A stretch of DNA of 50,862 bases from a bacterium. Its GTDB lineage: Bacteria > Patescibacteriota > Minisyncoccia > Phycocordibacterales > Phycocordibacteraceae. The position numbers were made by a program, and so were the translations under genes. The notes under the pieces were generated by a model. The model worked only from the letters and a program-made list of their open reading frames with translations, was not told where the DNA came from and searched no databases. The stretch covers positions 1 to 50,862 of the forward strand of contig JAHFML010000003.1 in the NCBI GenBank assembly GCA_023269085.1. Direction: 5' to 3'. Each line of letters opens with the position of its first letter. Positions within the stretch are counted from its first letter, which is position 1. This document shows positions 1 through 50,862 of this stretch, piece by piece.

Positions 1-55
1 TTAGGCATGGTGAGCATCAATTAGGGATTCGATTCTCTAATTGTATCGAAAACAA

Positions 56-87
56 ACAGAAAACGCCGCAGATGCGGCGTTTTCTGT
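56..87. terminator. Bidirectional intrinsic terminator-like hairpin
   Basis: Perfect 15-bp inverted repeat ACAGAAAACGCCGCA-ga-TGCGGCGTTTTCTGT with A/T tracts in both arms. Confidence 0.7.
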
Positions 88-133
88 ATTGAAGTGTGCA
101 CACGGAATATCACTTAACTCATAAATAAAAAAC

Positions 134-394
134 ATGGAAGGAATGGAGACCGGGGAGTGGGAAAATAAAAAGAACACGATTGCGTATGACGCGGCATTTC
201 ATGCAGACCCAGAAAAGCAACATGACGAAGTCGAAGCTCTTCTTGAGAGACTCGGGCCAGATGGCGCGGTCGACGAGCTCAACGAGCGGCTCGCGAATAA
301 TCCCGAAGATGCTGAGGCACGCCGCATGGCGAATCTCTTGGCGAACAAGCTCGAAGAGCTCTTGAGCCAGCTCCGCGAGAAGACCCAACACTAA
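134..394 (+). CDS. Hypothetical acidic helical protein (86 aa)
   Basis: ATG after an A-rich leader, protein-like composition, followed by a hairpin. Confidence 0.65.
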   Translation: MEGMETGEWENKKNTIAYDAAFHADPEKQHDEVEALLERLGPDGAVDELNERLANNPEDAEARRMANLLANKLEELLSQLREKTQH

Positions 395-411
395 TCCGAT
401 TCGACAAAGAC

Positions 412-444
412 AAAAAGCGCGGCGTACCTACGCCGCGCTTTTTT
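412..444. terminator. Bidirectional terminator between convergent genes; near-identical copy at 2223-2254
   Basis: AAAAAGCGCGGCGTA-cc-TACGCCGCGCTTTTT. Confidence 0.75.
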
Positions 445-463
445 GAGAGAACTTCAATTATCT

Positions 464-1228
464 CTATCTTTCACTACTTGCCATATCCCACAGCATGAGG
501 AAAAACTGTTTATAGTTTTCTGCCACGACAGGCGACTTGATGACGTAGACGAGTGGGGGAGTGAGGAAGCTGAAGAAGAGCACCGTATCAGCACGGATCA
601 CCACATGCGTCTCGCCACTCGGGAATTTGGGCAATATGCGCGCCGTGAAGGACGTCTGCCCTTTGTAACGTTCGGTTTCGACACTCTTGCCGCCGATATA
701 GAGCACGCGCATCTTTTTTGCATCTTTGATGCTGGTATATTCGTCGAGCTCGGTGCCCATAACCTCCTCGAATCCGTGCTCATTGCCGCCAATAATATAT
801 TCTTCGCTCCCGGGCTCGGCGCGTTCGGCGTAGACCATCTCGTAGCGCTGTATCGCTAGTGCGCCTTGGAGGATCTCGAAATCTTGTTCATGCCCGACGA
901 CGCTGAAAGTATTAAGCTCACGCACCGTGTCTTCGGCCGCAAAAAGTCGTTTCTTCGCTATCTTTTCTATCTGGCTCGGGGCAACCGCCTTATATTTCTT
1001 CTGCTTGCCGTGCGCAACTGCCTCGATGAGGCCGAGGCCGATGAGCTTCGCGAGGCCGAGGTAGATATATTGCCGATGGAGGCTGGTGCCCACTGCTATC
1101 TTCGACCCGCCGACCTCGACGCCGCGTTCGAGCAGATAGGTATAGATGAGCGCCTCGTTCCCGCTCAAGCCGAACTCTTTAAGCATCTCGATGCCTCGCG
1201 CATGCTCATGTGTCTTTTTGATTGCCAT
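464..1228 (-). CDS. TrmB-family transcriptional regulator (N-terminal HTH plus C-terminal effector-like domain)
   Basis: LKEFGLSGNEALIYTYLL...IAVGTSLHRQYIYLGLAKLIGLGLI...KYKAVAP TrmB HTH pattern. Confidence 0.8.
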   Translation of the reverse strand: MAIKKTHEHARGIEMLKEFGLSGNEALIYTYLLERGVEVGGSKIAVGTSLHRQYIYLGLAKLIGLGLIEAVAHGKQKKYKAVAPSQIEKIAKKRLFAAEDTVRELNTFSVVGHEQDFEILQGALAIQRYEMVYAERAEPGSEEYIIGGNEHGFEEVMGTELDEYTSIKDAKKMRVLYIGGKSVETERYKGQTSFTARILPKFPSGETHVVIRADTVLFFSFLTPPLVYVIKSPVVAENYKQFFLMLWDMASSER

Positions 1229-1410
1229 AAATATAATGACAGTATAGACGAATAGTCATATTTTGCAAGCACTTTTGCCATATAAAACTGACACACTAGT
1301 GATTGACACTATCGCCGTCTCGTGCTACGATATCTCTAGAAAGTGGTTCTTTAGAACCGAAGCGGAATCCTCCGCACCCCGTCTTACGGGAAACAGAATA
1401 GGAGATGAAC

Positions 1411-1836
1411 ATGAGCACGACATACGATGTATACACCGGCTTTATCCCTGCTCGCTTCTGTGATGCACAGGTGATGAGAATGGCAAAAGAATTAGAAAAG
1501 AGTGGTGAAGCCAAGATTCTCATTGGGAGTGCTGGGTTCGAGGACTTCACAGGTGTCGAATTCAATGTAGCGGAATGGCTGAATTACGATACTGGCTATT
1601 ACGATACATTCACCTATTCTCTTCCCCCTAAAATGGGGCAGGAATGGCGTGAGGAGTGGCCATCAGTCGACGATCTGGTTCGCGATAACAAAATCTCTCT
1701 CGTCTTTCTATATCACATCGATTATGGAGATGACGGTCAAGATAGAGACGATGTGTCGGAGGACTGGGAATCCGTTCTCAAAGACTGCCCGACCCTTGTT
1801 TTGCGCGAATTTCTTGCGCAACGACAGGAAGGATAG
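1411..1836 (+). CDS. Hypothetical acidic protein
   Basis: AGGAG SD 6 nt before ATG 1411; lower GC than flanks; no recognisable family. Confidence 0.6.
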   Translation: MSTTYDVYTGFIPARFCDAQVMRMAKELEKSGEAKILIGSAGFEDFTGVEFNVAEWLNYDTGYYDTFTYSLPPKMGQEWREEWPSVDDLVRDNKISLVFLYHIDYGDDGQDRDDVSEDWESVLKDCPTLVLREFLAQRQEG

Positions 1837-1943
1837 CCACCAACGGTTCGACGGTTGGGAGGATTAAACATCCTCCCCTTTATAAAGTTTCTGAATCGTT
1901 CGGAGACTTTTAGAGATGATCTTTCACTCAAAGGAGAACTAAA

Positions 1944-2210
1944 ATGGCTATCTACATGGCTAGTATGTGGCGTAACGGTAAACGACAGTTCGTGATGGTT
2001 AACGGCCCGTCATTGGGAGATTTGCGAAAATCCTACGGGGCCGGCGATCTTGATGACACACAACATGCAGAAGTGCATATCATCCCACTTTCGCCGGAAC
2101 TTGAAGAAATGTACAAAGTACTCATGGCGATAGGTGGTGCTACGAATTGCACGCGTATCGAAGACTTGTTTGTCGAAATCTTCGCGAGTGGATACAGAGC
2201 GAGAGATTAG
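1944..2210 (+). CDS. Hypothetical protein (88 aa)
   Basis: AAGGAG SD upstream; followed by a terminator hairpin. Confidence 0.6.
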   Translation: MAIYMASMWRNGKRQFVMVNGPSLGDLRKSYGAGDLDDTQHAEVHIIPLSPELEEMYKVLMAIGGATNCTRIEDLFVEIFASGYRARD

Positions 2211-2222
2211 ACGAAACACAAC

Positions 2223-2254
2223 AAAAAGCGCGGCGTACCTACGCCGCACTTTTT
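2223..2254. terminator. Bidirectional terminator, second copy of the 412-444 hairpin
   Basis: AAAAAGCGCGGCGTACCTACGCCGCACTTTTT, one mismatch versus 412-444. Confidence 0.7.
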
Positions 2255-2533
2255 CTATTGGTCGGGGATTTCTTTCCTAGTGTAGGTCTTATTGCGATAG
2301 GTGAAGCGGCACTTTTGAATATCCTCATCAATCTCTCGTTGTTCTTTTTTGGTCTTGAATTCGTTTCTTTCTACATAGCAATGTGCCCAAATGACCTGCT
2401 TACCTCTGCCGTGCTTTTTACCAAAATAAATCTCAGCCAGTCTATTGTTTATGGTAGCGAAGCACCATCCGTCGAAAGTGTACTCGGGTTCTGGGTAATC
2501 CGTTAGCACTTTCCCAGGGAGTTGATTTTTCAT
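2255..2533 (-). CDS. Hypothetical basic protein (92 aa)
   Basis: Starts 7 nt after the xth stop, co-oriented. Confidence 0.6.
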   Translation of the reverse strand: MKNQLPGKVLTDYPEPEYTFDGWCFATINNRLAEIYFGKKHGRGKQVIWAHCYVERNEFKTKKEQREIDEDIQKCRFTYRNKTYTRKEIPDQ

Positions 2534-2540
2534 ACTTGAA

Positions 2541-3317
2541 TCAGTTTGTGATTGTTATAGAGACCGGGCAGTGGTCGGAGCCAAAGATGTCGGGGAGGAT
2601 ATCGGCCTTCTTGATGCGCGGCATGAGCTCGGAAGCGGCGAAGAAGTAGTCGAGGCGCCAGCCGACGTTGCGGTCGCGCGCGCGGGTCTGCATGTCCCAA
2701 TAGCTATAAGCCTCGTGGCGGGAGGGGAAGGCGTGGCGGTAGGTATCGACGAAGCCCGCGGCAACGACCTCGTCGAGCCATGCTCGCTCCTCGGGGAGGA
2801 AGCCGGTGTGGTCGGCGTTTTCTTTTGGGCGAGCGAGGTCTATTTCTTCATGGGCGGTGTTCACATCACCGCAGAAGATGACCGGCTTCGTGGCGCGGAG
2901 CTTCAGCGTGAAGGCGAGGAAGGCGTCATAGAACCGGAGCTTGTAGTCGAGGCGCTCGGGGCCACGCCCGCCGTTGGGGAAGTAGACGTTCAAGAGCCAG
3001 AAATCCTCATATTCTGCGCCGATAATGCGCCCTTCTTGATCAAATTCTTTAATCCCCATGCCATAAATAACGTTCCAAGGTTCGACCTTGGAGTAGAGTG
3101 CGACGCCGCTGTAGCCCTTCTTCACTTGGCACGAGGAGAAGAATGCGGAGTAGCCGGCAGGGGAGAGGATCGGTTCGGGGAGCTGGTCGGGCGAAGCCTT
3201 GGTCTCTTGGAGGCAGAAGATATCGGGCTTCGCCTCCTGCAAGAAGGCGCGCCAGTAGGCATAATCGTCCTTCGCGAGCGAGCGCAACCCATTCACATTC
3301 CACGAGACGAGTTTCAT
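2541..3317 (-). CDS. xth: Exodeoxyribonuclease III / AP endonuclease
   Basis: SWNVNGLR, CLQETK, GYSGVA, NVYFPNG, GDVNTAH, GWRLDYF, SDHCP motifs; start placed at MKLVSWNVNG. Confidence 0.95.
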   Translation of the reverse strand: MKLVSWNVNGLRSLAKDDYAYWRAFLQEAKPDIFCLQETKASPDQLPEPILSPAGYSAFFSSCQVKKGYSGVALYSKVEPWNVIYGMGIKEFDQEGRIIGAEYEDFWLLNVYFPNGGRGPERLDYKLRFYDAFLAFTLKLRATKPVIFCGDVNTAHEEIDLARPKENADHTGFLPEERAWLDEVVAAGFVDTYRHAFPSRHEAYSYWDMQTRARDRNVGWRLDYFFAASELMPRIKKADILPDIFGSDHCPVSITITN

Positions 3318-3355
3318 ATCCGATATTCTATCAGGCATGGTATGCTTGGGCTATA

Positions 3356-3748
3356 ATGACCTTCGACGCGGCATCGCTCATCTTCTACTTCTCGATCGCA
3401 GGGACGCTCTTTGCCGGGTATCGCGCAGCGGTACGACTCACGACGAAGAAATGCGCCTTTGGCGAGGAATGTCCGTATGCGTTCGGGATCCCGGCCTGTG
3501 TCATCGGGTTCGTATTCTTCTTCATCATCTTGGGGTCAAGTGCAGGGGCTCGGTTCGGGTATCTCTCACTCGGGCTCGCAACAGCGGGCATCTTCTGGGG
3601 TGCGCTTATTGGCACGGCATTCTCGGGCGTCCTCTCGCTCAAAGAATTCCTCGCGGACATACGCGCGGCGCGGCCGCTCATCCTCTCCTCCTGCACCTAC
3701 GGATTCTTCGTTTTGGCGGGCATCCTCGCGCTCGCGGTGGTTGGGTAG
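3356..3748 (+). CDS. VKOR-like four-TM membrane protein
   Basis: TM1, loop C-x5-C, then YAFGIPACVIG (VKOR-type GIP motif) and three more TMs; second Cys pair reduced to SSC. Confidence 0.5.
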   Translation: MTFDAASLIFYFSIAGTLFAGYRAAVRLTTKKCAFGEECPYAFGIPACVIGFVFFFIILGSSAGARFGYLSLGLATAGIFWGALIGTAFSGVLSLKEFLADIRAARPLILSSCTYGFFVLAGILALAVVG

Positions 3749-3781
3749 CCGCTGATTCTTCTTGTGCGCTTGCGATTTGTG

Positions 3782-3798
3782 TACACAATGTGTATACT
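3782..3798 (+). promoter_or_regulatory. Palindromic operator overlapping the -10 box of the TA operon
   Basis: TACACA-A-TGTGTA palindrome overlapping TATACT (3793-3798), 6 nt before ATG 3805; RelB/DinJ pairs autorepress at such sites. Confidence 0.6.
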
Positions 3799-3804
3799 GC
3801 CGGT

Positions 3805-4083
3805 ATGGCAACGAAAACAGCTATCGTGAATGTGCGAACAAACCCCGCGACCAAGCTCGCGGCTCAGCGCGTCTTCGAGAAGATGGGGCTCGATCTCTCG
3901 ACCGGCGTGAACATGTACCTCGCGCGCGTGGTGCAGGATAAGGCGATGCCCTTCGTCCCGCGGACGGTGAACGGCTTCACTCCTGCGTATGAAGCGCGAA
4001 TCCTACGAGAAACCGCGCAGGCGGAGAAATATGGGAAGCGGTATACGGCCGATGAAGTGATGCGGGAATTTTTTGGCAAATGA
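3805..4083 (+). CDS. RelB/DinJ-family antitoxin
   Basis: VNVRT..TKLAAQRVFEKMGLDLSTGVNMYL...AMPF RHH pattern; overlaps the toxin start (ATGA). Confidence 0.88.
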   Translation: MATKTAIVNVRTNPATKLAAQRVFEKMGLDLSTGVNMYLARVVQDKAMPFVPRTVNGFTPAYEARILRETAQAEKYGKRYTADEVMREFFGK

Positions 4084-4364
4084 CGTATTTGATTAAACTC
4101 TCAAGTTCGAGCAAGCGGGCGCTCAAGAAGCTTGGTCGTTCAGGAACGTTTGACTCGACTGTATTTAATGAAGTTGTGCACATTCTCGAAAAAGGCATAG
4201 CATTCCCCGCGCGATACAAAGATCATCAGCTGCATGGCGAGCTCGCGCATCTGCGAGAGTGTCATCTCGGTTTCGATTTACTCCTTCTCTACGAACGAGC
4301 TGATATGTTGGGAGTGGTTGTCATTTCAGACATTGGCACGCACACGGAACTCTTTGGCGAGTAA
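4080..4364 (+). CDS. YafQ-family mRNA interferase toxin
   Basis: YKDHQLHGE...RECHLGFDLLLLY...IGTHTELF signature. Confidence 0.9.
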   Translation: MTYLIKLSSSSKRALKKLGRSGTFDSTVFNEVVHILEKGIAFPARYKDHQLHGELAHLRECHLGFDLLLLYERADMLGVVVISDIGTHTELFGE

Positions 4365-4369
4365 ACAGT

Positions 4370-5287
4370 CTAGCCTCGATTCGAGTGATACTTCTTATGC
4401 ACCTCGCGGAGGTGGGCGTCGGTGATGTGGGTGTAGATCTGGGTCGTGTTGATCGAGGCATGGCCGAGAAGCTGTTGGACCGAGCGGATGTCGGCGCCAT
4501 TGGAGAGGAGGTCGGTGGCAAAGGCGTGGCGGAGGGTGTGCGGTGTGACGACCGAGGTGATGCCCGCGCGCGCGACATACGCCTTCAAGTGGCGCTGGAT
4601 GTCGCGCGGGGTGATGCGGTGCAAAAGCTTCGGTCGGCCGTCGACGAAGAGCGCCTCCTCCATATCGTCACGCGCCTTGAGATATTCTCGCACCGCCTCC
4701 TTGGCGGCGGGGGAGATGAAGACGACGCGCACCTTCTCGCCCTTGCCGCGCACCGAGAGCTCGTCGCGGGTGAGGTCGAGATCGCTGTCGAGCGAGCAGA
4801 GCTCAGAGACGCGGAGCCCGGTCGAGAAGAGCATCTCGAGGATAGCGGTGTCGCGCAGGTAGCACCGGCGCTTATGAGGATCCGCCTCCTTCGCGGCGGC
4901 ATCGCGGGGCGCCCGCATGAGCCGGTCGAGCTCGGCAGTCGTGAGGAGGTCAAGCTGGCGCTCGGGGAGCTTCGCGAGCTCGATCTTCTCGGGCGATATC
5001 GCCTCGATATCGCGCTTGCGGAGGAACTTGAGGAAGGCGCGAAGCGCGATCATGTAATAATTCTGCGTGCGGCGCTTCATAGAATCGCGTTTAGTGCCCG
5101 GCTGGCGGTTGAGCCAGAGGCGGAAGTCGCGCACATTCTGCTCAGTAATGTCGCCGACGCGCTGTATCTTCATCTGCTCGAAGTAGCGCGAGAGGTAGCG
5201 GTCATAATTCTCGATCGTCTTCACGGCGCGCCCGCGCTCGATCTCGATATATTCGAGGAATTGCCGCTTTGCCGCTCTCGCATCCAT
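4370..5287 (-). CDS. xerC: XerC/XerD-family tyrosine recombinase
   Basis: RDTAILEMLFSTGLRVSEL, VRGKGEKVR, TPHTLRHAFATDLL, QLLGHASINTTQIYTH. Confidence 0.88.
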   Translation of the reverse strand: MDARAAKRQFLEYIEIERGRAVKTIENYDRYLSRYFEQMKIQRVGDITEQNVRDFRLWLNRQPGTKRDSMKRRTQNYYMIALRAFLKFLRKRDIEAISPEKIELAKLPERQLDLLTTAELDRLMRAPRDAAAKEADPHKRRCYLRDTAILEMLFSTGLRVSELCSLDSDLDLTRDELSVRGKGEKVRVVFISPAAKEAVREYLKARDDMEEALFVDGRPKLLHRITPRDIQRHLKAYVARAGITSVVTPHTLRHAFATDLLSNGADIRSVQQLLGHASINTTQIYTHITDAHLREVHKKYHSNRG

Positions 5288-5413
5288 GGCAGAATTGTAG
5301 CACCAATAATGTGCGCACTTTTATATCCACTCGTCTTGCGGAATGCCGGATTGCTTGATGATTGAGGCGAGAGTCGTTGGATGAAGCGCTTTCGCGCCGT
5401 GATGAGGCATAGG

Positions 5414-5752
5414 TTAGGCGACTGCCAGATTGGCAACGCCGAATTTGTATATCTCAGAAGAAAGCGGTGGGAGAACTCCTCCACGGAGGCTCTTGTGTGC
5501 GGTCGCCCAACGAGCCTCATCTTCTTTGGCAGGTTTCTGATTCAAGACAGAGTTTACCTGCGTTGGACGGAATCTTTTGGAAAGTTTCTTCGCTGATTCA
5601 AGATATCCGAGCACGGCCTCCTGCAATTCAGATTCAACAACGCGCGGGTCGTCGCCGACAATCGTAATCTTGAATTCAAGAGCGGTGCCAATCCACTTCT
5701 TCGCATCCTTGAAGACCATCCAGCGGAATTGACCTTGTGAGGGAGTGTTCAT
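5414..5752 (-). CDS. HicB-like small protein without an adjacent partner toxin
   Basis: VFKDAKKWIGTALEFKITIVGDD...ELQEAVLGYLES resembles the HicB N-terminal fold; TATAGT-N6-ATG promoter. Confidence 0.5.
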   Translation of the reverse strand: MNTPSQGQFRWMVFKDAKKWIGTALEFKITIVGDDPRVVESELQEAVLGYLESAKKLSKRFRPTQVNSVLNQKPAKEDEARWATAHKSLRGGVLPPLSSEIYKFGVANLAVA

Positions 5753-5788
5753 AAGGAGACTATACCGTGATTGAAGGGGAAAAACAAA

Positions 5789-5816
5789 AAAGCGCAACCG
5801 AATACGGTTGCGCTTT
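5789..5816 (-). terminator. Intrinsic terminator-like hairpin
   Basis: AAAGCGCAACCG-aata-CGGTTGCGCTTT preceded by an A-tract (U-tract on minus). Confidence 0.6.
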
Positions 5817-6000
5817 GCCACGATACCTAATCATTGTGGATATTCCTGTGCGAAAAAGTATGTGCTACTATAAGCTCATCCCATGAATGAGCAGAAAGAA
5901 ATAGAATCGTTGCGGTATTCGACACTATCAACATTAAACCCAGTCTTTTCAGAGCAAAAGATAGCATCTTGCTTAAACGAAGCGGCAACGGTGGCAGCAC

Positions 6001-6549
6001 TTGTCTTGGACAAAATATGATGAGGACAGGTTTGAAAAAGAAAAGGAGAAGATAGTAGAAGAAATTCATAGCAGTTCCAAATTTGAGTACACGGATGGAT
6101 TTAACGAATCCGCTTTTCTGTTGGCAAATCTCAATTCATATTTAGATGCGACTAAAGATGTGCGTGATGAGATGATAGAGAAGAATCTCGCAGTTTTTCA
6201 TCTCAAAGAGTCAATCAAGAATGCCAGGAATGGATTTGAAGAAATAATGAAAACCCCACACGAGCTATTTATAGATGTAGGGCTTCTTCGTAAAAAGGAA
6301 ATTATGGCTCTCCTTACGGATGTTAATGTCACTGAAATCTTCTCCGATAAGAGTTCCGAAGGAGTCTTACAAAAGATGCCGTGGAGATGGAAAGATGTAA
6401 ATGAAAAACGTAATGAAATGCAGTGGATTTACTTAAATCGATTATATAACCATTTTGCGCTAATGCGATTCTCCATGATATGGCCTATTGCCTCGATGCG
6501 CGCTACGGAACAGTTATCGACGGATGGAAGCTCGCCGTTCGACGAGTAA
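6001..6549 (+). CDS. AT-rich hypothetical protein, probably decayed at its 5' end
   Basis: 182-codon open frame with TTG start; an upstream ATG at 5883 is in another frame. Confidence 0.45.
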   Translation: MSWTKYDEDRFEKEKEKIVEEIHSSSKFEYTDGFNESAFLLANLNSYLDATKDVRDEMIEKNLAVFHLKESIKNARNGFEEIMKTPHELFIDVGLLRKKEIMALLTDVNVTEIFSDKSSEGVLQKMPWRWKDVNEKRNEMQWIYLNRLYNHFALMRFSMIWPIASMRATEQLSTDGSSPFDE

Positions 6550-7017
6550 CAACATAAACACGAGCGATTGTATGCATTGCAGGGGAATACCGTGCAACAA
6601 GGGTGGGATGCTATCGTCGGGCCCGAAAAGATCAATGAGTTCAACTATGACTTACGCAAGAATGATGTCATTACGGAGGCGATACTCCCGTACGATTGGT
6701 TCGAGGACCATGTGCGCGACCTCGGGAACAAAGAAGGGCTCAAATGGGCGAAGGGTTTTATCGGGCGCGCCTACGCGACCTACGAGATAGACAAAGAATA
6801 TTTCCGCCATGCCGGGCAGATCTTCATCATCAAAGATTCGCTGTATCTCATGGCAATGAATGAGGCGTTGGTAGTCGAGATACGGAACTCCGAATTGCAG
6901 AAGATGATCAAGCAGATGTTCTCCTTCATCGAAGAGGGAGCCGAGAAGATCAACGTGAACGAAAGATTGCAGAAGATTATCGACCGACTTGAAAAGGGAA
7001 ACAGCCCTGATTCATAA
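6550..7017 (+). pseudogene. C-terminal fragment of a TrmB-type regulator lacking the HTH
   Basis: QIFIIKDSLYLMAMNEALVVEIRNSELQKMIKQMF resembles the TrmB C-terminus (compare the end of 464-1228); no ATG start or HTH. Confidence 0.55.
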
Positions 7018-7037
7018 AGGAAGTATACTATGGAGAC

Positions 7038-8021
7038 ATGACGACGAAGAAACCAAAAGAGATGGTCATCTATCAGGCGAAGAACGGCGCTATCGAGTTC
7101 CGCGGCGACTTGTCGCGCGAGACGCTCTGGGCGACACAGGCGCAGATTGCCGACGCTTTTGAAGTTGACGTTCGAACCGTGAACGAGCACGTCAAGAATA
7201 TCTTGAAAACGAATGAGCTCGCAGAGACGGCAACTGTCCGGAATTTCCGGATAGTTCAAACAGAAGGGAAACGCGAGATTGAGCGCGACTTGAAGCACTA
7301 CAACCTCGACATGATCCTCTCGGTCGGATACCGCGTGAACAGCAAGAAGGCAACCACATTCCGCCAGTGGGCGACGAAAACTTTGCGTGAGCACATCACG
7401 CGCGGCTACACCCTCAACCGGAAGCGCATCGCGCGCAACTATGACGCGTTCATGACGGCGGTCGCCGACATTCAGGCGCTCCTGCCTGCGCAGGTGGTGC
7501 TCGACCCGAAGGAGGTGCTCGAGATCGTGAAGGAATTCGCGAGCACCTGGGTCTCGCTCGACGCCTACGACAAAGAGTCGCTCACGATCATCGGCTCGAC
7601 CAAGCGAGCGGTGAAGCTCACGGGCGCAGAACTCTCGGCGGCTATCGAGAACTTCCGCGGTGAGCTCATGGTGAGAGGCGAGGCGACCGAGATATTTGCC
7701 CAAGAGCGAAGCGCGGGAAGTATCGAAGGCATTGTCGGGAATGTCATGCAGGCCTTCGGCGGGAAGCAGGTGTATCCGACGCTCGAAGAGAAGGCCGCGC
7801 ACTTGCTCTACTTCATGGTGAAGAATCACCCCTTCACCGACGGAAACAAGCGCTCGGGCGCGTTCGCTTTCGTCTGGTTCTTGCGCAAGACGAAGAGCAA
7901 GGGGAGCCGCAATGTGAACGCCGCGGCGCTCACCGCGCTCACGCTCCTCATCGCCGAGAGCGACCCGCACAAGAAGGAGCAGATGGTCGCACTCGTGACG
8001 CAGATGCTCGCGCGGCCGTAA
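7038..8021 (+). CDS. RhuM-family plus Fic/Doc domain protein
   Basis: ETLWATQAQIA...YNLDMILSVGYRVNSKKATTFRQWAT (RhuM) and HPFTDGNKRSG (Fic/Doc). Confidence 0.9.
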   Translation: MTTKKPKEMVIYQAKNGAIEFRGDLSRETLWATQAQIADAFEVDVRTVNEHVKNILKTNELAETATVRNFRIVQTEGKREIERDLKHYNLDMILSVGYRVNSKKATTFRQWATKTLREHITRGYTLNRKRIARNYDAFMTAVADIQALLPAQVVLDPKEVLEIVKEFASTWVSLDAYDKESLTIIGSTKRAVKLTGAELSAAIENFRGELMVRGEATEIFAQERSAGSIEGIVGNVMQAFGGKQVYPTLEEKAAHLLYFMVKNHPFTDGNKRSGAFAFVWFLRKTKSKGSRNVNAAALTALTLLIAESDPHKKEQMVALVTQMLARP

Positions 8022-8093
8022 TCGGCCGCGGGTGGCGCGTGGATTACACAAAACTTGCATGTTTTGACAAGGCGTGGTAGGGTGGGGAAGTCT

Positions 8094-8360
8094 ATGCTTA
8101 CAACCAAGAAAAAGGCGACGGTTATCAAGACCGTCGCGATACATGATACGGACACCGGCTCGGCCGATGTGCAGGTCGCGTTGCTCAGCAAGCAGATCGA
8201 TGCGCTCGCGAAGCACCTGAAGGTGAACCCGAAGGACTTCCATTCTCGTCGCGGCCTCTTGCAGATGGTCGCCGATCGCCGGTCGCACTTGCGCTATCTC
8301 GAGACGAACAACAAGCGCCGCTACAACGCGCTTATCAAGAAGCTTGGGTTGAAGAAGTAA
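8094..8360 (+). CDS. rpsO: 30S ribosomal protein S15
   Basis: HDTDTGSADVQVALL...KDFHSRRGLLQMV...YNALIKKLGL. Confidence 0.97.
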   Translation: MLTTKKKATVIKTVAIHDTDTGSADVQVALLSKQIDALAKHLKVNPKDFHSRRGLLQMVADRRSHLRYLETNNKRRYNALIKKLGLKK

Positions 8361-8386
8361 CACGCGCCCCGCAGGGGCGCGTGTTA
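8358..8386 (+). terminator. Terminator hairpin after rpsO
   Basis: TAACACGCGCCCC-gca-GGGGCGCGTGTTA. Confidence 0.7.
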
Positions 8387-8433
8387 GTATAGATAAGGAT
8401 TTTATTATTTCGTTTTCATAAGCATTTATTTTT

Positions 8434-8949
8434 ATGGCAGTTATCAAGCATCCGGCCCAGCGTGTGGGCGTATTTATCGACACGCAAAACTTGTATCACA
8501 GCGCGAAGCATCTCTATAAGGCGCGGGTCAACTTCGGCGCTATTCTCGAAGAAGCCGTCGGCGGCCGCGTCCTCGTGCGCGCTATCGCGTATGTCATCTC
8601 GACCGAGAGCGGCGAAGAAAAGAATTTCTTCGAGGCGCTTACGAAGATGGGCATCGAGACTAAGGTGAAGGACTTGCAGATCTTCGCCGATGGCGCGAAG
8701 AAGGCCGACTGGGACGTGGGGCTCGCTATCGACGCGGTGAAGCTCGCGCCGAAGCTCGACACGGTCGTCATCGTCTCGGGCGACGGCGACTTCGTGCCGC
8801 TCATCGAGTATCTCGATATGCACGAAGGGTGCCAGGTCGAGGTTATCTCCTTCGGCAAGTCCTCATCGGCAAAGCTCAAAGAGGCCGCGCACGCCTTCAC
8901 CGACATGAGCGATGATCCGCACCGCTTTATCATCTCGGGACGAGGATAA
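8434..8949 (+). CDS. NYN domain protein (LabA/DUF88, PIN-like)
   Basis: VFIDTQNL, KKADWDVGLAID, IVSGDGDFVPL. Confidence 0.9.
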   Translation: MAVIKHPAQRVGVFIDTQNLYHSAKHLYKARVNFGAILEEAVGGRVLVRAIAYVISTESGEEKNFFEALTKMGIETKVKDLQIFADGAKKADWDVGLAIDAVKLAPKLDTVVIVSGDGDFVPLIEYLDMHEGCQVEVISFGKSSSAKLKEAAHAFTDMSDDPHRFIISGRG

Positions 8950-8985
8950 TCGTTCGCGCGCCGGTGCGAGTGCGGTACTATAAGA

Positions 8986-10173
8986 GTGATGAAGGATATC
9001 GCTCAAGCGGTGCTCGCACAGAACAATCAGCAAGCGAAGTATATTCGCACCTTTGACAGCGATGTGCAGACGCTCAAGGAAGGCGGGATGCCCGAACTCA
9101 CGCCTTTTCGCGAGCCAGAAGCCGCCGCGCCGGCAGAGATGGTGCCGGTCATGCCTATGGAATCGGTTGAGCCGACGTTCGAACCGATACTTATACAAAA
9201 AGAACCGGAACAACTAGCGACACCAGCAGAGGTTCCGGCCTTGCTCATCCCTCCAACGTCGCCTCTCCCGAGCGAGCCGACTCTGCCGCCCGTGCGCGAG
9301 CCAGAGCTCGCGCCAATCAAGACCTATGGCGGTGACTTCCAGGATCGGATGGACGATTTGCGCGCTTCACCGGTAACGGTCCTTGCGGCTGAACAAGATG
9401 CGCGGCCGGCGCCGTCTGCGGCGCCGGAGGATTTCACTCTCCCGCAAGAGAAGACGAATCCGTGGCCGATCGTTATCGGCGGCATCCTGCTTATCGCGGG
9501 CGGTGGCGCGGTGTTTGCGGCCTATTTGCATTACCGGGTCACATCAGCACCGGTCGTGGTGGCGCCGGGTATGTCAGCTCCGATATTCTTCGATGCTACC
9601 GAGCAGATGAGTGGTTCTGGAGCGAAACTTGCTCAGGCGATCGTGGCTTCGGTGGCGAAGCCATTGCCGAGAGGCACGGTGCGCCTGCTCTCGCTCGGCG
9701 AGAGCGCGACGACGAGCGTCTTCGCGTCGCTTGCGCTCCGCGCACCTGGTCTTCTTGCGCGCAATATCGATAAGGCGGGCGGCATGGCTGGTGTCGTGAG
9801 CGTGAGTACCGAACAAAGCCCATTTTTCATATTGATCGCCGACTCCTATAGCGCGACCTTCTCGGGGATGCTCTCTTGGGAGGTGCGGATGCCGAGCGAT
9901 ATGATGCTCATATTTCCTGCCTATGCGAATTCGCAGACCTCGACCTCGACGGTCGTGATGACGCCCGCTAAATTAGCAGGATCTGTCCCCGGACCGAAGC
10001 CAAGCTTCCGCGATGAGGTGATTGCGAATCATGATGTACGAGTGTACCGCGACGAAGTTGGCCGAAGCGTGCTCCTCTACGGGTATTGGAATGAGACAAC
10101 GCTCGTTATCGCTCGCGATCCTGCGGCGTTCGTCGCTCTGCTCGATCGTTTGGCGACATCGCATACGCGCTAG
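8986..10173 (+). CDS. Single-TM hypothetical membrane protein with Pro-rich cytoplasmic region
   Basis: One TM (WPIVIGGILLIAGGGAVFAAYL); C-terminal FRDEVIANHDVRV...LLYGY pattern typical of CPR proteins. Confidence 0.7.
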   Translation: MMKDIAQAVLAQNNQQAKYIRTFDSDVQTLKEGGMPELTPFREPEAAAPAEMVPVMPMESVEPTFEPILIQKEPEQLATPAEVPALLIPPTSPLPSEPTLPPVREPELAPIKTYGGDFQDRMDDLRASPVTVLAAEQDARPAPSAAPEDFTLPQEKTNPWPIVIGGILLIAGGGAVFAAYLHYRVTSAPVVVAPGMSAPIFFDATEQMSGSGAKLAQAIVASVAKPLPRGTVRLLSLGESATTSVFASLALRAPGLLARNIDKAGGMAGVVSVSTEQSPFFILIADSYSATFSGMLSWEVRMPSDMMLIFPAYANSQTSTSTVVMTPAKLAGSVPGPKPSFRDEVIANHDVRVYRDEVGRSVLLYGYWNETTLVIARDPAAFVALLDRLATSHTR

Positions 10174-10196
10174 CGCGTATCTGCTATCATGCTCCT

Positions 10197-10544
10197 ATGA
10201 ACACAGAACAACAAAGACAAAAGCTCATCGAAGAAAGACAGAATCTCGAGTCCGAGATGGGGAAGATCGGCAGGAAGAATCCGTCTGTCCCGAACGATTG
10301 GGAGCCGACCGCAGGCGACGTCGGACAAGAAGCCGATCCGATCGATCAGGCAGAGCTCGTGACGGAGCTCGAGACCTCGTCGGCTATATTTACCGATCTT
10401 GAGGTGCGCTATGATCAGGTGCTCGCCGCGCTCGCGAAAATCGAGAAGGGGGCGTATGGCGTGTGCGAGACCTGCGGGAAGCCGGTTGAAGAAGCGCGGC
10501 TCGCGGTCGACCCGGCGGCACCGACCTGTATCGAGCATAAATAA
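10197..10544 (+). CDS. DksA/TraR-family zinc-finger protein
   Basis: Coiled coil with DPID tip; [37 protein letters not shown]. Confidence 0.88.
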
Positions 10545-10548
10545 TCAT

Positions 10549-12114
10549 ATGACCGCGCCCGCGCCGAAGTCAGCAGCGGAACGCGCGCAAGAATTACCAA
10601 AACACGGCTACGCGAAGACGCTTGCCGCCCAGCCGGTCGGCTCGCAAGCGGAGCTGGTCGTCGTCGAGGCCGACCTCACGCGCGGTCTCCACAACTTCGC
10701 CGTCGTCGGGCTCGCCGACAAGGCGGTCGATGAGGCGCGCGACAGGGTGAGCGCGGCGATACGCCACTCGGGCTACAAGCCGCCGAAGCAACAGAACAAG
10801 CGCATCGTCCTCTCACTCTCGCCGGCCGACTTGAAGAAGGAAGGCTCGCACTATGACCTCGCGCTCGCGGTCGCCTATCTCATCGCCGCGGGCGACCTCG
10901 AACCTCGCGTTGAGGGGATGCTCTTTATCGGCGAGCTCGCGCTCGACGGCGCGCTACGCGGCGTGCGCGGCGTCTTGCCGCAGGTTCTCGCCGCGAAACG
11001 ACACGGCGTGAAGTCGATTTTTGTACCACAAAAGAATGCTGAAGAAGCGTTGCTCGCTGAGGGCGTCGCTATCTATGCGCCCGCGACGCTCGCCGAGCTC
11101 ATGGCGCACCTGAAGGGCGAGAAGCCCTTGCCGCGGCTTGTGCGCGATCGGAAGATCCCGCCGCCGCCGCTCGCCCTCGATCTCGCAGAAGTGAAAGGGC
11201 AGGAGAGCGCGAAGCGCGCGCTCGAGATAGCGGCGGCCGGCCGGCATAATATCGTCTTCTACGGCCCGCCCGGCACCGGCAAGACGATGCTCGCTCGCGC
11301 GCTCGCGGGCATTCTCCCGCCCCTCACGAGCGACGAGATGCTTGAGGTGACGGCGATACATTCGACCGCAGGCTTGCTCGGGAATGGCGAAGCCGTGCAT
11401 TGGCCGCCCTTCAGAGCGCCGCACCACTCGGTCTCGCATGTGGCGATCGTTGGTGGGGGGACCTTCCCCAAGGCGGGTGAGGTGACGCTCGCGCACAAAG
11501 GCGTCCTCTTCCTTGATGAGTTCCCCGAGTTTGAATCAAGGGTACTCGAAGCGCTTCGCCAACCGCTCGAGGATAAAATAGTGACGGTCTCGCGGGCGCG
11601 AGCGACGATCACCTTCCCCGCCGACTGCATGATTGTCGCGGCGATGAATCCGGCGGACACGCTCTCGACAGACGCGCGGACGGCAGTCCGCGCGGCAGAG
11701 AAGCAAGCGCGTCGTATCTCACGACCGATTGTAGACCGACTCGATCTCTGGATCGAGGTACCGCTCGTCCCGCACGACACACTCGCGAAGCTCTCGACCG
11801 GCGAATCGTCGGTGAAGGTGCGCGAGCGCGTGGTCGCGGCGCGACTACGCGCCGCGAAACGCATCGGCAAGAGCGGAGCGACTAATGCGGCGCTTTCTGG
11901 TCGCGAGCTAGATGAGAAGGGTAATTTTAGTATCGCGGCACGAGAAGCGTTGACTGCCGCCGCCGTGCGCATGAATCTCTCGCCGCGCTCCTACCACCGC
12001 ACGATGCGCGTCGCGCGCACCATCGCCGACCTCGCTGGCGCCGACATCGTAACGCCCGCCTTCATCCACGAGGCGCTCCAGTACCGCCCTCGTGGCCTTT
12101 TCGGTTTTGAATAA
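10549..12114 (+). CDS. comM: ComM/YifB Mg-chelatase-like AAA+ ATPase
   Basis: [72 protein letters not shown]. Confidence 0.93.
12052..12114 (+). repeat. comM 3' end (left copy of an island-flanking repeat)
   Basis: Encodes [20 protein letters not shown]; diverged copy at 14018-14080. Confidence 0.85.
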
Positions 12115-12159
12115 AACAAAATACAAACGCATGGCGAGAGTGTGAATGTCTGATATTCA

Positions 12160-12200
12160 CAGAAACAAATACAGCGCCGAAGGCGCCGTATTTGTTTCTG
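12160..12200. terminator. Terminator hairpin after comM
   Basis: CAGAAACAAATAC-AGCGCC-gaa-GGCGCC-GTATTTGTTTCTG. Confidence 0.7.
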
Positions 12201-12204
12201 CCCA

Positions 12205-12300
12205 ATAACCGTGAAAAGGTATGTATTTTATACACTTTTTCACGGTTATATTGCTATAATAGTGAAAAGGTGCTAATATTCTTGTATATTTAACGGTTAT
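12205..12300 (+). promoter_or_regulatory. Tandem inverted-repeat operators around a TGcTATAAT promoter of the Fic gene
   Basis: ATAACCGTGAAAA (12205-12217) / TTTTCACGGTTAT (12237-12249) plus a degenerate second pair at 12256-12300; TATAAT at 12255-12260. Confidence 0.6.
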
Positions 12301-12303
12301 TAT

Positions 12304-13182
12304 ATGTCGCGGACACTTCAAGCATACAAGACGATTACGACCCTTCGGGAGCGATACAGCACACTTAAAATCGGACAGGAAAGCCTTCTCGCCGTACTCG
12401 CGGAAGCAGAGATTCCAGAGCAGGTTTACAACTCAAATGCTATTGAAAACTCAACGCTTACGCTCGAGGAGACCGAAAAGATTCTCATACAGATTGATCT
12501 TGACCGGTATATTTCCGAACGGGAGTTATTTGAAACAAAAAATCTCGCGCGCGTGATGGTGTATATCGGTCACACGGCACACGAAAAACCACTGACATTG
12601 GGAATAACCACGCTTCTCCATAAGATGCTTATTGCAAACATTCGGGATGATATCGCTGGGCGTTTTCGTGAAGAGAGCGAGTGGGTACGCGTGGGGAATT
12701 ACATTGCGGCGGATCCCAAGGATGTAGTACGCCTCGTGACTCGGGCGCTCTCGATGTACGAGAGTACGCCACAAGAGCACATCGTACGGCGAGTCGCGCG
12801 ATTCCACCTCACTTTTGAGCGTATACATCCGTTTGTGGACGGCAATGGTCGTATTGGGCGCGTTATCAACAATTATCTCCTCTTGCGCGACGGATATGTT
12901 CCGATCAACATCGCGTTCATCGATCGTGCGCTGTACTATGAAGCGTTCAAGGAGTTTGACAGAAATGGTCAAACAGACATCATGGAGGGTATCGTGGCAC
13001 GAGCCATCACTATGAGTTATCATAAACGACTCGCGTACCTAGAGCATCAGGAAATCATTTCAATTGCCGAGTATGCGCATCGTACGAAGACATCCCATCA
13101 AAATCTTCTCAATAAAGCCAAGCGTCAAACGATTCCTGCATTCCTCGAAAAGGGCACATGGAAAATTGGGATAGCACGATGA
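12304..13182 (+). CDS. Fic-family protein with C-terminal HTH-like extension
   Basis: YNSNAIENSTLT and canonical HPFVDGNGRIGR. Confidence 0.92.
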   Translation: MSRTLQAYKTITTLRERYSTLKIGQESLLAVLAEAEIPEQVYNSNAIENSTLTLEETEKILIQIDLDRYISERELFETKNLARVMVYIGHTAHEKPLTLGITTLLHKMLIANIRDDIAGRFREESEWVRVGNYIAADPKDVVRLVTRALSMYESTPQEHIVRRVARFHLTFERIHPFVDGNGRIGRVINNYLLLRDGYVPINIAFIDRALYYEAFKEFDRNGQTDIMEGIVARAITMSYHKRLAYLEHQEIISIAEYAHRTKTSHQNLLNKAKRQTIPAFLEKGTWKIGIAR

Positions 13183-13199
13183 TACTGTGCATAACCCCC

Positions 13200-13231
13200 T
13201 TTACCAACCCATCGGGGGGGGGGGCTACTCT
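13200..13231 (+). promoter_or_regulatory. Putative promoter with G11 tract in the spacer (TTTACC-N20-TACTCT)
   Basis: G run 13214-13224; homologous to 29759, 30895 and 46586. Confidence 0.6.
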
Positions 13232-13265
13232 AAAGGCACAATCTTTATAAACATACCCACACACA

Positions 13266-13880
13266 ATGAAAGACCTCATCCGTTCTACAATCAAACTAAC
13301 AGCAGCATCCTCTCTAACCCTCCTAGCTTTCTATGCTATCAATGCTCAAGCACAATCAGCTTGGACTCCTCCCTCGTCAACACCACCAGCAGGCAATGTA
13401 GCAGGACCTCTCACAGTCTCTTCTACAGGTCAGAGCAAAGCAGGCAACCTTATGTTGAATACAGATGGTGCTCTTGCTAATGGTCTTATTGTTGCCGCTG
13501 GCAAGGTTGGTATAGGGACGCTGACTCCTACACAAGCATTGGATGTGAGTGGCAAGATCAGAATGGCAACACAGACCGCCACTGCAGATGCCGCGGATAT
13601 CGTCGCGACGAAGGGGTATGTGGACGGGAAGGTCCCAAATGGAGTTTGCCCAAGCGGTCAGTTTGTGACAGGAATTTCTAATGGAATTATTCAATGTGCT
13701 CCTTCTGGCGGAAACCAAATCGTAGGAGGGTGTGACCAAGCGACTATATTCGGATCGAACTGTTGGGGTGGTGCTGATGGTGGCAGATATGCGAATTGTC
13801 CAACAGGTTCAACTCCTCATATTATGGGCGGTAGTAGTAATGATGGCGCTATATTTACTTATTTCTATTGTACGCGATAG
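13266..13880 (+). CDS. Secreted constant-N/variable-C surface protein, paralog 1 (Cys-rich tip)
   Basis: Signal peptide ...LLAFYAINAQA, constant WTPP..PPAGNVAGPLT...GKVGIG, then ATKGYVD and CPSG/CPTGST modules. Confidence 0.8.
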   Translation: MKDLIRSTIKLTAASSLTLLAFYAINAQAQSAWTPPSSTPPAGNVAGPLTVSSTGQSKAGNLMLNTDGALANGLIVAAGKVGIGTLTPTQALDVSGKIRMATQTATADAADIVATKGYVDGKVPNGVCPSGQFVTGISNGIIQCAPSGGNQIVGGCDQATIFGSNCWGGADGGRYANCPTGSTPHIMGGSSNDGAIFTYFYCTR

Positions 13881-14017
13881 GAAGGGACGTGTAGATAATT
13901 TATACACATCACACCATGAAACCGAACAGCCCGTGATAAAAAATAGTTTACATAGGACTGTCCTATGTTGTTGTAATAATGTCCTCATGAAAAGTCTAAG
14001 CCAGATTTTTATGTCCC

Positions 14018-14080
14018 ACACCAGCATTTATCCATGAAGCACTCCAGTATCGCCCGTGCGGCCTCTTCTGGTTTGAATAA
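14018..14080 (+). repeat. Diverged duplicate of the comM 3' end (right island boundary)
   Basis: Translates [20 protein letters not shown], 18 of 20 aa identical, differences mostly at third codon positions. Confidence 0.85.
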
Positions 14081-14082
14081 AA

Positions 14083-15192
14083 TTATTGCGCGGTGCAGTT
14101 GGTACTCCCGACGACACAGGCACGGAGCGGGTTGGCCGCGCCGCGGACTTCGAAGTGGAGATGCGCGCCGGTCGAGAGTCCTGTCGAGCCGACATAGCCG
14201 ATCACGTCGCCCGAAGAGACGCTCTGCCCCGATGAGACAGCCGTGCGCGTCATATGGCTGTAGAGCGTTTGCGAGCCGTTGTCGTGGGTGATGACGACAT
14301 AGTTGCCGTAGCCGCCGTCCCATGCGCCAGTGCCGCGCGATATGATGACGACACCATCAGCCGCGGCGTGAATCGGTGTGCCGCGCGGCGCCGCGAGATC
14401 AACGGCGTTCCAGCCATGCGTTCCTTGGGTGACGAGCGCACCTGGGATCGGGTCGACATAGTAGCCGGGGAATGAGGCGCCGCCGCCGCCGAGGTATGGC
14501 TCATAGATCTTGCCGGATCTTTTCTTGCTCGATGGCTTCGAGACAGGAGCTTTGGGCGTCACTTCGCCGCCAGGGATGATGATGCTCGTGCCCACCGCAA
14601 GCGCGCCCGCCGTGTCGAGGCCGTTGAACTGCGCAATTTCGCCCGCGTCGGCGTTGTATCTCTTCGCCAGCGATTTGAGCGTGTCGCCCTTCACGACGGT
14701 ATGCTCCGTTCCCGAGACAGGGAGAATAATAAGAGTGTCGCCCACATGAAAATCTTTTGCACTACTCATGTTGTTCGCCCAGATAATAGTGTTTGCGGAA
14801 ACGCCGAACATGTCCGCAATTTCAGAAAGGGTGTCGCCTCGACGCACGACATAGATTGAGATGTGGTCCGATTGCGTCGAGCTCGCGACATCGGCGATGG
14901 TGCCGGCTGGTCCGGTGTGAGCGAGCACGGCATTGTCGCTCGTGGTGAGCGTGTCGCCGATACCCTTGTTCGGGTTCGGGTCGATGTTGGTGGCGGCGGC
15001 GAGCAAGGGTGTTGCCGAACTCGGCATATGTAAAGCGCTCGCCGCATCGGCGTTTGTCGAGAACGGCCAGAATGCGTCTGCCTGGTTGGGTACAGAAATT
15101 GCTGCAACAATGAGCAAAGCAAGTACGGTAGAGAGAGATGGAAGTTTGAAAGTAATGGGAAACGAAGGAAGTCGGCGGGTCAGCAAGTACAA
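14083..15192 (-). CDS. LysM-domain M23-family metallopeptidase
   Basis: Two LysM motifs (YVVRRGDTLSEIA, HTVVKGDTLKSLA) and M23 motifs AVDLAA, GYGNYVVITH, TLYSHM, STGAHLHFEV. Confidence 0.93.
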   Translation of the reverse strand: MYLLTRRLPSFPITFKLPSLSTVLALLIVAAISVPNQADAFWPFSTNADAASALHMPSSATPLLAAATNIDPNPNKGIGDTLTTSDNAVLAHTGPAGTIADVASSTQSDHISIYVVRRGDTLSEIADMFGVSANTIIWANNMSSAKDFHVGDTLIILPVSGTEHTVVKGDTLKSLAKRYNADAGEIAQFNGLDTAGALAVGTSIIIPGGEVTPKAPVSKPSSKKRSGKIYEPYLGGGGASFPGYYVDPIPGALVTQGTHGWNAVDLAAPRGTPIHAAADGVVIISRGTGAWDGGYGNYVVITHDNGSQTLYSHMTRTAVSSGQSVSSGDVIGYVGSTGLSTGAHLHFEVRGAANPLRACVVGSTNCTAQ

Positions 15193-15338
15193 AAGTAGCC
15201 TAAATACGGCGTATATAGGCTACTTCTTGAAATCAGTCATGACAGTCGATACCACCGAGTATAGCCCCGTTAGATTGAGAGTCAACCGGCTCGCGAGATA
15301 GCTGTGGAGAACGCTTTTTGAGGTATATTTCAATAATT

Positions 15339-18338
15339 ATGTATCTCGATGGATTGAATGACGCGCAGAGAGAGGCGGTCCTCGCGAAGGACGGCCCGAT
15401 CTCGGTCCTTGCGGGTGCGGGGAGCGGGAAGACGCGCGTGCTCGCGACGCGGGTGTATCACCTGATCCGCGAGGGCGTACCGGCCGACACTATCCTCGCG
15501 GTCACCTTCACCAACAAGGCGGCACGCGAAATGCGCGAGCGGGTTAGGACACTGCTTGGCAACGATTCGGCCGTCCCCTTCGTCGCGACCTTCCACGGGC
15601 TCGGGCGCGAATTGCTCGAGAAATATGGCTCGGCTATTGGCGTGCCGCGCTTCTTCAGCGTCTATGACCGCGACGACTCGGAGCGAGCGATCGGTGCCGC
15701 GCTCAAGGCGCTCGACGTCTCGACCAAAGAGCTCTCGCCGCGCGCGGTCCTCGGGCGCATCTCGCGCGCCAAGGGCGAGGGGATGCGCGCGAGCCAATTC
15801 GCCGAGAAGTACGGGCGCACGAGCTTCGGCGGTCGAATCGTCGCCGAGGTGTGGGCGCGATACGAGAAGACGCTGAAGGAAGAGAAGGCGCTCGACTTCG
15901 ACGATCTCATCGCGCTCCCGGTGCGCCTGCTCGAAGAGCGCGCCGACGTGCGCGCAGTCGCGCAGTCGCGGTGGCGCTATATTCATATCGATGAGTACCA
16001 AGATACGAACGAGCTGCAAGGGCGTCTCGCGAACATACTTGCCGCGAAGCATCACAATTTATTTGTTGTTGGCGATATCGATCAGTGTCTTATTGCGGGT
16101 ACGCAGATCACCGTACCCGATGGATCAGAACGACCGATAGAGAAGATACGAAAAGGCGACCTGGTGCTCTCTAACTACGGAAGCGGTGATGTGCGACCGG
16201 CGCTGATTTCTCGCGTTTCTTCTCGTCGAGCAACGGGCGAGCTGATACGCATCACGACGAACCGTGGGCGAGAGATAACGAGTACGGAAGATCATATGCA
16301 CTTCGCCGGATATCGGCTCGGCATAACACCGCAACTGTATTTCACGTACCTCATGTTCAAGGATGGAAAGGGGTGGCGACTTGGCGTCTCGCAGACGTAT
16401 ACCAACGGACAGCGTGTTTCGATGGTCGGCTTCCAGCAGAGATGCAATCAAGAGCACGGTGATGCGGTGTGGGTTGTCGGTACGCACGACACGACTCAAG
16501 ATGCGCGCATTCTCGAATACCGCTTATCGCTCCGATATGCCCTGCCGACGCTACCGTTTGTCGCGCGGAAGGGGAGTACGGGCGGATATGTGCATGACCA
16601 AAAGGTGCTCGACAGTATATTTGCTTCGTTTGATACCGAGAAAGGGGCGGGGAAATTATTGAAAGAGTGTGGATTGTCGCGCGAGTATCCGCACCATCGG
16701 GCGCAGGCGACACGGAGCGACCGTCGTAATATCGTTGTAACGATGTGTGGCGAGCATCGAGGCAGGACGCCCATGCATAGGATTTCTCTCATGGGGAGCG
16801 ACGCCGAAGGGAAACGTCTGCTCCGTGCGGCGGGGTTCTCGGTGCGCCCTGCGAAGGCTGGTTCGCAGAGTTGGCGATTCGAGACGGCGAATAAAGACTA
16901 TGCGGCCGTTGTCGATATGATTGAACAACTACAGACGATTTTCCCCAAGGCGCACAGCGTGCGGATGGCGCGGCTGGGCGGGAAGAAGGCGAATCCGAAA
17001 GATGGAAACGCACTCCCCTTCATGCCGGCCGGAAGCGTAGAGAGGGGCATGGTCATGTTCGACCATGAGGGGGTATTCGATGTGGTGAAGAGTGTCGAAC
17101 GAATACCGTCGCAGGGCGTGCGAGTCTATGATCTTGATGTCGAACATACACACAACTTCATTGCGAATGGCATGACAACGCATAATTGCATCTATACCTG
17201 GCGGGGCGCGACTATTGAGAACCTGCTTACATTCGAAAAACAATATCCCGAAGCGCAGACGATTGTCCTCGAGCGTAATTATCGCTCGACCAAAACGCTC
17301 GTCGATGCGGCGAACGCGGTCATCGAGAAGAATAAAAATCGTAAGGAGAAGCGCTCAACGACCGAGCAAGGGAAGGGTGAGCCAATCGTCCTGCATCTCG
17401 CGACGAACGCCGAAGACGAAGCGCACTGGGTAGCGCAGAAGATTCGCGAGCTGATGATAGCCGGGAAGAAACCAGAAGAGATTGCGATCTTGTATCGCAC
17501 CAACTTCCAATCTCGCGCGCTTGAGGAGGGACTCTTGCGCGCGGGTGTGCCCTACAAGCTCCTCGGGACGAAATTCTTCGGTCGCAAAGAGGTGAAGGAC
17601 GCACTCGCGTGGATGCGGCTCGCGATGGACCCTGCGAGAGAACAGGACAAGATGCGCGCGGCGGCTGCGCCGCCGCGCGGCATCGGCGCAGTCACCCTCG
17701 GCAAGCTCGTTGCTGGCCAGCGCGCCGCTCTCCGCGCGAGCGACCTCGCGAAGGTCGAGCTTTTCGAACACATTATTAAAGAGCTCGCGCTCGCCGCCGA
17801 GACGCTCCCGCCCTCGGCATTCGTGAAGCTCGTCATCGAGAGAAGCGGCATGAAGCGGGCGATGCTCGACGAGGGGAGCGAGGAGGACAAAGAGCGATTC
17901 GAGAATGTCGAGGAGCTCGCCTCGGTAGCAGCAAGGCACGATGCTCTCGTTGGTAAAGAGGGCATTGCGCTCTTCCTTGCTGAAGCGGCTTTAGCGAGTG
18001 ATCAAGACGAGCTCGATCAAGGAGAGAAGAAGGGCGTGACGCTCATGACGGTCCATGCGGCCAAGGGGCTCGAGTTCGACACGGTCTTCGTGACGGGCAT
18101 GGAGGAAGGGCTCTTTCCCCACACCGCAATGGGGAACGATACGCATCGCGACGACGAAGAAGAACGGCGCCTCTTCTATGTCGCGATGACGCGCGCGAAG
18201 TCGCGCCTCTTCCTCACCCTCGCGCGCGTGCGCAAAATCTACGGCAGCGACTCGTATGCCGCGCCCTCCTCCTTCCTCGCCGACATCGACTCCTCGCTTC
18301 TCTTGTATGATGAGACTGATGGCTATGACATTTATTAA
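15339..18338 (+). CDS. pcrA: ATP-dependent DNA helicase PcrA/UvrD containing an intein
   Basis: LAGAGSGKT, TFTNKAA, IDEYQD, VGDIDQ//CIYTWRGA, NYRST, TVHAAKGLEF, EERRLFYVAMTRA. Confidence 0.93.
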   Translation: MYLDGLNDAQREAVLAKDGPISVLAGAGSGKTRVLATRVYHLIREGVPADTILAVTFTNKAAREMRERVRTLLGNDSAVPFVATFHGLGRELLEKYGSAIGVPRFFSVYDRDDSERAIGAALKALDVSTKELSPRAVLGRISRAKGEGMRASQFAEKYGRTSFGGRIVAEVWARYEKTLKEEKALDFDDLIALPVRLLEERADVRAVAQSRWRYIHIDEYQDTNELQGRLANILAAKHHNLFVVGDIDQCLIAGTQITVPDGSERPIEKIRKGDLVLSNYGSGDVRPALISRVSSRRATGELIRITTNRGREITSTEDHMHFAGYRLGITPQLYFTYLMFKDGKGWRLGVSQTYTNGQRVSMVGFQQRCNQEHGDAVWVVGTHDTTQDARILEYRLSLRYALPTLPFVARKGSTGGYVHDQKVLDSIFASFDTEKGAGKLLKECGLSREYPHHRAQATRSDRRNIVVTMCGEHRGRTPMHRISLMGSDAEGKRLLRAAGFSVRPAKAGSQSWRFETANKDYAAVVDMIEQLQTIFPKAHSVRMARLGGKKANPKDGNALPFMPAGSVERGMVMFDHEGVFDVVKSVERIPSQGVRVYDLDVEHTHNFIANGMTTHNCIYTWRGATIENLLTFEKQYPEAQTIVLERNYRSTKTLVDAANAVIEKNKNRKEKRSTTEQGKGEPIVLHLATNAEDEAHWVAQKIRELMIAGKKPEEIAILYRTNFQSRALEEGLLRAGVPYKLLGTKFFGRKEVKDALAWMRLAMDPAREQDKMRAAAAPPRGIGAVTLGKLVAGQRAALRASDLAKVELFEHIIKELALAAETLPPSAFVKLVIERSGMKRAMLDEGSEEDKERFENVEELASVAARHDALVGKEGIALFLAEAALASDQDELDQGEKKGVTLMTVHAAKGLEFDTVFVTGMEEGLFPHTAMGNDTHRDDEEERRLFYVAMTRAKSRLFLTLARVRKIYGSDSYAAPSSFLADIDSSLLLYDETDGYDIY
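16086..17186 (+). mobile_element. Intein (367 aa) in helicase motif III
   Basis: Begins CLIAGTQI, has block-B TEDH, ends YDLDVEHTHNFIANGMTTHN followed by Cys; removal restores GDIDQCIYTWRGA. Confidence 0.93.
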
Positions 18339-19092
18339 AGCGAAGCAATCTCTTGGGCAGAATTTCTTGATGCACGCGCGGATAGCGGAGCGGATAGCGA
18401 AGACCGCGCCGCTACCGAGCGGCGCGGTGGTGCTCGAGATTGGGCCGGGGACGGGCATGCTCACACGCGAATTGTTGAAAATCGCGAAGAAGGTCATTGC
18501 GGTCGAGGCAGACGGCGAGCTTTTTGAAAAATTGCGAGCCGACTTCGCGGGTGAGATAGCGAGCGGGCAACTCGAACTCCATCATGCCGACATTCGCGCC
18601 TTCGACCTCGCGCCGCTCCCGCGCGGCTACGCGCTCGTCGCGAACATTCCCTATTATCTCACCGGCGAAATCTTCCGCATGTTTCTCGAAGCAGAAAATC
18701 AGCCGAGCTCGATGACGCTTTTGGTACAAAAAGAAGTTGCCGAGCGTATTGTTGGAAATCGCTCGAAGAAAGAGAGCATCCTCTCGCTCTCGGTGAAGGC
18801 GTATGGCACGCCGAAGCTCGAGTTCACCGTCCCGCGCGGCGCCTTCACTCCCGCGCCGAAGGTCGACTCGGCCGTGCTCACGATACGCGAAATTTCGCGA
18901 CGAAATTTCGCGACCCGCGCCGTCGAAGAGCGATTCTTCGCGCTCCTCCACGCCGGCTTCGCGCACAAGCGCAAGTTCGTTCGGAAGAATCTCGCCGAAG
19001 CCGGCCTCCCCGCGGGCGACATCCCCGAGAAGGCGCGCGCCGAAGACCTCCCGCTCGTCGTCTGGCTCGCTCTCGCTCAAGAAGAGAAGTAA
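18325..19092 (+). CDS. rsmA: 16S rRNA adenine dimethyltransferase
   Basis: KQSLGQNFL, LEIGPGTGMLT, VANIPYYLT, QKEVAERI, FTPAPKVDSAV. Confidence 0.95.
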   Translation: MTFIKAKQSLGQNFLMHARIAERIAKTAPLPSGAVVLEIGPGTGMLTRELLKIAKKVIAVEADGELFEKLRADFAGEIASGQLELHHADIRAFDLAPLPRGYALVANIPYYLTGEIFRMFLEAENQPSSMTLLVQKEVAERIVGNRSKKESILSLSVKAYGTPKLEFTVPRGAFTPAPKVDSAVLTIREISRRNFATRAVEERFFALLHAGFAHKRKFVRKNLAEAGLPAGDIPEKARAEDLPLVVWLALAQEEK

Positions 19093-19182
19093 TCCCCACC
19101 CCCTTGCTTTTTTTTGGCGTGTATGGTATAGGGATATCGGATGTGGCATCCTGCCGCATGCTCTTTGACCTAGGAGGTCACC

Positions 19183-19827
19183 ATGAAATCGCTCTATCGT
19201 ATTTCCGCGGTGGCCTTCACCGCACTTGTTCTCTCAGCCCTCACGGGCTGTGCCGGTATCGAGTACATCCCGGCGCTTATGGCAGCTAGTCCAACGGTAC
19301 CGATGGCCACATCACCAGATCCGAGCTTCGGGTCGGGCCTCATTGCGCTCGCCGATAAGGCGGCGGGATATCTGGCCAAGCTTGGGTCCGGCGGTGACAC
19401 CTCGGACGCACCCAAGTCGGAAACGTCGTCACAAACACCGACGCAGGTTGCAGAGGACGGACTCCGTCATTGCCCCGCTCCTCTGGCTACCGTTGCGATT
19501 ACGGCCGACAGTGAGTTGTACGAAGGGAACGGTCCCAAGGACAACTTCAGGAGACTGGCAGTCGAAACGGGTTGTATCTCGATAGGTTCTCCGTCGGGAT
19601 CCGTTCCAACTGTGTACGCGTCGGTTTCGGAGAACCAACCGATGTGGACAATGCGGTTGGAGTACACGGTTGAGTACTCAGCGACGATTGCCGGCCGTAC
19701 TGTGAACGCAACAGGCAAAGCCTCGGGATCTGGCTCGGCCTATGCTTCCTCTGCCAAGAGGGCCGCGGAACAAGCTTTCGCGCGTTTCGTGAACAAGTTG
19801 CAACAGAGTCCTGTCGCCAAGAGATGA
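19183..19827 (+). CDS. Putative lipoprotein with weak CsgG-like segment
   Basis: Lipobox LTGC; strong AGGAGG SD; LRHCPAPLATVAI...TGC reminiscent of CsgG/HfaB-like proteins (weak). Confidence 0.6.
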   Translation: MKSLYRISAVAFTALVLSALTGCAGIEYIPALMAASPTVPMATSPDPSFGSGLIALADKAAGYLAKLGSGGDTSDAPKSETSSQTPTQVAEDGLRHCPAPLATVAITADSELYEGNGPKDNFRRLAVETGCISIGSPSGSVPTVYASVSENQPMWTMRLEYTVEYSATIAGRTVNATGKASGSGSAYASSAKRAAEQAFARFVNKLQQSPVAKR

Positions 19828-19846
19828 CCTTTTCCGTTTCTCAACC

Positions 19847-19872
19847 ACCCCCAGCATTGCGTCTGGGGGTTT
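19847..19872 (+). terminator. Terminator hairpin
   Basis: ACCCCCAG-N8-CTGGGGGT followed by T residues. Confidence 0.5.
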
Positions 19873-19936
19873 ACTTTTATACATGCTGTGCAAAACATAG
19901 TATTGGCAGTGGCGGGTGTTATACTTATCTATAAAT

Positions 19937-20983
19937 ATGAGCGGCGGCATCCACGAGAATTGGCGCGTCATCGTTGCGACGATACTATCCGTCGTCTTCA
20001 TCGTCGGCGCTTTTGTGCTTGCGCGCGGCGTCGAGTCGCCGCAGGTGGCGCAGGCCTCGACCGAGACCGAGATCTTGAAGGCGCTCGCGACGAAGGACGC
20101 CGACAAAGACGGTCTCTCTGACTGGGAGGAGTCGCTCTATGGCACCGACCCGCACACTGTCGACACCTTCCACCTCGGCATGACCGACGGCGAGGCGGTA
20201 CGTCGCGGCCTCATCGTCCCGAAGGCTATTACCGACGCGGCCATGGCGACCACGACAGCGAGCGGCGCGCTCGGCGACCCCTCGCTCCCGCCCGCGCCCG
20301 CAGACGGGAGCGTGACGGCAATGTTCGCCAAGAGCTTCTTCACCCTCTTCGCTATGGCGAAGGAGCAGAACGGTGGTGGCGATCTCTCAGAGGCCCAGAT
20401 GACCGACGTCATCAACAAGTCCATCAGCTCGGTATCCTCTTCTATCGCGCCGGCACCCGACTTCAAGAAGGCGGCAGAACTCTCTGTCGCTGGGGAGGGG
20501 CCAGACGCGCTCAAGAGCTTCGCGGCCGCGGCCGAGCTGGTCCTCTTCAAGAATAAGACCACCGCGACGACCAGCGAGCTCAACTACTTCAAATATGCGC
20601 TCATCGGTAATGATAAAGTCGCCTTCAAGCAGATGCTCTCTCTCGCGAAGGTCTATCGCGATTCGGCCGCAGGGCTCGCAGCTTTATCGGTACCTCGAGA
20701 AATGGCTTCGGCCGATCTCACGCTCATCAATGCACTCATGCACTTGAGCCAGTGCATCACGGATCTCACTCGCGTCGACAGCGACACAGTCGCGACTATT
20801 CTCGCGCTCCATGCCTACCCGAAGTACGCGACTAATCTCGGTGCGGCCTTTATTGCAGTACAAGATATCTACGCGACCGCGCGCATCATGCTCCCTGCGG
20901 GCACGCCGGGCGCTTCGTTTGTCGGCATGAATGCAAAGGTGACGGCTATCCGCGCGGCATCGTCGACCGCGGCCAAGAGATGA
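19937..20983 (+). CDS. Membrane-anchored protein with bacterial TSP3-like Ca-binding repeat
   Basis: N-terminal TM; DADKDGLSDWEESLYGTDP...TDGEAV. Confidence 0.75.
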   Translation: MSGGIHENWRVIVATILSVVFIVGAFVLARGVESPQVAQASTETEILKALATKDADKDGLSDWEESLYGTDPHTVDTFHLGMTDGEAVRRGLIVPKAITDAAMATTTASGALGDPSLPPAPADGSVTAMFAKSFFTLFAMAKEQNGGGDLSEAQMTDVINKSISSVSSSIAPAPDFKKAAELSVAGEGPDALKSFAAAAELVLFKNKTTATTSELNYFKYALIGNDKVAFKQMLSLAKVYRDSAAGLAALSVPREMASADLTLINALMHLSQCITDLTRVDSDTVATILALHAYPKYATNLGAAFIAVQDIYATARIMLPAGTPGASFVGMNAKVTAIRAASSTAAKR

Positions 20984-20984
20984 T

Positions 20985-22961
20985 ATGAGCACCCGCCTCT
21001 TCAAGCCCCTCGTCGCTACCCTGCTCATGGTTGCGTTCGTCGTGCCGGGAGTATTCTTCGTGGCACCACCAAAAGTACAGGCCGGCATTGCAGCAACACT
21101 TGTAGGTGATGCTACATGGCAAAGCTTCACATCAGCTACGAAAAATACGATTACCGCTATTGAGACCACCCTTACCGAGATAAACACGGCACTGATTGAA
21201 TACGCGACATTTGCACAATATATCAATACCTATATCCTTGAGCCGCTTGCATTCGTCATGTCAGGGAAGTTGATGAAAGCACTTACTGCCGCGACCATCG
21301 CCTTCGTTATCGGGAGGGCGAATGGCACCGGCATACCGCAGTTCGCAGTTGATGTGCAGAAGTCTATTCAGACCATCCAAGACAGTAAAGAGTTGAATAT
21401 CTTAAAGCAGATGCAAGACCCAAACTCGCCATGGTCGACCTCAATGCGGAAGTCCTTGAGTAAGGACTATCTGAAGAAGTCTTCGCTCAAAGGCTTCTGG
21501 GCGTCGAACATGTGCACGCTCGCGCAGTCTTCGCCCACCTATACGCCAAGGTACCTCGACGGCGACTGGCAGGCGGGCGGCATCGCCGCGTGGATATCAC
21601 TCACCACACAAGTGCAGAATAACCCCTATCTTACCTATCGGAGCATCAAGGAGCAGTCGAATAGCGTGCTCGGCCCCGGCGTCGGCGGCGCCTCGGGCGA
21701 GCGCCTCGCCGCGCTCGGCTGGGGGAGCGGCTATATGTCATGGTGCGGGAAAGTGGATACGTCGGCAGACAACGTCTCGAATGACACGGCGCATGCGTGT
21801 CTCACCGATTCTGGGGGCGATGGATATTTGGTGGGCACCGATTGTATAGCTTTCAATACGTCCTGTAGCGACTCGAATGGAAATCTTGGTAGAATGACGG
21901 CTAACGGGTGTAAGGCTAATGTAGAAGCTACTAATTTCGTCAATACGAAGGGTGTCAACCCGGGCGACCCATGTATCAATGAGGATGGTACATCTGGCGT
22001 TACTAAGACCCCCGGCTCGACTATCAAGGCGACTCTCGACAAAGTGCTTGGCGGCCAGCAAGACCAGGTCGTCCGCATGGGTAATATCGGTCCGCAGATT
22101 AATGGTATCCTCGGCAGCATCGCGACTATCATGAAGACGGTTCTATTCGCTCAACAGATCTTGGGCGGTAACGACGCTGATTCGTCAGGCGGCCTCCTCG
22201 GGGCTGGCTCAACGGCGCCGGGCCGCTCGACCTCACTGCTCGACGCGTATGCGAACTCCTCGACGCTTGGGGTCACGGGTGCTGGTGTCATGAAGAGTGC
22301 CGCAACGGCGCCTATCTCGGGCGATGAAATGACAAAGCGTATCACAAATTATCTCGCGTCATGGAATACGATAAAGATCAATGCGAATATCGCTGCCTCC
22401 TCGACCGTCGCGCTCTCGCAGTTCTGTGTCGCCGCGGCAAATACATCTGCGCTCAGTATATGGAACGCACAGCATGCGGAAACGACCTTCGGCCAGATCC
22501 CCGTAGCGACGCCTGCAGACCTCGCCGCCATTCACTCGCCCTTCATCGACGGAGCGCGAGATCAGGCGCAGGTGGCGCAGGACACCTATCTGAATCAGAT
22601 TTATCCAATCTTAAATCAGGTCAAGGTGGCATCCTCGACCGCCGCCACGGCGACGGCAATGGTGAAGAAGGTCCAGAGCGAGTTGGCCACGACGGGGAGT
22701 ACTGACCAGAGCGTCGCCGCAACGAATACGGCCTACCTCGCGGATGTCCAGACACTCAGCACGATGTCGCCGACTGATAGGGATGTGGTGACGGTGCAAT
22801 TCGACGCACAATCGACCGGCGCCGCACAGGCGAGCCCGGCAGAGTCGCTCACGGTCTCGGGCGGCACGACGATCGATCGGATGAACCTCATCACCGCGAA
22901 CGCGGCGGCGCTGAAGACCAGCGTCTGTACCGAGAAGCCAGTCTTGAACTTCGGCGGATAA
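20985..22961 (+). CDS. Large secreted CPR-type protein with Cys-rich inserts, in a VirB6-like operon
   Basis: Signal peptide ending PKVQA; NNPY, WGSGYMSWC and TPGS motifs; 1 nt after the upstream stop. Confidence 0.7.
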   Translation: MSTRLFKPLVATLLMVAFVVPGVFFVAPPKVQAGIAATLVGDATWQSFTSATKNTITAIETTLTEINTALIEYATFAQYINTYILEPLAFVMSGKLMKALTAATIAFVIGRANGTGIPQFAVDVQKSIQTIQDSKELNILKQMQDPNSPWSTSMRKSLSKDYLKKSSLKGFWASNMCTLAQSSPTYTPRYLDGDWQAGGIAAWISLTTQVQNNPYLTYRSIKEQSNSVLGPGVGGASGERLAALGWGSGYMSWCGKVDTSADNVSNDTAHACLTDSGGDGYLVGTDCIAFNTSCSDSNGNLGRMTANGCKANVEATNFVNTKGVNPGDPCINEDGTSGVTKTPGSTIKATLDKVLGGQQDQVVRMGNIGPQINGILGSIATIMKTVLFAQQILGGNDADSSGGLLGAGSTAPGRSTSLLDAYANSSTLGVTGAGVMKSAATAPISGDEMTKRITNYLASWNTIKINANIAASSTVALSQFCVAAANTSALSIWNAQHAETTFGQIPVATPADLAAIHSPFIDGARDQAQVAQDTYLNQIYPILNQVKVASSTAATATAMVKKVQSELATTGSTDQSVAATNTAYLADVQTLSTMSPTDRDVVTVQFDAQSTGAAQASPAESLTVSGGTTIDRMNLITANAAALKTSVCTEKPVLNFGG

Positions 22962-22965
22962 TGTT

Positions 22966-25335
22966 ATGAAAAAATTCCTTACCATAAGCATCTTCTCGCT
23001 TCTCGTCGCGCTCACCGCGCCGCATGCGGCGTTTGCCGACACAACTTCTTGTTTATTTGATACAGACTGCGGGGCTGGCGGTAAATGCGACACGAGTACG
23101 GGCTATTGTGCCACAGGGTCAACAGCTGGAGATACAATCGGTGCGTCGTGTAGTGACATGAACGGCAATAATGGGACGATGACATCGACCGGCTGTGTCG
23201 CGAACACTAAGGATCCGAGCTATGTAGCTTCGCCGGGCGCGAGCGCGGCCGCCGCGAAGATGCCGGGCGACCCTGTTAAACCAGACCCGAACGAGGGCTA
23301 CAACTCGGCCATGCAATACATCATGATGCTCTTCGCGTGGATCCTCGCTATCGCGGCGATCACGCTCGACTACACGGTCTACTATACCGTCATCGTCATG
23401 GGCGACTATGTGAGCAAGCTCTCAGCGGTCGGCACCACCTGGCGCATCCTCCGCGACATCAGCAATATCGCGCTCATATTCGGCTTCCTCGCGGTGGGCA
23501 TCACGACCATCCTCAAGGTCGACTGGTATGGCGGCGGCAAGAAGATGCTCCCGATGCTCTTCCTCGCGGCCATCTTTCTCAATTTCTCGCTCTTCTTCGC
23601 CGAGGCGGTCATCGATGTCGGCAATCTCTTCGCGACGCAATTCTATACGCAGATCAACGGCGGCGTTATACCCTCCGCAGCGAGTCTCGCTTCGACCAAC
23701 ACCGCCAACGAAGTTATTTCGAATAAAATAATGTCCCAGCTCGGGCTCCAGACGCTCTATGGCGATACGCGGAAGGAGAAGAGCGAACTCTTCAACGGGA
23801 CGTATCCCTCGCTCGTCGGCTTCATGGGCATCCTGCTCTTCATCGTCACTGCCTTCGTGATGTTCTCGCTCTCCTTCATCCTCATCGGTCGCTTCATCAC
23901 GCTCATATTCCTCATCATCTTGGCGCCAATCGGCTTCGCTGGCCTCGCGGTGCCGATGTTGCGAGATAGGGCGAGCCAGTGGTGGCATGCACTCTTCGCG
24001 CAGACGATCACCGCGCCTATCCTGCTCCTCATGCTCTATGTCGCGCTCGCGGTTATCACCGACGTGAACTTCATGACCGGCTTCGGTACGAATTCGGCGA
24101 ACACGATCGGCGCGTGGACGAGCCTTGCCGGCACCGTCCCCAAGGTAACGCACTTCGCGGGCGTGATGCTGCCCTTCTTGGTCGCGATGGGGCTCCTCAT
24201 GGCGATTACCATGCAAGCCAAGAACATGGGCGCGGTTGGCGCCGCCCTCGCGACCAAGACCGCCGGTAAGCTCACCTTCGGCGCAACGGCGTGGGGGATG
24301 CAGAAGACGGTTGGCTTCGGATCGCACTATGCCGCGCGGGCTATACGCACGAGCGGTATCGGTGGCACGAGGACAGGGCGGGTCTTGGCGAACACCTTTG
24401 ATAAGGGGGCGAAGGCGAGTTTCGACATTCGCGCGACCAAGGCGCTCAGTGGCTTGCCAGGTGGCGGGATCAATGCGGGCGAAGCGTCGAAGGGCGGCTA
24501 CGATGGTGCGCGTGAGGCAAATATCAAGAAGCACGAAGCATACGCAACATCGATCGACGAAGCATACAAGGAGCGCGGCCCGAAGGCGTGGAATGACCGT
24601 TTTAATAAGGATGTGAAAGATGAAAAGAAGAAGTTAGAAGAAGCAAAAGAGGCGCAAAGAAAAGCAGAGACGGCACATAATGAAGCTGTTGCAGCGTATG
24701 ACGAGGAGAAAAAGAAGCATGACGCTAATCATGATGCTCTCGCCGACGAGAAGAAAAAAGCTGAAGATAAAGAAAAACAGCACAAGGACAAGCTTGATCT
24801 TCTTGAAGAAGAAGAAAAGACGCGGATCAAATTCCAAACGAAAAATTCTCCAGAAGAACAGCGCCAGCTCGATACAGCTCGCCAAGAGCACAAGGCGAGT
24901 CAAGAGACTCTTGCTGCGGTGAGCGGAAATCTCGCAAGCGCCGCGAAAAGTCTCGGAGACGCACAAAAAGCAAAAGAAGGCACCGAGAAAGCGAAGAAAA
25001 CGACAGAAGAAGTACTAAAGGTCGTGGCACAAGCCCCAGAGGAGAGAGTAAAGAAAGAAAAGAATGCTAGAAAAGAGGCCTACGCGAGCAACATTGACAC
25101 CGGGTTCCTCGAGAACGCACCGATGTGGGGTGTGAACCTTGGGCTCTATGGCTCTGGTGGCTCGGTCGCGGCAAGAAAGATACTCGCTAGTATGAAAGAA
25201 AAGACCGACGCACAAAAAATTGAGGACATGATGAAGAAGCTCGGAAAAGCTGCAACAGAAGCAGAAACAAAAGCCAAAACAGAGAGCGCGCCAAAAGAAG
25301 AGAAGCCGGCAGAACACGCGCCGACCGTCGCCTGA
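22966..25335 (+). CDS. TrbL/VirB6-like polytopic membrane protein with C-terminal coiled coil
   Basis: Signal peptide; WRILRDISNIALIF, AAIFLNFSLFF..VIDVGN, GRFITLIFLIILAPIGF...SQWWHALF; K/E-rich tail. Confidence 0.72.
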   Translation: MKKFLTISIFSLLVALTAPHAAFADTTSCLFDTDCGAGGKCDTSTGYCATGSTAGDTIGASCSDMNGNNGTMTSTGCVANTKDPSYVASPGASAAAAKMPGDPVKPDPNEGYNSAMQYIMMLFAWILAIAAITLDYTVYYTVIVMGDYVSKLSAVGTTWRILRDISNIALIFGFLAVGITTILKVDWYGGGKKMLPMLFLAAIFLNFSLFFAEAVIDVGNLFATQFYTQINGGVIPSAASLASTNTANEVISNKIMSQLGLQTLYGDTRKEKSELFNGTYPSLVGFMGILLFIVTAFVMFSLSFILIGRFITLIFLIILAPIGFAGLAVPMLRDRASQWWHALFAQTITAPILLLMLYVALAVITDVNFMTGFGTNSANTIGAWTSLAGTVPKVTHFAGVMLPFLVAMGLLMAITMQAKNMGAVGAALATKTAGKLTFGATAWGMQKTVGFGSHYAARAIRTSGIGGTRTGRVLANTFDKGAKASFDIRATKALSGLPGGGINAGEASKGGYDGAREANIKKHEAYATSIDEAYKERGPKAWNDRFNKDVKDEKKKLEEAKEAQRKAETAHNEAVAAYDEEKKKHDANHDALADEKKKAEDKEKQHKDKLDLLEEEEKTRIKFQTKNSPEEQRQLDTARQEHKASQETLAAVSGNLASAAKSLGDAQKAKEGTEKAKKTTEEVLKVVAQAPEERVKKEKNARKEAYASNIDTGFLENAPMWGVNLGLYGSGGSVAARKILASMKEKTDAQKIEDMMKKLGKAATEAETKAKTESAPKEEKPAEHAPTVA

Positions 25336-25355
25336 TTAGTACTAGGAAATAAAGT

Positions 25356-25913
25356 ATGGAACCAACTACCCAAAACGAACCGACCCTTGATGAGAGCCTC
25401 GCACAGGTGATGCAGACCTTGCCGCCAGTTATTCGAAAATATCTCGCAGAAGAGAGATACACGCCGATCGCAAGGGAGCTGATGGCGAAGTATCAACTCC
25501 GGCTCGATCAGGGCGGCATCCTTGAGCGCGAGATCATGCTCCTCCTCATGGGCATCGAGACGCCCGACGAATTCATGAAGGCGCTCGGCAACGAGGCGCA
25601 CTTGAGCGCCGATACCGTGAAGCGTGTCACGAACGACGTGAATGAGATGATCTTCATCCCGCTCCGCGCTAAGGAGGAGCGACAGGGCATGATGCCTGCT
25701 CCCGAGCCAGTCGCACCATCCCCGATCGTATCGGCTCCTACACCGCGCCCCACGATAACCATTAGTGGCGCTGAGCCGGCCCCCGCCCCCGAGATGCCTG
25801 CTCCTGAGCCGGAGGGAGTGCCTATGCTCGCTCCTGCCCCCGCACTCGTCATTTCCTATCAGCGCGACCCCTATCGCGAAGCGGTCGAAGACGAGCCGGT
25901 CGACGAGGTGTAG
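25356..25913 (+). CDS. Hypothetical CPR-type protein with Pro-rich tail
   Basis: DVNEMIFIPLR core and terminal DPYRE motif. Confidence 0.7.
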   Translation: MEPTTQNEPTLDESLAQVMQTLPPVIRKYLAEERYTPIARELMAKYQLRLDQGGILEREIMLLLMGIETPDEFMKALGNEAHLSADTVKRVTNDVNEMIFIPLRAKEERQGMMPAPEPVAPSPIVSAPTPRPTITISGAEPAPAPEMPAPEPEGVPMLAPAPALVISYQRDPYREAVEDEPVDEV

Positions 25914-25970
25914 AGCGCAAAAAAGTTGCGTTTATTGCGCCCTTCCTCTATAGTGTCTTTGACCCACTCG

Positions 25971-25990
25971 CCTGCCTGCCGGCAGGCACG
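25971..25990. repeat. Dispersed palindrome CCTGCCTGCCGGCAGGCA(C/G)G in the rpsL leader
   Basis: Also at 48917-48936; variant at 50344-50368. Confidence 0.8.
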
Positions 25991-26007
25991 GGGTCTTCTT
26001 TTACTAC

Positions 26008-26415
26008 ATGTCCACCATCAATCAGCTCACCCGCAAGGGGCGTAAGGCGAAGCCGTCGAAGACGAGCGTGCCTGCGCTCGCGCGCGGCTTCAACGCGCTG
26101 CAGAACCGCCCGACCTTCTACGCATCGCCCTTCAAGCGCGGCGTCTGCACCAAGGTGACGACCAAGACCCCGAGAAAGCCGAACTCCGCTATCCGCAAGA
26201 TCGCTCGCGTCCGCCTTACCAACGGCATGGAGGTCACTGCCTACATCCCGGCCGAAGGGCACAACCTGCAGGAGCACTCGGTCGTCCTCCTGCGCGGCGG
26301 CCGCGTCAAGGATATCGGTGTGCAGTACACTATCGTGCGCGGCAAGCTCGACGCGACGGGCGTCGACAAGCGCCGGAAGAGCCGCTCGCGCTACGGTGCC
26401 AAGAAGCCTAAATAA
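26008..26415 (+). CDS. rpsL: 30S ribosomal protein S12
   Basis: [41 protein letters not shown]. Confidence 0.98.
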
Positions 26416-26423
26416 TTTTCATC

Positions 26424-26897
26424 ATGCGACGACCACTTAAAAAGCAGCGAACATGGCGACCGGACTTGAAGTACGGCTCGGAGACGCTTACCCGCTTCAT
26501 CAACGCCGTCATGTGGGACGGGAAGAAGGACACGGCCCGTGCGGTCGTCTATGAGGCGCTCGAGAGAATCGAGAAGGACGGTGCCGAGGGTGTGGGCGCG
26601 CTTGAGACCTTCGAGACGGCACTGCGCAATGCGTCGCCTCTCATGGAGGTCCGCTCGCGCCGCATCGGCGGTGCGAACTATCAGGTCCCGCGCGAAGTCC
26701 CGCAGAACCGCCGCTTGGCGCTCTCCTTCCGTTGGATCATCAACGCCGCTCGTAATGGCAAGGGCAAGCCGATGTCCGAGAAGCTCGCCACCGAGCTCCT
26801 CCTCGCCGCCAAGAACGAGGGTGCCGCGATCAAGAAGAAGGACGACATGCACCGCATGGCCGACTCGAACAAGGCCTTTGCCCATTTCGCGTGGTAA
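26424..26897 (+). CDS. rpsG: 30S ribosomal protein S7
   Basis: EVRSRRIGGANYQVP, HRMADSNKAFAHF. Confidence 0.98.
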   Translation: MRRPLKKQRTWRPDLKYGSETLTRFINAVMWDGKKDTARAVVYEALERIEKDGAEGVGALETFETALRNASPLMEVRSRRIGGANYQVPREVPQNRRLALSFRWIINAARNGKGKPMSEKLATELLLAAKNEGAAIKKKDDMHRMADSNKAFAHFAW

Positions 26898-26955
26898 CTT
26901 TGCAATAGCAAAGTTATCTCGAGCGAAGTCGAGAGATTGGAGTTTTATGAAATCA

Positions 26956-26981
26956 AAAAGCCGGCGCATGCGCCGGCTTTT
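26956..26981. terminator. Bidirectional terminator after rpsG
   Basis: AAAAGCCGGCGC-at-GCGCCGGCTTTT. Confidence 0.75.
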
Positions 26982-27000
26982 GTTATGGTGGGTGGAAAGG

Positions 27001-27357
27001 TCAAGTAACTTTGGCGTGCATGGCCAGTGCGCACCAGAGAACTTTCCCCAAGAGCCCCTCCTCTTCGAGGGAGTGTTCGTGAAGCTTTCCATCGACGAAT
27101 TCTTTGTCGCCGATAACTTGATAATCCATCGCTATCGGCCGTTTCCCATCTCTTTCAGATATAAGGACAGACAATGCGGCCTTCAATATGGCAATAGCAT
27201 CTTCCAAGCTCTCACGCGACCAATGAGCTGGGTCGGTTGTTTGGACAAAAAGGAAAAGTTGCCGGTCTGCTTCCTGTAGGAGCTGTTCCTTCTTCGGGTA
27301 TCTGCGCTGTAGTTCGCGCAGGGCGTCATAACCAAGATCTGTTCGAGCTCCATGCAT
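27001..27357 (-). CDS. Hypothetical protein inserted antisense between rpsG and fusA
   Basis: GAGGAGtcaccATG SD and start; converges on the rpsG terminator. Confidence 0.55.
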   Translation of the reverse strand: MHGARTDLGYDALRELQRRYPKKEQLLQEADRQLFLFVQTTDPAHWSRESLEDAIAILKAALSVLISERDGKRPIAMDYQVIGDKEFVDGKLHEHSLEEEGLLGKVLWCALAMHAKVT

Positions 27358-27535
27358 GGTGACTCCTCGTATAAAGAATGTTTCCGCTCGGATAGTACTC
27401 CTCTGCGCGGAGCTTTGCAATTCTGCTCGATTGGGCTATGCTGAAGGGAACGCCTCCTAGGCATGCTAAGCATGACTGGACGAGCGTCCGTAACCGGACG
27501 CTGTAGTCGGCGCTTTTTATTTTTATCCTTATTTT

Positions 27536-29683
<2,148 letters not shown>

Positions 29684-29693
29684 GAAAAAGAGT

Positions 29694-29732
29694 AAAGCAC
29701 GCGGCCGCCCCAAAGGGGCGGCCGCGTGCTTT
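29694..29732 (+). terminator. fusA terminator (duplicated at 30830-30868)
   Basis: AAAGCACGCGGCCGCCCC-aaa-GGGGCGGCCGCGTGCTTT. Confidence 0.85.
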
Positions 29733-29758
29733 CTCATCGCCTATCCCCACCCTCCTCC

Positions 29759-29788
29759 TTTACCCCACCCTCGGGGGGGGGGTACGCT
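29759..29788 (+). promoter_or_regulatory. Putative promoter with G10 tract (TTTACC-N18-TACGCT)
   Basis: G run 29773-29782 directly before a TAnnnT box. Confidence 0.65.
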
Positions 29789-29820
29789 ACAGGTATATCC
29801 ACCGCGCATAACCCACACCC

Positions 29821-30546
29821 ATGAAAGAACTAACTCGTTCAACGCTCGTCACCATCGTCGCCTCTTCTCTCACCCTCCTCGCCTTCTACGCGATCAACGC
29901 TTCTGCACAATCAGCCTGGACTCCAGCTCCAGCTAACGCTCCCTCAGGCAACGTGGCAGGCCCCCTCACCACGGGCGCAACCGGTCAGAGCAAAGCCGGC
30001 AATCTCATGCTCAACACCGACGGCACCCTCGCCAACGGCCTCATCGTCGCGAATGGGAATGTGGGGATTGGGACAATAAACCCTGGTAGCAAGCTTGAGG
30101 TTGTTGATGGAACCCTTGAGGTTGTTGATGGAACCATCAGAAGTGATTTCGTTAATAATGCGCGTGGGAATACATTGACTCTTAACGGAGGGAAATCAAA
30201 TTTCCAAGTGTGGCATAATAGTGAGAAGTTTGTTAATTTGCTGAATACATCAGGGGATGGAAATGGTGCTGGATTTAAATTCCTTGATTACGACGGTAGT
30301 AGCGGCGGTGCATTGAACGTCGACACTTTGCCAGCGAGTATGGTCATAACGAATGCTGGTAAAGTCGGCATTGGGACGCCGAATCCAGCGGCTATGCTTG
30401 AGGTGAATGGAGAGTTCCGTCTCGGCGCCAATGCTAAAGCAGGAACGGTCTGTAACCTCGAAGGGAAAGTCTCTTTCGATTACAACTTGCATGCTCCCGT
30501 ATACTGCAACAATATCGGCGTGTGGACCGCTCTAGCCCATAATTAA
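29821..30546 (+). CDS. Secreted constant-N/variable-C surface protein, paralog 2
   Basis: Constant N-terminus to GNVGIG; second GKVGIGTPNP repeat; C-terminal C..EG...YCN...W module. Confidence 0.82.
   Translation: MKELTRSTLVTIVASSLTLLAFYAINASAQSAWTPAPANAPSGNVAGPLTTGATGQSKAGNLMLNTDGTLANGLIVANGNVGIGTINPGSKLEVVDGTLEVVDGTIRSDFVNNARGNTLTLNGGKSNFQVWHNSEKFVNLLNTSGDGNGAGFKFLDYDGSSGGALNVDTLPASMVITNAGKVGIGTPNPAAMLEVNGEFRLGANAKAGTVCNLEGKVSFDYNLHAPVYCNNIGVWTALAHN
30094..30135 (+). repeat. Perfect in-frame 21-bp tandem duplication (LEVVDGT x2)
   Basis: CTTGAGGTTGTTGATGGAACC twice. Confidence 0.9.
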
Positions 30547-30621
30547 CTGTTAGTGAAAGCACCCGCACAATCGGTGGTCGTGACGCGGAGCGCGCTGTGC
30601 ATACCTGGTTTGCACAAAACG

Positions 30622-30819
30622 CCCGGCAAGAGCTCGAAGACGATGAAATAGGTTGCTCGTGCTCTCGGTGAGAATGGCGTTGTCGACACAGAGTTTGCCG
30701 AGAAGCGGCTGGTAGAGATGGCGGGATACCGCAATCGTCTGGTCCACTTCTACGATGATATAACCGCGCGCGAGTTGTACCGTATCGTGGTGAATGATAT
30801 CATCGCGAGTAGGAAGTAA
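30622..30819 (+). pseudogene. DUF86/HepT-type HEPN RNase fragment fused to the duplicated fusA tail
   Basis: PGKSSKTMK*VARALGENGVVDTEFAEKRLVEMAGYRNRLVHFYDDITARELYRIVVN-DIIASRK*; RNxxxHxY motif; TAG at 30649-30651. Confidence 0.78.
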
Positions 30820-31210
30820 GAAAAAGAGTAAAGCATGCGGCCGCCCCAAAGGGGCGGCCGCGTGCTTTCTCATCGCCTATCCCCACCCTCCTCCTTTACC
30901 TCCCCCTCGGGGGGGGGGTACGCTACAGGTATATCCACCGCGCATAACCCACACCCATGAAAGAACTAACTCGTTCAACGCTCGTCACCATCGTCGCCTC
31001 TTCTCTCACCCTCCTCGCCTTCTACGCGATCAACGCACAAGCACAATCAGCCTGGACTCCAGCTCCAGCTAACGCTCCCTCAGGCAACGTGGCAGGCCCC
31101 CTCACCACGGGCGCAACCGGTCAGAGCAAAGCCGGCAACCTTATGCTCAACACCGATGGCACCCTCGCCAACGGTCTCATCGTTGCGAATGGGAATGTGG
31201 GGATTGGGAC
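30796..31210 (+). repeat. 415-bp direct repeat, copy B
   Basis: Matches 29660-30074. Confidence 0.95.
30895..30924 (+). promoter_or_regulatory. Putative promoter with G10 tract (TTTACC-N18-TACGCT)
   Basis: G run 30909-30918. Confidence 0.65.
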
Positions 31211-31646
31211 GCTTACTCCTAACACAACTAAAGGCACTAGCGGCTACCTTGACGCCAAAGACGTCTATCTCCGTGACGCCGGGAAGTGGGCGAGTGAGGT
31301 TGGGGGGGGCGGAAGTAGTGGTGCCGCGAAGGTATGGGCAAATTTTGAAGGCACTAATTGTAGTGGAGCCAACGGATGCATAATACGAGCACAGTATGGT
31401 GTGTCTAAGATTCTAAAGACTGGATCTGGAATCTACAGAGTCTATTTTACTACTCCGATGCCAGACACAAATTATGTAACAATTGGTGTTAACAACGGGC
31501 CAGGATGTCAGTGGTCTATTGGTGGTGTGGCTGCAGATTATTCTAATAAGACAGTGGATTCAGTAACTATTAGGACTCCTAATTATGATGCGTGTACTTT
31601 CAACACTATAGACCGATACGATGTTGAGTTCGTTATATTTAGATAG
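30957..31646 (+). CDS. Secreted constant-N/variable-C surface protein, paralog 3 (phage-tail-fibre-like tip)
   Basis: Constant N-terminus; DAKDVYLRDAGKWAS neck; AKVWANFEG...GVSKILKTGSGIYRVYFTTPMPDTNY tip. Confidence 0.82.
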   Translation: MKELTRSTLVTIVASSLTLLAFYAINAQAQSAWTPAPANAPSGNVAGPLTTGATGQSKAGNLMLNTDGTLANGLIVANGNVGIGTLTPNTTKGTSGYLDAKDVYLRDAGKWASEVGGGGSSGAAKVWANFEGTNCSGANGCIIRAQYGVSKILKTGSGIYRVYFTTPMPDTNYVTIGVNNGPGCQWSIGGVAADYSNKTVDSVTIRTPNYDACTFNTIDRYDVEFVIFR

Positions 31647-31676
31647 TCGCACTGTGCATACATGGTTTGCACCAGG

Positions 31677-32402
31677 TCATTTCTCCGGCTTCTCGTTGTA
31701 GCTTACTATGCGCCAGCCGCGGGTGGGGGAGAAGATGCGCCACGGATTGAATTCGCAGGTGGTGACGCCCGCGTTGTCTGAATAGTTGAAGAAGGAGAGC
31801 TTCACGAAGTCACCGGCGTGCAGGCGCTCGCGGTAGAGCATATAGGCTACGCACGCCTTGAGAAAAATGTGATGCGTCACGATGACGGTCCCGTTCTCGC
31901 CCTGAGCCGCGAGAAGGTCGACGCACTTCCGGGCGCGACTCTTCAATTCGTCGAAACTTTCTTCATCGGAGATACGGAAGTCGTCGGCGTGATATGCGAG
32001 ATCGATCTGACTCAAGATAGTGGTGACCTTCGGATCGCGAGAGCTCTTCCCGACGACGTCGGTCGGGTTGCGGCGCTCTACGAGCAGGTCTGAATATGAG
32101 ATCGGAGCATTGAGGTGAGTGCGCAAAATCTCTGATGTTTCCTTCGCACGCGGATAAGTGCTTGAGAGGATCATGTTGACCCTGAATGGGTGGAGGTAGC
32201 GTCCGACCTCTTCGGCTTGCGCGCGCCCCTTCTCTGAGAGCGCGCCTTCAGCTCCCTGGCGAATATGCTCGGCGTTCAGAAGCGTCTCGCCGTGCCGGAC
32301 GAAGTAGAATCGCCGCGGCCGCATGAGGAGGAGGATGAGAGCGACGATAAGGGGTATGCCAATAAATAATTCTCCAGTGATGAGCGAATCGGGCGAGTAC
32401 AT
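31677..32402 (-). CDS. Histidine phosphatase (phosphoglycerate mutase-like) with N-terminal TM
   Basis: FVRHGET, LSEKGRAQA, SSTYPRAKET, VIVTH. Confidence 0.88.
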   Translation of the reverse strand: MYSPDSLITGELFIGIPLIVALILLLMRPRRFYFVRHGETLLNAEHIRQGAEGALSEKGRAQAEEVGRYLHPFRVNMILSSTYPRAKETSEILRTHLNAPISYSDLLVERRNPTDVVGKSSRDPKVTTILSQIDLAYHADDFRISDEESFDELKSRARKCVDLLAAQGENGTVIVTHHIFLKACVAYMLYRERLHAGDFVKLSFFNYSDNAGVTTCEFNPWRIFSPTRGWRIVSYNEKPEK

Positions 32403-32438
32403 GATGCTCCTAGTATACTCGAGTGGTATACTGCGTGC

Positions 32439-33950
32439 ATGCTATCGACAATACTATCGTTCTCGCGAGCTCGCGTGCTGTATGTGGTTATCGGCGCCGC
32501 GGCACTTTCTCTCGGGTGGTACTTCTTCTCGGGTGGCGGGAAGAGCGCGGGGACGACAATAACGATTGTCCCGAGTGACGTGAGCGAGCAAGTGCGCGTC
32601 TCGGGCACCGTGACCGCCGCGCAGAATGTCGACCTCGGCTTCGCAGCGAATGGGCGCATCGCATCGGTCAGGGCGATGGTTGGCGAACACCTCGGCGAGG
32701 GGGCGGTCATTGCTGAGATAGAGAACGGCGATCTCGCCGCGGCTGTTGCGCAGAAGGAGGCGACCCTCGCGGAGCGGCAAGCAGACCTCGCGGCACTCCT
32801 TGCCGGGACGCGACCCGAACAGATTACGGTCGCCTCGACCTCGGTTGCGAACGCGCAAACAGCGCTCCTGAACGCGCTGCAGAACGCCTACACGACGACG
32901 GATGATGCGGTGCATAACAAGGCGGATGTGCTCTTCACAAATCCGCGCACGAGCCCGCTACTCTCCTTCACCGTCACGAGCGCGGCAGTTAAGATTTCTA
33001 CAGAACAAGATCGCGCGAGTCTGGAGCCGGTGCTTATTGGTTGGGCGGCTCTCATAGCAAGACTCTCTTCTGCGGCATCCGCCGGCTCGGCGACGCTCGC
33101 GCAGAAGTATCTCGCACAGGTAACGGCGCTTCTCGCCGACGCGAACGCGGCGCTCAATAACGGCGTTTCTGACCAGACGACGACCACGGCGATGCTCGCG
33201 TCGTATGCGACCGCGCTCGCAACGGCGCGCGCGAACGTGAATGCCGCGACGACGGCGATCGTCGCGGCATCGAGCGCGCTCGCGGCCGCCGAGAAGAATC
33301 TCGCGCTCGAGCAAGCCGGCGCAACGCCGGACGCGCTCGCCGCATCGCGCGCGGCCGTCGCGGCCGCGGCTGCTGATGTCGCGAGCGCGCATGCCGCGCT
33401 CGCGAAGACCCTCGTCGTCGCGCCGTTCGACGGTATTATCACGCGCATGGACGCCAAGGTCGGCGAGGTCGTCGCGCCGACCGCATCAGAGATCAGCATG
33501 CAGAGCGACGGCGTCTTCGAGATTGAGACGTATGTCCCGGAGGTTGCGATATCGGGTATCGCTATCGGCAACCCGGCGACGACCACGCTTGATGCCTACG
33601 GCTCGTCAGTCGCCTTCAGATCGAAGGTTATCGCGACGGATCCTGCCGAGACGGTCAAAGACGGCGTGCCGACCTACAAGGTGACGCTCGCATTCTTCGC
33701 CGCCGATGCACGCATCCGGAGCGGCATGACGGCCAACGTGGTCATCGAGACGGGCATGCTCCATGATGCTATCGTCGTTCCGGTCGGCGCTATCACGACG
33801 AAGAGCGGCGAGACATCCGTGTCGGTCGTCATCCAAGGGAAGTCGATGCCGCGTTCGGTCTCAACCGGAGTATCGCCCTCCTTCGGGCAGGTCGAGATAC
33901 TCTCAGGTCTCGCGAAGGGTGACGTGATTCTGCTCACTCCCGCGCCCTAA
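32439..33950 (+). CDS. MacA/HlyD-family efflux adaptor subunit
   Basis: N-terminal TM, VSGTV..NVDLGF..GRI lipoyl half, long coiled coil, APFDGII, IRSGMTANV, EILSGL. Confidence 0.88.
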   Translation: MLSTILSFSRARVLYVVIGAAALSLGWYFFSGGGKSAGTTITIVPSDVSEQVRVSGTVTAAQNVDLGFAANGRIASVRAMVGEHLGEGAVIAEIENGDLAAAVAQKEATLAERQADLAALLAGTRPEQITVASTSVANAQTALLNALQNAYTTTDDAVHNKADVLFTNPRTSPLLSFTVTSAAVKISTEQDRASLEPVLIGWAALIARLSSAASAGSATLAQKYLAQVTALLADANAALNNGVSDQTTTTAMLASYATALATARANVNAATTAIVAASSALAAAEKNLALEQAGATPDALAASRAAVAAAAADVASAHAALAKTLVVAPFDGIITRMDAKVGEVVAPTASEISMQSDGVFEIETYVPEVAISGIAIGNPATTTLDAYGSSVAFRSKVIATDPAETVKDGVPTYKVTLAFFAADARIRSGMTANVVIETGMLHDAIVVPVGAITTKSGETSVSVVIQGKSMPRSVSTGVSPSFGQVEILSGLAKGDVILLTPAP

Positions 33951-33955
33951 GCGGC

Positions 33956-35212
33956 ATGCTCTCTCTTCTCAACATCCGCGTCGGCTTCTATCTCGCGCTT
34001 CGGCAGATTCGTCGCGCGAGCCGTTGGACGACGACGCTCATCGTCTTCGTGATGCTCCTCACATTCCTTAATCTCGTCGTCGTGACGGGCGTCTTGGTCG
34101 GCATCATCCAAGGCATCTCGAACCAGTACCGCACGCAAGAGACGGGCGATGTCGTCGTCTCATCGCTCGATTCAAAAGATTTCATCGAGAACAGCCCGCA
34201 GATTATCGCGCTCGTGAAGAGTCTGCCCGGCGTCGCGCAGGTGAGCTCGCGCTACATCGCGGGCGGCACCATCGAAGCGAATTACTTCTCCCGCGATCAG
34301 AAAGAGAAGCCGAACGAGACGGGCGCGAGCGTCGACGGCATCAACGTTGCCGACGAGAACGCGTTCTCAAATCTTTCAACCCATGTCGCCGAAGGATCGT
34401 ATCTCTCTTCGAGCGACTATGACACGGTCCTGCTCGGCTCGCAGCTCATCGACCGCTACTCCTTCGGTAAGATGCCGGGGCTGACCCCGCTCAAGAATGT
34501 GTACCCCGGCACGAAGATTCGCCTTACGCTCGGGGGTCATACGCGCGAGGTGGTCGTGAAGGGTATTGTCTCGGTCCCCGCCAATTCGCCTCTCGCCGCG
34601 CGCGTCTTCATGCCGGAGGGCGAAGTGCGCGAGCTCATCGGCCGTGATGATTATGCGGTCAACGAGATCGCGACCCTGCTTCTGCCGGGGACCGATCCGA
34701 TCGCCTTCCGCGATCTGCTCTTGCGAAGCGGCGTCGGCGCGAACGCCAAGGTGCAGACCTTCGAGGACGCGACGCCGAACGGCGTCGCGGAGATTAAAGA
34801 TACGTTCGCCATGATCGGCAACGCCATCGGGTCGATCGGTCTCGTCGTCGCCGCTATCACGATCTTCATCGTCATCTTCATCAACGCGGTCACGCGGCGC
34901 AAGTTCATCGGCATCTTGAAGGGTATCGGCATCTCGGGCGAGGCGATCGAGATCTCTTACATCTTCCAGTCGATCTTCTATGCCGCCATCGGCTCGTCGC
35001 TCGGCCTCCTCTTCCTCTACGGATTCCTCGTCCCCTATATCGCCGTGCACCCGATCGTGCTCCCGATCAGCAACGCTATTATCGTCGCGCCGGTTGCGAG
35101 CACGCTCCTGCGCATCCTGCTCCTCGTCGTCGCGACCATCATCGCCGGTTACCTGCCCGCGCGCATGATCGTGCGGAAGAATACGCTCGACTCTATCCTC
35201 GGCCGCACCTAG
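33956..35212 (+). CDS. MacB/FtsX-family ABC transporter permease
   Basis: TM, large extracellular domain, three TMs with RRKFIGILKGIG. Confidence 0.88.
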   Translation: MLSLLNIRVGFYLALRQIRRASRWTTTLIVFVMLLTFLNLVVVTGVLVGIIQGISNQYRTQETGDVVVSSLDSKDFIENSPQIIALVKSLPGVAQVSSRYIAGGTIEANYFSRDQKEKPNETGASVDGINVADENAFSNLSTHVAEGSYLSSSDYDTVLLGSQLIDRYSFGKMPGLTPLKNVYPGTKIRLTLGGHTREVVVKGIVSVPANSPLAARVFMPEGEVRELIGRDDYAVNEIATLLLPGTDPIAFRDLLLRSGVGANAKVQTFEDATPNGVAEIKDTFAMIGNAIGSIGLVVAAITIFIVIFINAVTRRKFIGILKGIGISGEAIEISYIFQSIFYAAIGSSLGLLFLYGFLVPYIAVHPIVLPISNAIIVAPVASTLLRILLLVVATIIAGYLPARMIVRKNTLDSILGRT

Positions 35213-35216
35213 ACCT

Positions 35217-35924
35217 ATGATTACCGTCAAACAATTGATACGAAGTTTCAAAGATGGCTCTCGCGAGACGCGCGTGCTGAAGGGCATCGACCTCATCGTA
35301 AAGAATGGCGAGTTCGTCGCTATCATCGGCCGCTCGGGAGCGGGGAAGAGCACGCTCCTGTACCAGATGTCGCTCCTCGACGAGCCGAGCGCGGGCGACG
35401 TCATCGTCGACGGCCACTCGACGAATGAAATGTCGACCGACGAAGAAACGCAATTTCGCCTCTTCAACTTCGGCTATGTCTTCCAAGACTATGCGCTCCT
35501 GCCCGAGCTCACGGCGCTCGAGAATGTCGTCCTCCCGCTCATCATGCAAGGGATGCCAATAGCGGCGGCCGAAGAGAAGGCGACGGCCGCCCTGCGCCGC
35601 GTCGGTCTCGACGGCCGCCTCGACAATCTCCCGAGCCAGCTCTCGGGCGGCGAACAGCAACGCGTCTCGATCTCGCGCGCGATCGCGCACACGCCGCACG
35701 TCCTCTTCGCCGATGAGCCGACCGCGAATCTCGACAAAGAGTCGTCGGCGGTCGTGATGCAGCTCTTCGCCGAGCTCCACGCGGCAGGTCAGACTATCAT
35801 CATGGTGACGCACGAAGACGATTTCGCACGCTTCGCCGAGCGCATCGTGAAGATCGACGATGGTATGATTGTGTCTGACGAGCGCGTTACGATTCGAAAC
35901 AGACCGCTCGAGAGTGGCGTATAA
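35217..35924 (+). CDS. ABC transporter ATP-binding protein (LolD/MacB type)
   Basis: GRSGAGKST, LSGGEQQRV, FADEPTANLD, MVTH. Confidence 0.95.
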   Translation: MITVKQLIRSFKDGSRETRVLKGIDLIVKNGEFVAIIGRSGAGKSTLLYQMSLLDEPSAGDVIVDGHSTNEMSTDEETQFRLFNFGYVFQDYALLPELTALENVVLPLIMQGMPIAAAEEKATAALRRVGLDGRLDNLPSQLSGGEQQRVSISRAIAHTPHVLFADEPTANLDKESSAVVMQLFAELHAAGQTIIMVTHEDDFARFAERIVKIDDGMIVSDERVTIRNRPLESGV

Positions 35925-35952
35925 AGAGCCATAACAATAACTTATGCACGGT

Positions 35953-36438
35953 ATGAAAAAGCTTATGATCGGTGCGACGCTTCTCACCTCGCTCCTCGCG
36001 GCAGGCACCGCCTTCGCCCAGGCTCCTCTGCCGCCGCGCGGAGAGCCGAACGAGACCGGCGAAGCGAGAGGTAGGATGATGGTCAGGCCGGTCGGCGTGT
36101 TCGGTGCGGTCGCGAGCTCGACGCTTCGCGAACGAGAGATGATGAATCTCCCGTCTCGTGAGTATCGAGAAAATGCGACTTCGACGCGCGGCCGCAAGGT
36201 GAATCGTGTCGAGATCGACAAGAAGCGACCAGCTCTCGCGACCTCGACAGCCGCACTCTACCGATTGCGGCAAGAACAGGGAGAGAAGCCGGTTATGCGG
36301 CCGATAAGGACAGCCCCCCAGTTGCACGCAACAACGACAAGCGCGAACAGCGCGTCATCGACACCGCCGCGCCGCGGCTTCGTCGGCGGGATGATGGGCG
36401 GCATCGGCGGCTTCTTCCAACGCATGTTCAGGTTCTAG
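35953..36438 (+). CDS. Secreted Arg-rich hypothetical protein
   Basis: Signal peptide MKKLMIG...TAFA; ATST motifs; GFF.RMF end. Confidence 0.65.
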   Translation: MKKLMIGATLLTSLLAAGTAFAQAPLPPRGEPNETGEARGRMMVRPVGVFGAVASSTLREREMMNLPSREYRENATSTRGRKVNRVEIDKKRPALATSTAALYRLRQEQGEKPVMRPIRTAPQLHATTTSANSASSTPPRRGFVGGMMGGIGGFFQRMFRF

Positions 36439-36459
36439 TTCCAACGCACCATAAGACGA

Positions 36460-36491
36460 AACAAAAACAGCCCGCATGGGCTGTTTTTGTT
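36460..36491. terminator. Terminator hairpin
   Basis: AACAAAAACAGCCC-gcat-GGGCTGTTTTTGTT. Confidence 0.75.
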
Positions 36492-36514
36492 GTTTGTGAT
36501 ATTCTGCTCTTATT

Positions 36515-36606
36515 GGAGACGTGGCTGAGTGGTCGAAAGCACCTCACTGCTAACGAGGCAGGGACGTTAAACTCCCTCGTGGGTTCAAATCCCACCGTCT
36601 CCGCCA
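36515..36606 (+). tRNA. tRNA-Ser(GCT)
   Basis: Acceptor GGAGACG/CGTCTCC then G-CCA; D-arm GCTGAGTGGTCGAAAGC; anticodon loop CT-GCT-AA (36549-36551); long variable arm; GGTTCAAATCC T-arm. Confidence 0.95.
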
Positions 36607-38100
36607 AAATTCAAAATCGGAATTGGAAGCCGAAATGGGGTCGCGCCGTAGGCGCGACACAAACGCATTCCCGCCAAAAATTCCTGAATCCAAAAGGTTT
36701 TTCCACGCTCCGCGTGGTTCAAAAAAGACGGTTCGATCCTTAATTTGAAAGTTCGAACCGACTTTTTGAAGTAAACGGATTTTTTCTCCGTTTACTTCCT
36801 CGTTTGCCAATTCCACATTGTATTTCAAAAACTTTTCGGTAAGTTCGAACCGATTATTCGCTTTTTGCTCAAAAGCCGATAATTTCTCTTTGAGAAGCTG
36901 TTTTTGATTAACTAGCGTGCTTTTAGCGCCCCGATATTCCTCTAGCGAAAGTGCGCTCTCTAAATAAGCATTCATCAGCTTCTCAATTTTAGAATCCAAA
37001 AGAGAAATTTCGGCTTTTGTGTTGTCTGCAAAAAGCGTAGACGACTGGATTTCTGATTGCCGATCTTTTGCGTTTTCGGCAATCATCCATTTAGCCCAAT
37101 CGTCTGGCAAAGAAACTTTTTTGATTTCCTTATTGATTTCGGAAGTGATGATTTCCTCGCGAGTATATTTTTGCGAACAAGGATTTTTCCGTTTGGTACA
37201 TCGCAAATAATTATGACCTTTCTGTGTCTCGGTAGTGATGAAGCAACCACACTCTCCGCAACGGAAAAATCCTCTGTACAAAAATGGTTTCAGTCCGCGA
37301 GATTTCGGCTTACTTTTTCGCATCATCACTTCCTGAACGGAATCAAAAAGTTTCTTTGAAATAATCGGTTCGTGCTTTCCCTCAAAAATCTCTCCGTTGT
37401 ACAACATCAATCCTGTATAGATAGGATTTTTGAGAAGTTTTTGATAATTCGACACCGCAAGTTCCTTTCCGCTTTTTCGCTTCAATCCAAGCCCATTAAA
37501 TTTGTCGCGGAGTTCCCGCAAAGTGAAGTTTCCGGTGGAATATGCCTCAAATGTTTTGCGAATAAGTGGAGCAAGTTCGGGGTCTGGCACAATACGCTTG
37601 TTTTTGTTCACATAGCCCAATGGCGACATTTGAGGCCATATACCTTCCTTCACTTTGTTTCTATGTCCACGCTTAATATTCTCCGACAAATTGTCCACAT
37701 AATACTTGGATTGCGAAAAGGCGATTGAGAGCATGAATTTGCCTTGCGGTGTCGGATCAAACCAAAAAGTTGGGAATTTCATTTCAGAAATTACACCAGT
37801 ATCAACGAGGTAGATGATCTTTCCTCCATCTACCGAGTTGCGAGCAAGTCTATCGGGATGCCACGCCAAAATACCAGTGGCTTCACCTTTTTCCATTCGC
37901 TCTATCATTTCATTAAACACGGGACGACCTGGTATTTTGGCGGTCTGCTTCTCGACAAAGACATCAACCACATCAAGCTGTTCTTTCAACGCTAACTCTT
38001 TTAATTCACTTAGTTGGTCAGCAATACTGCGGACTTGTCTGTCTTTGTCATCCGTAGACTTGCGAGTATATATGAAAAACTTTTTGGTTTGATTATTCAT
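36550..38100 (-). CDS. Large serine recombinase (resolvase, recombinase and Zn-ribbon domains), C-terminus read antisense through tRNA-Ser
   Basis: IYTRKSTDD..QVRSI..Q, WHPDRLARN, PLGY, LKNPIYTG, HEPIIS, CGECG...YLRC; start at MNNQTKK. Confidence 0.92.
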   Translation of the reverse strand: MNNQTKKFFIYTRKSTDDKDRQVRSIADQLSELKELALKEQLDVVDVFVEKQTAKIPGRPVFNEMIERMEKGEATGILAWHPDRLARNSVDGGKIIYLVDTGVISEMKFPTFWFDPTPQGKFMLSIAFSQSKYYVDNLSENIKRGHRNKVKEGIWPQMSPLGYVNKNKRIVPDPELAPLIRKTFEAYSTGNFTLRELRDKFNGLGLKRKSGKELAVSNYQKLLKNPIYTGLMLYNGEIFEGKHEPIISKKLFDSVQEVMMRKSKPKSRGLKPFLYRGFFRCGECGCFITTETQKGHNYLRCTKRKNPCSQKYTREEIITSEINKEIKKVSLPDDWAKWMIAENAKDRQSEIQSSTLFADNTKAEISLLDSKIEKLMNAYLESALSLEEYRGAKSTLVNQKQLLKEKLSAFEQKANNRFELTEKFLKYNVELANEEVNGEKIRLLQKVGSNFQIKDRTVFFEPRGAWKNLLDSGIFGGNAFVSRLRRDPISASNSDFEFWRRRWDLNPRGSLTSLPR

Positions 38101-38121
38101 AGAATTGTATTGGCAAACGAG

Positions 38122-38242
38122 TGAACCACGCGGAGCGTGGAAAAACCTTTTGGATTCAGGAATTTTTGGCGGGAATGCGTTTGTGTCGCGCCTACGGCGC
38201 GACCCCATTTCGGCTTCCAATTCCGATTTTGAATTTTGGCGG
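38122..38242. repeat. 121-bp inverted copy of 36601-36721 (left att arm / integrase 3' region)
   Basis: Exact reverse complement by inspection. Confidence 0.93.
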
Positions 38243-38441
38243 TGTGTATTGGACAAAGTTCGAATGTATTTCGGACAAAATCCGCAGGATTTTGACTAAT
38301 AATCTTTGCGCCTCGCACGCTCCCTTCGGTCGCAATCCCAAAACCAAAAATTTCCTTACTTTTCCTTCTTCGGCGGGGGGTGTGGGGGGAGCCGGCAAAA
38401 AATGGAAAGGAAAATTTTTGGTTTTGGTTCCGACGCTTCAT
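38236..38441. repeat. 206-bp inverted copy of 44106-44311 (right att arm)
   Basis: Reverse complement with one mismatch seen (KFSF versus KFSL in the ORF track); overlaps the previous repeat at the CCGCCAA core. Confidence 0.93.
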
Positions 38442-38533
38442 AATCCAATTATTCACACTTGTATTATAACTTATCATTGAGTCAAAACACAAGAGAATGC
38501 TATAATATCCGTGTTGATAAGTTTTCATACAAT

Positions 38534-38743
38534 ATGGCAAAATCCACAGCACAAAAATTTGGCGAAAATATGAAAAAAATTCGCCTTGAAAAAAGCATGT
38601 CGCAAGGCGATATTTGCCGAGAGTTAGGTTTAGATAGAGCGTATATAAGCAATGTTGAGAACGGCAAACAAAACCTTACAATCAGTACAATGGAAAAGGT
38701 CGCCAAAGCGTTGGGAGTTAGCATAGATCAACTTTTAAAATAG
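38534..38743 (+). CDS. XRE-family HTH regulator (RM controller C-protein-like)
   Basis: FGENMKKIRLEKSMSQ...DRAYISNVENGKQNLTI..MEKVAKAL. Confidence 0.9.
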   Translation: MAKSTAQKFGENMKKIRLEKSMSQGDICRELGLDRAYISNVENGKQNLTISTMEKVAKALGVSIDQLLK

Positions 38744-38745
38744 TT

Positions 38746-40419
38746 ATGAGCAAGCTTAAAGACATGCCAAATGTAGACCGCCCGCGAGAAAAATTTCTTG
38801 CGAAAGGTGCCGATGCTTTAACCAAAAGCGAACTTTTGGCGATTTTACTGGGAAGTGGAATAAAAGGCACAAATGTTAAAGAACTTTCGCAAAAAATTCT
38901 GCGAAAATTTGGGAATGGCTTTTTGCATGCAACCGTTGACGAGTTAGTACAAATTCCAGGAATCGGAAAGGCGAAAGCGTTGCAAATTGTTTCTGCGCTC
39001 GCCTTGGCTCGCAGAATACAGGAGGAGCAAAACAGTCCCGATAATCTTATTTTGTCCGCCAAAGACGCATTGTCATTGGTTTCGGACTTGAAAGACGCAA
39101 AAAGAGAAAACCTCGTCTGTTTGTACTTGAATGCACGAAATGCGTTACTTAAAAAAGAAATTGTTTCAGTCGGCACATTGGACAAGAGTTTGATACATCC
39201 GCGAGAAATTTTTGCACCAGGTCTTGAAGCACACGCAGCAGGGGTCATTCTTGTTCACAATCATCCGTCTGGGGATCCAAGCCCGAGCGAACAAGACAAA
39301 CAAGTTGCAAAAAGAATTATTGATGCAGGACAGTTAATGGGTATAAATGTTATAGATTTTCTTATCATCGCAAAAAACGGCTCCCATAGCGTTTTGGGAG
39401 AATTACAAAATACGGAACTAACTAATACGGAATATGTTGCAGAAGGTATTCAATCTTCACTTTTTGATTTAATGGTAGACGCAAACCAAGCATATTTTTA
39501 CGGCGTAAATAATAAGGTTCCAGAAAACAAAGGCAAAAAGGACGCTTTGAAGTTTATAGATCTTTTTGCTGGAATCGGTGGCTTTCATGTCGCCTTTCAT
39601 AATGCTGGCAGTGAGTGTGTTTTTGTCTCCGAATGGGACGAACCTGCACAACAAACCTATAAACATAACTTTTTCAAGCTATCGCCAGAGGTATTTCGCT
39701 CGGGAAATTTTGTCGGCGATATAACGAAAATCAAACCGAATGATATACCCGATTTTGATATTTTGACTGGAGGTTTTCCTTGTCAGCCATTCTCGCAAGC
39801 TGGCTTTAAAAAAGGATTTAACGAAACTCGTGGAACTTTATTTTTCGATATTGTTAAAATTTTAAAAGAAAAAAAGCCCCGTGCTTTTTTTCTGGAAAAT
39901 GTCCGCGGTTTATATAATCATGATAATGGTAAGACGTTTGAAACCATAAAAAGAGTCATAACGGAAGAACTGGGATATTCTTTCTTCCAAAAAATTGTAA
40001 AAGCTTCTGATTTTGGCTTACCGCAACACAGACCCCGCTTGTTTATGGTTGGATTCAGAGATAAATCCATTAACTTCAAATTTCCCGAACCTGTCAAAGA
40101 ACTCAAATATACAATGTCGGATATATTCGGCGGAAAATGCGATAAAGAGGTCGGCTTCACATTGCGTGTTGGTGGACGAGGGAGCAAGATAACTGACAGA
40201 AGAAATTGGGACGCATATCGAGTAAACGGAAAAATCGTACAACTTGGACCAAAGGAAGGGTTAAAAATGCAAGGGTTCCCAGATTGGTTTGAATTTCCGC
40301 AAGGCATTTCCAGCGTCCAGTCCATGAAGCAATTGGGTAATTCCGTCGCTATTCCCGCAATACAGGCTGTTGCTGAAAAAATAATTGAAACATTGAATGA
40401 ATATGATCAAAGAAAATAA
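38746..40419 (+). CDS. RadC (HhH plus JAB) fused to a C5 DNA cytosine methyltransferase
   Basis: RPREKF..KGADAL...ELLAILL, HPREIF, HNHPSGD; then DLFAGIGGF, GGFPCQPFS, ENVRGL, PQHRPR, KQLGNSV. Confidence 0.92.
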   Translation: MSKLKDMPNVDRPREKFLAKGADALTKSELLAILLGSGIKGTNVKELSQKILRKFGNGFLHATVDELVQIPGIGKAKALQIVSALALARRIQEEQNSPDNLILSAKDALSLVSDLKDAKRENLVCLYLNARNALLKKEIVSVGTLDKSLIHPREIFAPGLEAHAAGVILVHNHPSGDPSPSEQDKQVAKRIIDAGQLMGINVIDFLIIAKNGSHSVLGELQNTELTNTEYVAEGIQSSLFDLMVDANQAYFYGVNNKVPENKGKKDALKFIDLFAGIGGFHVAFHNAGSECVFVSEWDEPAQQTYKHNFFKLSPEVFRSGNFVGDITKIKPNDIPDFDILTGGFPCQPFSQAGFKKGFNETRGTLFFDIVKILKEKKPRAFFLENVRGLYNHDNGKTFETIKRVITEELGYSFFQKIVKASDFGLPQHRPRLFMVGFRDKSINFKFPEPVKELKYTMSDIFGGKCDKEVGFTLRVGGRGSKITDRRNWDAYRVNGKIVQLGPKEGLKMQGFPDWFEFPQGISSVQSMKQLGNSVAIPAIQAVAEKIIETLNEYDQRK

Positions 40420-41491
40420 CAAAGGAGAATGGTCGGAATTTTACGCTTTCCTTAAAATTCTTGAGGATAGAAAACTTTTTGCAGCGGACAAAAATCTTGA
40501 AATAATAGATGGAAAGTTTTTCGTATTTCACAAAATATTCAGAGACGAGAAAGACGAACCCGTTAAAATTTATGATCTTTCACAATCGGACACGCAAGTA
40601 ATAATCACCGACGAAGCAGGAAGAACCATTAAAGAGTTTGACTCCTCCGTTTTGAAAGAAAAGACATTGAAAATTTTTGAACGAATCAGAGATGAAAAAA
40701 GTCGATCATTCACAATTCCAGAAGCGTGCGAGCTCATGGAGGAATTGCTTTGCACAAAAGTAAAAGCAAGTAGTAGTGAAAAAGCTGATCTTGTTGCGAT
40801 TATCTATGATCGGATTTCTAAAACAGCACCGATGCTCGGATTCTCCATAAAATCTATGATCGGAGGAGCATCCACATTGCTTAATCCTGGTAAAACTACA
40901 AACTTTGTTTTTGAAATAAAAGGTTTTACAGGCAATGTGGATGAAGTGAATGCCATAGAAACAAATGCTCAAATTCGTGATCGTGTTAAAAAAATATCGG
41001 AACAAAACGGAGTTTTTGATTTTGTAGGGGTGTCCAATGAACAGTTTTCCTCGAACATGAAAATGATTGATACGGCATTGCCAGAGTTTATCGCATCAAT
41101 GCTTTTGGATTTTTTCTCAAACAGTCGGAAAACAGTTGCGGATCTGGCAGGTGCTCTTTCGGAAGATGCAAAAATAACCACAAAGTACGGACTATCTCTC
41201 ACAAACTACGAATATAAAATCAAAAACTTTTTGGACGCGGTCGCGCTTGGTATGGTGCCAAGCAAACCCTGGGACGGTTTTGCTAAAGCACATGGTGGGT
41301 ATATTGTCGTAAAAGAAAATGGCGATGTGGTTTGTTATCACTTATACAATCGTGATGAATTTCGAGCATATTTATACGAAAACACGAAGTTTGACGCGGC
41401 AAGCACAACTCGTTATGAATACGGCAAGCTATACGAGAAAAATGGAAAGCTGTTTTTTAACCTCAACCTGCAAATTAGATTTTTGAAATAG
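40397..41491 (+). CDS. Type II restriction endonuclease, HpaII-like family
   Basis: NKGEWSE N-terminus, KAD...GFSIKS..G...TLLN, GMVPSKPWDG...GGYIVVK, LNLQIRF; overlaps the MTase stop. Confidence 0.8.
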   Translation: MNMIKENNKGEWSEFYAFLKILEDRKLFAADKNLEIIDGKFFVFHKIFRDEKDEPVKIYDLSQSDTQVIITDEAGRTIKEFDSSVLKEKTLKIFERIRDEKSRSFTIPEACELMEELLCTKVKASSSEKADLVAIIYDRISKTAPMLGFSIKSMIGGASTLLNPGKTTNFVFEIKGFTGNVDEVNAIETNAQIRDRVKKISEQNGVFDFVGVSNEQFSSNMKMIDTALPEFIASMLLDFFSNSRKTVADLAGALSEDAKITTKYGLSLTNYEYKIKNFLDAVALGMVPSKPWDGFAKAHGGYIVVKENGDVVCYHLYNRDEFRAYLYENTKFDAASTTRYEYGKLYEKNGKLFFNLNLQIRFLK

Positions 41492-41507
41492 AGAGAACAT
41501 TTAAACT

Positions 41508-42926
41508 ATGAAAAATAAATTTATAAAAAAGGATATTTCGATAAAAGGCTTGTCTCTTTGGGATGAAAATGCACGTTTCCCAGATAAATATTTTAGTAAG
41601 ACAGAGAAGGAGCTTATTGGTTATTTTGTATCCAAAAAGGATTTTAAGATAAATGAATTTTCTGAAGAAGTTGTAAAGGAGTTTGATTTGCCGCAACTAG
41701 AAAAATTGGTTGTATATGAGTTTAATGGCAAAAAAATAGTTTTGGAGGGCAACCGTCGTCTTGCGGTTTATAAACTTTTAAATGATCCAAAATTAACTGA
41801 CGATACGAAACTGCAAGGCAAGCTTACTGGTTTAAGATCGAAGATAAAAATTGACGATAATTTTAAGCTAGAGTGTTTGATTTCTAAAGACAAGGAGCAG
41901 GGTCTGCGGTATATAAACAGGAAACACTTGCGAGGCAATAACGAAGTTTCTTGGGGTGATAATGAGAGAGCTCATCATAATGCACGTGGAGGGAATGCAA
42001 ATCAAAAAGAACTCCTGAAAGTTGCAATTACTAAAGTCATCAAAGATCTTGAACTTCCAGAACAATTGAAGGAACAAGTATTGGGACATGGTTTTGTAAC
42101 TACCCTTTGGAGGTTAGTTGAACAAAAGCCAGCGTGGTCTGCCTTTGGATTTTCACTTGATAAAAGCGGAGAACTAAAAATCACAGACAAAGATTTTAAG
42201 GACAAGCTAAAAGTTATTATTTTTGATGTTCTGCAAAAGGGTAAGTATAACGGAAAGCTATTTTCGCGTTTAAATGTAAAAGACATCGAAGGTTATTTGG
42301 GAGGAATTACAAAAGAAGATTATAAAAGAGTTTCTGATGACATAAAGAAACAAACCAAGACAGATCTTTTTGGCAAGGAATCAACTATCATTGCTTCATC
42401 AGGAAACAATGGAAACCGAAGTAATCCAAAATCATCACTTCGTGATTATTTAATTCCAAAAACGTGTGTATTTCAAATTCACGAAACAAAGATCAATAAT
42501 ATTTACTGCGAACTTAAAAATGACCTTTTGATTGATGACTCGAAAAAGGCTGTGCCAAATGCCGTCGGGGTATTATTTAGGGTTTTCTTAGAAATATCCT
42601 TGGATCACTATGCAAAAATGAATAGTCATGGATTTAAAAAGACAGATACAATTAATCAAAAAATTTCTTGGGTCGTCAAAAGTTTAGAGGGCAAGAAATA
42701 TGATAAAAAGAAGTTTAACAATATAAACAAAGTTGGTTCTGCAACAGGCACAAAAAGTTATTTATCAATAGAAAATTTCCATGAATATGTTCATTCTGTA
42801 ACAACACAGCCAACATCGAGTGAATTGAAGGGAAAATGGGACAACCTGCAAGGATTTTTTGAAATCCTATGGGGAGATTTGAATAAAAAAGCAAAATCTA
42901 AAAAACAATATGCAAAAAAGAAATAG
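41508..42926 (+). CDS. ParB/Srx-like N-terminal plus HEPN-like C-terminal protein
   Basis: ENARF...VLEGNRRLAVYKLL (ParB-like); NAVGVLFRVFLE...FHEYVH (HEPN-like). Confidence 0.62.
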   Translation: MKNKFIKKDISIKGLSLWDENARFPDKYFSKTEKELIGYFVSKKDFKINEFSEEVVKEFDLPQLEKLVVYEFNGKKIVLEGNRRLAVYKLLNDPKLTDDTKLQGKLTGLRSKIKIDDNFKLECLISKDKEQGLRYINRKHLRGNNEVSWGDNERAHHNARGGNANQKELLKVAITKVIKDLELPEQLKEQVLGHGFVTTLWRLVEQKPAWSAFGFSLDKSGELKITDKDFKDKLKVIIFDVLQKGKYNGKLFSRLNVKDIEGYLGGITKEDYKRVSDDIKKQTKTDLFGKESTIIASSGNNGNRSNPKSSLRDYLIPKTCVFQIHETKINNIYCELKNDLLIDDSKKAVPNAVGVLFRVFLEISLDHYAKMNSHGFKKTDTINQKISWVVKSLEGKKYDKKKFNNINKVGSATGTKSYLSIENFHEYVHSVTTQPTSSELKGKWDNLQGFFEILWGDLNKKAKSKKQYAKKK

Positions 42927-43776
42927 AAAAAAAATATCGGGTTTCTCTAGCCCCTTGCGTTATCCAGGCGGGAAAACTCGACTTGCCAATAAACTACTTG
43001 AGGCAATGGAGAAAAACTTTGACCAAAAAGAAAAAGTGGTTTTGGTGGAGCCATATGCTGGTGGAGCGGGGGCTTCACTTGCTCTGCTTTTTGCCAAAAA
43101 AGTTGAAAGAATTGTTATCAATGATCTTGATAAGGCTATTTTTACTTTCTGGAAAATAGCTGTGTCTGATACTGACTATTTAATAAATAAAATAAAACGA
43201 ACAGAAGTTACTATTGAGGAATGGAGAAGGCAAAAAGCAATATACATTTCAACAAAAGACGAACGAAAACTTGCATTTGCGACTCTGTTTTTAAATAGAA
43301 CAAACCGTTCTGGGATTATGAGAGGTGGACCAATAGGCGGATTTGATCAATCTGGAACATGGAAAGTGAATGCTCGATTTACTAAAAAAACAATCATTGA
43401 TCGTCTAGAAAAAGTAAAAGAATTCCGTAATAAAATTGAGGTAAGTAATCTGGACGGAGTAGCATTGTTAAAAAGATTGGAAAAACGCAATAGTGAGAAT
43501 CAATATTTTATATTTCTTGACCCGCCATATTTTCAAAAAGGACAATCTTTATACCTAAACCATTACAACAATGAGGATCATGAAAATCTGTCAGAATTCT
43601 TGAGAAAATCATCTTTCAAAAAATGGGTTATGACTTATGATGATGTGCCGTATATTAAAAACTTGTATGCAACAATGCGTACTAAGGGGTTTGCAATTCA
43701 GCATAATGCATACGAATCCAAAATAGGCAGAGAGGTTATGATTTTTCCAAAAGGGTTTACCCCTGTGAATATTTAA
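42910..43776 (+). CDS. Dam/D12-class DNA adenine methyltransferase
   Basis: SPLRYPGGK, EPYAGGAG, INDLD, FLNRTNRSG, FLDPPY, WVMTYD. Confidence 0.92.
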   Translation: MQKRNRKKISGFSSPLRYPGGKTRLANKLLEAMEKNFDQKEKVVLVEPYAGGAGASLALLFAKKVERIVINDLDKAIFTFWKIAVSDTDYLINKIKRTEVTIEEWRRQKAIYISTKDERKLAFATLFLNRTNRSGIMRGGPIGGFDQSGTWKVNARFTKKTIIDRLEKVKEFRNKIEVSNLDGVALLKRLEKRNSENQYFIFLDPPYFQKGQSLYLNHYNNEDHENLSEFLRKSSFKKWVMTYDDVPYIKNLYATMRTKGFAIQHNAYESKIGREVMIFPKGFTPVNI

Positions 43777-44318
43777 GGGAGCCGTCCGCGTTAGCGGATG
43801 GGCTTTGTGCGCGCACTGGGAGGGTGGGGCAAGCACATATAAAATTGTTTGTGCCTCACACAATCCGCCTTTCAGAGTTACCACAGACTCAAACGAAGTC
43901 ACAGAGCGAACACGAAGCAACGCCGAGCAGGCATCGTGAGCGAATGCGAACGGCCTATGCGAGGTGGTGCGAAGTGTGAGCGGACTCTCGAATTACCACA
44001 AAACGCGGATATGGGAGCGCCTCGCACCGACGCGAATGACGGAAGAAAGGACGGACAAAATACTGCCACAATGCTAAAATATAAATACAAGTCCTTTCTG
44101 GAGGAATGAAGCGTCGGAACCAAAACCAAAAATTTTCCCTTCCATTTTTTGCCGGCTCCCCCCACACCCCCCGCCGAAGAAGGAAAAGTAAGGAAATTTT
44201 TGGTTTTGGGATTGCGACCGAAGGGAGCGTGCGAGGCGCAAAGATTATTAGTCAAAATCCTGCGGATTTTGTCCGAAATACATTCGAACTTTGTCCAATA
44301 CACACCGCCAATATATTT

Positions 44319-44981
44319 CTAGTGCGCCAAAGCGAGAGGAATAATCTGTGTCGCGCCCGCGGCGCGGAGCGCGTCGATGGCGGCTTGGAGCGTCGCGCCG
44401 GTGGTGAGGACGTCGTCGATGACGAAGTAGGTGCGGGCGGGGTCGAACGGATGCGCGGCGTCTTCTGCAACGCGAAAGGCGCCGCGCATGTTCTCTTCGC
44501 GTTCTCTCCGCGGGAGCGACACCTGCGAGGCGGTCTCGCGCGTGCGGACGAGCAGGGAAGGCTCAAGGGCGAATCCCTGAACATCGTGCAACGCCCCCCG
44601 TATTACTTCTTCGACCTGATTGAAGCCGCGCTCACGCCGTCGCGCCGCGCCGAGCGGTATCGGCACGATCGAGACAAGGTTCGACCTTAGCCCAGAATTC
44701 TCAAGGTCGAACCTTGTCTCGTCGAACTCGGCCTCGCGAAGATACTCGGCGAGCGCGAGCGCGAGGAGCGCCTGTGCGCGCGCCGAGCCGTGATACTTCG
44801 CTTCGTGTATCGCCGAACGCACGAGTGGCTCCTGGAAGGGGAGAAGAACGACCGTGCCCGGCCGCGTGCAGGGCGCGAGGCGCGGTGCAATGAGAGAGAG
44901 GAAGTCGTCATCAGAAATGGCACGAAGTGATTCTTCATCACTGCGCGGGGGGAAGAGCATGTCCATGAGGCGTCGCAACAT
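44319..44981 (-). CDS. comF: ComF-family phosphoribosyltransferase-like competence protein
   Basis: IHEAKY, IVPIPL...RERGFNQ, IDDVLTTGATL. Confidence 0.9.
   Translation of the reverse strand: MLRRLMDMLFPPRSDEESLRAISDDDFLSLIAPRLAPCTRPGTVVLLPFQEPLVRSAIHEAKYHGSARAQALLALALAEYLREAEFDETRFDLENSGLRSNLVSIVPIPLGAARRRERGFNQVEEVIRGALHDVQGFALEPSLLVRTRETASQVSLPRREREENMRGAFRVAEDAAHPFDPARTYFVIDDVLTTGATLQAAIDALRAAGATQIIPLALAH
44670..44721. repeat. 19-bp perfect inverted repeat inside the comF coding sequence
   Basis: CGAGACAAGGTTCGACCTT-N14-AAGGTCGAACCTTGTCTCG. Confidence 0.9.
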
Positions 44982-44995
44982 GGTACTATTTTCGC

Positions 44996-46078
44996 ATGTC
45001 GTTCTTCGATTCGCTATTTACGAAAAAAGAAGGAAGCGTGCTCGGCGTCGACATCGGGTCGTCGTCGCTCAAGGTCGTCCAGCTGCGCCGCGAGAAAGGG
45101 CAGGCCGTGCTTGAGACCTATGGCGAGCTCGCGCTCGGGCCGTATGCGGGCGTCCAAGTCGGACAGGCGACGAATCTCTCGGCAGAGCAGATCGCCGAGA
45201 CGCTCAAAGATCTCCTGCGCGAGGCGAAGGTGACGACGACCAACTGCGGCGTCTCGATTCCCTTCGCGCGGTCGCTCCTCTCTCTCGTGCGTCTGCCCTA
45301 TCGCAAGAGCCAGCAGGAACAGCAGACGATTATCGAGCTCGAAGCGCGCAAATATATACCCGTGCCAGTGAGCGAGGTCCAGCTCGACTGGTTCGTCGTG
45401 CCGAAGATGGAGCTCGGCGGGAGGGAAGATGAGAGAGAAAAGGATACCGTCGAGGTGCTGATCGTCGCGGTCCACAATGACGAGCTCGCGCTACTGCAGA
45501 GCGTCATGGCGGGCGCCAGTCTCGCGGCGACCTTCTACGAGATCGAGATCTTCAGCACTATTCGCGCGGTCGTCGATGAACCGGTCAAGCCGGTGATGAT
45601 CCTCGACCTCGGCGCCGCCTCGACGAAGGTCTACATCGTCGAACACGGCGTCGTCGCGCTCTCGCACTCGATCGGCACCGGCAGTCAAGACATCACGCGC
45701 GCGATTGCCGTCTCCTCGGACGTCTCACTCGCTCGCGCCGAAGCGCTCAAGAAGGAGCGCGGGCTCCTACGCGACAGCGTCTCGAGCAAGAATTCAGAAG
45801 TCATATTCTCGAACATCTTTTCCGAAGCGCGCCGTGCCATGGTGCAATATGAGACGCTTCATAAGCGGGCGGTCAGCTCTATCATGCTTACCGGCGGCGG
45901 CGGCGTGACCAAGGAGTTGAGCGCGTATGCGAAGCAGACATTCTCGATCGATGTGCGCGTAGCGAACCCGTTCGCGAAGACGGCCGCACCGGCCTTCATG
46001 CGCCCAGTGCTCGAAGAGATAGGGCCAGAGTTCGCCGTCGCCGTCGGCCTCGCCCTCCGCAAGCTTGAGGAAGAATGA
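44996..46078 (+). CDS. pilM: Type IV pilus assembly protein PilM
   Basis: LGVDIGSSSLKVVQL, EARKYIP...VQLDW, ILDLGAAST, LTGGG, NPF, FAVAVGLALR. Confidence 0.92.
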   Translation: MSFFDSLFTKKEGSVLGVDIGSSSLKVVQLRREKGQAVLETYGELALGPYAGVQVGQATNLSAEQIAETLKDLLREAKVTTTNCGVSIPFARSLLSLVRLPYRKSQQEQQTIIELEARKYIPVPVSEVQLDWFVVPKMELGGREDEREKDTVEVLIVAVHNDELALLQSVMAGASLAATFYEIEIFSTIRAVVDEPVKPVMILDLGAASTKVYIVEHGVVALSHSIGTGSQDITRAIAVSSDVSLARAEALKKERGLLRDSVSSKNSEVIFSNIFSEARRAMVQYETLHKRAVSSIMLTGGGGVTKELSAYAKQTFSIDVRVANPFAKTAAPAFMRPVLEEIGPEFAVAVGLALRKLEEE

Positions 46079-46104
46079 TAGCCGCAACATGCTAGAATGA
46101 CGCT

Positions 46105-46566
46105 ATGAAGAAGGAGATGGAAAAAACAACGAAACAAGAACCGACTATTTCGGATGTTATGAGAGTCGTGGGCGGTTTGACGGGGGAAGTAGGCAGTCTC
46201 ACGGGAAGAGTAGATAGTCTCACCGGCACCGTAGAGAATCTCACCGGGAAGGTAGACAGTCTTGCCGAATCTTTACAAGATCTGACCGAAGCTGTGCAGA
46301 CTGGCTTCGCTAGACACGAGGAGATACTTGTTGGACATGGAGAAGTGCTTGCTAAGCATGACCAACTTCTGAAAGCCTTGGTCGAAGGGCAGAACAACCT
46401 CACCGAACGAGTCGGCGATATTGATCGACGGCTCATCGCTACGCAGAATCGCGTTGAAGATATCGCGGACATGTTCGAGAGCACGACCGATGTTGTCGAC
46501 GAAAGCCGCGACCAGATCTTCGGTCATGAAGTGCGCATCACGCGGCTTGAAGGAGTAGCAGTATAA
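46105..46566 (+). CDS. Heptad-repeat coiled-coil hypothetical protein
   Basis: LTGxVxS heptads (21-nt DNA periodicity); ends HEVRITRLE; paralog of 48403-48822. Confidence 0.72.
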   Translation: MKKEMEKTTKQEPTISDVMRVVGGLTGEVGSLTGRVDSLTGTVENLTGKVDSLAESLQDLTEAVQTGFARHEEILVGHGEVLAKHDQLLKALVEGQNNLTERVGDIDRRLIATQNRVEDIADMFESTTDVVDESRDQIFGHEVRITRLEGVAV

Positions 46567-46585
46567 GTTATACACAATGATTTCC

Positions 46586-46612
46586 TTTACTCTACCCTCG
46601 GGGGGGTACGCT
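46586..46612 (+). promoter_or_regulatory. Putative promoter with G7 tract (TTTACT-N15-TACGCT)
   Basis: G run 46600-46606. Confidence 0.62.
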
Positions 46613-46653
46613 AGAGGAGTATCTCTTACTTCACTTCTAGCCACATTCTCGCT

Positions 46654-47550
46654 ATGCGCACGCTCCTCACCTCAACCCTCAAGATGTTCGTCGCCTCTTC
46701 TCTCACCCTCCTCGCCTTCTACGCGATCAACGCTTCTGCACAATCAGCCTGGACTCCAGCTCCAGCTAACGCTCCCTCAGGCAACGTGGCAGGCCCCCTC
46801 ACCACGGGCGCAACCGGTCAGAGCAAAGCCGGCAATCTCATGCTCAACACCGACGGCACCCTCGCCAACGGCCTCATCGTCGCGAATGGGAATGTGGGGA
46901 TTGGGGTGTTGAACCCGGATTATCTACTTGATATTAACGGTACCTTTGCGGCTAAGTATAATCTGGACATGAAATCAGGGATTTCTCAGATCGCATGGAA
47001 CAGAGACTCTCGTACCGGATCTATTTATGATTCAGCTCACCACGCATGGCAGCTTGGGCCAACGTCGGTGTCCAATGATGGGTTCAGCATAAAACACTTC
47101 AGCCCATCTGGTACTTACTCGGGAGGAGTCATATTTTCAGTAGATGACAACGTCGGTGTCGGGACACAAACACCGAACGTCTCGAAGGGGGCTGGCGGGT
47201 ATGTCGACGCCAAAGACGTCTATCTCCGTGACGCCGGGAAGTGGGCGAGTCAGGTTGGGGGAGGGAGTGGGAGTATCGTAGCAGGATGCACATCAAAAAG
47301 TCCGACGGGGATAGAGTCAACTTGGATAGATCCTAGTATTTATAATTTTTACAATTGTTTTGGAGGCGCATCTGGGAAGGTGAAGTCAAATGGTGGATGG
47401 GGGGGTGCTCCTCTTGTGACAGCGTCTATGACGTGTCCTACGGGTTCAACAGTTCAAGCGACAGGTCTCTTCCCTATAAGTTATCAAGCAGATGGTTATT
47501 CGAATCCTAGCAGCGGAGCTCTAACGGCGTTTCTCTGTCTGAAGAGTTAA
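46654..47550 (+). CDS. Secreted constant-N/variable-C surface protein, paralog 4
   Basis: 46688-46905 identical to 29855-30072; 47206-47250 identical to 31251-31295; Cys-rich tip like paralog 1. Confidence 0.82.
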   Translation: MRTLLTSTLKMFVASSLTLLAFYAINASAQSAWTPAPANAPSGNVAGPLTTGATGQSKAGNLMLNTDGTLANGLIVANGNVGIGVLNPDYLLDINGTFAAKYNLDMKSGISQIAWNRDSRTGSIYDSAHHAWQLGPTSVSNDGFSIKHFSPSGTYSGGVIFSVDDNVGVGTQTPNVSKGAGGYVDAKDVYLRDAGKWASQVGGGSGSIVAGCTSKSPTGIESTWIDPSIYNFYNCFGGASGKVKSNGGWGGAPLVTASMTCPTGSTVQATGLFPISYQADGYSNPSSGALTAFLCLKS

Positions 47551-47570
47551 TCCGTCAAGACGGATGTCGA

Positions 47571-48344
47571 TTACTGGTACTCCATTTTCAGGATACTTGT
47601 AAGTTCGGACACGGGGATGCGGAGCGTCTGCGGGCCGGCGGCATACGGCGCGACTGCATAGGGAGCGAAGAGGATGACGAAGTCGCGATTATCGAAGAAG
47701 AAGTTCGAGAAGTTCTTCTCGTCTGGCGTGGTGCCCGGGTTGATGAAGCTCTTTTTAAAATCGGCATCTTCGCCGATGACGCTGGGCAGTTTGGCGCGGC
47801 TTATTTCGGAGAGCTTCGCGAGATACTTCGAATCTGCGAAGAGGTCAGCGAGCGAGAGCTCTGTGCCCGTCGTGGTGTCGAAGGTGAAGGTACGGAAGTA
47901 CATATTCGGATGCGCGCCGAAGGTGTTCTCATAGAGGGTGAAGATGTAGGAGACGGTGCGCGGCGAGGAGGCAACGAGATATTTTATTTCCAACGCTTCT
48001 TTATGATCGGCGCTGAAGCCTATGGTCGCGATATCGTCCGGCGTGAGGTTGGCGAAGTTTCCATCAGTCTTGAACTGCGCGATAGTGTCGCCGACGAATT
48101 TTTTCATGCTCGCGACGGCGACGGCATCGGCCGAAGTGCTAATCCTTATAAGCGGCGTGCTCGTCGCATAATAAGCCGTGATGTCGTAGTACTTCGCGTG
48201 CTCGGTGTAGCCGCCCGCGGGCAAGCCGGAGGTGTCGATGACGACCGAGAGCGGCTTGGTCGATTTGAAAATGAAGAACCCGGCGAGACCGACAATGATG
48301 GCGACACCGACAACACTCCCGAGAGCGATAAGTACTTTTTTCAT
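47571..48344 (-). CDS. DUF3298/RsiV-like membrane-anchored protein
   Basis: N-terminal TM; GAHPN...TFTFD..TG..LSLADLF; FAPYAVAPYAAG...LRIP. Confidence 0.8.
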   Translation of the reverse strand: MKKVLIALGSVVGVAIIVGLAGFFIFKSTKPLSVVIDTSGLPAGGYTEHAKYYDITAYYATSTPLIRISTSADAVAVASMKKFVGDTIAQFKTDGNFANLTPDDIATIGFSADHKEALEIKYLVASSPRTVSYIFTLYENTFGAHPNMYFRTFTFDTTTGTELSLADLFADSKYLAKLSEISRAKLPSVIGEDADFKKSFINPGTTPDEKNFSNFFFDNRDFVILFAPYAVAPYAAGPQTLRIPVSELTSILKMEYQ

Positions 48345-48402
48345 ATAGGGACAGTATAACAAAAGTCATCGTGCCCGAGAACGACATGGTATGCTATTCG
48401 GT

Positions 48403-48822
48403 ATGACTCCCGAGAAGAAATCAAAAGGAGAGAAGCAGTCAGCAACTGAAAAGTCGTTGAAGTCGATCGAAAAACACTTCTCCGTTATTGAAGAACAGAT
48501 TGAACACGGATTTACGCGGATGCACGCGCGCATGGACGATGAGTTTGAGCAAGTAAGTGCGCGATTTGAGAAGGTCGAGCGTGGCGTTCGCGCGCTTCAG
48601 ACCGGGCAGGACAACTTATACGAGCGGGTGGAGGAGATTCATCGCCGCACGGTAAATCTCGAACTTCGCGTCGAAGATGTTCGCGATACGCTTGCTGATA
48701 TTGTTGGGGCAGAAGAGAAGGACGCCGAGGCGACGATCAACCACGAGTTCCGCATCGCGCATCTCGAGCGCCTCGGCGGCATTATGAGCGCTCCGCCGCC
48801 CCACCTCGTGGGGCTCGAATAG
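48403..48822 (+). CDS. Coiled-coil hypothetical protein
   Basis: FEQVSARFEKVE heptads; ends HEFRIAHLE; TGGTATGCT promoter just upstream. Confidence 0.7.
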   Translation: MTPEKKSKGEKQSATEKSLKSIEKHFSVIEEQIEHGFTRMHARMDDEFEQVSARFEKVERGVRALQTGQDNLYERVEEIHRRTVNLELRVEDVRDTLADIVGAEEKDAEATINHEFRIAHLERLGGIMSAPPPHLVGLE

Positions 48823-48916
48823 CTGGCACGCCACCTGCTTGTTGACGATTTAGAGCAGGTGCGGTATCTTGGCAGTATCCCGTAGTTCAGTCGGATTTTT
48901 GGCTTGCGCTTGTGCG

Positions 48917-48936
48917 CCTGCCTGCCGGCAGGCAGG
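48917..48936. repeat. Perfect 20-bp palindrome CCTGCCTGCCGGCAGGCAGG in the rpsS leader
   Basis: Same element as 25971-25990. Confidence 0.85.
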
Positions 48937-48954
48937 GGTTTTTCATTACTTCCT

Positions 48955-49302
48955 ATGTCACGATCACTCAAGAAAGGACCCTTCGTGGACGCTAAGCTCC
49001 TGAAGAAGATCCTCGATAAGAAACCGGCTGAAGCCGGCGTGATTCGCACCTGGGCCCGCCGGAGCCAGATAAGCCCCGATATGCTCGGATTCACCTTCGG
49101 CATCCACAACGGCAAGAGCCATGTCGAGGTGACCGTGTCTGAGGACATGGTCGGACATCGCCTCGGCGAGTTCTCGCCGACGAAGAAGTTCGTCCGCCAT
49201 GGCGGCAAGATGCAGAAGGAGCTGGAGCAGAAGCGCCAGCAGGCCGAGATAACCGCCGCGAAGGCCGCCAAGGCGTCGCCCGCACCGGCGAAGAAGAAAT
49301 AA
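48955..49302 (+). CDS. rpsS: 30S ribosomal protein S19
   Basis: [38 protein letters not shown]. Confidence 0.98.
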
Positions 49303-49303
49303 T

Positions 49304-49633
49304 ATGTCCAGCGCAACTCTCAAGAGCCATAATCAGCCCGAGCGCAAGGTTCGCCTTGTGACCAACCTCGTGAAGGGTAAGTCGGTCACGGCCGCGCTCA
49401 CCGCGCTCGAGTTCCTCCCGCGTCGCGCCGCAGAGCCGGTCGCTAAGGTCATCAAGAGCGCCGCCGCGAACGCACAGCAGACAGGGAAGGAGGTCGCCGA
49501 CCTTGTCGTGAAGTCGATCATTGTCGAGAACGCCGGCATGACGAAGCGCTATCAGCCGCGCGCCTTCGGACGCGCGGCACCTATCCGCCGTCGCAAGAGT
49601 CGCATCATTGTTACCCTAGCGCCTAAAGCCTAG
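49304..49633 (+). CDS. rplV: 50S ribosomal protein L22
   Basis: RKVRLV, KSAAANA, PRAFGRA..IRRRKSRI. Confidence 0.96.
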   Translation: MSSATLKSHNQPERKVRLVTNLVKGKSVTAALTALEFLPRRAAEPVAKVIKSAAANAQQTGKEVADLVVKSIIVENAGMTKRYQPRAFGRAAPIRRRKSRIIVTLAPKA

Positions 49634-49647
49634 CGCCTAAATCTTTT

Positions 49648-50373
49648 ATGACCCACATCGTCCATCCCTACGCTCATCGCCTCGGCATCATCCGCGACTG
49701 GAAGAGTCGTTGGTTCGCCGCTGACAAGGCGAGCTTCCGTGAGAATGTGAAGGTCGATGAGATGATCCGCCGCTTCCTCGCCAAGCGCTTGCGTGGTACC
49801 TACTCGAGCAAGGTTGAGATCGAACGCTCGGCCGCAGAGCTTCGCGTCGCCGTCTCGACCGCGCGCCCGGGCCTCGTCATCGGCCGTTCGGGCGAGAACT
49901 CGGTCAAGCTTCGCGCGGATCTCGCGAAGGTCGTGCGCGCGGCCGCGCCGGCTGACAAGCGCGCCTTGAAGCTCGATGTCGTCGAGATCCACCAGCCCGA
50001 GACCGACGCGGCCGTCGTTGCCGGCATGGTGATTGAGGGGCTCGAGAAGCGTATGCCTTTCCGCCGTGTGCTGAAGCAGACGATCGAGAAGGTCATCGCT
50101 GTCCGCGAGGTCGAGGGCGTGCGCATCGCCGTCTCGGGCCGCTTGGGCGGGGCCGAGATGAGCCGCAAGGAGGAGTTGAAGAAGGGTCGCATCCCGCTCC
50201 AGACCTTCCGCGCCGACATCGACTACGCGCACGACGAGGCGCACCTGCCCTATGGTGTCATCGGCGTGAAGGTGTGGATCTTCCGCGGTAATGTCTATCA
50301 GGACAAGCGCGCGTCGGTGCGGATGCCCGAGGCGGCACCGATGCGCCTGCCTATACGGCAGGTAGGCGGCTAA
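49648..50373 (+). CDS. rpsC: 30S ribosomal protein S3
   Basis: HPYAHRLGI..WKSRWF, RPGLVIGR, SGRLGGAEM, PLQTFRADIDY, YGVIGVKVWI. Confidence 0.98.
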   Translation: MTHIVHPYAHRLGIIRDWKSRWFAADKASFRENVKVDEMIRRFLAKRLRGTYSSKVEIERSAAELRVAVSTARPGLVIGRSGENSVKLRADLAKVVRAAAPADKRALKLDVVEIHQPETDAAVVAGMVIEGLEKRMPFRRVLKQTIEKVIAVREVEGVRIAVSGRLGGAEMSRKEELKKGRIPLQTFRADIDYAHDEAHLPYGVIGVKVWIFRGNVYQDKRASVRMPEAAPMRLPIRQVGG

Positions 50374-50382
50374 TTTTGACAT

Positions 50383-50805
<423 letters not shown>

Positions 50806-50824
50806 TTGCTTTCTATTGAATACT

Positions 50825-50862
50825 ATGACAAAAAGAGAAGTAATGACGACCAAGACTGATGC
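50825..50862 (+). CDS. Start of the next gene, probably L29 by synteny (truncated by window edge)
   Basis: ATG 19 nt after rplP; only MTKREVMTTKTD is visible. Confidence 0.4.
   Translation, partial: MTKREVMTTKTD

Follow-up and report, generated by a model that had tools for sequence, protein, structure and literature searches.

A family of paralogous genes in this genome carries non-coding poly-G tracts of differing length in front of a -10-like hexamer, and these tracts probably constitute a transcriptional phase variation system, a known kind of system in a new lineage. We lean, by a small measure only, towards a model in which six paralogs each have their own slippage-tuned poly-G promoter and would be switched independently and heritably as the distance between an upstream box and the hexamer is altered. 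Four of these genes lie in the window, the whole stretch of 50,862 nucleotides that was analysed, and all four sites there have the motif TTTAC(C/T)-N8-Gn-(C)-TAC(G/T)CT, with tract and spacer lengths (G11/20, G10/18, G10/18 and G7/15) exactly as given in the first-pass annotation. The features of the window are as follows.

13180..13188, + strand: TGATACTGT, a full extended -10 match, 26 nt 5' of tract 1 and overlapping the Fic stop codon
13200..13205, + strand: TTTACC box of paralog 1, an upstream element and a putative -35 at most; N8 between box and tract is aacccatc
13214..13224, + strand: G11 tract of paralog 1, box-to-hexamer spacer 20
13226..13231, + strand: TACTCT of paralog 1, -10-like (TAnnnT), one C separating tract and hexamer
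13266..13880, + strand: paralog 1, 204 aa, N-terminal signal-like helix and AQA/QS site
29694..29732, no strand assigned: 18-bp terminator-like hairpin after the EF-G gene, just 5' of the promoter block
29759..29764, + strand: TTTACC box of paralog 2; N8 is ccaccctc
29773..29782, + strand: G10 tract of paralog 2, spacer 18
29783..29788, + strand: TACGCT of paralog 2, -10-like, by eye the sole TAnnnT from hairpin to ATG
29821..30546, + strand: paralog 2, 241 aa
30830..30868, no strand assigned: second copy of the hairpin, a duplicate of 29694..29732
30895..30900, + strand: TTTACC box of paralog 3; N8 is tccccctc
30909..30918, + strand: G10 tract of paralog 3, spacer 18
30919..30924, + strand: TACGCT of paralog 3, -10-like
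30957..31646, + strand: paralog 3, 229 aa
31302..31309, + strand: G8 run in the paralog 3 coding region (Gly run)
46586..46591, + strand: TTTACT box of paralog 4; N8 is ctaccctc
46600..46606, + strand: G7 tract of paralog 4, spacer 15
46607..46612, + strand: TACGCT of paralog 4, -10-like, with an in-frame TAG after it
46654..47550, + strand: paralog 4, 298 aa; pilM and a coiled-coil ORF precede it
47399..47405, + strand: G7 run in the paralog 4 coding region

The "all four" paralogs of the first-pass annotation are part of a larger family, which has seven members genome-wide, six of them with the motif. The genome scan that the annotation had suggested added two motif-bearing paralogs, at C9:93271 (G13, spacer 21) and C5:33483 (G11, spacer 19); the seventh, at C5:116568, is without the tract. 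The six tracts are therefore G7, G10, G10, G11, G11 and G13, and the box-to-hexamer distances in the assembly are 15, 18, 18, 19, 20 and 21 bp. Long runs are otherwise rare in the 710,721 bp genome. Seven G/C runs of at least 10 were observed against 0.038 expected by extrapolation of the decay in run length, and only 13 runs reach at least 7, among them six in paralog promoters, two in paralog coding regions and two at avd-reverse transcriptase (RT) junctions of diversity-generating retroelements (DGRs). At all four window sites a TAA or TAG, read by eye, closes the frame of the gene between tract and ATG, and the tracts are therefore non-coding. These stops rule out translational (intragenic) phase variation by the four promoter tracts. 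The G8 run inside paralog 3 is a possible second switch, which would be translational.

Comparison of the six copies indicates which part of the upstream region is retained. The 16 nt immediately 5' of the tract are identical at 11–16 of 16 positions in 15 of 15 copy pairs and the TTTAC(C/T) box stands exactly 8 nt from the tract in every copy, whereas the next 44 nt upstream share only 7–23 positions between different upstream classes. The annotation was thus right that the motif is kept amid unrelated intergenic DNA. The copies are related by duplication, and since six tracts descended from duplications amount to one or a few events rather than six, their co-occurrence must be weighed as such. 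This descent, the tract-less seventh paralog and the confinement of the motif to one species among those searched would all suit a neutral history, in which a single original G run was duplicated along with the cassette and then drifted in length as a mutational hotspot. We consider such a history improbable. Long homopolymers are expected to decay by interruption, but all six tracts are uninterrupted at G7–G13, even in the most diverged copy, and the 16-nt block and hexamer have kept their sequence where the flanks have diverged.

Tract length, by contrast with its surroundings, is labile. The G7 and G11 copies have leaders identical at 47 of 47 positions, and the G10 and G13 copies have flanks identical at 16 of 16 and 37 of 38, so that copies with the same leaders or flanks differ by 3–4 G. 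These comparisons indicate that tract length changes faster than the flanking sequence. Searches for the MutS_V and DNA_mis_repair domains (MutS, MutL) gave 0 matches in this genome, which is scored 100% complete, while the same searches found matches in 11 of 14 control genomes. Read runs were compared through Logan contigs from four runs. Contigs of runs X1 and X2 span the G7 tract at 46600..46606 with 0 other letters and 0 gaps, and a single GGG insertion behind 30908 in X2 contigs (depth 11.8 of 64.7) is most simply read as the G13 paralog, whose flanks are identical. A close strain was looked for and none was found, and a look for RNA runs covering the stretch was likewise negative. A sequencing or assembly artefact, for example poly-G from two-colour chemistry, is an extremely improbable source of the tracts. 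Contig C10 does begin 4 nt from a C8 run, and in one foreign locus (L149) the poly-C is implausibly long, but each tract is internal and bordered by unique sequence left and right, the contigs of two runs pass over the G7 site without difference, and equivalent tracts turn up in dozens of assemblies made independently in different projects.

The assignment of TAC(G/T)CT as the -10 element derives from the promoters of the genome itself, which follow TGnTAnnnT and many of which are leaderless. Upstream of genes, 88 such sites were counted, many of them 5–9 nt before the ATG, together with 80 strict leaderless promoters; one of these promoters has the same hexamer as the tract copies (TGATACGCT, then 7 nt and ATG, at C2:189608). 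The hexamer adjoining the tract (TACGCT, or TACTCT in paralog 1) is the only TAnnnT common to all copies, and its fit to this grammar supports a -10 role. A consensus scan of 29500–31100 returned 0 sigma-70-type sites, because TACGCT matches TATAAT at only three of six positions. The annotation had placed the poly-G between a -35 and a -10. The -10-like hexamer directly 3' of the tract is supported, whereas the reading of TTTACC as a -35 box is not: no -35 signal was detected in the 80 strict promoters with spacers of 12 to 23 all tried, and the intergenic enrichment of TTTACC (ratio 2.15) shows no excess over an AT-driven baseline of about 2.1. The -35/-10 spacer detail is weakened accordingly, and the assignment of the 18-nt copies as near ON and the 15- and 20-nt copies as OFF, which was borrowed from E. 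coli, is unsupported. The string GGGTAnnnT by itself shows no intergenic enrichment (ratio 2.09), which also counts against the model.

A promoter switch that does not depend on -35/-10 spacing is possible, though we think it doubtful. The tract would act through a G effect next to the -10, or through its distance to an activator bound at TTTACC. The genome's own promoters function without a recognisable -35, and the tract supplies G at -14/-13, the positions of TGn in the genome consensus. At the RT loci described below the tract likewise adjoins the -10 while the position of the upstream box is avd coding sequence. A parallel exists in Treponema pallidum, where tprE, tprG, tprJ and tprL are modulated by poly-G near the -10 or start site (PMC7864442). 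A purely -10-proximal effect, however, would not require the box to keep one and the same 8-nt distance from the tract in all six copies, and for an activator there is no known regulator or binding site.

It is unlikely, in our view, that the tract is transcribed and its length acts in the 5' UTR, on mRNA structure, stability, translation or RNA-polymerase slippage. Transcripts would then start upstream or read through from strongly expressed genes, and paralog cassettes do follow immediately on the genes for EF-G and ribosomal protein L2 and on pilM. A promoter at TGATACTGT would possibly place tract 1 in the 5' UTR, and a shared TA(A/G)(G/C)TT-ATACACA lies upstream of the 46600 and C5:33483 tracts, so that these three tracts could be transcribed from upstream hexamers. 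Pairing between the C-rich block and the G run is also possible, at -17 to -21 kcal/mol. These folds are nevertheless no better than dinucleotide shuffles (z -0.06 to -1.6), and no Rfam family matches. In three copies a strong hairpin terminator stands upstream, and no TAnnnT occurs from hairpin to box; the tandem duplication at paralogs 2 and 3 takes in the hairpin and promoter together with the end of the EF-G gene. In addition, the RT genes have an equivalent layout (Gn-TAnnnT-7 nt-ATG) in which the tract would not be transcribed.

We compared the paralog promoters with those of relatives, and conservation does not back the model. None of 15 homologue loci from related genomes and none of 16 metagenome loci has a G/C run of at least 7 placed as a promoter tract. 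The sole run in the homologue loci, a G8 on a single contig of G014 shared by L004 and L014, is far from where the next gene begins. A search of 400 other genomes of the order gave 0 with the motif, which is confined to one species among those searched. G runs as such are common in the genus, with runs of at least 9 in 35 of 60 other genomes, where they precede RT genes, signal-peptide proteins and membrane proteins; another such run sits 165 nt 5' of an ORF that by eye looks restriction-enzyme-like.

This genome has two further long tracts, both at DGR avd-RT junctions. Both loci have an RT gene (RVT_1 at E 3e-24 and 4e-25) and an Avd-like gene (bAvd-like matches at E 1e-9, with 39.3 bits against a cut-off of 40, and 8e-4), and TR/VR pairs were found whose mismatches fall at TR adenines in 19 of 20, 12 of 13 and 13 of 17 cases, which identifies the loci as DGRs. 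One RT gene here has the arrangement G12-TACGTT-7 nt-ATG. Across Patescibacteria, a G run of at least 6 is present at 65–66 of 74 DGR RT loci against 0.008 expected per interval searched, and such independent runs in an equivalent promoter position again argue against a neutral origin of the paralog tracts. Most loci carry G8–G11, others (GT)n, (CTGG)n or (GGCGGCT)n; six of the 74 have a repeat other than a G run, and in no case is the unit a multiple of three. In other Patescibacteria, 17 of 66 tract-bearing RT loci show TAnnnT right after the tract, then 7 nt (9 nt once) and an in-frame ATG, a layout which implies that the hexamer is a leaderless -10 and that the G run lies in the spacer. 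The maintained avd-RT repeat suggests that DGR mutagenesis is heritably turned on and off, and our literature searches found no description of such a switch. A broader reading, that simple-sequence contingency loci are a general means of regulation in Patescibacteria whose genomes have few regulators and no mismatch repair, and comprise both promoter poly-G on an exported-protein family and phase-variable DGRs, is possible but rather less likely than not. If it is true, targeted hypermutation would itself be phase-variable, giving a two-tier bet-hedging system in which the mutator is switched and a ligand-binding protein is then diversified. The avd-RT repeat, a by-product of the analysis, may carry more weight than the paralog promoters.

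The proteins behind the tracts share a conserved 88-aa N-terminus with a Sec-type signal, which is still 75% identical in amino acids in the most diverged motif-bearing copy, followed by variable, Cys-containing C-terminal parts. The hydrophobic helix at residues 2–31 is confidently predicted, while the remaining model is poor (pLDDT 59.8), and A-x-A/QS sites are present in the paralogs. A Pfam search of the family proteins matched no family and an Atlas search gave no reliable match. The products are likely to be exported, as judged from the predicted helix and the A-x-A/QS sites, and may be displayed at the surface. The family appears to be a set of lineage-specific exported proteins.

We propose that each of the six paralogs has a weak promoter, whose -10 hexamer TACGCT or TACTCT directly follows a hypermutable poly-G. 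Replication slippage would lengthen or shorten the tract in steps of one G, and each step would alter the distance and helical phase between the hexamer and the TTTAC(C/T) box, which could be a -35-like element or an activator site. Transcription of each paralog would thus be on, down or off, independently and heritably. We infer the transcription start site, the role of the box, switching within the population and the effect on expression from this arrangement. The source is a tiny bacterium from groundwater, placed in the candidate phyla radiation (CPR) through the named relatives of a single gene. Bacteria of this radiation are thought to be attached to host cells and have very few regulators; our literature searches, in agreement with the annotation, found no description of such a system in CPR. 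The proposed switching would let a population vary its attachment or phage-receptor proteins for very little genomic cost.

Surface-protein paralogs that switch independently through promoter homopolymers include Bordetella fim2 and fim3 (poly-C), where the tract sets how far an activator site stands from the -10, and Mycoplasma hyorhinis vlp (poly-A). Those systems differ from the present one in base and phylum, and have known regulators. In Haemophilus influenzae, hifA and hifB share a divergent promoter with (TA)n, a simple repeat in a short region between divergent genes that resembles the DGR avd and RT arrangement; the genes there are fimbrial, whereas in the DGR case the mutagenesis machinery itself would be affected. 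Neisseria porA (poly-G) and fetA and opc (poly-C) undergo transcriptional phase variation, in which slipped-strand mispairing shifts the spacing around a 17-bp optimum (PMC5320596 and PMC7864442). A homopolymer in a promoter spacer, here a putative one, is common to both, and in Neisseria the gene encodes an outer-surface protein. The Neisseria promoters have a recognisable -35 and -10, whereas here the -35 is putative and the -10 a poor match to TATAAT.

The closest precedent, absent from the first-pass annotation, is the tpr family of T. pallidum. Promoter poly-G switches were shown experimentally for the tpr paralogs and tp0126, as for porA, and in Treponema within-isolate length variation, start sites and reporter effects were all measured (PMC7864442). 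The tract lies between -35 and -10 in tp0126 and adjoins the -10 and start site in tprL, for which a porA-like spacing mechanism was ruled out (PMC7864442). Only short tpr tracts are permissive. The Treponema proteins are unrelated to the present family, which has no Pfam match, and the bacterium studied here is a member of the Patescibacteria with promoters of the extended -10, leaderless type. In both cases a small, host-dependent genome holds putative surface-protein paralogs, each with its own non-coding promoter poly-G of differing length.

The first-pass annotation had described, in front of four surface-protein paralogs, a poly-G tract standing between a TTTAC(C/T) box and a -10-like hexamer, TAC(G/T)CT. 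Inspection of the sequence bore out all four sites. Each is composed of the box, eight C-rich bases ending in TC, the G run and TACGCT, except that site 1 carries the hexamer TACTCT and has one C between tract and hexamer.

Poly-G promoter tracts of the paralog family (window positions, + strand, unless a contig is named; spacer is the distance from box to hexamer).
13214-13224: site 1, G11, spacer 20 nt, upstream of paralog 1 (13266..13880)
29773-29782: site 2, G10, spacer 18 nt, upstream of paralog 2 (29821..30546)
30909-30918: site 3, G10, spacer 18 nt, upstream of paralog 3 (30957..31646)
46600-46606: site 4, G7, spacer 15 nt, upstream of paralog 4 (46654..47550)
C9:93271, same contig outside the window: paralog with the motif, G13, spacer 21
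C5:33483, another contig of the genome: paralog with the motif, G11, spacer 19

The genome (710,721 bp in 14 contigs, G+C about 56%, with the window at C9:1-50862) holds seven family members by tblastn with the conserved 88-aa N-terminus as query, and a genome-wide scan placed the motif at six of the seven, the four in the window and two outside. The seventh paralog (C5:116568-117431) has no poly-G promoter and shares the proximal leader only (ataacccataccc-ATG); it starts 38 nt beyond the preceding ORF's stop codon, and its co-transcription may be constitutive. The six motif copies are not independent of one another. Paralogs 2 and 3, directly 3' of the EF-G gene, are a tandem duplication (29650-29790 versus 30790-30925), the unit of which comprises the last EF-G codons, the EF-G hairpin and the promoter. 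Other cassettes are found behind a Fic gene and behind pilM and a coiled-coil ORF, and one outside the window lies directly behind ribosomal protein genes, apparently L4-L23-L2 (after the L2 gene). The cassettes appear to have inserted downstream of operons with high expression.

The window also contains a low-GC island (about 36500-44000, 36-47% G+C) that adjoins a tRNA-Ser (36515-36603) and encodes a serine recombinase, a RadC/C5 cytosine methylase fusion, an HpaII-type restriction endonuclease and a D12 adenine methylase. This has the appearance of a mobile restriction-modification island that has integrated here.

Residues 1-88 are common to the paralog proteins, and the C-terminal parts are divergent and contain cysteines. 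A basic N-terminus, a hydrophobic helix and an A-x-A|QS site characterise the shared segment. A Pfam search of the paralog proteins matched no family, an ESM Atlas search gave only matches below 0.9, and the database relatives were few and unnamed, one of them 65% identical and encoded on a 2.3-kb contig. The AlphaFold model of paralog 4, from a 17-row alignment, has a mean pLDDT of 59.8 and a pTM of 0.29 and is confident at the N-terminal helix (residues 2-31) only. Export of the paralogs is thus likely, and their display at the surface and their function are putative.

Long G/C runs are rare in this genome. The run-length series drops steeply, from 338 runs of five to 53 runs of six; there are 13 runs of at least 7 in the whole genome, and seven runs of at least 10 were seen versus 0.038 expected from the series. 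Two runs lie inside coding regions of the family and two just upstream of reverse transcriptase (RT) genes.

Long G/C runs away from the family promoters (contigs C2, C9 and C10 of the genome; window positions where no contig is named).
31302-31309: G8 run inside the coding region of paralog 3
47399-47405: G7 run inside the coding region of paralog 4
C9:72224-72235: G12 run just upstream of an RT gene
C9:108379-108388: G10 run just upstream of an RT gene
C2:180116: G8 run (C8 on the + strand) within a membrane-protein gene
C10:5-12: C8 run, 4 nt from the start of the contig
C9:148559-148567: run of nine C near the end of the contig, 40 nt past a 552-aa gene

By shifting the frame, the intragenic runs of paralogs 3 and 4 may provide further switches, for the variable C-terminal parts. 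The promoter tracts in the window offer no such route, since in every copy there a TAA or TAG in the paralog's frame stands between tract and ATG; a frameshift switch through these tracts is thus ruled out.

We derived a promoter grammar from the genome itself, using the regions that precede tRNA genes and 379 genes with an intergenic stretch of 40 nt or more in front of them; these statistics rest on crude ORF calls made for this analysis (731 ORFs). The recurrent upstream signal is an extended -10, TGnTAnnnT, present 88 times upstream of genes and very often 5-9 nt before the ATG. Leaderless mRNAs seem to be very common in this genome, given 80 strict instances in which an ATG stands 6-8 nt behind TGnTAnnnT. 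The hexamer TAC(G/T)CT fits TAnnnT, is the sole TAnnnT hexamer common to all six motif copies, and recurs in one strict leaderless promoter (TGATACGCT, C2:189608). Relative to TGnTAnnnT, the G run supplies G at -14/-13 without the T at -15.

The reading of TTTACC as a -35 box found no support. In the 80 strict promoters of the genome, none of the spacers from 12 to 23 revealed a -35 signal, TTTACC was not enriched in intergenic DNA above the AT-driven baseline, and a sigma-70 consensus scan of 29500-31100 found no sigma-70-type site. The observation that the motif is kept amid unrelated DNA was borne out: the 16 nt before the tract are identical at 11-16 of 16 positions in 15/15 pairs, and across upstream classes the 44 nt beyond them show no relation. 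Since the box lies 8 nt from the tract in 6/6 copies and the 16-nt block is conserved against these unrelated 44 nt, an upstream element at the TTTACC box is likely, whether a putative -35 or an element of another kind.

We lean towards transcriptional phase variation of the paralogs. Slippage at the G run would alter how far the TTTACC element lies from the -10 hexamer and in what phase, and each paralog would switch on its own through its own tract. Of the spacings (15, 18, 18, 19, 20 and 21 bp), only those of the tandem pair, if any, would come close to an E. coli-like optimum, which may not be that of this RNA polymerase. The same switch could instead work right beside the -10 hexamer or via an activator, in the manner of Treponema tprL or Bordetella fim; we regard this variant as plausible though rather unlikely. 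Improbable in our estimation is a tract that is transcribed and acts in the 5' UTR, a reading favoured at site 1 by TGATACTGT at 13180-13188, upstream of the tract, but at odds with an RNA hairpin between C-rich block and G run that folds no better than shuffles and with an Rfam scan of the window in which one tRNA was the only match.

Length variability, which phase variation by slippage would entail, was explored in four groundwater sequencing runs of one study in which the window was found, by comparison with Logan contigs; parts of the window without contig cover carry no evidential weight. Two of the runs (X3 and X4) held small, diverged parts only. A GGG insertion behind 30908 (run X2, one contig, depth 11.8 of 64.7) and a contig joint 30912>46600 were rejected as variants, both being explained by the flank-sharing paralogs C9:93271 and C5:33483. 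That the tracts are an artefact has a negligible probability in our view. We consider it very improbable that the tract is a neutral hotspot duplicated together with its cassette. Indirect evidence that the tracts are hypermutable comes from copies within the genome: leaders are identical at 47/47 positions for G7 versus G11, and flanks at 16/16 and 37/38 for G10 versus G13. In the same direction, searches for MutS_V and MutL (DNA_mis_repair) domains found none in this genome, which is scored 100% complete, and matched in 11/14 control genomes.

Both RT genes of the genome match RVT_1 and belong to diversity-generating retroelements (DGRs), with template/variable repeat (TR/VR) pairs of 109-112 bp, mismatches at TR adenines in 19/20, 12/13 and 13/17 cases, and a bAvd-like ORF of ~120 aa on the strand opposite to the RT. 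In both DGRs the poly-G stands between the RT gene and the divergent bAvd-like gene. The first RT gene reads G12-TACGTT-7 nt-ATG, which is a leaderless layout. The second DGR has a remote second target on another contig (C2:178587-178962), which matches the local one at 89.6% identity across 376 bp and has 13/17 of its VR mismatches at TR adenines.

We surveyed 80 RT loci of named Patescibacteria assemblies (labels Kaiserbacteria, Paceibacteria, Yanofskybacteria and others), the DGR avd-RT observation spanning loci L069, L070 and L073-L152. Counts refer to the 74/80 loci with at least 110 nt upstream. In 65-66 of the 74 (by two slightly different windows), a G run of at least 6 lies in the roughly 110 nt that precede the RT start, in the gap separating the divergent genes avd and RT; G9-G11 are commonest, against a background of 0.008 per window for these loci. 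Of the loci lacking such a run, four have (GT)n, one has (CTGG)n and one has (GGCGGCT)n in its place. At 17/66 tract-bearing loci the tract is followed directly by TAnnnT, 7 nt (9 nt in one) and an in-frame ATG, and two further loci, by eye, have GTG at the same spacing. A conserved TGG(C/T)AA before the RT tracts, considered as a -35 at 14-21 bp, proved to be avd N-terminal codons (LPV; LLPVLE..K.AY), and an upstream-ATG frameshift model for RT type B was dropped, the ATG being in frame in ~1/4 of loci, no better than chance. The survey shows Gn-TAnnnT as a real, recurrent putative promoter design in the phylum, its spacer region holding the G run, and shows repeats at the avd-RT position that turn over in type and length, like contingency loci. 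The avd-RT repeat may turn DGR mutagenesis on and off heritably.

The full motif was counted six times in this genome and in 0/400 other genomes of the order. Among 15 homologue loci of related genomes, no G/C run of at least 7 was placed as a promoter tract, the sole run of that length being one G8, in genome G014, away from gene starts. In a metagenome scan, 0/16 loci had the tract; their identity across the best-matching segment is 37-80%, with the high end coming from short segments, and the best near-full-length match is 53% identical. Judged from these comparisons, the motif of the surface family is confined to this lineage. G runs of at least 9 occur in 35/60 other genomes of the genus, and 12/29 sampled loci (one per genome) were RT-linked by reading. 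At poly-G loci without an RT link (L026, L027, L039 and L046), the tract stands before or interrupts a gene that encodes a signal-peptide or membrane protein. Locus L046 reads TTGACG-4 nt-G9-3 nt-TACGGT, in which a good -35 is followed by a 16-bp spacer. At locus L029 the tract stands 165 nt before an ORF whose N-terminus is restriction-enzyme-like by eye.

Our literature search found neither a homopolymer promoter switch in the candidate phyla radiation nor repeats at DGR avd-RT junctions, though an earlier mention may exist. The Gracilibacterium repeats of PMC6851277 are intragenic tripeptide arrays, not promoter tracts, and a term search of PMC11661182 gave no match. The kind of system proposed here is already known, since promoter tracts of Treponema and Neisseria are described in PMC7864442 and PMC5320596, and it would now be placed in a new lineage. 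Neisseria fetA has a poly-C between -10 and -35 (PMC5320596), and porA and opc are also summarised in PMC7864442. According to PMC7864442, the tract of tp0126 lies between -35 and -10 with an optimum of 17 bp, and tprL transcription starts 4 nt past its tract. The closest precedent is the T. pallidum tpr paralogs, each of which has its own promoter poly-G, with eight Gs or fewer permissive for tprE, tprG and tprJ (PMC7864442).

What the first reader, a model, noticed from the sequence alone, without database searches (positions are those of the whole stretch)
13266..47550. Constant-stalk, variable-tip secreted protein family with mosaic module exchange
Seen: four genes share a signal peptide and about 85 N-terminal residues, then diverge abruptly at G(N/K)VGIG. 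Identity is patchwork. Paralogs 2 and 4 are identical over 218 bp (29855-30072 = 46688-46905) though 17 kb apart. Paralogs 2 and 3 share the 5' flank. Paralog 3 shares AQAQ, AACCTTATG and GTLTP with paralog 1. Paralogs 1 and 4 share a tip pattern IVxGC...NC(W/F)GGA...CPTGST...FxC. Inference: gene conversion at constant blocks shuffles receptor-binding tips, like a dispersed shufflon or tail-fibre repertoire, plausibly for host attachment by an episymbiont. Two copies lie near comM and comF/pilM.
Basis: partly seen in the sequence, partly recalled or inferred. Interest (0 to 1): 0.85.

Follow-up and report, generated by a model that had tools for sequence, protein, structure and literature searches.

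The report
Switchable tail-fibre-like surface protein family
A tiny groundwater bacterium carries seven genes for phage-tail-fibre-like surface proteins that share a nearly identical front end, differ in their tips, and mostly sit behind an unstable run of G's that could switch each copy on or off.

Summary
The 0.71-Mb Patescibacteria genome has seven paralogs, four of them in the window. Each is built as signal peptide, then a ~55-aa N-module, an optional middle domain, a conserved junction (GY[LV]DAKDVYLRDAGKWAS), and a variable tip.

Modules match phage tail-fibre families and a Bdellovibrio MAT fibre structure. One paralog is predicted to form a homotrimer (ipSAE 0.91, best control 0.00).

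Synonymous sites show DNA-level homogenisation of the constant blocks. For p4 against p5, identical residues use the same codon in 97/105 constant positions but only 18/47 variable positions. Paralog 1 conserves the protein but not the codons. Paralog 4 is a chimera, 100% identical to p7 over 209 nt and to p2 over 218 nt.

The new point is a poly-G tract (G7–G13) 39–48 nt upstream of the ATG in six of seven copies. These account for 5 of the genome's 7 G/C runs of ≥10. MutS was not found and RecA is present. This looks like a phase-variable, recombining adhesin repertoire.

Switching, active tip shuffling and host attachment are inferred, not shown. A shufflon or silent-cassette mechanism is not supported.

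The parts
13195..13265 (+). p1 5' element: CCTTTACC, 8 nt, poly-G (G11, 13214-13224), C, TACTCT, leader
   Evidence: (D5)
13266..13880 (+). p1 CDS (204 aa): signal peptide, N-module, short Cys linker, Cys-rich tip (type A). Old copy: protein conserved, codons not.
   Evidence: PHROG tail protein 4.7e-5
29694..29732 (.). 39-nt perfect palindrome (terminator-like) after fusA. It forms the start of the duplicated 5' cassette; a copy lies at 30830-30868.
   Evidence: (I3)
29754..29820 (+). p2 5' element with poly-G G10 (29773-29782)
29821..30546 (+). p2 CDS (241 aa): N-module, middle beta domain between two G.VGIGT motifs, small two-Cys knob. 29855-30072 is 100% identical to p4.
   Evidence: PHROG tail fibre 8e-8
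30890..30956 (+). p3 5' element with poly-G G10 (30909-30918)
30957..31646 (+). p3 CDS (229 aa): N-module, junction block (31189-31309, with an internal G8 run at 31302-31309), phage-type beta-sandwich tip (31290-31643)
   Evidence: (phrog_11355 tail fibre 1.7e-10)
46105..46566 (+). 153-aa coiled-coil ORF between pilM and p4. A 55%-identical paralog lies just downstream of p6. It may be an associated gene; its function is unknown.
46581..46653 (+). p4 5' element with a short poly-G (G7, 46600-46606). From the tract onward it is 100% identical to p7, whose tract is G11.
46654..47550 (+). p4 CDS (298 aa): chimeric N-module (46688-46905 = p2), middle domain, junction block (47144-47264), Cys-rich tip type A (47263-47547)

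Best explanation
The four genes belong to a seven-member family of secreted, probably homotrimeric, phage-tail-fibre-like surface fibres. Each is assembled from modules in this order: (i) a 5' cassette with a terminator-like palindrome and a conserved non-coding element holding a poly-G tract; (ii) a signal peptide plus a ~55-aa N-module ending in GNVGIG; (iii) an optional beta-rich middle domain; (iv) a conserved junction, NVGIGT..PN.SKG..GY(L/V)DAKDVYLRDAGKWAS.VGG; (v) a tip of one of at least five unrelated types.

Shown here:
- The 5' cassette/N-module and the junction are kept near-identical at the DNA level among p2-p7 by recent inter-paralog exchange. The middle and tip modules between them are anciently diverged.
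- p4 is a two-way chimera.

Inferred:
- The exchange is RecA-dependent gene conversion. The conserved blocks are the homology tracts through which promoters, stalks and tips are re-assorted over evolutionary time.
- The poly-G tract lies in the promoter zone. The most likely reading places it between a -35-like TTTACC and a -10-like TAC(G/T)CT, giving spacers of 15, 18, 18, 19, 20 and 21 nt. In a genome where MutS was not found, it changes length by slipped-strand mispairing, so each copy is switched independently.
- The fibres bind surface structures of a host cell or other substrate.
For: Family and modules:
- Seven complete paralogs. No extra partial copies.

Fibre nature:
- p5 residues 62-178 match PDB 8ojn_C, which is Bd3182 632-922, a Bdellovibrio MAT fibre, at E=1.8e-7.
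- 4 of 7 paralogs hit PHROG tail-fibre, spike or tail families. P0004, P0007 and P0008 hit none.
- The p3 tip model has pLDDT 81.7. It has 47 BFVD matches at E<=0.001, including proteins named tail fibre or tail spike.
- An exhaustive search with p3 residues 88-229 (junction plus tip) found 1190 proteins at E<=0.001, with up to 9 tandem copies in one protein.

Trimer, P0004 residues 30-298, three copies:
- ipSAE 0.91, best of 3 controls 0.00.
- The mark was reached by 21 of 30 proteins solved as pairs of one chain and by 0 of 23 solved as single chains. That calibration used two copies, so it holds only roughly here.
- The runs agree in at least 80% of contacts, and the partner's pLDDT is at least 66.
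- The interface covers residues 45-203, that is the stalk and junction but not the tip.

DNA exchange:
- p2=p4 over 218/218 nt and p4=p7 over 209/209 nt.
- Among p2-p6 the N-block has dS 0-0.19. p1 against the others has saturated dS with dN 0.12-0.17.
- Along p4/p5, dS is 0.05-0.11 in the constant blocks and saturated between them.
- Identical residues use the same codon in 97/105 constant against 18/47 variable positions (p=4e-12). p1/p4 shows no such contrast, 19/56 against 19/46.
- RecA is present.

Tip variation across lineages:
- P0005 against p4: 59/72, 68/83 and 31/36 identical in N-module, middle and junction, but 29/95 in the tip.

Poly-G:
- Tracts of G11, G10, G10, G7, G13 and G11 lie 39-48 nt before the ATG of p1, p2, p3, p4, p5 and p7. 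5 of the genome's 7 G/C runs of >=10 are these.
- Runs of 7-9 are depleted: 6 observed against 142 expected under an i.i.d. model. Runs of >=10 are not: 7 against 3.3. The chance of this placement is about 5e-17.
- Tract length differs between copies whose flanks are identical: p4 G7 against p7 G11, and p3 G10 against p5 G13.
- MutS_V was not found in a genome scored 100% complete.
- TAC(G/T)CT matches the genome's own enriched -10 hexamer TATACT at 4 of 6 positions, including A2 and T6.
Against: - The generic sigma-70 scan calls no promoter at the tract, so the -35/-10 assignment is my reading only.
- There is no population evidence for tract-length or tip variation. Only assembled contigs of two runs from one study were available.
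- No comparable tract stands before homologues elsewhere: 0 of 16 loci in related genomes and 1 of 52 loci in other Patescibacteria, that one a C7 at a mis-called start. The tract is therefore young or lineage-specific.
- p6 lacks the element.
- P0005 keeps the p4 module order, so whole-architecture shuffling is not fast.
- Locus-to-tip linkage across the 209-218-nt identical blocks rests on the assembler. Unitigs break there.
- The blocks used were first recognised by nucleotide similarity. However, they coincide with protein modules that are conserved in other lineages.
- The trimer pass may reflect likeness to solved fibre trimers.
- The signal peptide was judged by eye only.
Confidence: 0.6

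Rival explanations
1. This is an ordinary paralogous surface-protein family. Recent duplications plus strong purifying selection explain the shared front end, there is no ongoing exchange, and the poly-G is a fixed promoter or UTR feature without switching.
For: The N-module is conserved at protein level across many Patescibacteria. So is the junction. No variant forms were seen. P0005 keeps the p4 architecture.
Against: Selection on the protein cannot explain synonymous identity confined to blocks. It also cannot explain p4's two different 100% partners. Tract length differs between copies with identical flanks. Runs of 7-9 are strongly depleted genome-wide while runs of >=10 persist only at two gene families.
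Confidence: 0.2
2. The mosaic is an assembly artefact. The assembler switched paths inside repeats longer than its k-mer, producing false chimeras such as p4.
For: The genome is a metagenome-assembled draft of 14 contigs. The identical blocks of 209-218 nt exceed common k-mer sizes. Logan unitigs stop at the block edges (table 8).
Against: Other pairs show graded identity of 91-98% with their own private substitutions, which collapse does not produce. A weaker form of the same patchwork occurs in independent MAGs, for example 93.7% over 190 nt and 94.8% over 193 nt. p4's unique upstream flank with G7 is covered by one 1647-nt contig in each of the two runs, without differences.
Confidence: 0.08
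3. The genes are remnants of prophage or tailocin tail-fibre genes, not cellular surface proteins.
For: PHROG and BFVD similarity to tail fibres.
Against: Every copy has a signal-peptide-like N-terminus. The copies are dispersed singly or in a pair beside housekeeping genes: fusA, rplB, pilM and a Fic/M23 peptidase pair. None of the 21 flanking or nearby ORFs scanned matched a phage structural family. The N-module is a cellular Patescibacteria feature in 52 loci.
Confidence: 0.05
4. The variable regions are produced by the genome's diversity-generating retroelements (DGRs), or the proteins are type IV pilus tip adhesins or minor pilins.
For: Two DGR RT/Avd cassettes lie on the same contig, and their RT genes also follow poly-G tracts. 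p4 follows pilM.
Against: The TR/VR pairs map to other genes, and no repeat links the cassettes to any paralog. Tip differences are whole-domain differences, not adenine-directed point changes. No prepilin-type leader is present, and only 1 of 7 copies lies near a pilus gene.
Confidence: 0.04

Closest known systems
Bdellovibrio bacteriovorus MAT (mosaic adhesive trimer) fibre superfamily (PMC10769870; abstract start and passages seen)
   Same: A multi-copy family in a bacterium that lives on other bacteria. It has a signal peptide, a conserved N-terminal domain, an intertwined trimeric stalk and swappable, independently folding tips. p5's middle domain is homologous to Bd3182 632-922.
   Different: The proteins here are 204-304 aa, against the roughly 630-1,150-residue lengths implied by the MAT constructs seen. 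The conserved N-module is about 55 aa rather than ~130 aa, and its homology to the MAT N-domain was not tested. There is no S74 domain. DNA-level homogenisation and promoter poly-G tracts were not mentioned in the passages I saw.
Neisseria opa gene family (recalled, no call)
   Same: Dispersed complete genes for surface adhesins. Each is switched independently by a simple repeat, and inter-locus recombination makes mosaic variable regions.
   Different: The opa repeat is a pentamer inside the leader-peptide coding region. The proteins are beta-barrels, not fibres.
Promoter homopolymer switches: meningococcal porA/opc, Bordetella fim, Mycoplasma hyorhinis vlp (recalled; PMC1891110 and PMC6389960 seen only in the listing)
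   Same: A homopolymer in the promoter region of surface-protein genes whose length sets transcription. vlp also pairs a conserved 5' end and signal peptide with divergent external regions.
   Different: Those are shown experimentally in pathogens. Here the promoter is unmapped and switching has not been observed. The organism is an uncultured groundwater Patescibacterium.
Phage tail-fibre mosaicism (established knowledge)
   Same: A conserved N-terminal attachment part and conserved junction motifs, with exchangeable receptor-binding tips. Tip and stalk modules are shared with phage families.
   Different: These genes are cellular and signal-peptide-bearing, and they form a paralog repertoire within a single genome.
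Shufflon (R64 type) and silent-cassette systems such as pilE/pilS and vlsE (recalled)
   Same: Alternative C-terminal ends on a constant N-terminal part.
   Different: There is no adjacent recombinase. There are no inverted segments. There are no promoterless cassettes.

Membership tests
MAT fibre superfamily (Bdellovibrio) | Signal peptide followed by the conserved ~130-aa beta-rich N-terminal domain | tested here: inconclusive
   A signal-peptide-like leader and a conserved ~55-aa N-module are present. No MAT N-domain sequence was available to compare: the PDB holds only C-terminal parts, and the paper's supplements are closed.
MAT fibre superfamily (Bdellovibrio) | Intertwined trimeric beta-rich stalk | tested here: met
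   By prediction only: ipSAE 0.91 against a best control of 0.00, with the interface at residues 45-203. In addition, p5 62-178 is homologous to the Bd3182 fibre chain at E=1.8e-7.
MAT fibre superfamily (Bdellovibrio) | Diverse, independently folding C-terminal tips | tested here: met
   At least five tip types occur. The tip lies outside the predicted trimer interface.
MAT fibre superfamily, S74 branch | C-terminal S74 chaperone/protease domain | tested here: not met
   No Pfam hit in p1-p4. At most these proteins would be NS74-like.
Simple-sequence contingency locus (phase variation) | Long homopolymer placed in the promoter or coding start of a surface gene, enriched beyond chance | tested here: met
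   6 of 7 paralogs carry the tract. 5 of the genome's 7 G/C runs >=10 are these. Runs of 7-9 are depleted: 6 observed against 142 expected.
Simple-sequence contingency locus (phase variation) | Tract length varies within a population | not testable with these tools
   Only assembled contigs of two runs were available. Length does differ between paralogs with identical flanks.
Simple-sequence contingency locus (phase variation) | Tract length changes expression | not testable with these tools
   There are no RNA data. The sigma-70 scan calls no promoter there.
Shufflon | Dedicated site-specific recombinase and inverted repeats bounding invertible segments | tested here: not met
   The genome has one tyrosine recombinase, at window 4415-4945(-). 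All copies are in direct orientation. No inverted repeats involve the genes other than a terminator palindrome.
DGR target protein | Variable region paired with a template repeat near an RT | tested here: not met
   The TR/VR pairs of both DGRs map elsewhere, and none maps to a paralog.
Type IV pilin / minor pilin | Prepilin-type leader and N-terminal hydrophobic helix | tested here: not met
   The leader ends ...AINA(S/Q)AQSAWTP, which looks like a signal-peptidase-I site. This was judged by eye, without a predictor.

The most novel reading that the evidence does not exclude
A Patescibacterium runs a combinatorial, stochastic host-recognition system. Each tail-fibre-like adhesin gene, and also the two DGR reverse transcriptases, is switched independently by slippage of a promoter poly-G tract in a MutS-less genome. 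RecA-driven conversion through the conserved 5' and junction blocks re-assorts promoters, stalks and tips. This would be the first contingency-locus system described in the Candidate Phyla Radiation, and a direct handle on how episymbionts choose hosts.
Probability: 0.3. Interest if true: 0.85.

Novelty: new variant of a known kind. Interest (0 to 1): 0.68.

Why it matters
How ultrasmall episymbiotic bacteria recognise their hosts is largely unknown. The abstracts listed say so, and they discuss type IV pili only. This locus offers concrete candidates: small, expressible, tail-fibre-like trimers with defined tips.

It also offers a testable genetic logic, namely independent on/off switching plus module exchange. 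That logic is so far known from pathogens and, for the fibres, from Bdellovibrio.

In the held library I found no paper on phase variation in Patescibacteria. One paper holds both terms and it concerns archaeal methylation (listing only). I also found none on a tail-fibre-like adhesin family in Patescibacteria (listing only). The N-module and the junction motif could serve as search handles for such repertoires across the phylum.

Tried and rejected
- Pfam and NCBIfam gave nothing for p1-p4.
- A single-sequence AF2 model of P0006 failed, pLDDT 33, and was not used.
- I recalled a resemblance between the junction block and the T4 fibritin foldon. Neither the p4 segment nor a 7-sequence profile hit any PDB sequence at E<=10, so I dropped it as evidence.
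- The p4 tip had no meaningful Atlas look-alike, best score 0.80. A word-based search for the p3 tip found nothing outside this genome. The p3 tip model has no PDB fold match at E<=0.001.
- Reads: two groundwater runs of one study hold the stretch, but only as Logan contigs.
  - The '+GGG' at 30908 is explained by the p5 locus being laid on its look-alike p3.
  - The joint 30912>46600 is explained in the same way by the p7 locus.
  - The joint 30074>47173 is not resolved. It has side 30 and occurs in one contig, which fits a paralog in which the junction block follows the N-module directly.
  - These data give no evidence for or against alternative tips or tract lengths.
- An exact-pattern scan of metagenome contigs for the tract's right flank found 0 matches. 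The protein scan found only 4 distant loci.
- Rfam found no known RNA at the 5' element. RNA folds of the four 5' regions had z-scores of 0.22, -0.11, -0.71 and -2.51. I therefore dropped the idea of a structured leader for p1-p3 and left it open for p4.
- My first guess that the low-GC stretch at 38-44 kb was a pilus operon was wrong. It is a restriction-modification island.
- I did not run formal breakpoint programs such as GARD or RDP. The variable parts cannot be aligned, and informative sites inside the blocks are few.


Full report
WHAT IS THERE

The window is the first 50.9 kb of contig C9 of a 710,721-bp, 14-contig genome scored 100% complete. Relatives that carry names are Patescibacteria MAGs. 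The two public runs that hold the stretch are groundwater metagenomes from one study.

They align without gaps to about residue 84 and then diverge after G(N/K)VGIG. A whole-genome search adds three more complete paralogs: C9:93322 (p5, 304 aa), C5:116568 (p6, 287 aa) and C5:33541 (p7, 279 aa). It also gives a weak hit inside a 2604-aa ORF. There are no partial or promoterless copies.

ANATOMY

All seven start with a signal-peptide-like leader, judged by eye (M(K/R)..., a hydrophobic core, then ...AINA(S/Q)AQS). A ~55-aa N-module follows (AWTP...GNVAGPL...GQSKAGNLMLNTDG.LANGLIVA.G.VGIG).

- Five copies (p3-p7) also carry a second constant block, NVGIGT..PN.SKG..GY(L/V)DAKDVYLRDAGKWAS.VGG, directly before the tip.
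- A beta-rich middle domain lies between the two blocks in p4, p5, p6 and p7. In p3 the junction follows the N-module directly.
- p1 and p2 lack the junction.
- The tips are of at least five kinds.
  - A Cys-rich type is shared by p1, p4 and p5 but is deeply diverged: p4/p5 E=3e-6 and p4/p1 E=0.001.
  - p3 has a beta-sandwich tip.
  - p2, p6 and p7 each have a unique tip.

WHAT KIND OF PROTEIN

Pfam and NCBIfam are silent. Other evidence points to phage-tail-fibre-like fibres.

- p5 residues 62-178 match PDB 8ojn_C at E=1.8e-7. The MAT paper identifies that chain as Bd3182 632-922, a fibre of the Bdellovibrio 'mosaic adhesive trimer' family (passages).
- 4 of 7 paralogs hit PHROG families. P0003 hits tail fibre at 1.7e-10. 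P0002 hits tail fibre at 8e-8. P0006 hits phrog_4013 (function unknown) at 2.6e-14 and tail spike at 4.4e-7. P0001 hits tail protein at 4.7e-5. P0004, P0007 and P0008 hit none.
- An exhaustive search with p3 residues 88-229 (junction plus tip) found 1190 proteins at E<=0.001. The tip domain occurs alone, at C-termini, or up to nine times in tandem. One hit carries a phage tail collar domain.
- With a 30-sequence alignment the p3 tip folds confidently, pLDDT 81.7. It has no solved look-alike, 0 PDB matches at E<=0.001. It has 47 matches among predicted viral structures, several of them named tail fibre or tail spike. The Atlas points the same way.
- Three copies of P0004 30-298 are predicted to form a trimer.
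  - ipSAE is 0.91, and the best of 3 controls is 0.00.
  - The mark was reached by 21 of 30 proteins solved as pairs of one chain and by 0 of 23 solved as single chains. That calibration used two copies, so it applies only roughly.
  - The runs agree in at least 80% of contacts, and the partner's pLDDT is at least 66.
  - The interface runs through residues 45-203 and leaves the tip out. This matches the MAT description of intertwined stalks with independently folding tips.
  - Because similar fibres have been solved, the pass may reflect likeness.

THE FAMILY IS WIDER THAN THIS GENOME

- The N-module heads proteins with unrelated C-termini in 11 of 36 same-genus genomes searched.
- It also occurs in 52 loci of named Patescibacteria MAGs, often many per genome: seven loci in one bin and six in another.
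- The junction block recurs almost letter for letter before unrelated tips in proteins of other lineages with different N-termini.
- So both constant blocks are functional protein modules, not merely conversion scars.

DNA-LEVEL MOSAIC

Pairwise BLASTN of the seven loci gives these relations.

- p2=p4, 218/218 nt (+35 to +252).
- p4=p7, 209/209 nt (-53 to +155). p7 then departs while p4 continues identical to p2.
- p2~p3, 96.6% over 415 nt, including 160 nt of flank.
- p2~p6, 97.8% over 272 nt.
- p2~p5, 91.6% over 393 nt.
- The junction blocks pair differently: p5~p7 95.8%, p4~p6 96.4%, p3~p6 90.9%.
- p4 therefore needs at least two exchange events.

Synonymous sites separate selection from exchange.

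- Among p2-p6 the N-block has dS 0-0.19. p1 against all others has saturated dS with dN only 0.12-0.17.
- Along the p4/p5 alignment, dS is 0.05-0.11 in both constant blocks and saturated in the middle and tip.
- Restricting the count to identical residues, the same codon is used in 97/105 constant and 18/47 variable positions (p=4e-12). Three other pairs behave alike. p1/p4 (19/56 against 19/46) and p1/p5 show no contrast.
- One caveat applies. I first recognised the blocks by nucleotide similarity. However, they coincide with the protein modules conserved in other lineages.
- RecA is present.
- A weaker form of the same patchwork is seen among paralogs in other MAGs.

EVIDENCE FOR TIP-SPECIFIC CHANGE ACROSS LINEAGES

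P0005 is a metagenome protein with the p4 architecture. It is 82%, 82% and 86% identical to p4 in the N-module, middle domain and junction, but 31% identical in the tip. Its leader resembles that of p5 and p2, not p4. This fits a swap of the 5' end in this genome.

- Six of seven paralogs carry a G-run 39-48 nt before the ATG, inside a conserved element CCTTTACC-N8-G(n)-TAC(G/T)CTA.AGG.
- The lengths are p1 G11, p2 G10, p3 G10, p4 G7, p5 G13 and p7 G11.
- The genome has only seven G/C runs of >=10, and five of them are these. The other two stand just 5' of the two DGR reverse-transcriptase genes elsewhere on the contig.
- Runs of 7-9 are strongly depleted, 6 observed against 142 expected under an i.i.d. 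model. Runs of >=10 are not, 7 against 3.3. The chance that 5 of 7 fall in these 60-nt windows is about 5e-17.
- Copies with identical flanks differ in tract length: p4 against p7, and p3 against p5.
- MutS was not found (the control rings in 11 of 14 genomes).
- My reading is that TTTACC is a -35 and TAC(G/T)CT a -10. The spacers would then be 15 (p4), 18 (p2, p3), 19 (p7), 20 (p1) and 21 (p5).
- This is weak. The generic scan does not call a promoter there.
- In its favour, TAC(G/T)CT matches the genome's own enriched -10 hexamer TATACT (26 observed against 2.4 expected) at 4 of 6 positions. The 40 nt between the upstream terminator palindrome and the tract are C-rich and, as I read them, hold no good -10-like hexamer.
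- No known RNA family fits the element, and no convincing structure does either.
- Homologues in other genomes lack such tracts: 0 of 16 loci, two of which were internal matches, and 1 of 52, a C7 at a mis-called start.

MECHANISM, WITH WHAT IS SHOWN AND WHAT IS INFERRED

Shown:
- A seven-gene modular family.
- Homology of several modules to tail-fibre and MAT fibre parts.
- Block-wise DNA homogenisation, and a chimeric p4.
- A non-random association of long poly-G tracts with the 5' ends of the genes.

Predicted:
- The homotrimer.

Inferred:
- RecA-mediated gene conversion uses the constant blocks as homology tracts.
- Slipped-strand length changes switch transcription of each copy.
- The fibres act in adhesion to a host or other surface.

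Rejected:
- A shufflon.
- Silent cassettes.
- DGR targeting.
- A prophage origin.
- Pilins.

Open:
- Whether the assembly is correct across the identical blocks.

COMPARISON AND NOVELTY

In protein design the closest known system is the Bdellovibrio MAT repertoire. In genetic logic the closest are Neisseria opa and the promoter-homopolymer switches, which I cite from memory.

Membership in MAT is not established. The stalk and tip features are met, the S74 feature is not, and homology of the N-domain is untested.

In the held library I found no paper describing phase variation in Patescibacteria or tail-fibre-like adhesin families there (listings only). Searches gave only unrelated organisms.

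I rate this a new variant of a known kind.

Noticed in passing
G000:C9:71337-73271 and C9:107462-109404 (outside the window; loci L095, L096): There are two diversity-generating retroelements. Each has an RVT_1 reverse transcriptase and a divergent bAvd-like ORF. TR/VR-like repeat pairs are 71337-71445 with 71725-71833 (20 mismatches in 109 nt) and 107462-107572 with 107886-107996 (13 in 111 nt), plus a remote copy at C2:178690-178801. Each RT gene is directly preceded by a poly-G tract, G12 at 72224-72235 and G10 at 108379-108388. These are the genome's only other G/C runs of >=10.
   Followed up: partly
window 31302-31309 and 47399-47405: There are G-runs inside coding sequence: G8 in the Gly linker right after the junction block of p3, and G7 in the p4 tip. 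Together with p4's upstream G7, 3 of the genome's 6 G/C runs of length 7-9 lie in or next to this family. A +/-1 slip at the p3 run would cut off the tip.
   Followed up: partly
window 38233-44314: A low-GC island (36-40% against about 57%) is bounded by 209-nt inverted repeats that are 99% complementary (38233-38441 and 44106-44314). It holds a RadC-C5 methylase fusion, an HpaII-type endonuclease, an unknown 472-aa ORF and a D12 methylase. It looks like a mobile restriction-modification cassette.
   Followed up: partly
window 36515-38256: Perfect 121-nt inverted repeats (36601-36721 and 38122-38242) enclose most of a 568-aa ORF on the minus strand, next to a tRNA at 36515-36603. Summed contig depth across 35.5-38.6 kb rises in places to about 2-4 times that of the flanks in both runs (table 2). 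This suggests a multi-copy or shared element.
   Followed up: no
window 15318-18338: A UvrD/PcrA-type helicase is interrupted by an intein (Intein_splicing and Hint_2 hits between the helicase halves).
   Followed up: no
window 46105-46566 and G000:C5:117370-117834: Two paralogous ~153-aa coiled-coil ORFs (83/151 identical) flank fibre genes. One lies upstream of p4, after pilM. The other lies downstream of p6. They have no family assignment.
   Followed up: partly
whole genome (G000): The enriched -10 hexamer is TATACT. In 27 of 59 cases a -10-like hexamer starts 11-16 nt before the predicted start codon, which suggests that leaderless mRNAs are common.
   Followed up: partly
L091:2863-3651 and L092:40-960: Proteins of other lineages (GC 47% and 42%) have different N-termini but carry the same junction, GNVGIGTTSPNS.KG..GYVDAKDVYLRD...WASEGG, before unrelated tips. 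The junction appears to be a widely reused adaptor with no family model and no PDB relative.
   Followed up: partly
window 410-443 and 2221-2254: Two near-identical 34-nt GC-rich hairpins with A/T tails (terminator-like) are repeated 1.8 kb apart (D4).
   Followed up: no

Follow-up and report, generated by a model that had tools for sequence, protein, structure and literature searches.

A complete, inverted attP between the integrase gene and the cargo of serine-integrase islands in Patescibacteria

The island at the tRNA-Ser gene

The DNA analysed here, called the window in the following, is a stretch of 50,862 bases and forms the first part of a 148.7-kb contig. The assembly, from an ultra-small CPR bacterium, consists of 14 contigs with a total of 710,721 bases. 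The window contains a mobile island of 7.7 kb (36601-44311) at the 3' end of a tRNA-Ser gene. The G+C content is about 38% across the island and about 60% in the host. Besides its integrase (Int, a large serine recombinase) the island encodes a restriction-modification (R-M) cargo and a small HTH protein. We have very little doubt about this anatomy or about the membership of the island in the family described below.

The tRNA-Ser(GCT) gene is located at 36515-36606 on the plus strand (ARAGORN; Rfam tRNA, 58.3 bits), and an Rfam scan of 36300-44700 at E≤1 gave this tRNA and otherwise chance-level matches only. The 3' end of the gene is the left half of attB and of attL, with the T-loop motif TTCAAA 11 nt before the core, counted as motif spacing. 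The attL core, CCGCCAA (36601-36607), and the left (P') arm, here called a, together occupy 36601-36721 (plus strand). The int gene, coding for 516 aa, is read from the minus strand (36550-38100, ATG at 38100). A gap of 21 nt (38101-38121, upstream of int on the minus strand) separates its start codon from the segment 38122-38441, to which most of this analysis is devoted. Beyond this segment the cargo operon is read from the plus strand, divergently from int. The best candidate from a consensus scan for its promoter is sigma-70-like, TTGAGT-18-TATAAT with a TG extension (38477-38506). The first cargo gene codes for an XRE-type HTH protein of 72 aa (38525-38743; Pfam HTH_3, 2.8e-16). It is followed by genes for a RadC/JAB-C5 cytosine methyltransferase fusion (38746-40419; Pfam DNA_methylase 4.5e-80, RadC 5.3e-36), a HpaII-type restriction endonuclease (40397-41491; Pfam RE_HpaII 2.1e-108), a 472-aa protein without a match in the Pfam scan (41508-42926) and a D12-class N6-adenine methyltransferase, also assigned by Pfam (42910-43776). 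A GC-rich conserved non-coding block (43777-44105, plus strand) lies at the 3' end of the cargo and adjoins the right (P) arm, here called d, which is taken together with the attR core (44106-44311, plus strand; core at 44305-44311). The d arm contains a long imperfect palindrome and an Int-proximal TTCGAAC motif, and its predicted DNA fold has an energy of -34.2 kcal/mol (z -3.44).

It should be noted that the fusion protein encoded at 38746-40419, upstream of the HpaII-type endonuclease, joins a RadC-like JAB domain and a UPF0758 N-terminal region to the C5 methyltransferase. This is an unusual make-up for the methylase of a type II system.

Both int and the R-M cargo are enclosed by inverted repeats. 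The first pair, 36601-36721 and 38122-38242, is identical over all of its 121 nt. The second pair, 38233-38441 and 44106-44314, is 99% identical over 209 nt; its true identity stops at 44311, after which comes host flank (CCGCCAA is followed by TAT in attR and by AAT in attP). The two pairs overlap within the middle copy. Repeats of 121 and about 206 nt are, by their mere length, far beyond chance, and a chance figure is needless. The 7-nt core CCGCCAA is common to 36601-36607, 38236-38242 (inverted) and 44305-44311. At attL the tRNA sequence runs ...TCTCCGCCAA and is followed by AATTC, at attR we find ...ACACCGCCAA followed by TATAT, and the internal copy on the minus strand has ...ACACCGCCAA followed by AATTC. 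A sequence-only reading of this locus had proposed that 38122-38441 is the reverse complement of the right arm (44106-44311) plus core plus left arm (36601-36721), with one mismatch between the copies. Base-by-base alignment agrees on both points. It gives a' at 38122-38235, the core at 38236-38242 and d' at 38243-38441, and it places the only internal mismatch of the right pair at 44139, which is C against T in the internal copy read in the same orientation. The segment is a complete attP, inverted, inside an integrated island; on the minus strand it reads d-core-a and lies immediately upstream of int.

The integrase and its attachment sites

Int has the Pfam domains Resolvase (PF00239, 2.2e-19), Recombinase (PF07508, 4.3e-15) and Zn_ribbon_recom (PF13408, 5.9e-07), and the N-terminal motif IYTRKST is present. 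Its similarity to the closest solved relatives, SPbeta YokA/SprA (E 1.2e-07) and the A118 integrase (E 4.9e-05), is weak. The same set of resolvase, recombinase and zinc-ribbon domains is found in the large serine integrases such as Listeria A118/LI Int, SPbeta SprA/YokA, Bxb1 and phiC31. These integrases likewise recombine attP with attB to give hybrid attL and attR sites around a short core, and hybrids around a short identical core are seen here and at 20 further loci.

Of 41 elements, 28 have the motif TTCRAR in the P (d) arm, exactly 16 nt ahead of the core; in 38 it stands in the T-loop of the tRNA, 11 nt ahead of the core. Where both distances could be measured the P-arm distance minus the tRNA distance was +5 in 28 of 31 elements, and by eye most of the remaining cases have TTCGGA at the same position. 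In the present island TTCGAA lies 16 nt from the core in attP and the tRNA counterpart 11 nt from it. For the LI integrase, Rutherford et al. (2013, PMC3783163) found that attB differs from attP in having the motif for the zinc-ribbon domain "shifted by 5 bp toward the center", and they explained directionality by this shift. The shift matches ours, and we therefore take d-core-a to be a real attP and the tRNA end to be a real attB, at least in its left half. No clear motif was found in the right half-sites.

The island family differs in several respects from the elements of the known large serine integrases. Those elements have one attP, which is split on integration, whereas the islands keep a second, complete and inverted attP. 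The target of the islands is the extreme 3' end of tRNA-Ser genes with any anticodon. The host-side (right) half of attB has no conserved word. No recombination directionality factor was recognised by Pfam among the cargo proteins, such factors being too diverse for family scans.

The int reading frame crosses the core and stops within the antisense strand of the tRNA gene, so that the present C-terminus is ...EFWRRRWDLNPRGSLTSLPR followed by the stop codon. The a arm on its minus strand codes for about the last 40 in-island residues. The frame read through the internal copy would end ...EFWRCVLDKVRMYFGQNPQDFD and a stop codon, which is an end of 18 residues. The proposal that flipping 36601-38242 would join int to another C-terminus is thus correct, and only the last 16 to 18 residues of Int would be altered. 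The last 16 int codons (36550-36600) are the antisense of the 3' end of the tRNA. This is why WRR and DSNPR motifs recur in the relatives, and the annotated C-terminus of Int consequently depends on the site of insertion.

The gap between the int start codon and the repeat (38101-38121) holds a conserved word, CTCGTTTGCCAATACAAT, which is a possible -10 sequence of a leaderless int transcript. The word TTTGCCAATRC was found at a fixed distance after the internal attP in 24 of 81 loci. The sequence CTCGTTTGCCAAT, which immediately precedes the int ATG, has an inverted 13-nt copy at 36801-36813, 79 nt beyond the a arm and inside the 3' coding region of int. Conservation between loci is seen for the upstream copy with TACAAT, whose end is 5 nt away from the ATG, and this suggests a leaderless int transcript.

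A family of islands with two linked copies

A BLAST search of the island against its own genome revealed a second, smaller island of the same family on another contig, at tRNA-Ser(CGA) (L001 4518-8531, corresponding to about 53517-57530 on contig C5 of G000). Its inverted repeats of 134 nt (99% identical) and 245 nt (100%) overlap by 7 nt. The integrase gene lies within the first pair, and two small ORFs of 161 and 211 aa, both without a Pfam match, lie within the second. The integrase is only 40% identical to Int of the window.

A scan of one genome per prokaryote species confirmed 430 relatives, from which 80 loci were kept, nearly all of them labelled Patescibacteria-type. An inverted repeat flanking int was present at each of the 51 loci with enough flank. 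The two copies were at least 95% identical in 35 of these loci and less so in the other 16. The second pair, around the cargo, was found in 21 of 32 loci with at least 9 kb upstream. The sequence-only reading had suggested a search for the same arrangement in related islands, and the arrangement is there, in the second island as well as in 51 out of 51 testable loci. Several of the relatives are on contigs whose names point to long-read assemblers. The segment 38122-38441 is thus the intact half of a duplicated, inverted attachment site that is carried throughout a large Patescibacteria island family.

These observations bear on the explanation that the layout arose in the assembly, as an artefact, or by one accidental duplication that is peculiar to this genome. 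The repeats do exceed common k-mer sizes, and many related contigs break in them or contain int only. However, the layout occurs in the diverged second island and in all 51 testable loci, which come from many projects and assemblers, the copies co-evolve (see below), and there is one true mismatch between the two copies in the window. We find this explanation scarcely credible. Template switching between circle and chromosome, which had been put forward as another source of the arrangement, is rejected by the same recurrence.

The copies within an island are linked in their evolution. When the window is compared with locus L005, 23 fixed differences are carried by both copies against 1 within a pair, and in five more comparisons each arm had 4 to 92 differences shared by the copies, compared to 0 to 9 within pairs. 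Judged by these counts the two attP copies evolve in concert. The a-arm repeat is limited by the int start region and by the C-terminal coding region of int, the d-arm repeat by the cargo promoter and the cargo 3' block, and a gene conversion that spread from the duplicated site until it was stopped by selection would account for such limits. In some islands the arm pairs have decayed to 74-94% identity with the integrase frame still open. In 30 such decayed pairs the differences amounted to 8.4% in the first 20 nt from the core and 8-12% further out. The differences are not fewer near the core, and the spare site is therefore not specially preserved in the decayed loci; selection for it in these pairs was rejected on this ground. 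A clean swapping of modules from core to core was also considered and is unsupported, as the block of high identity shared with L004 begins about 73 nt inside the d arm, off the core.

The cargo of the family is varied and often defence-like, including restriction-modification, an AbiE-like ATPase with HNH, SMODS and TIR. In 12 of 20 related loci the first cargo gene codes for a small HTH_3 protein. The block 43777-44105 is about 76% identical to the matching block of the second island and has relatives in at least 9 islands with differing cargo. It has 32 predicted pairs, 11 of them with a compensatory change, an optional middle part and a 3' hairpin, and it has no Rfam match at E≤1. It is a candidate for a structured RNA or DNA element of the island.

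Tandem arrays were found as well, three islands in L028 (1-13760) and two in L038 (1-11447), joined by hybrid d-core-a junctions. These junctions imply that occupied sites are reused as targets, which is not predicted by the standard attP x attB rule.

Two further observations concern the loci themselves. ARAGORN reports a tRNA-Ser with the odd anticodon ACT beside a divergent tRNA-Ser(GCT) at L013 (9775-9864) and at L028 (13555-13642). Integrases that are 78-91% identical to Int of the window are present in bins labelled Gammaproteobacteria, Bdellovibrionales, Bacteroidota and Tepidisphaeraceae (L003, L006, L007, L025, L031, L080 and others); these are either mis-binned or mislabelled CPR contigs or the result of a very wide recent transfer.

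Full-text searches of openly accessible articles brought up neither a natural inverted spare attP nor an account of this island family. What sets the family apart is the complete inverted spare attP between int and the cargo.

Orientation and possible roles of the spare site

In the standard layout the 3' end of int points toward a tRNA. This layout was found in 55 of 65 loci, with the tRNA on the opposite strand and abutting the int 3' end; 50 of these tRNAs are Ser (four anticodons), 4 are Gln and 1 is Pro. The reverse layout, in which a tRNA-Ser precedes the int start, was found in 3 of 60 loci (L013, L042 and L054). All three are unverifiable, and each of them ends in or at the int module. 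In 16 of 22 loci no cargo gene shares the strand of int, and the other 6 have cargo genes on both strands.

The reverse layout was also sought as a sequence pattern, in which the spacing typical of the tRNA comes first, then the a arm, then the word found upstream of int. This pattern is present in 1 of 81 loci, compared to 24 of 81 for the normal internal pattern, and in 1 of 401 sampled genomes of the phylum, in which the printed start of the match is unlike the arm. It was found on 30 metagenome contigs, with a tRNA-Ser at the core according to ARAGORN in 24 and the Int N-terminus directly after it in 15; these 15 all stop in or at the int module, and none reads beyond the far arm. One of the contigs, L103, begins inside the repeat as a fold-back. 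The far junction expected from a simple flip, used as a strict pattern, was found in 0 of 120 loci, with the reservation that the normal-attL control matched only 4 and the search thus is insensitive. The reverse layouts may be wrong assembler paths through a repeat of at least 120 nt, or they may be real inversions. The most telling locus is L054 (1-2786), where the int module is alone, without cargo, between tRNA-Ser(GCT) on the plus strand and an inverted tRNA-Ser(GGA) on the minus strand. Its arms differ at 5 sites and there is no third copy in the bin. Just such an arrangement would be expected if a live spare attP had recombined with a second attB, be it in a double attP x attB exchange or in an inversion. 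In the groundwater samples from which the window derives, the Logan contigs on 35000-46000 stop 30 nt inside each repeat and do not link the flanks.

The sequence-only reading had also proposed an invertible switch of integrase or defence genes. That int and the cargo lie between inverted repeats is correct, and by geometry a flip of 38236-44311 would indeed invert the R-M cargo. Most observations speak against a routine switch: reverse layouts amount to 3 of 60 loci, and the cargo promoter candidate (38477-38506), which matches the consensus in 10 of 12 positions, is located outside the repeat and within the cargo segment that would be flipped. Promoters borne by the repeats themselves were considered and do not fit, the promoter candidates being outside the repeats.

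The explanation that we favour starts from a free form of the island. This form would be a circle in which two inverted attP regions of about 320 bp separate an int segment from a cargo segment. On integration Int would act on one of the copies (d-core-a) together with attB, the 3' end of tRNA-Ser(GCT), so that the used copy is divided between attL (tRNA-core-a) and attR (d-core-host). The second copy would remain intact, flanked by the 5' ends of int and of the cargo operon. By the standard rules such a spare copy should react only with a B-type site, which could be the attB of a second tRNA-Ser gene, or the attL of the island itself if the weakly specified right half is irrelevant. Either reaction would invert DNA and set the int start beside a tRNA-Ser gene. 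Occasional inversions via the spare copy would then account for the rare reverse layouts, and the stable majority state would be the standard one, in which int is read antisense to the tRNA and divergently from the cargo. As a whole, this explanation, the duplicated inverted attachment site of a family with the spare copy as a live substrate of Int, seems to us slightly more likely than not. The part which states that the spare copy is a live Int substrate and not a promoter switch is tentative and may well prove wrong.

Several points weaken the role as a live substrate. Standard serine integrases are not reported to pair attP with attL or attR. Free tRNA-Ser genes coexist with the spare attP. 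The genome of the window has two unoccupied tRNA-Ser genes, TGA (C2, 242085-242172) and GGA (C5, 28259-28344). Both share the T-loop and core words and are candidate attB sites beside two islands with a spare attP, and no sign of rearrangement between these genes and the two spare sites was found in this genome. The frequency of the reverse pattern, 1 in 401 genomes, points the same way.

A more regular use of the attL reaction would be an on/off switch of the integrase, in which attL and the spare attP are the sites of exchange and Int thereby inverts the segment with its own gene. The int gene would move from a silent antisense position to one behind the tRNA-Ser promoter, resulting in rare bursts of Int. 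The geometry fits this model, as the perfect 121-nt inverted repeats on either side of int contain the core, and both sites would be unchanged by flipping so that the reaction could be repeated. The int start and the conserved upstream word would move with the segment. A tRNA-Ser-core-a sequence followed by the Int start is indeed what is present in the 3 reverse loci and the 15 metagenome contigs. However, the predicted far junction (a'-core-d'-cargo) is on no contig, subject to the caveats on assembly given above, and L054 has a second tRNA in its place. Moreover, attP x attL is reported to be a forbidden pairing for the studied serine integrases, and transcription from the tRNA into int is an assumption of the model. 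We judge both the switch and the proposed bursts unlikely.

The spare site might also be a cis-acting binding site at which no strands are exchanged. Int bound there would regulate the divergent promoters of int and the HTH gene, or it would assist the pairing of attL with attR in excision, so that no separate directionality factor is required. This model agrees with the constant position of the spare site, which is always where int and the first cargo gene diverge, the latter coding for a small HTH protein in the window and in the 12 of 20 loci mentioned. It also agrees with the nearly fixed orientation of both segments, which is expected if no exchange takes place, and with a cargo in which no directionality factor was recognised. 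On the other hand, the distance from the core is about 130 nt to the int start and about 240 nt to the cargo promoter candidate, which makes simple occlusion unlikely, and a binding site needs about 50 bp and not 320 bp; the surplus could be explained by the spread of gene conversion suggested above. Regulation and assisted pairing alike are, in our opinion, distinctly unlikely.

A fourth possibility is that the duplication matters only in the free circle, either for an isomerisation or amplification like that of the 2-micron plasmid or by offering two chances of integration, and that the integrated spare copy is a leftover. The yeast 2-micron plasmid has FLP with its FRT targets within long inverted repeats. 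The inferred circle resembles it in having two long inverted repeats with recombinase targets and the recombinase gene in one of the unique segments. The near-identity of the copies in most islands and their decay in others would fit a homogenisation in the mobile phase and decay after long residence. FLP is, in contrast, a tyrosine recombinase acting on two identical sites of a replicating plasmid, whereas the island has a serine integrase with attP/attB asymmetry and lives integrated. No replication gene was found in the cargo of the window or among 72 cargo proteins from 20 related loci and the second island. With integration through both copies, the int start would be expected beside the tRNA in about half of the islands; it is so placed in only 3 of 60. 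Finally, the contig depth of the cargo is close to that of the flanks (63 against 51 and 52 against 50), which suggests about one island per genome and gives no indication of amplified circles, contig depth being a crude measure. No contig in four runs joins 36606 to 44312, as an empty attB would; rare variants are lost from contigs, however, and the junction of a circle would have the same sequence as the spare copy. We consider a role confined to the circle quite improbable.

Two schemes were discarded on paper: the integration of folded single-stranded DNA, or that of linear fragments, via the spare site would be unworkable, as it would break the chromosome.

The island may be compared with two further systems. 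Hin/hix and Gin/gix are small invertases that use an enhancer, Fis and 26-bp sites and move a promoter. Like hin, int codes for a serine recombinase and is enclosed by inverted copies of the site of this recombinase. The island differs from these in having a 516-aa integrase, arms of 121 and 206 nt, a promoter candidate inside the segment and one dominant orientation. The mark of invertible switches, of the Hin/Gin type or shufflons, is a moved promoter or a swapped coding end which alters expression; nothing of this kind was found for the cargo, and for int a change of upstream sequence would be expected. In phiC31 RMCE, an engineered cassette exchange with inverted attP sites, the cassette is flanked by inverted att sites as in the islands, and int of L054 between two tRNA-Ser genes resembles the product of a double exchange. 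RMCE is man-made, and a natural role of the islands in exchange is only a possibility.

What the spare attP may mean

Serine integrases are prized as one-way tools for genome engineering, and their direction is thought to be set only by the type of site and a helper protein. A natural family which always keeps a putatively live attP in the integrated element would offer an unstudied way to control or exploit these enzymes. The clean 5-bp shift supplies ready-made attP/attB pairs for bench tests.

A bolder proposal regards the spare attP as a control device that is built into serine-integrase elements of a new kind. Two ways of action are conceivable. Recombination with attL could flip int behind the tRNA-Ser promoter and thus act as a self-resetting generator of excision pulses, or an Int dimer at the spare site could unlock attL and attR in cis and so replace the directionality factor. 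We would not expect this proposal to hold, in either form. If it were true, the one-way rule of serine integrases would be broken by the layout of the DNA and not by an extra protein.

The family moves genes of the restriction-modification and defence type between very distant CPR lineages, and it would accordingly bear on gene exchange and genome rearrangement in these uncultured bacteria.
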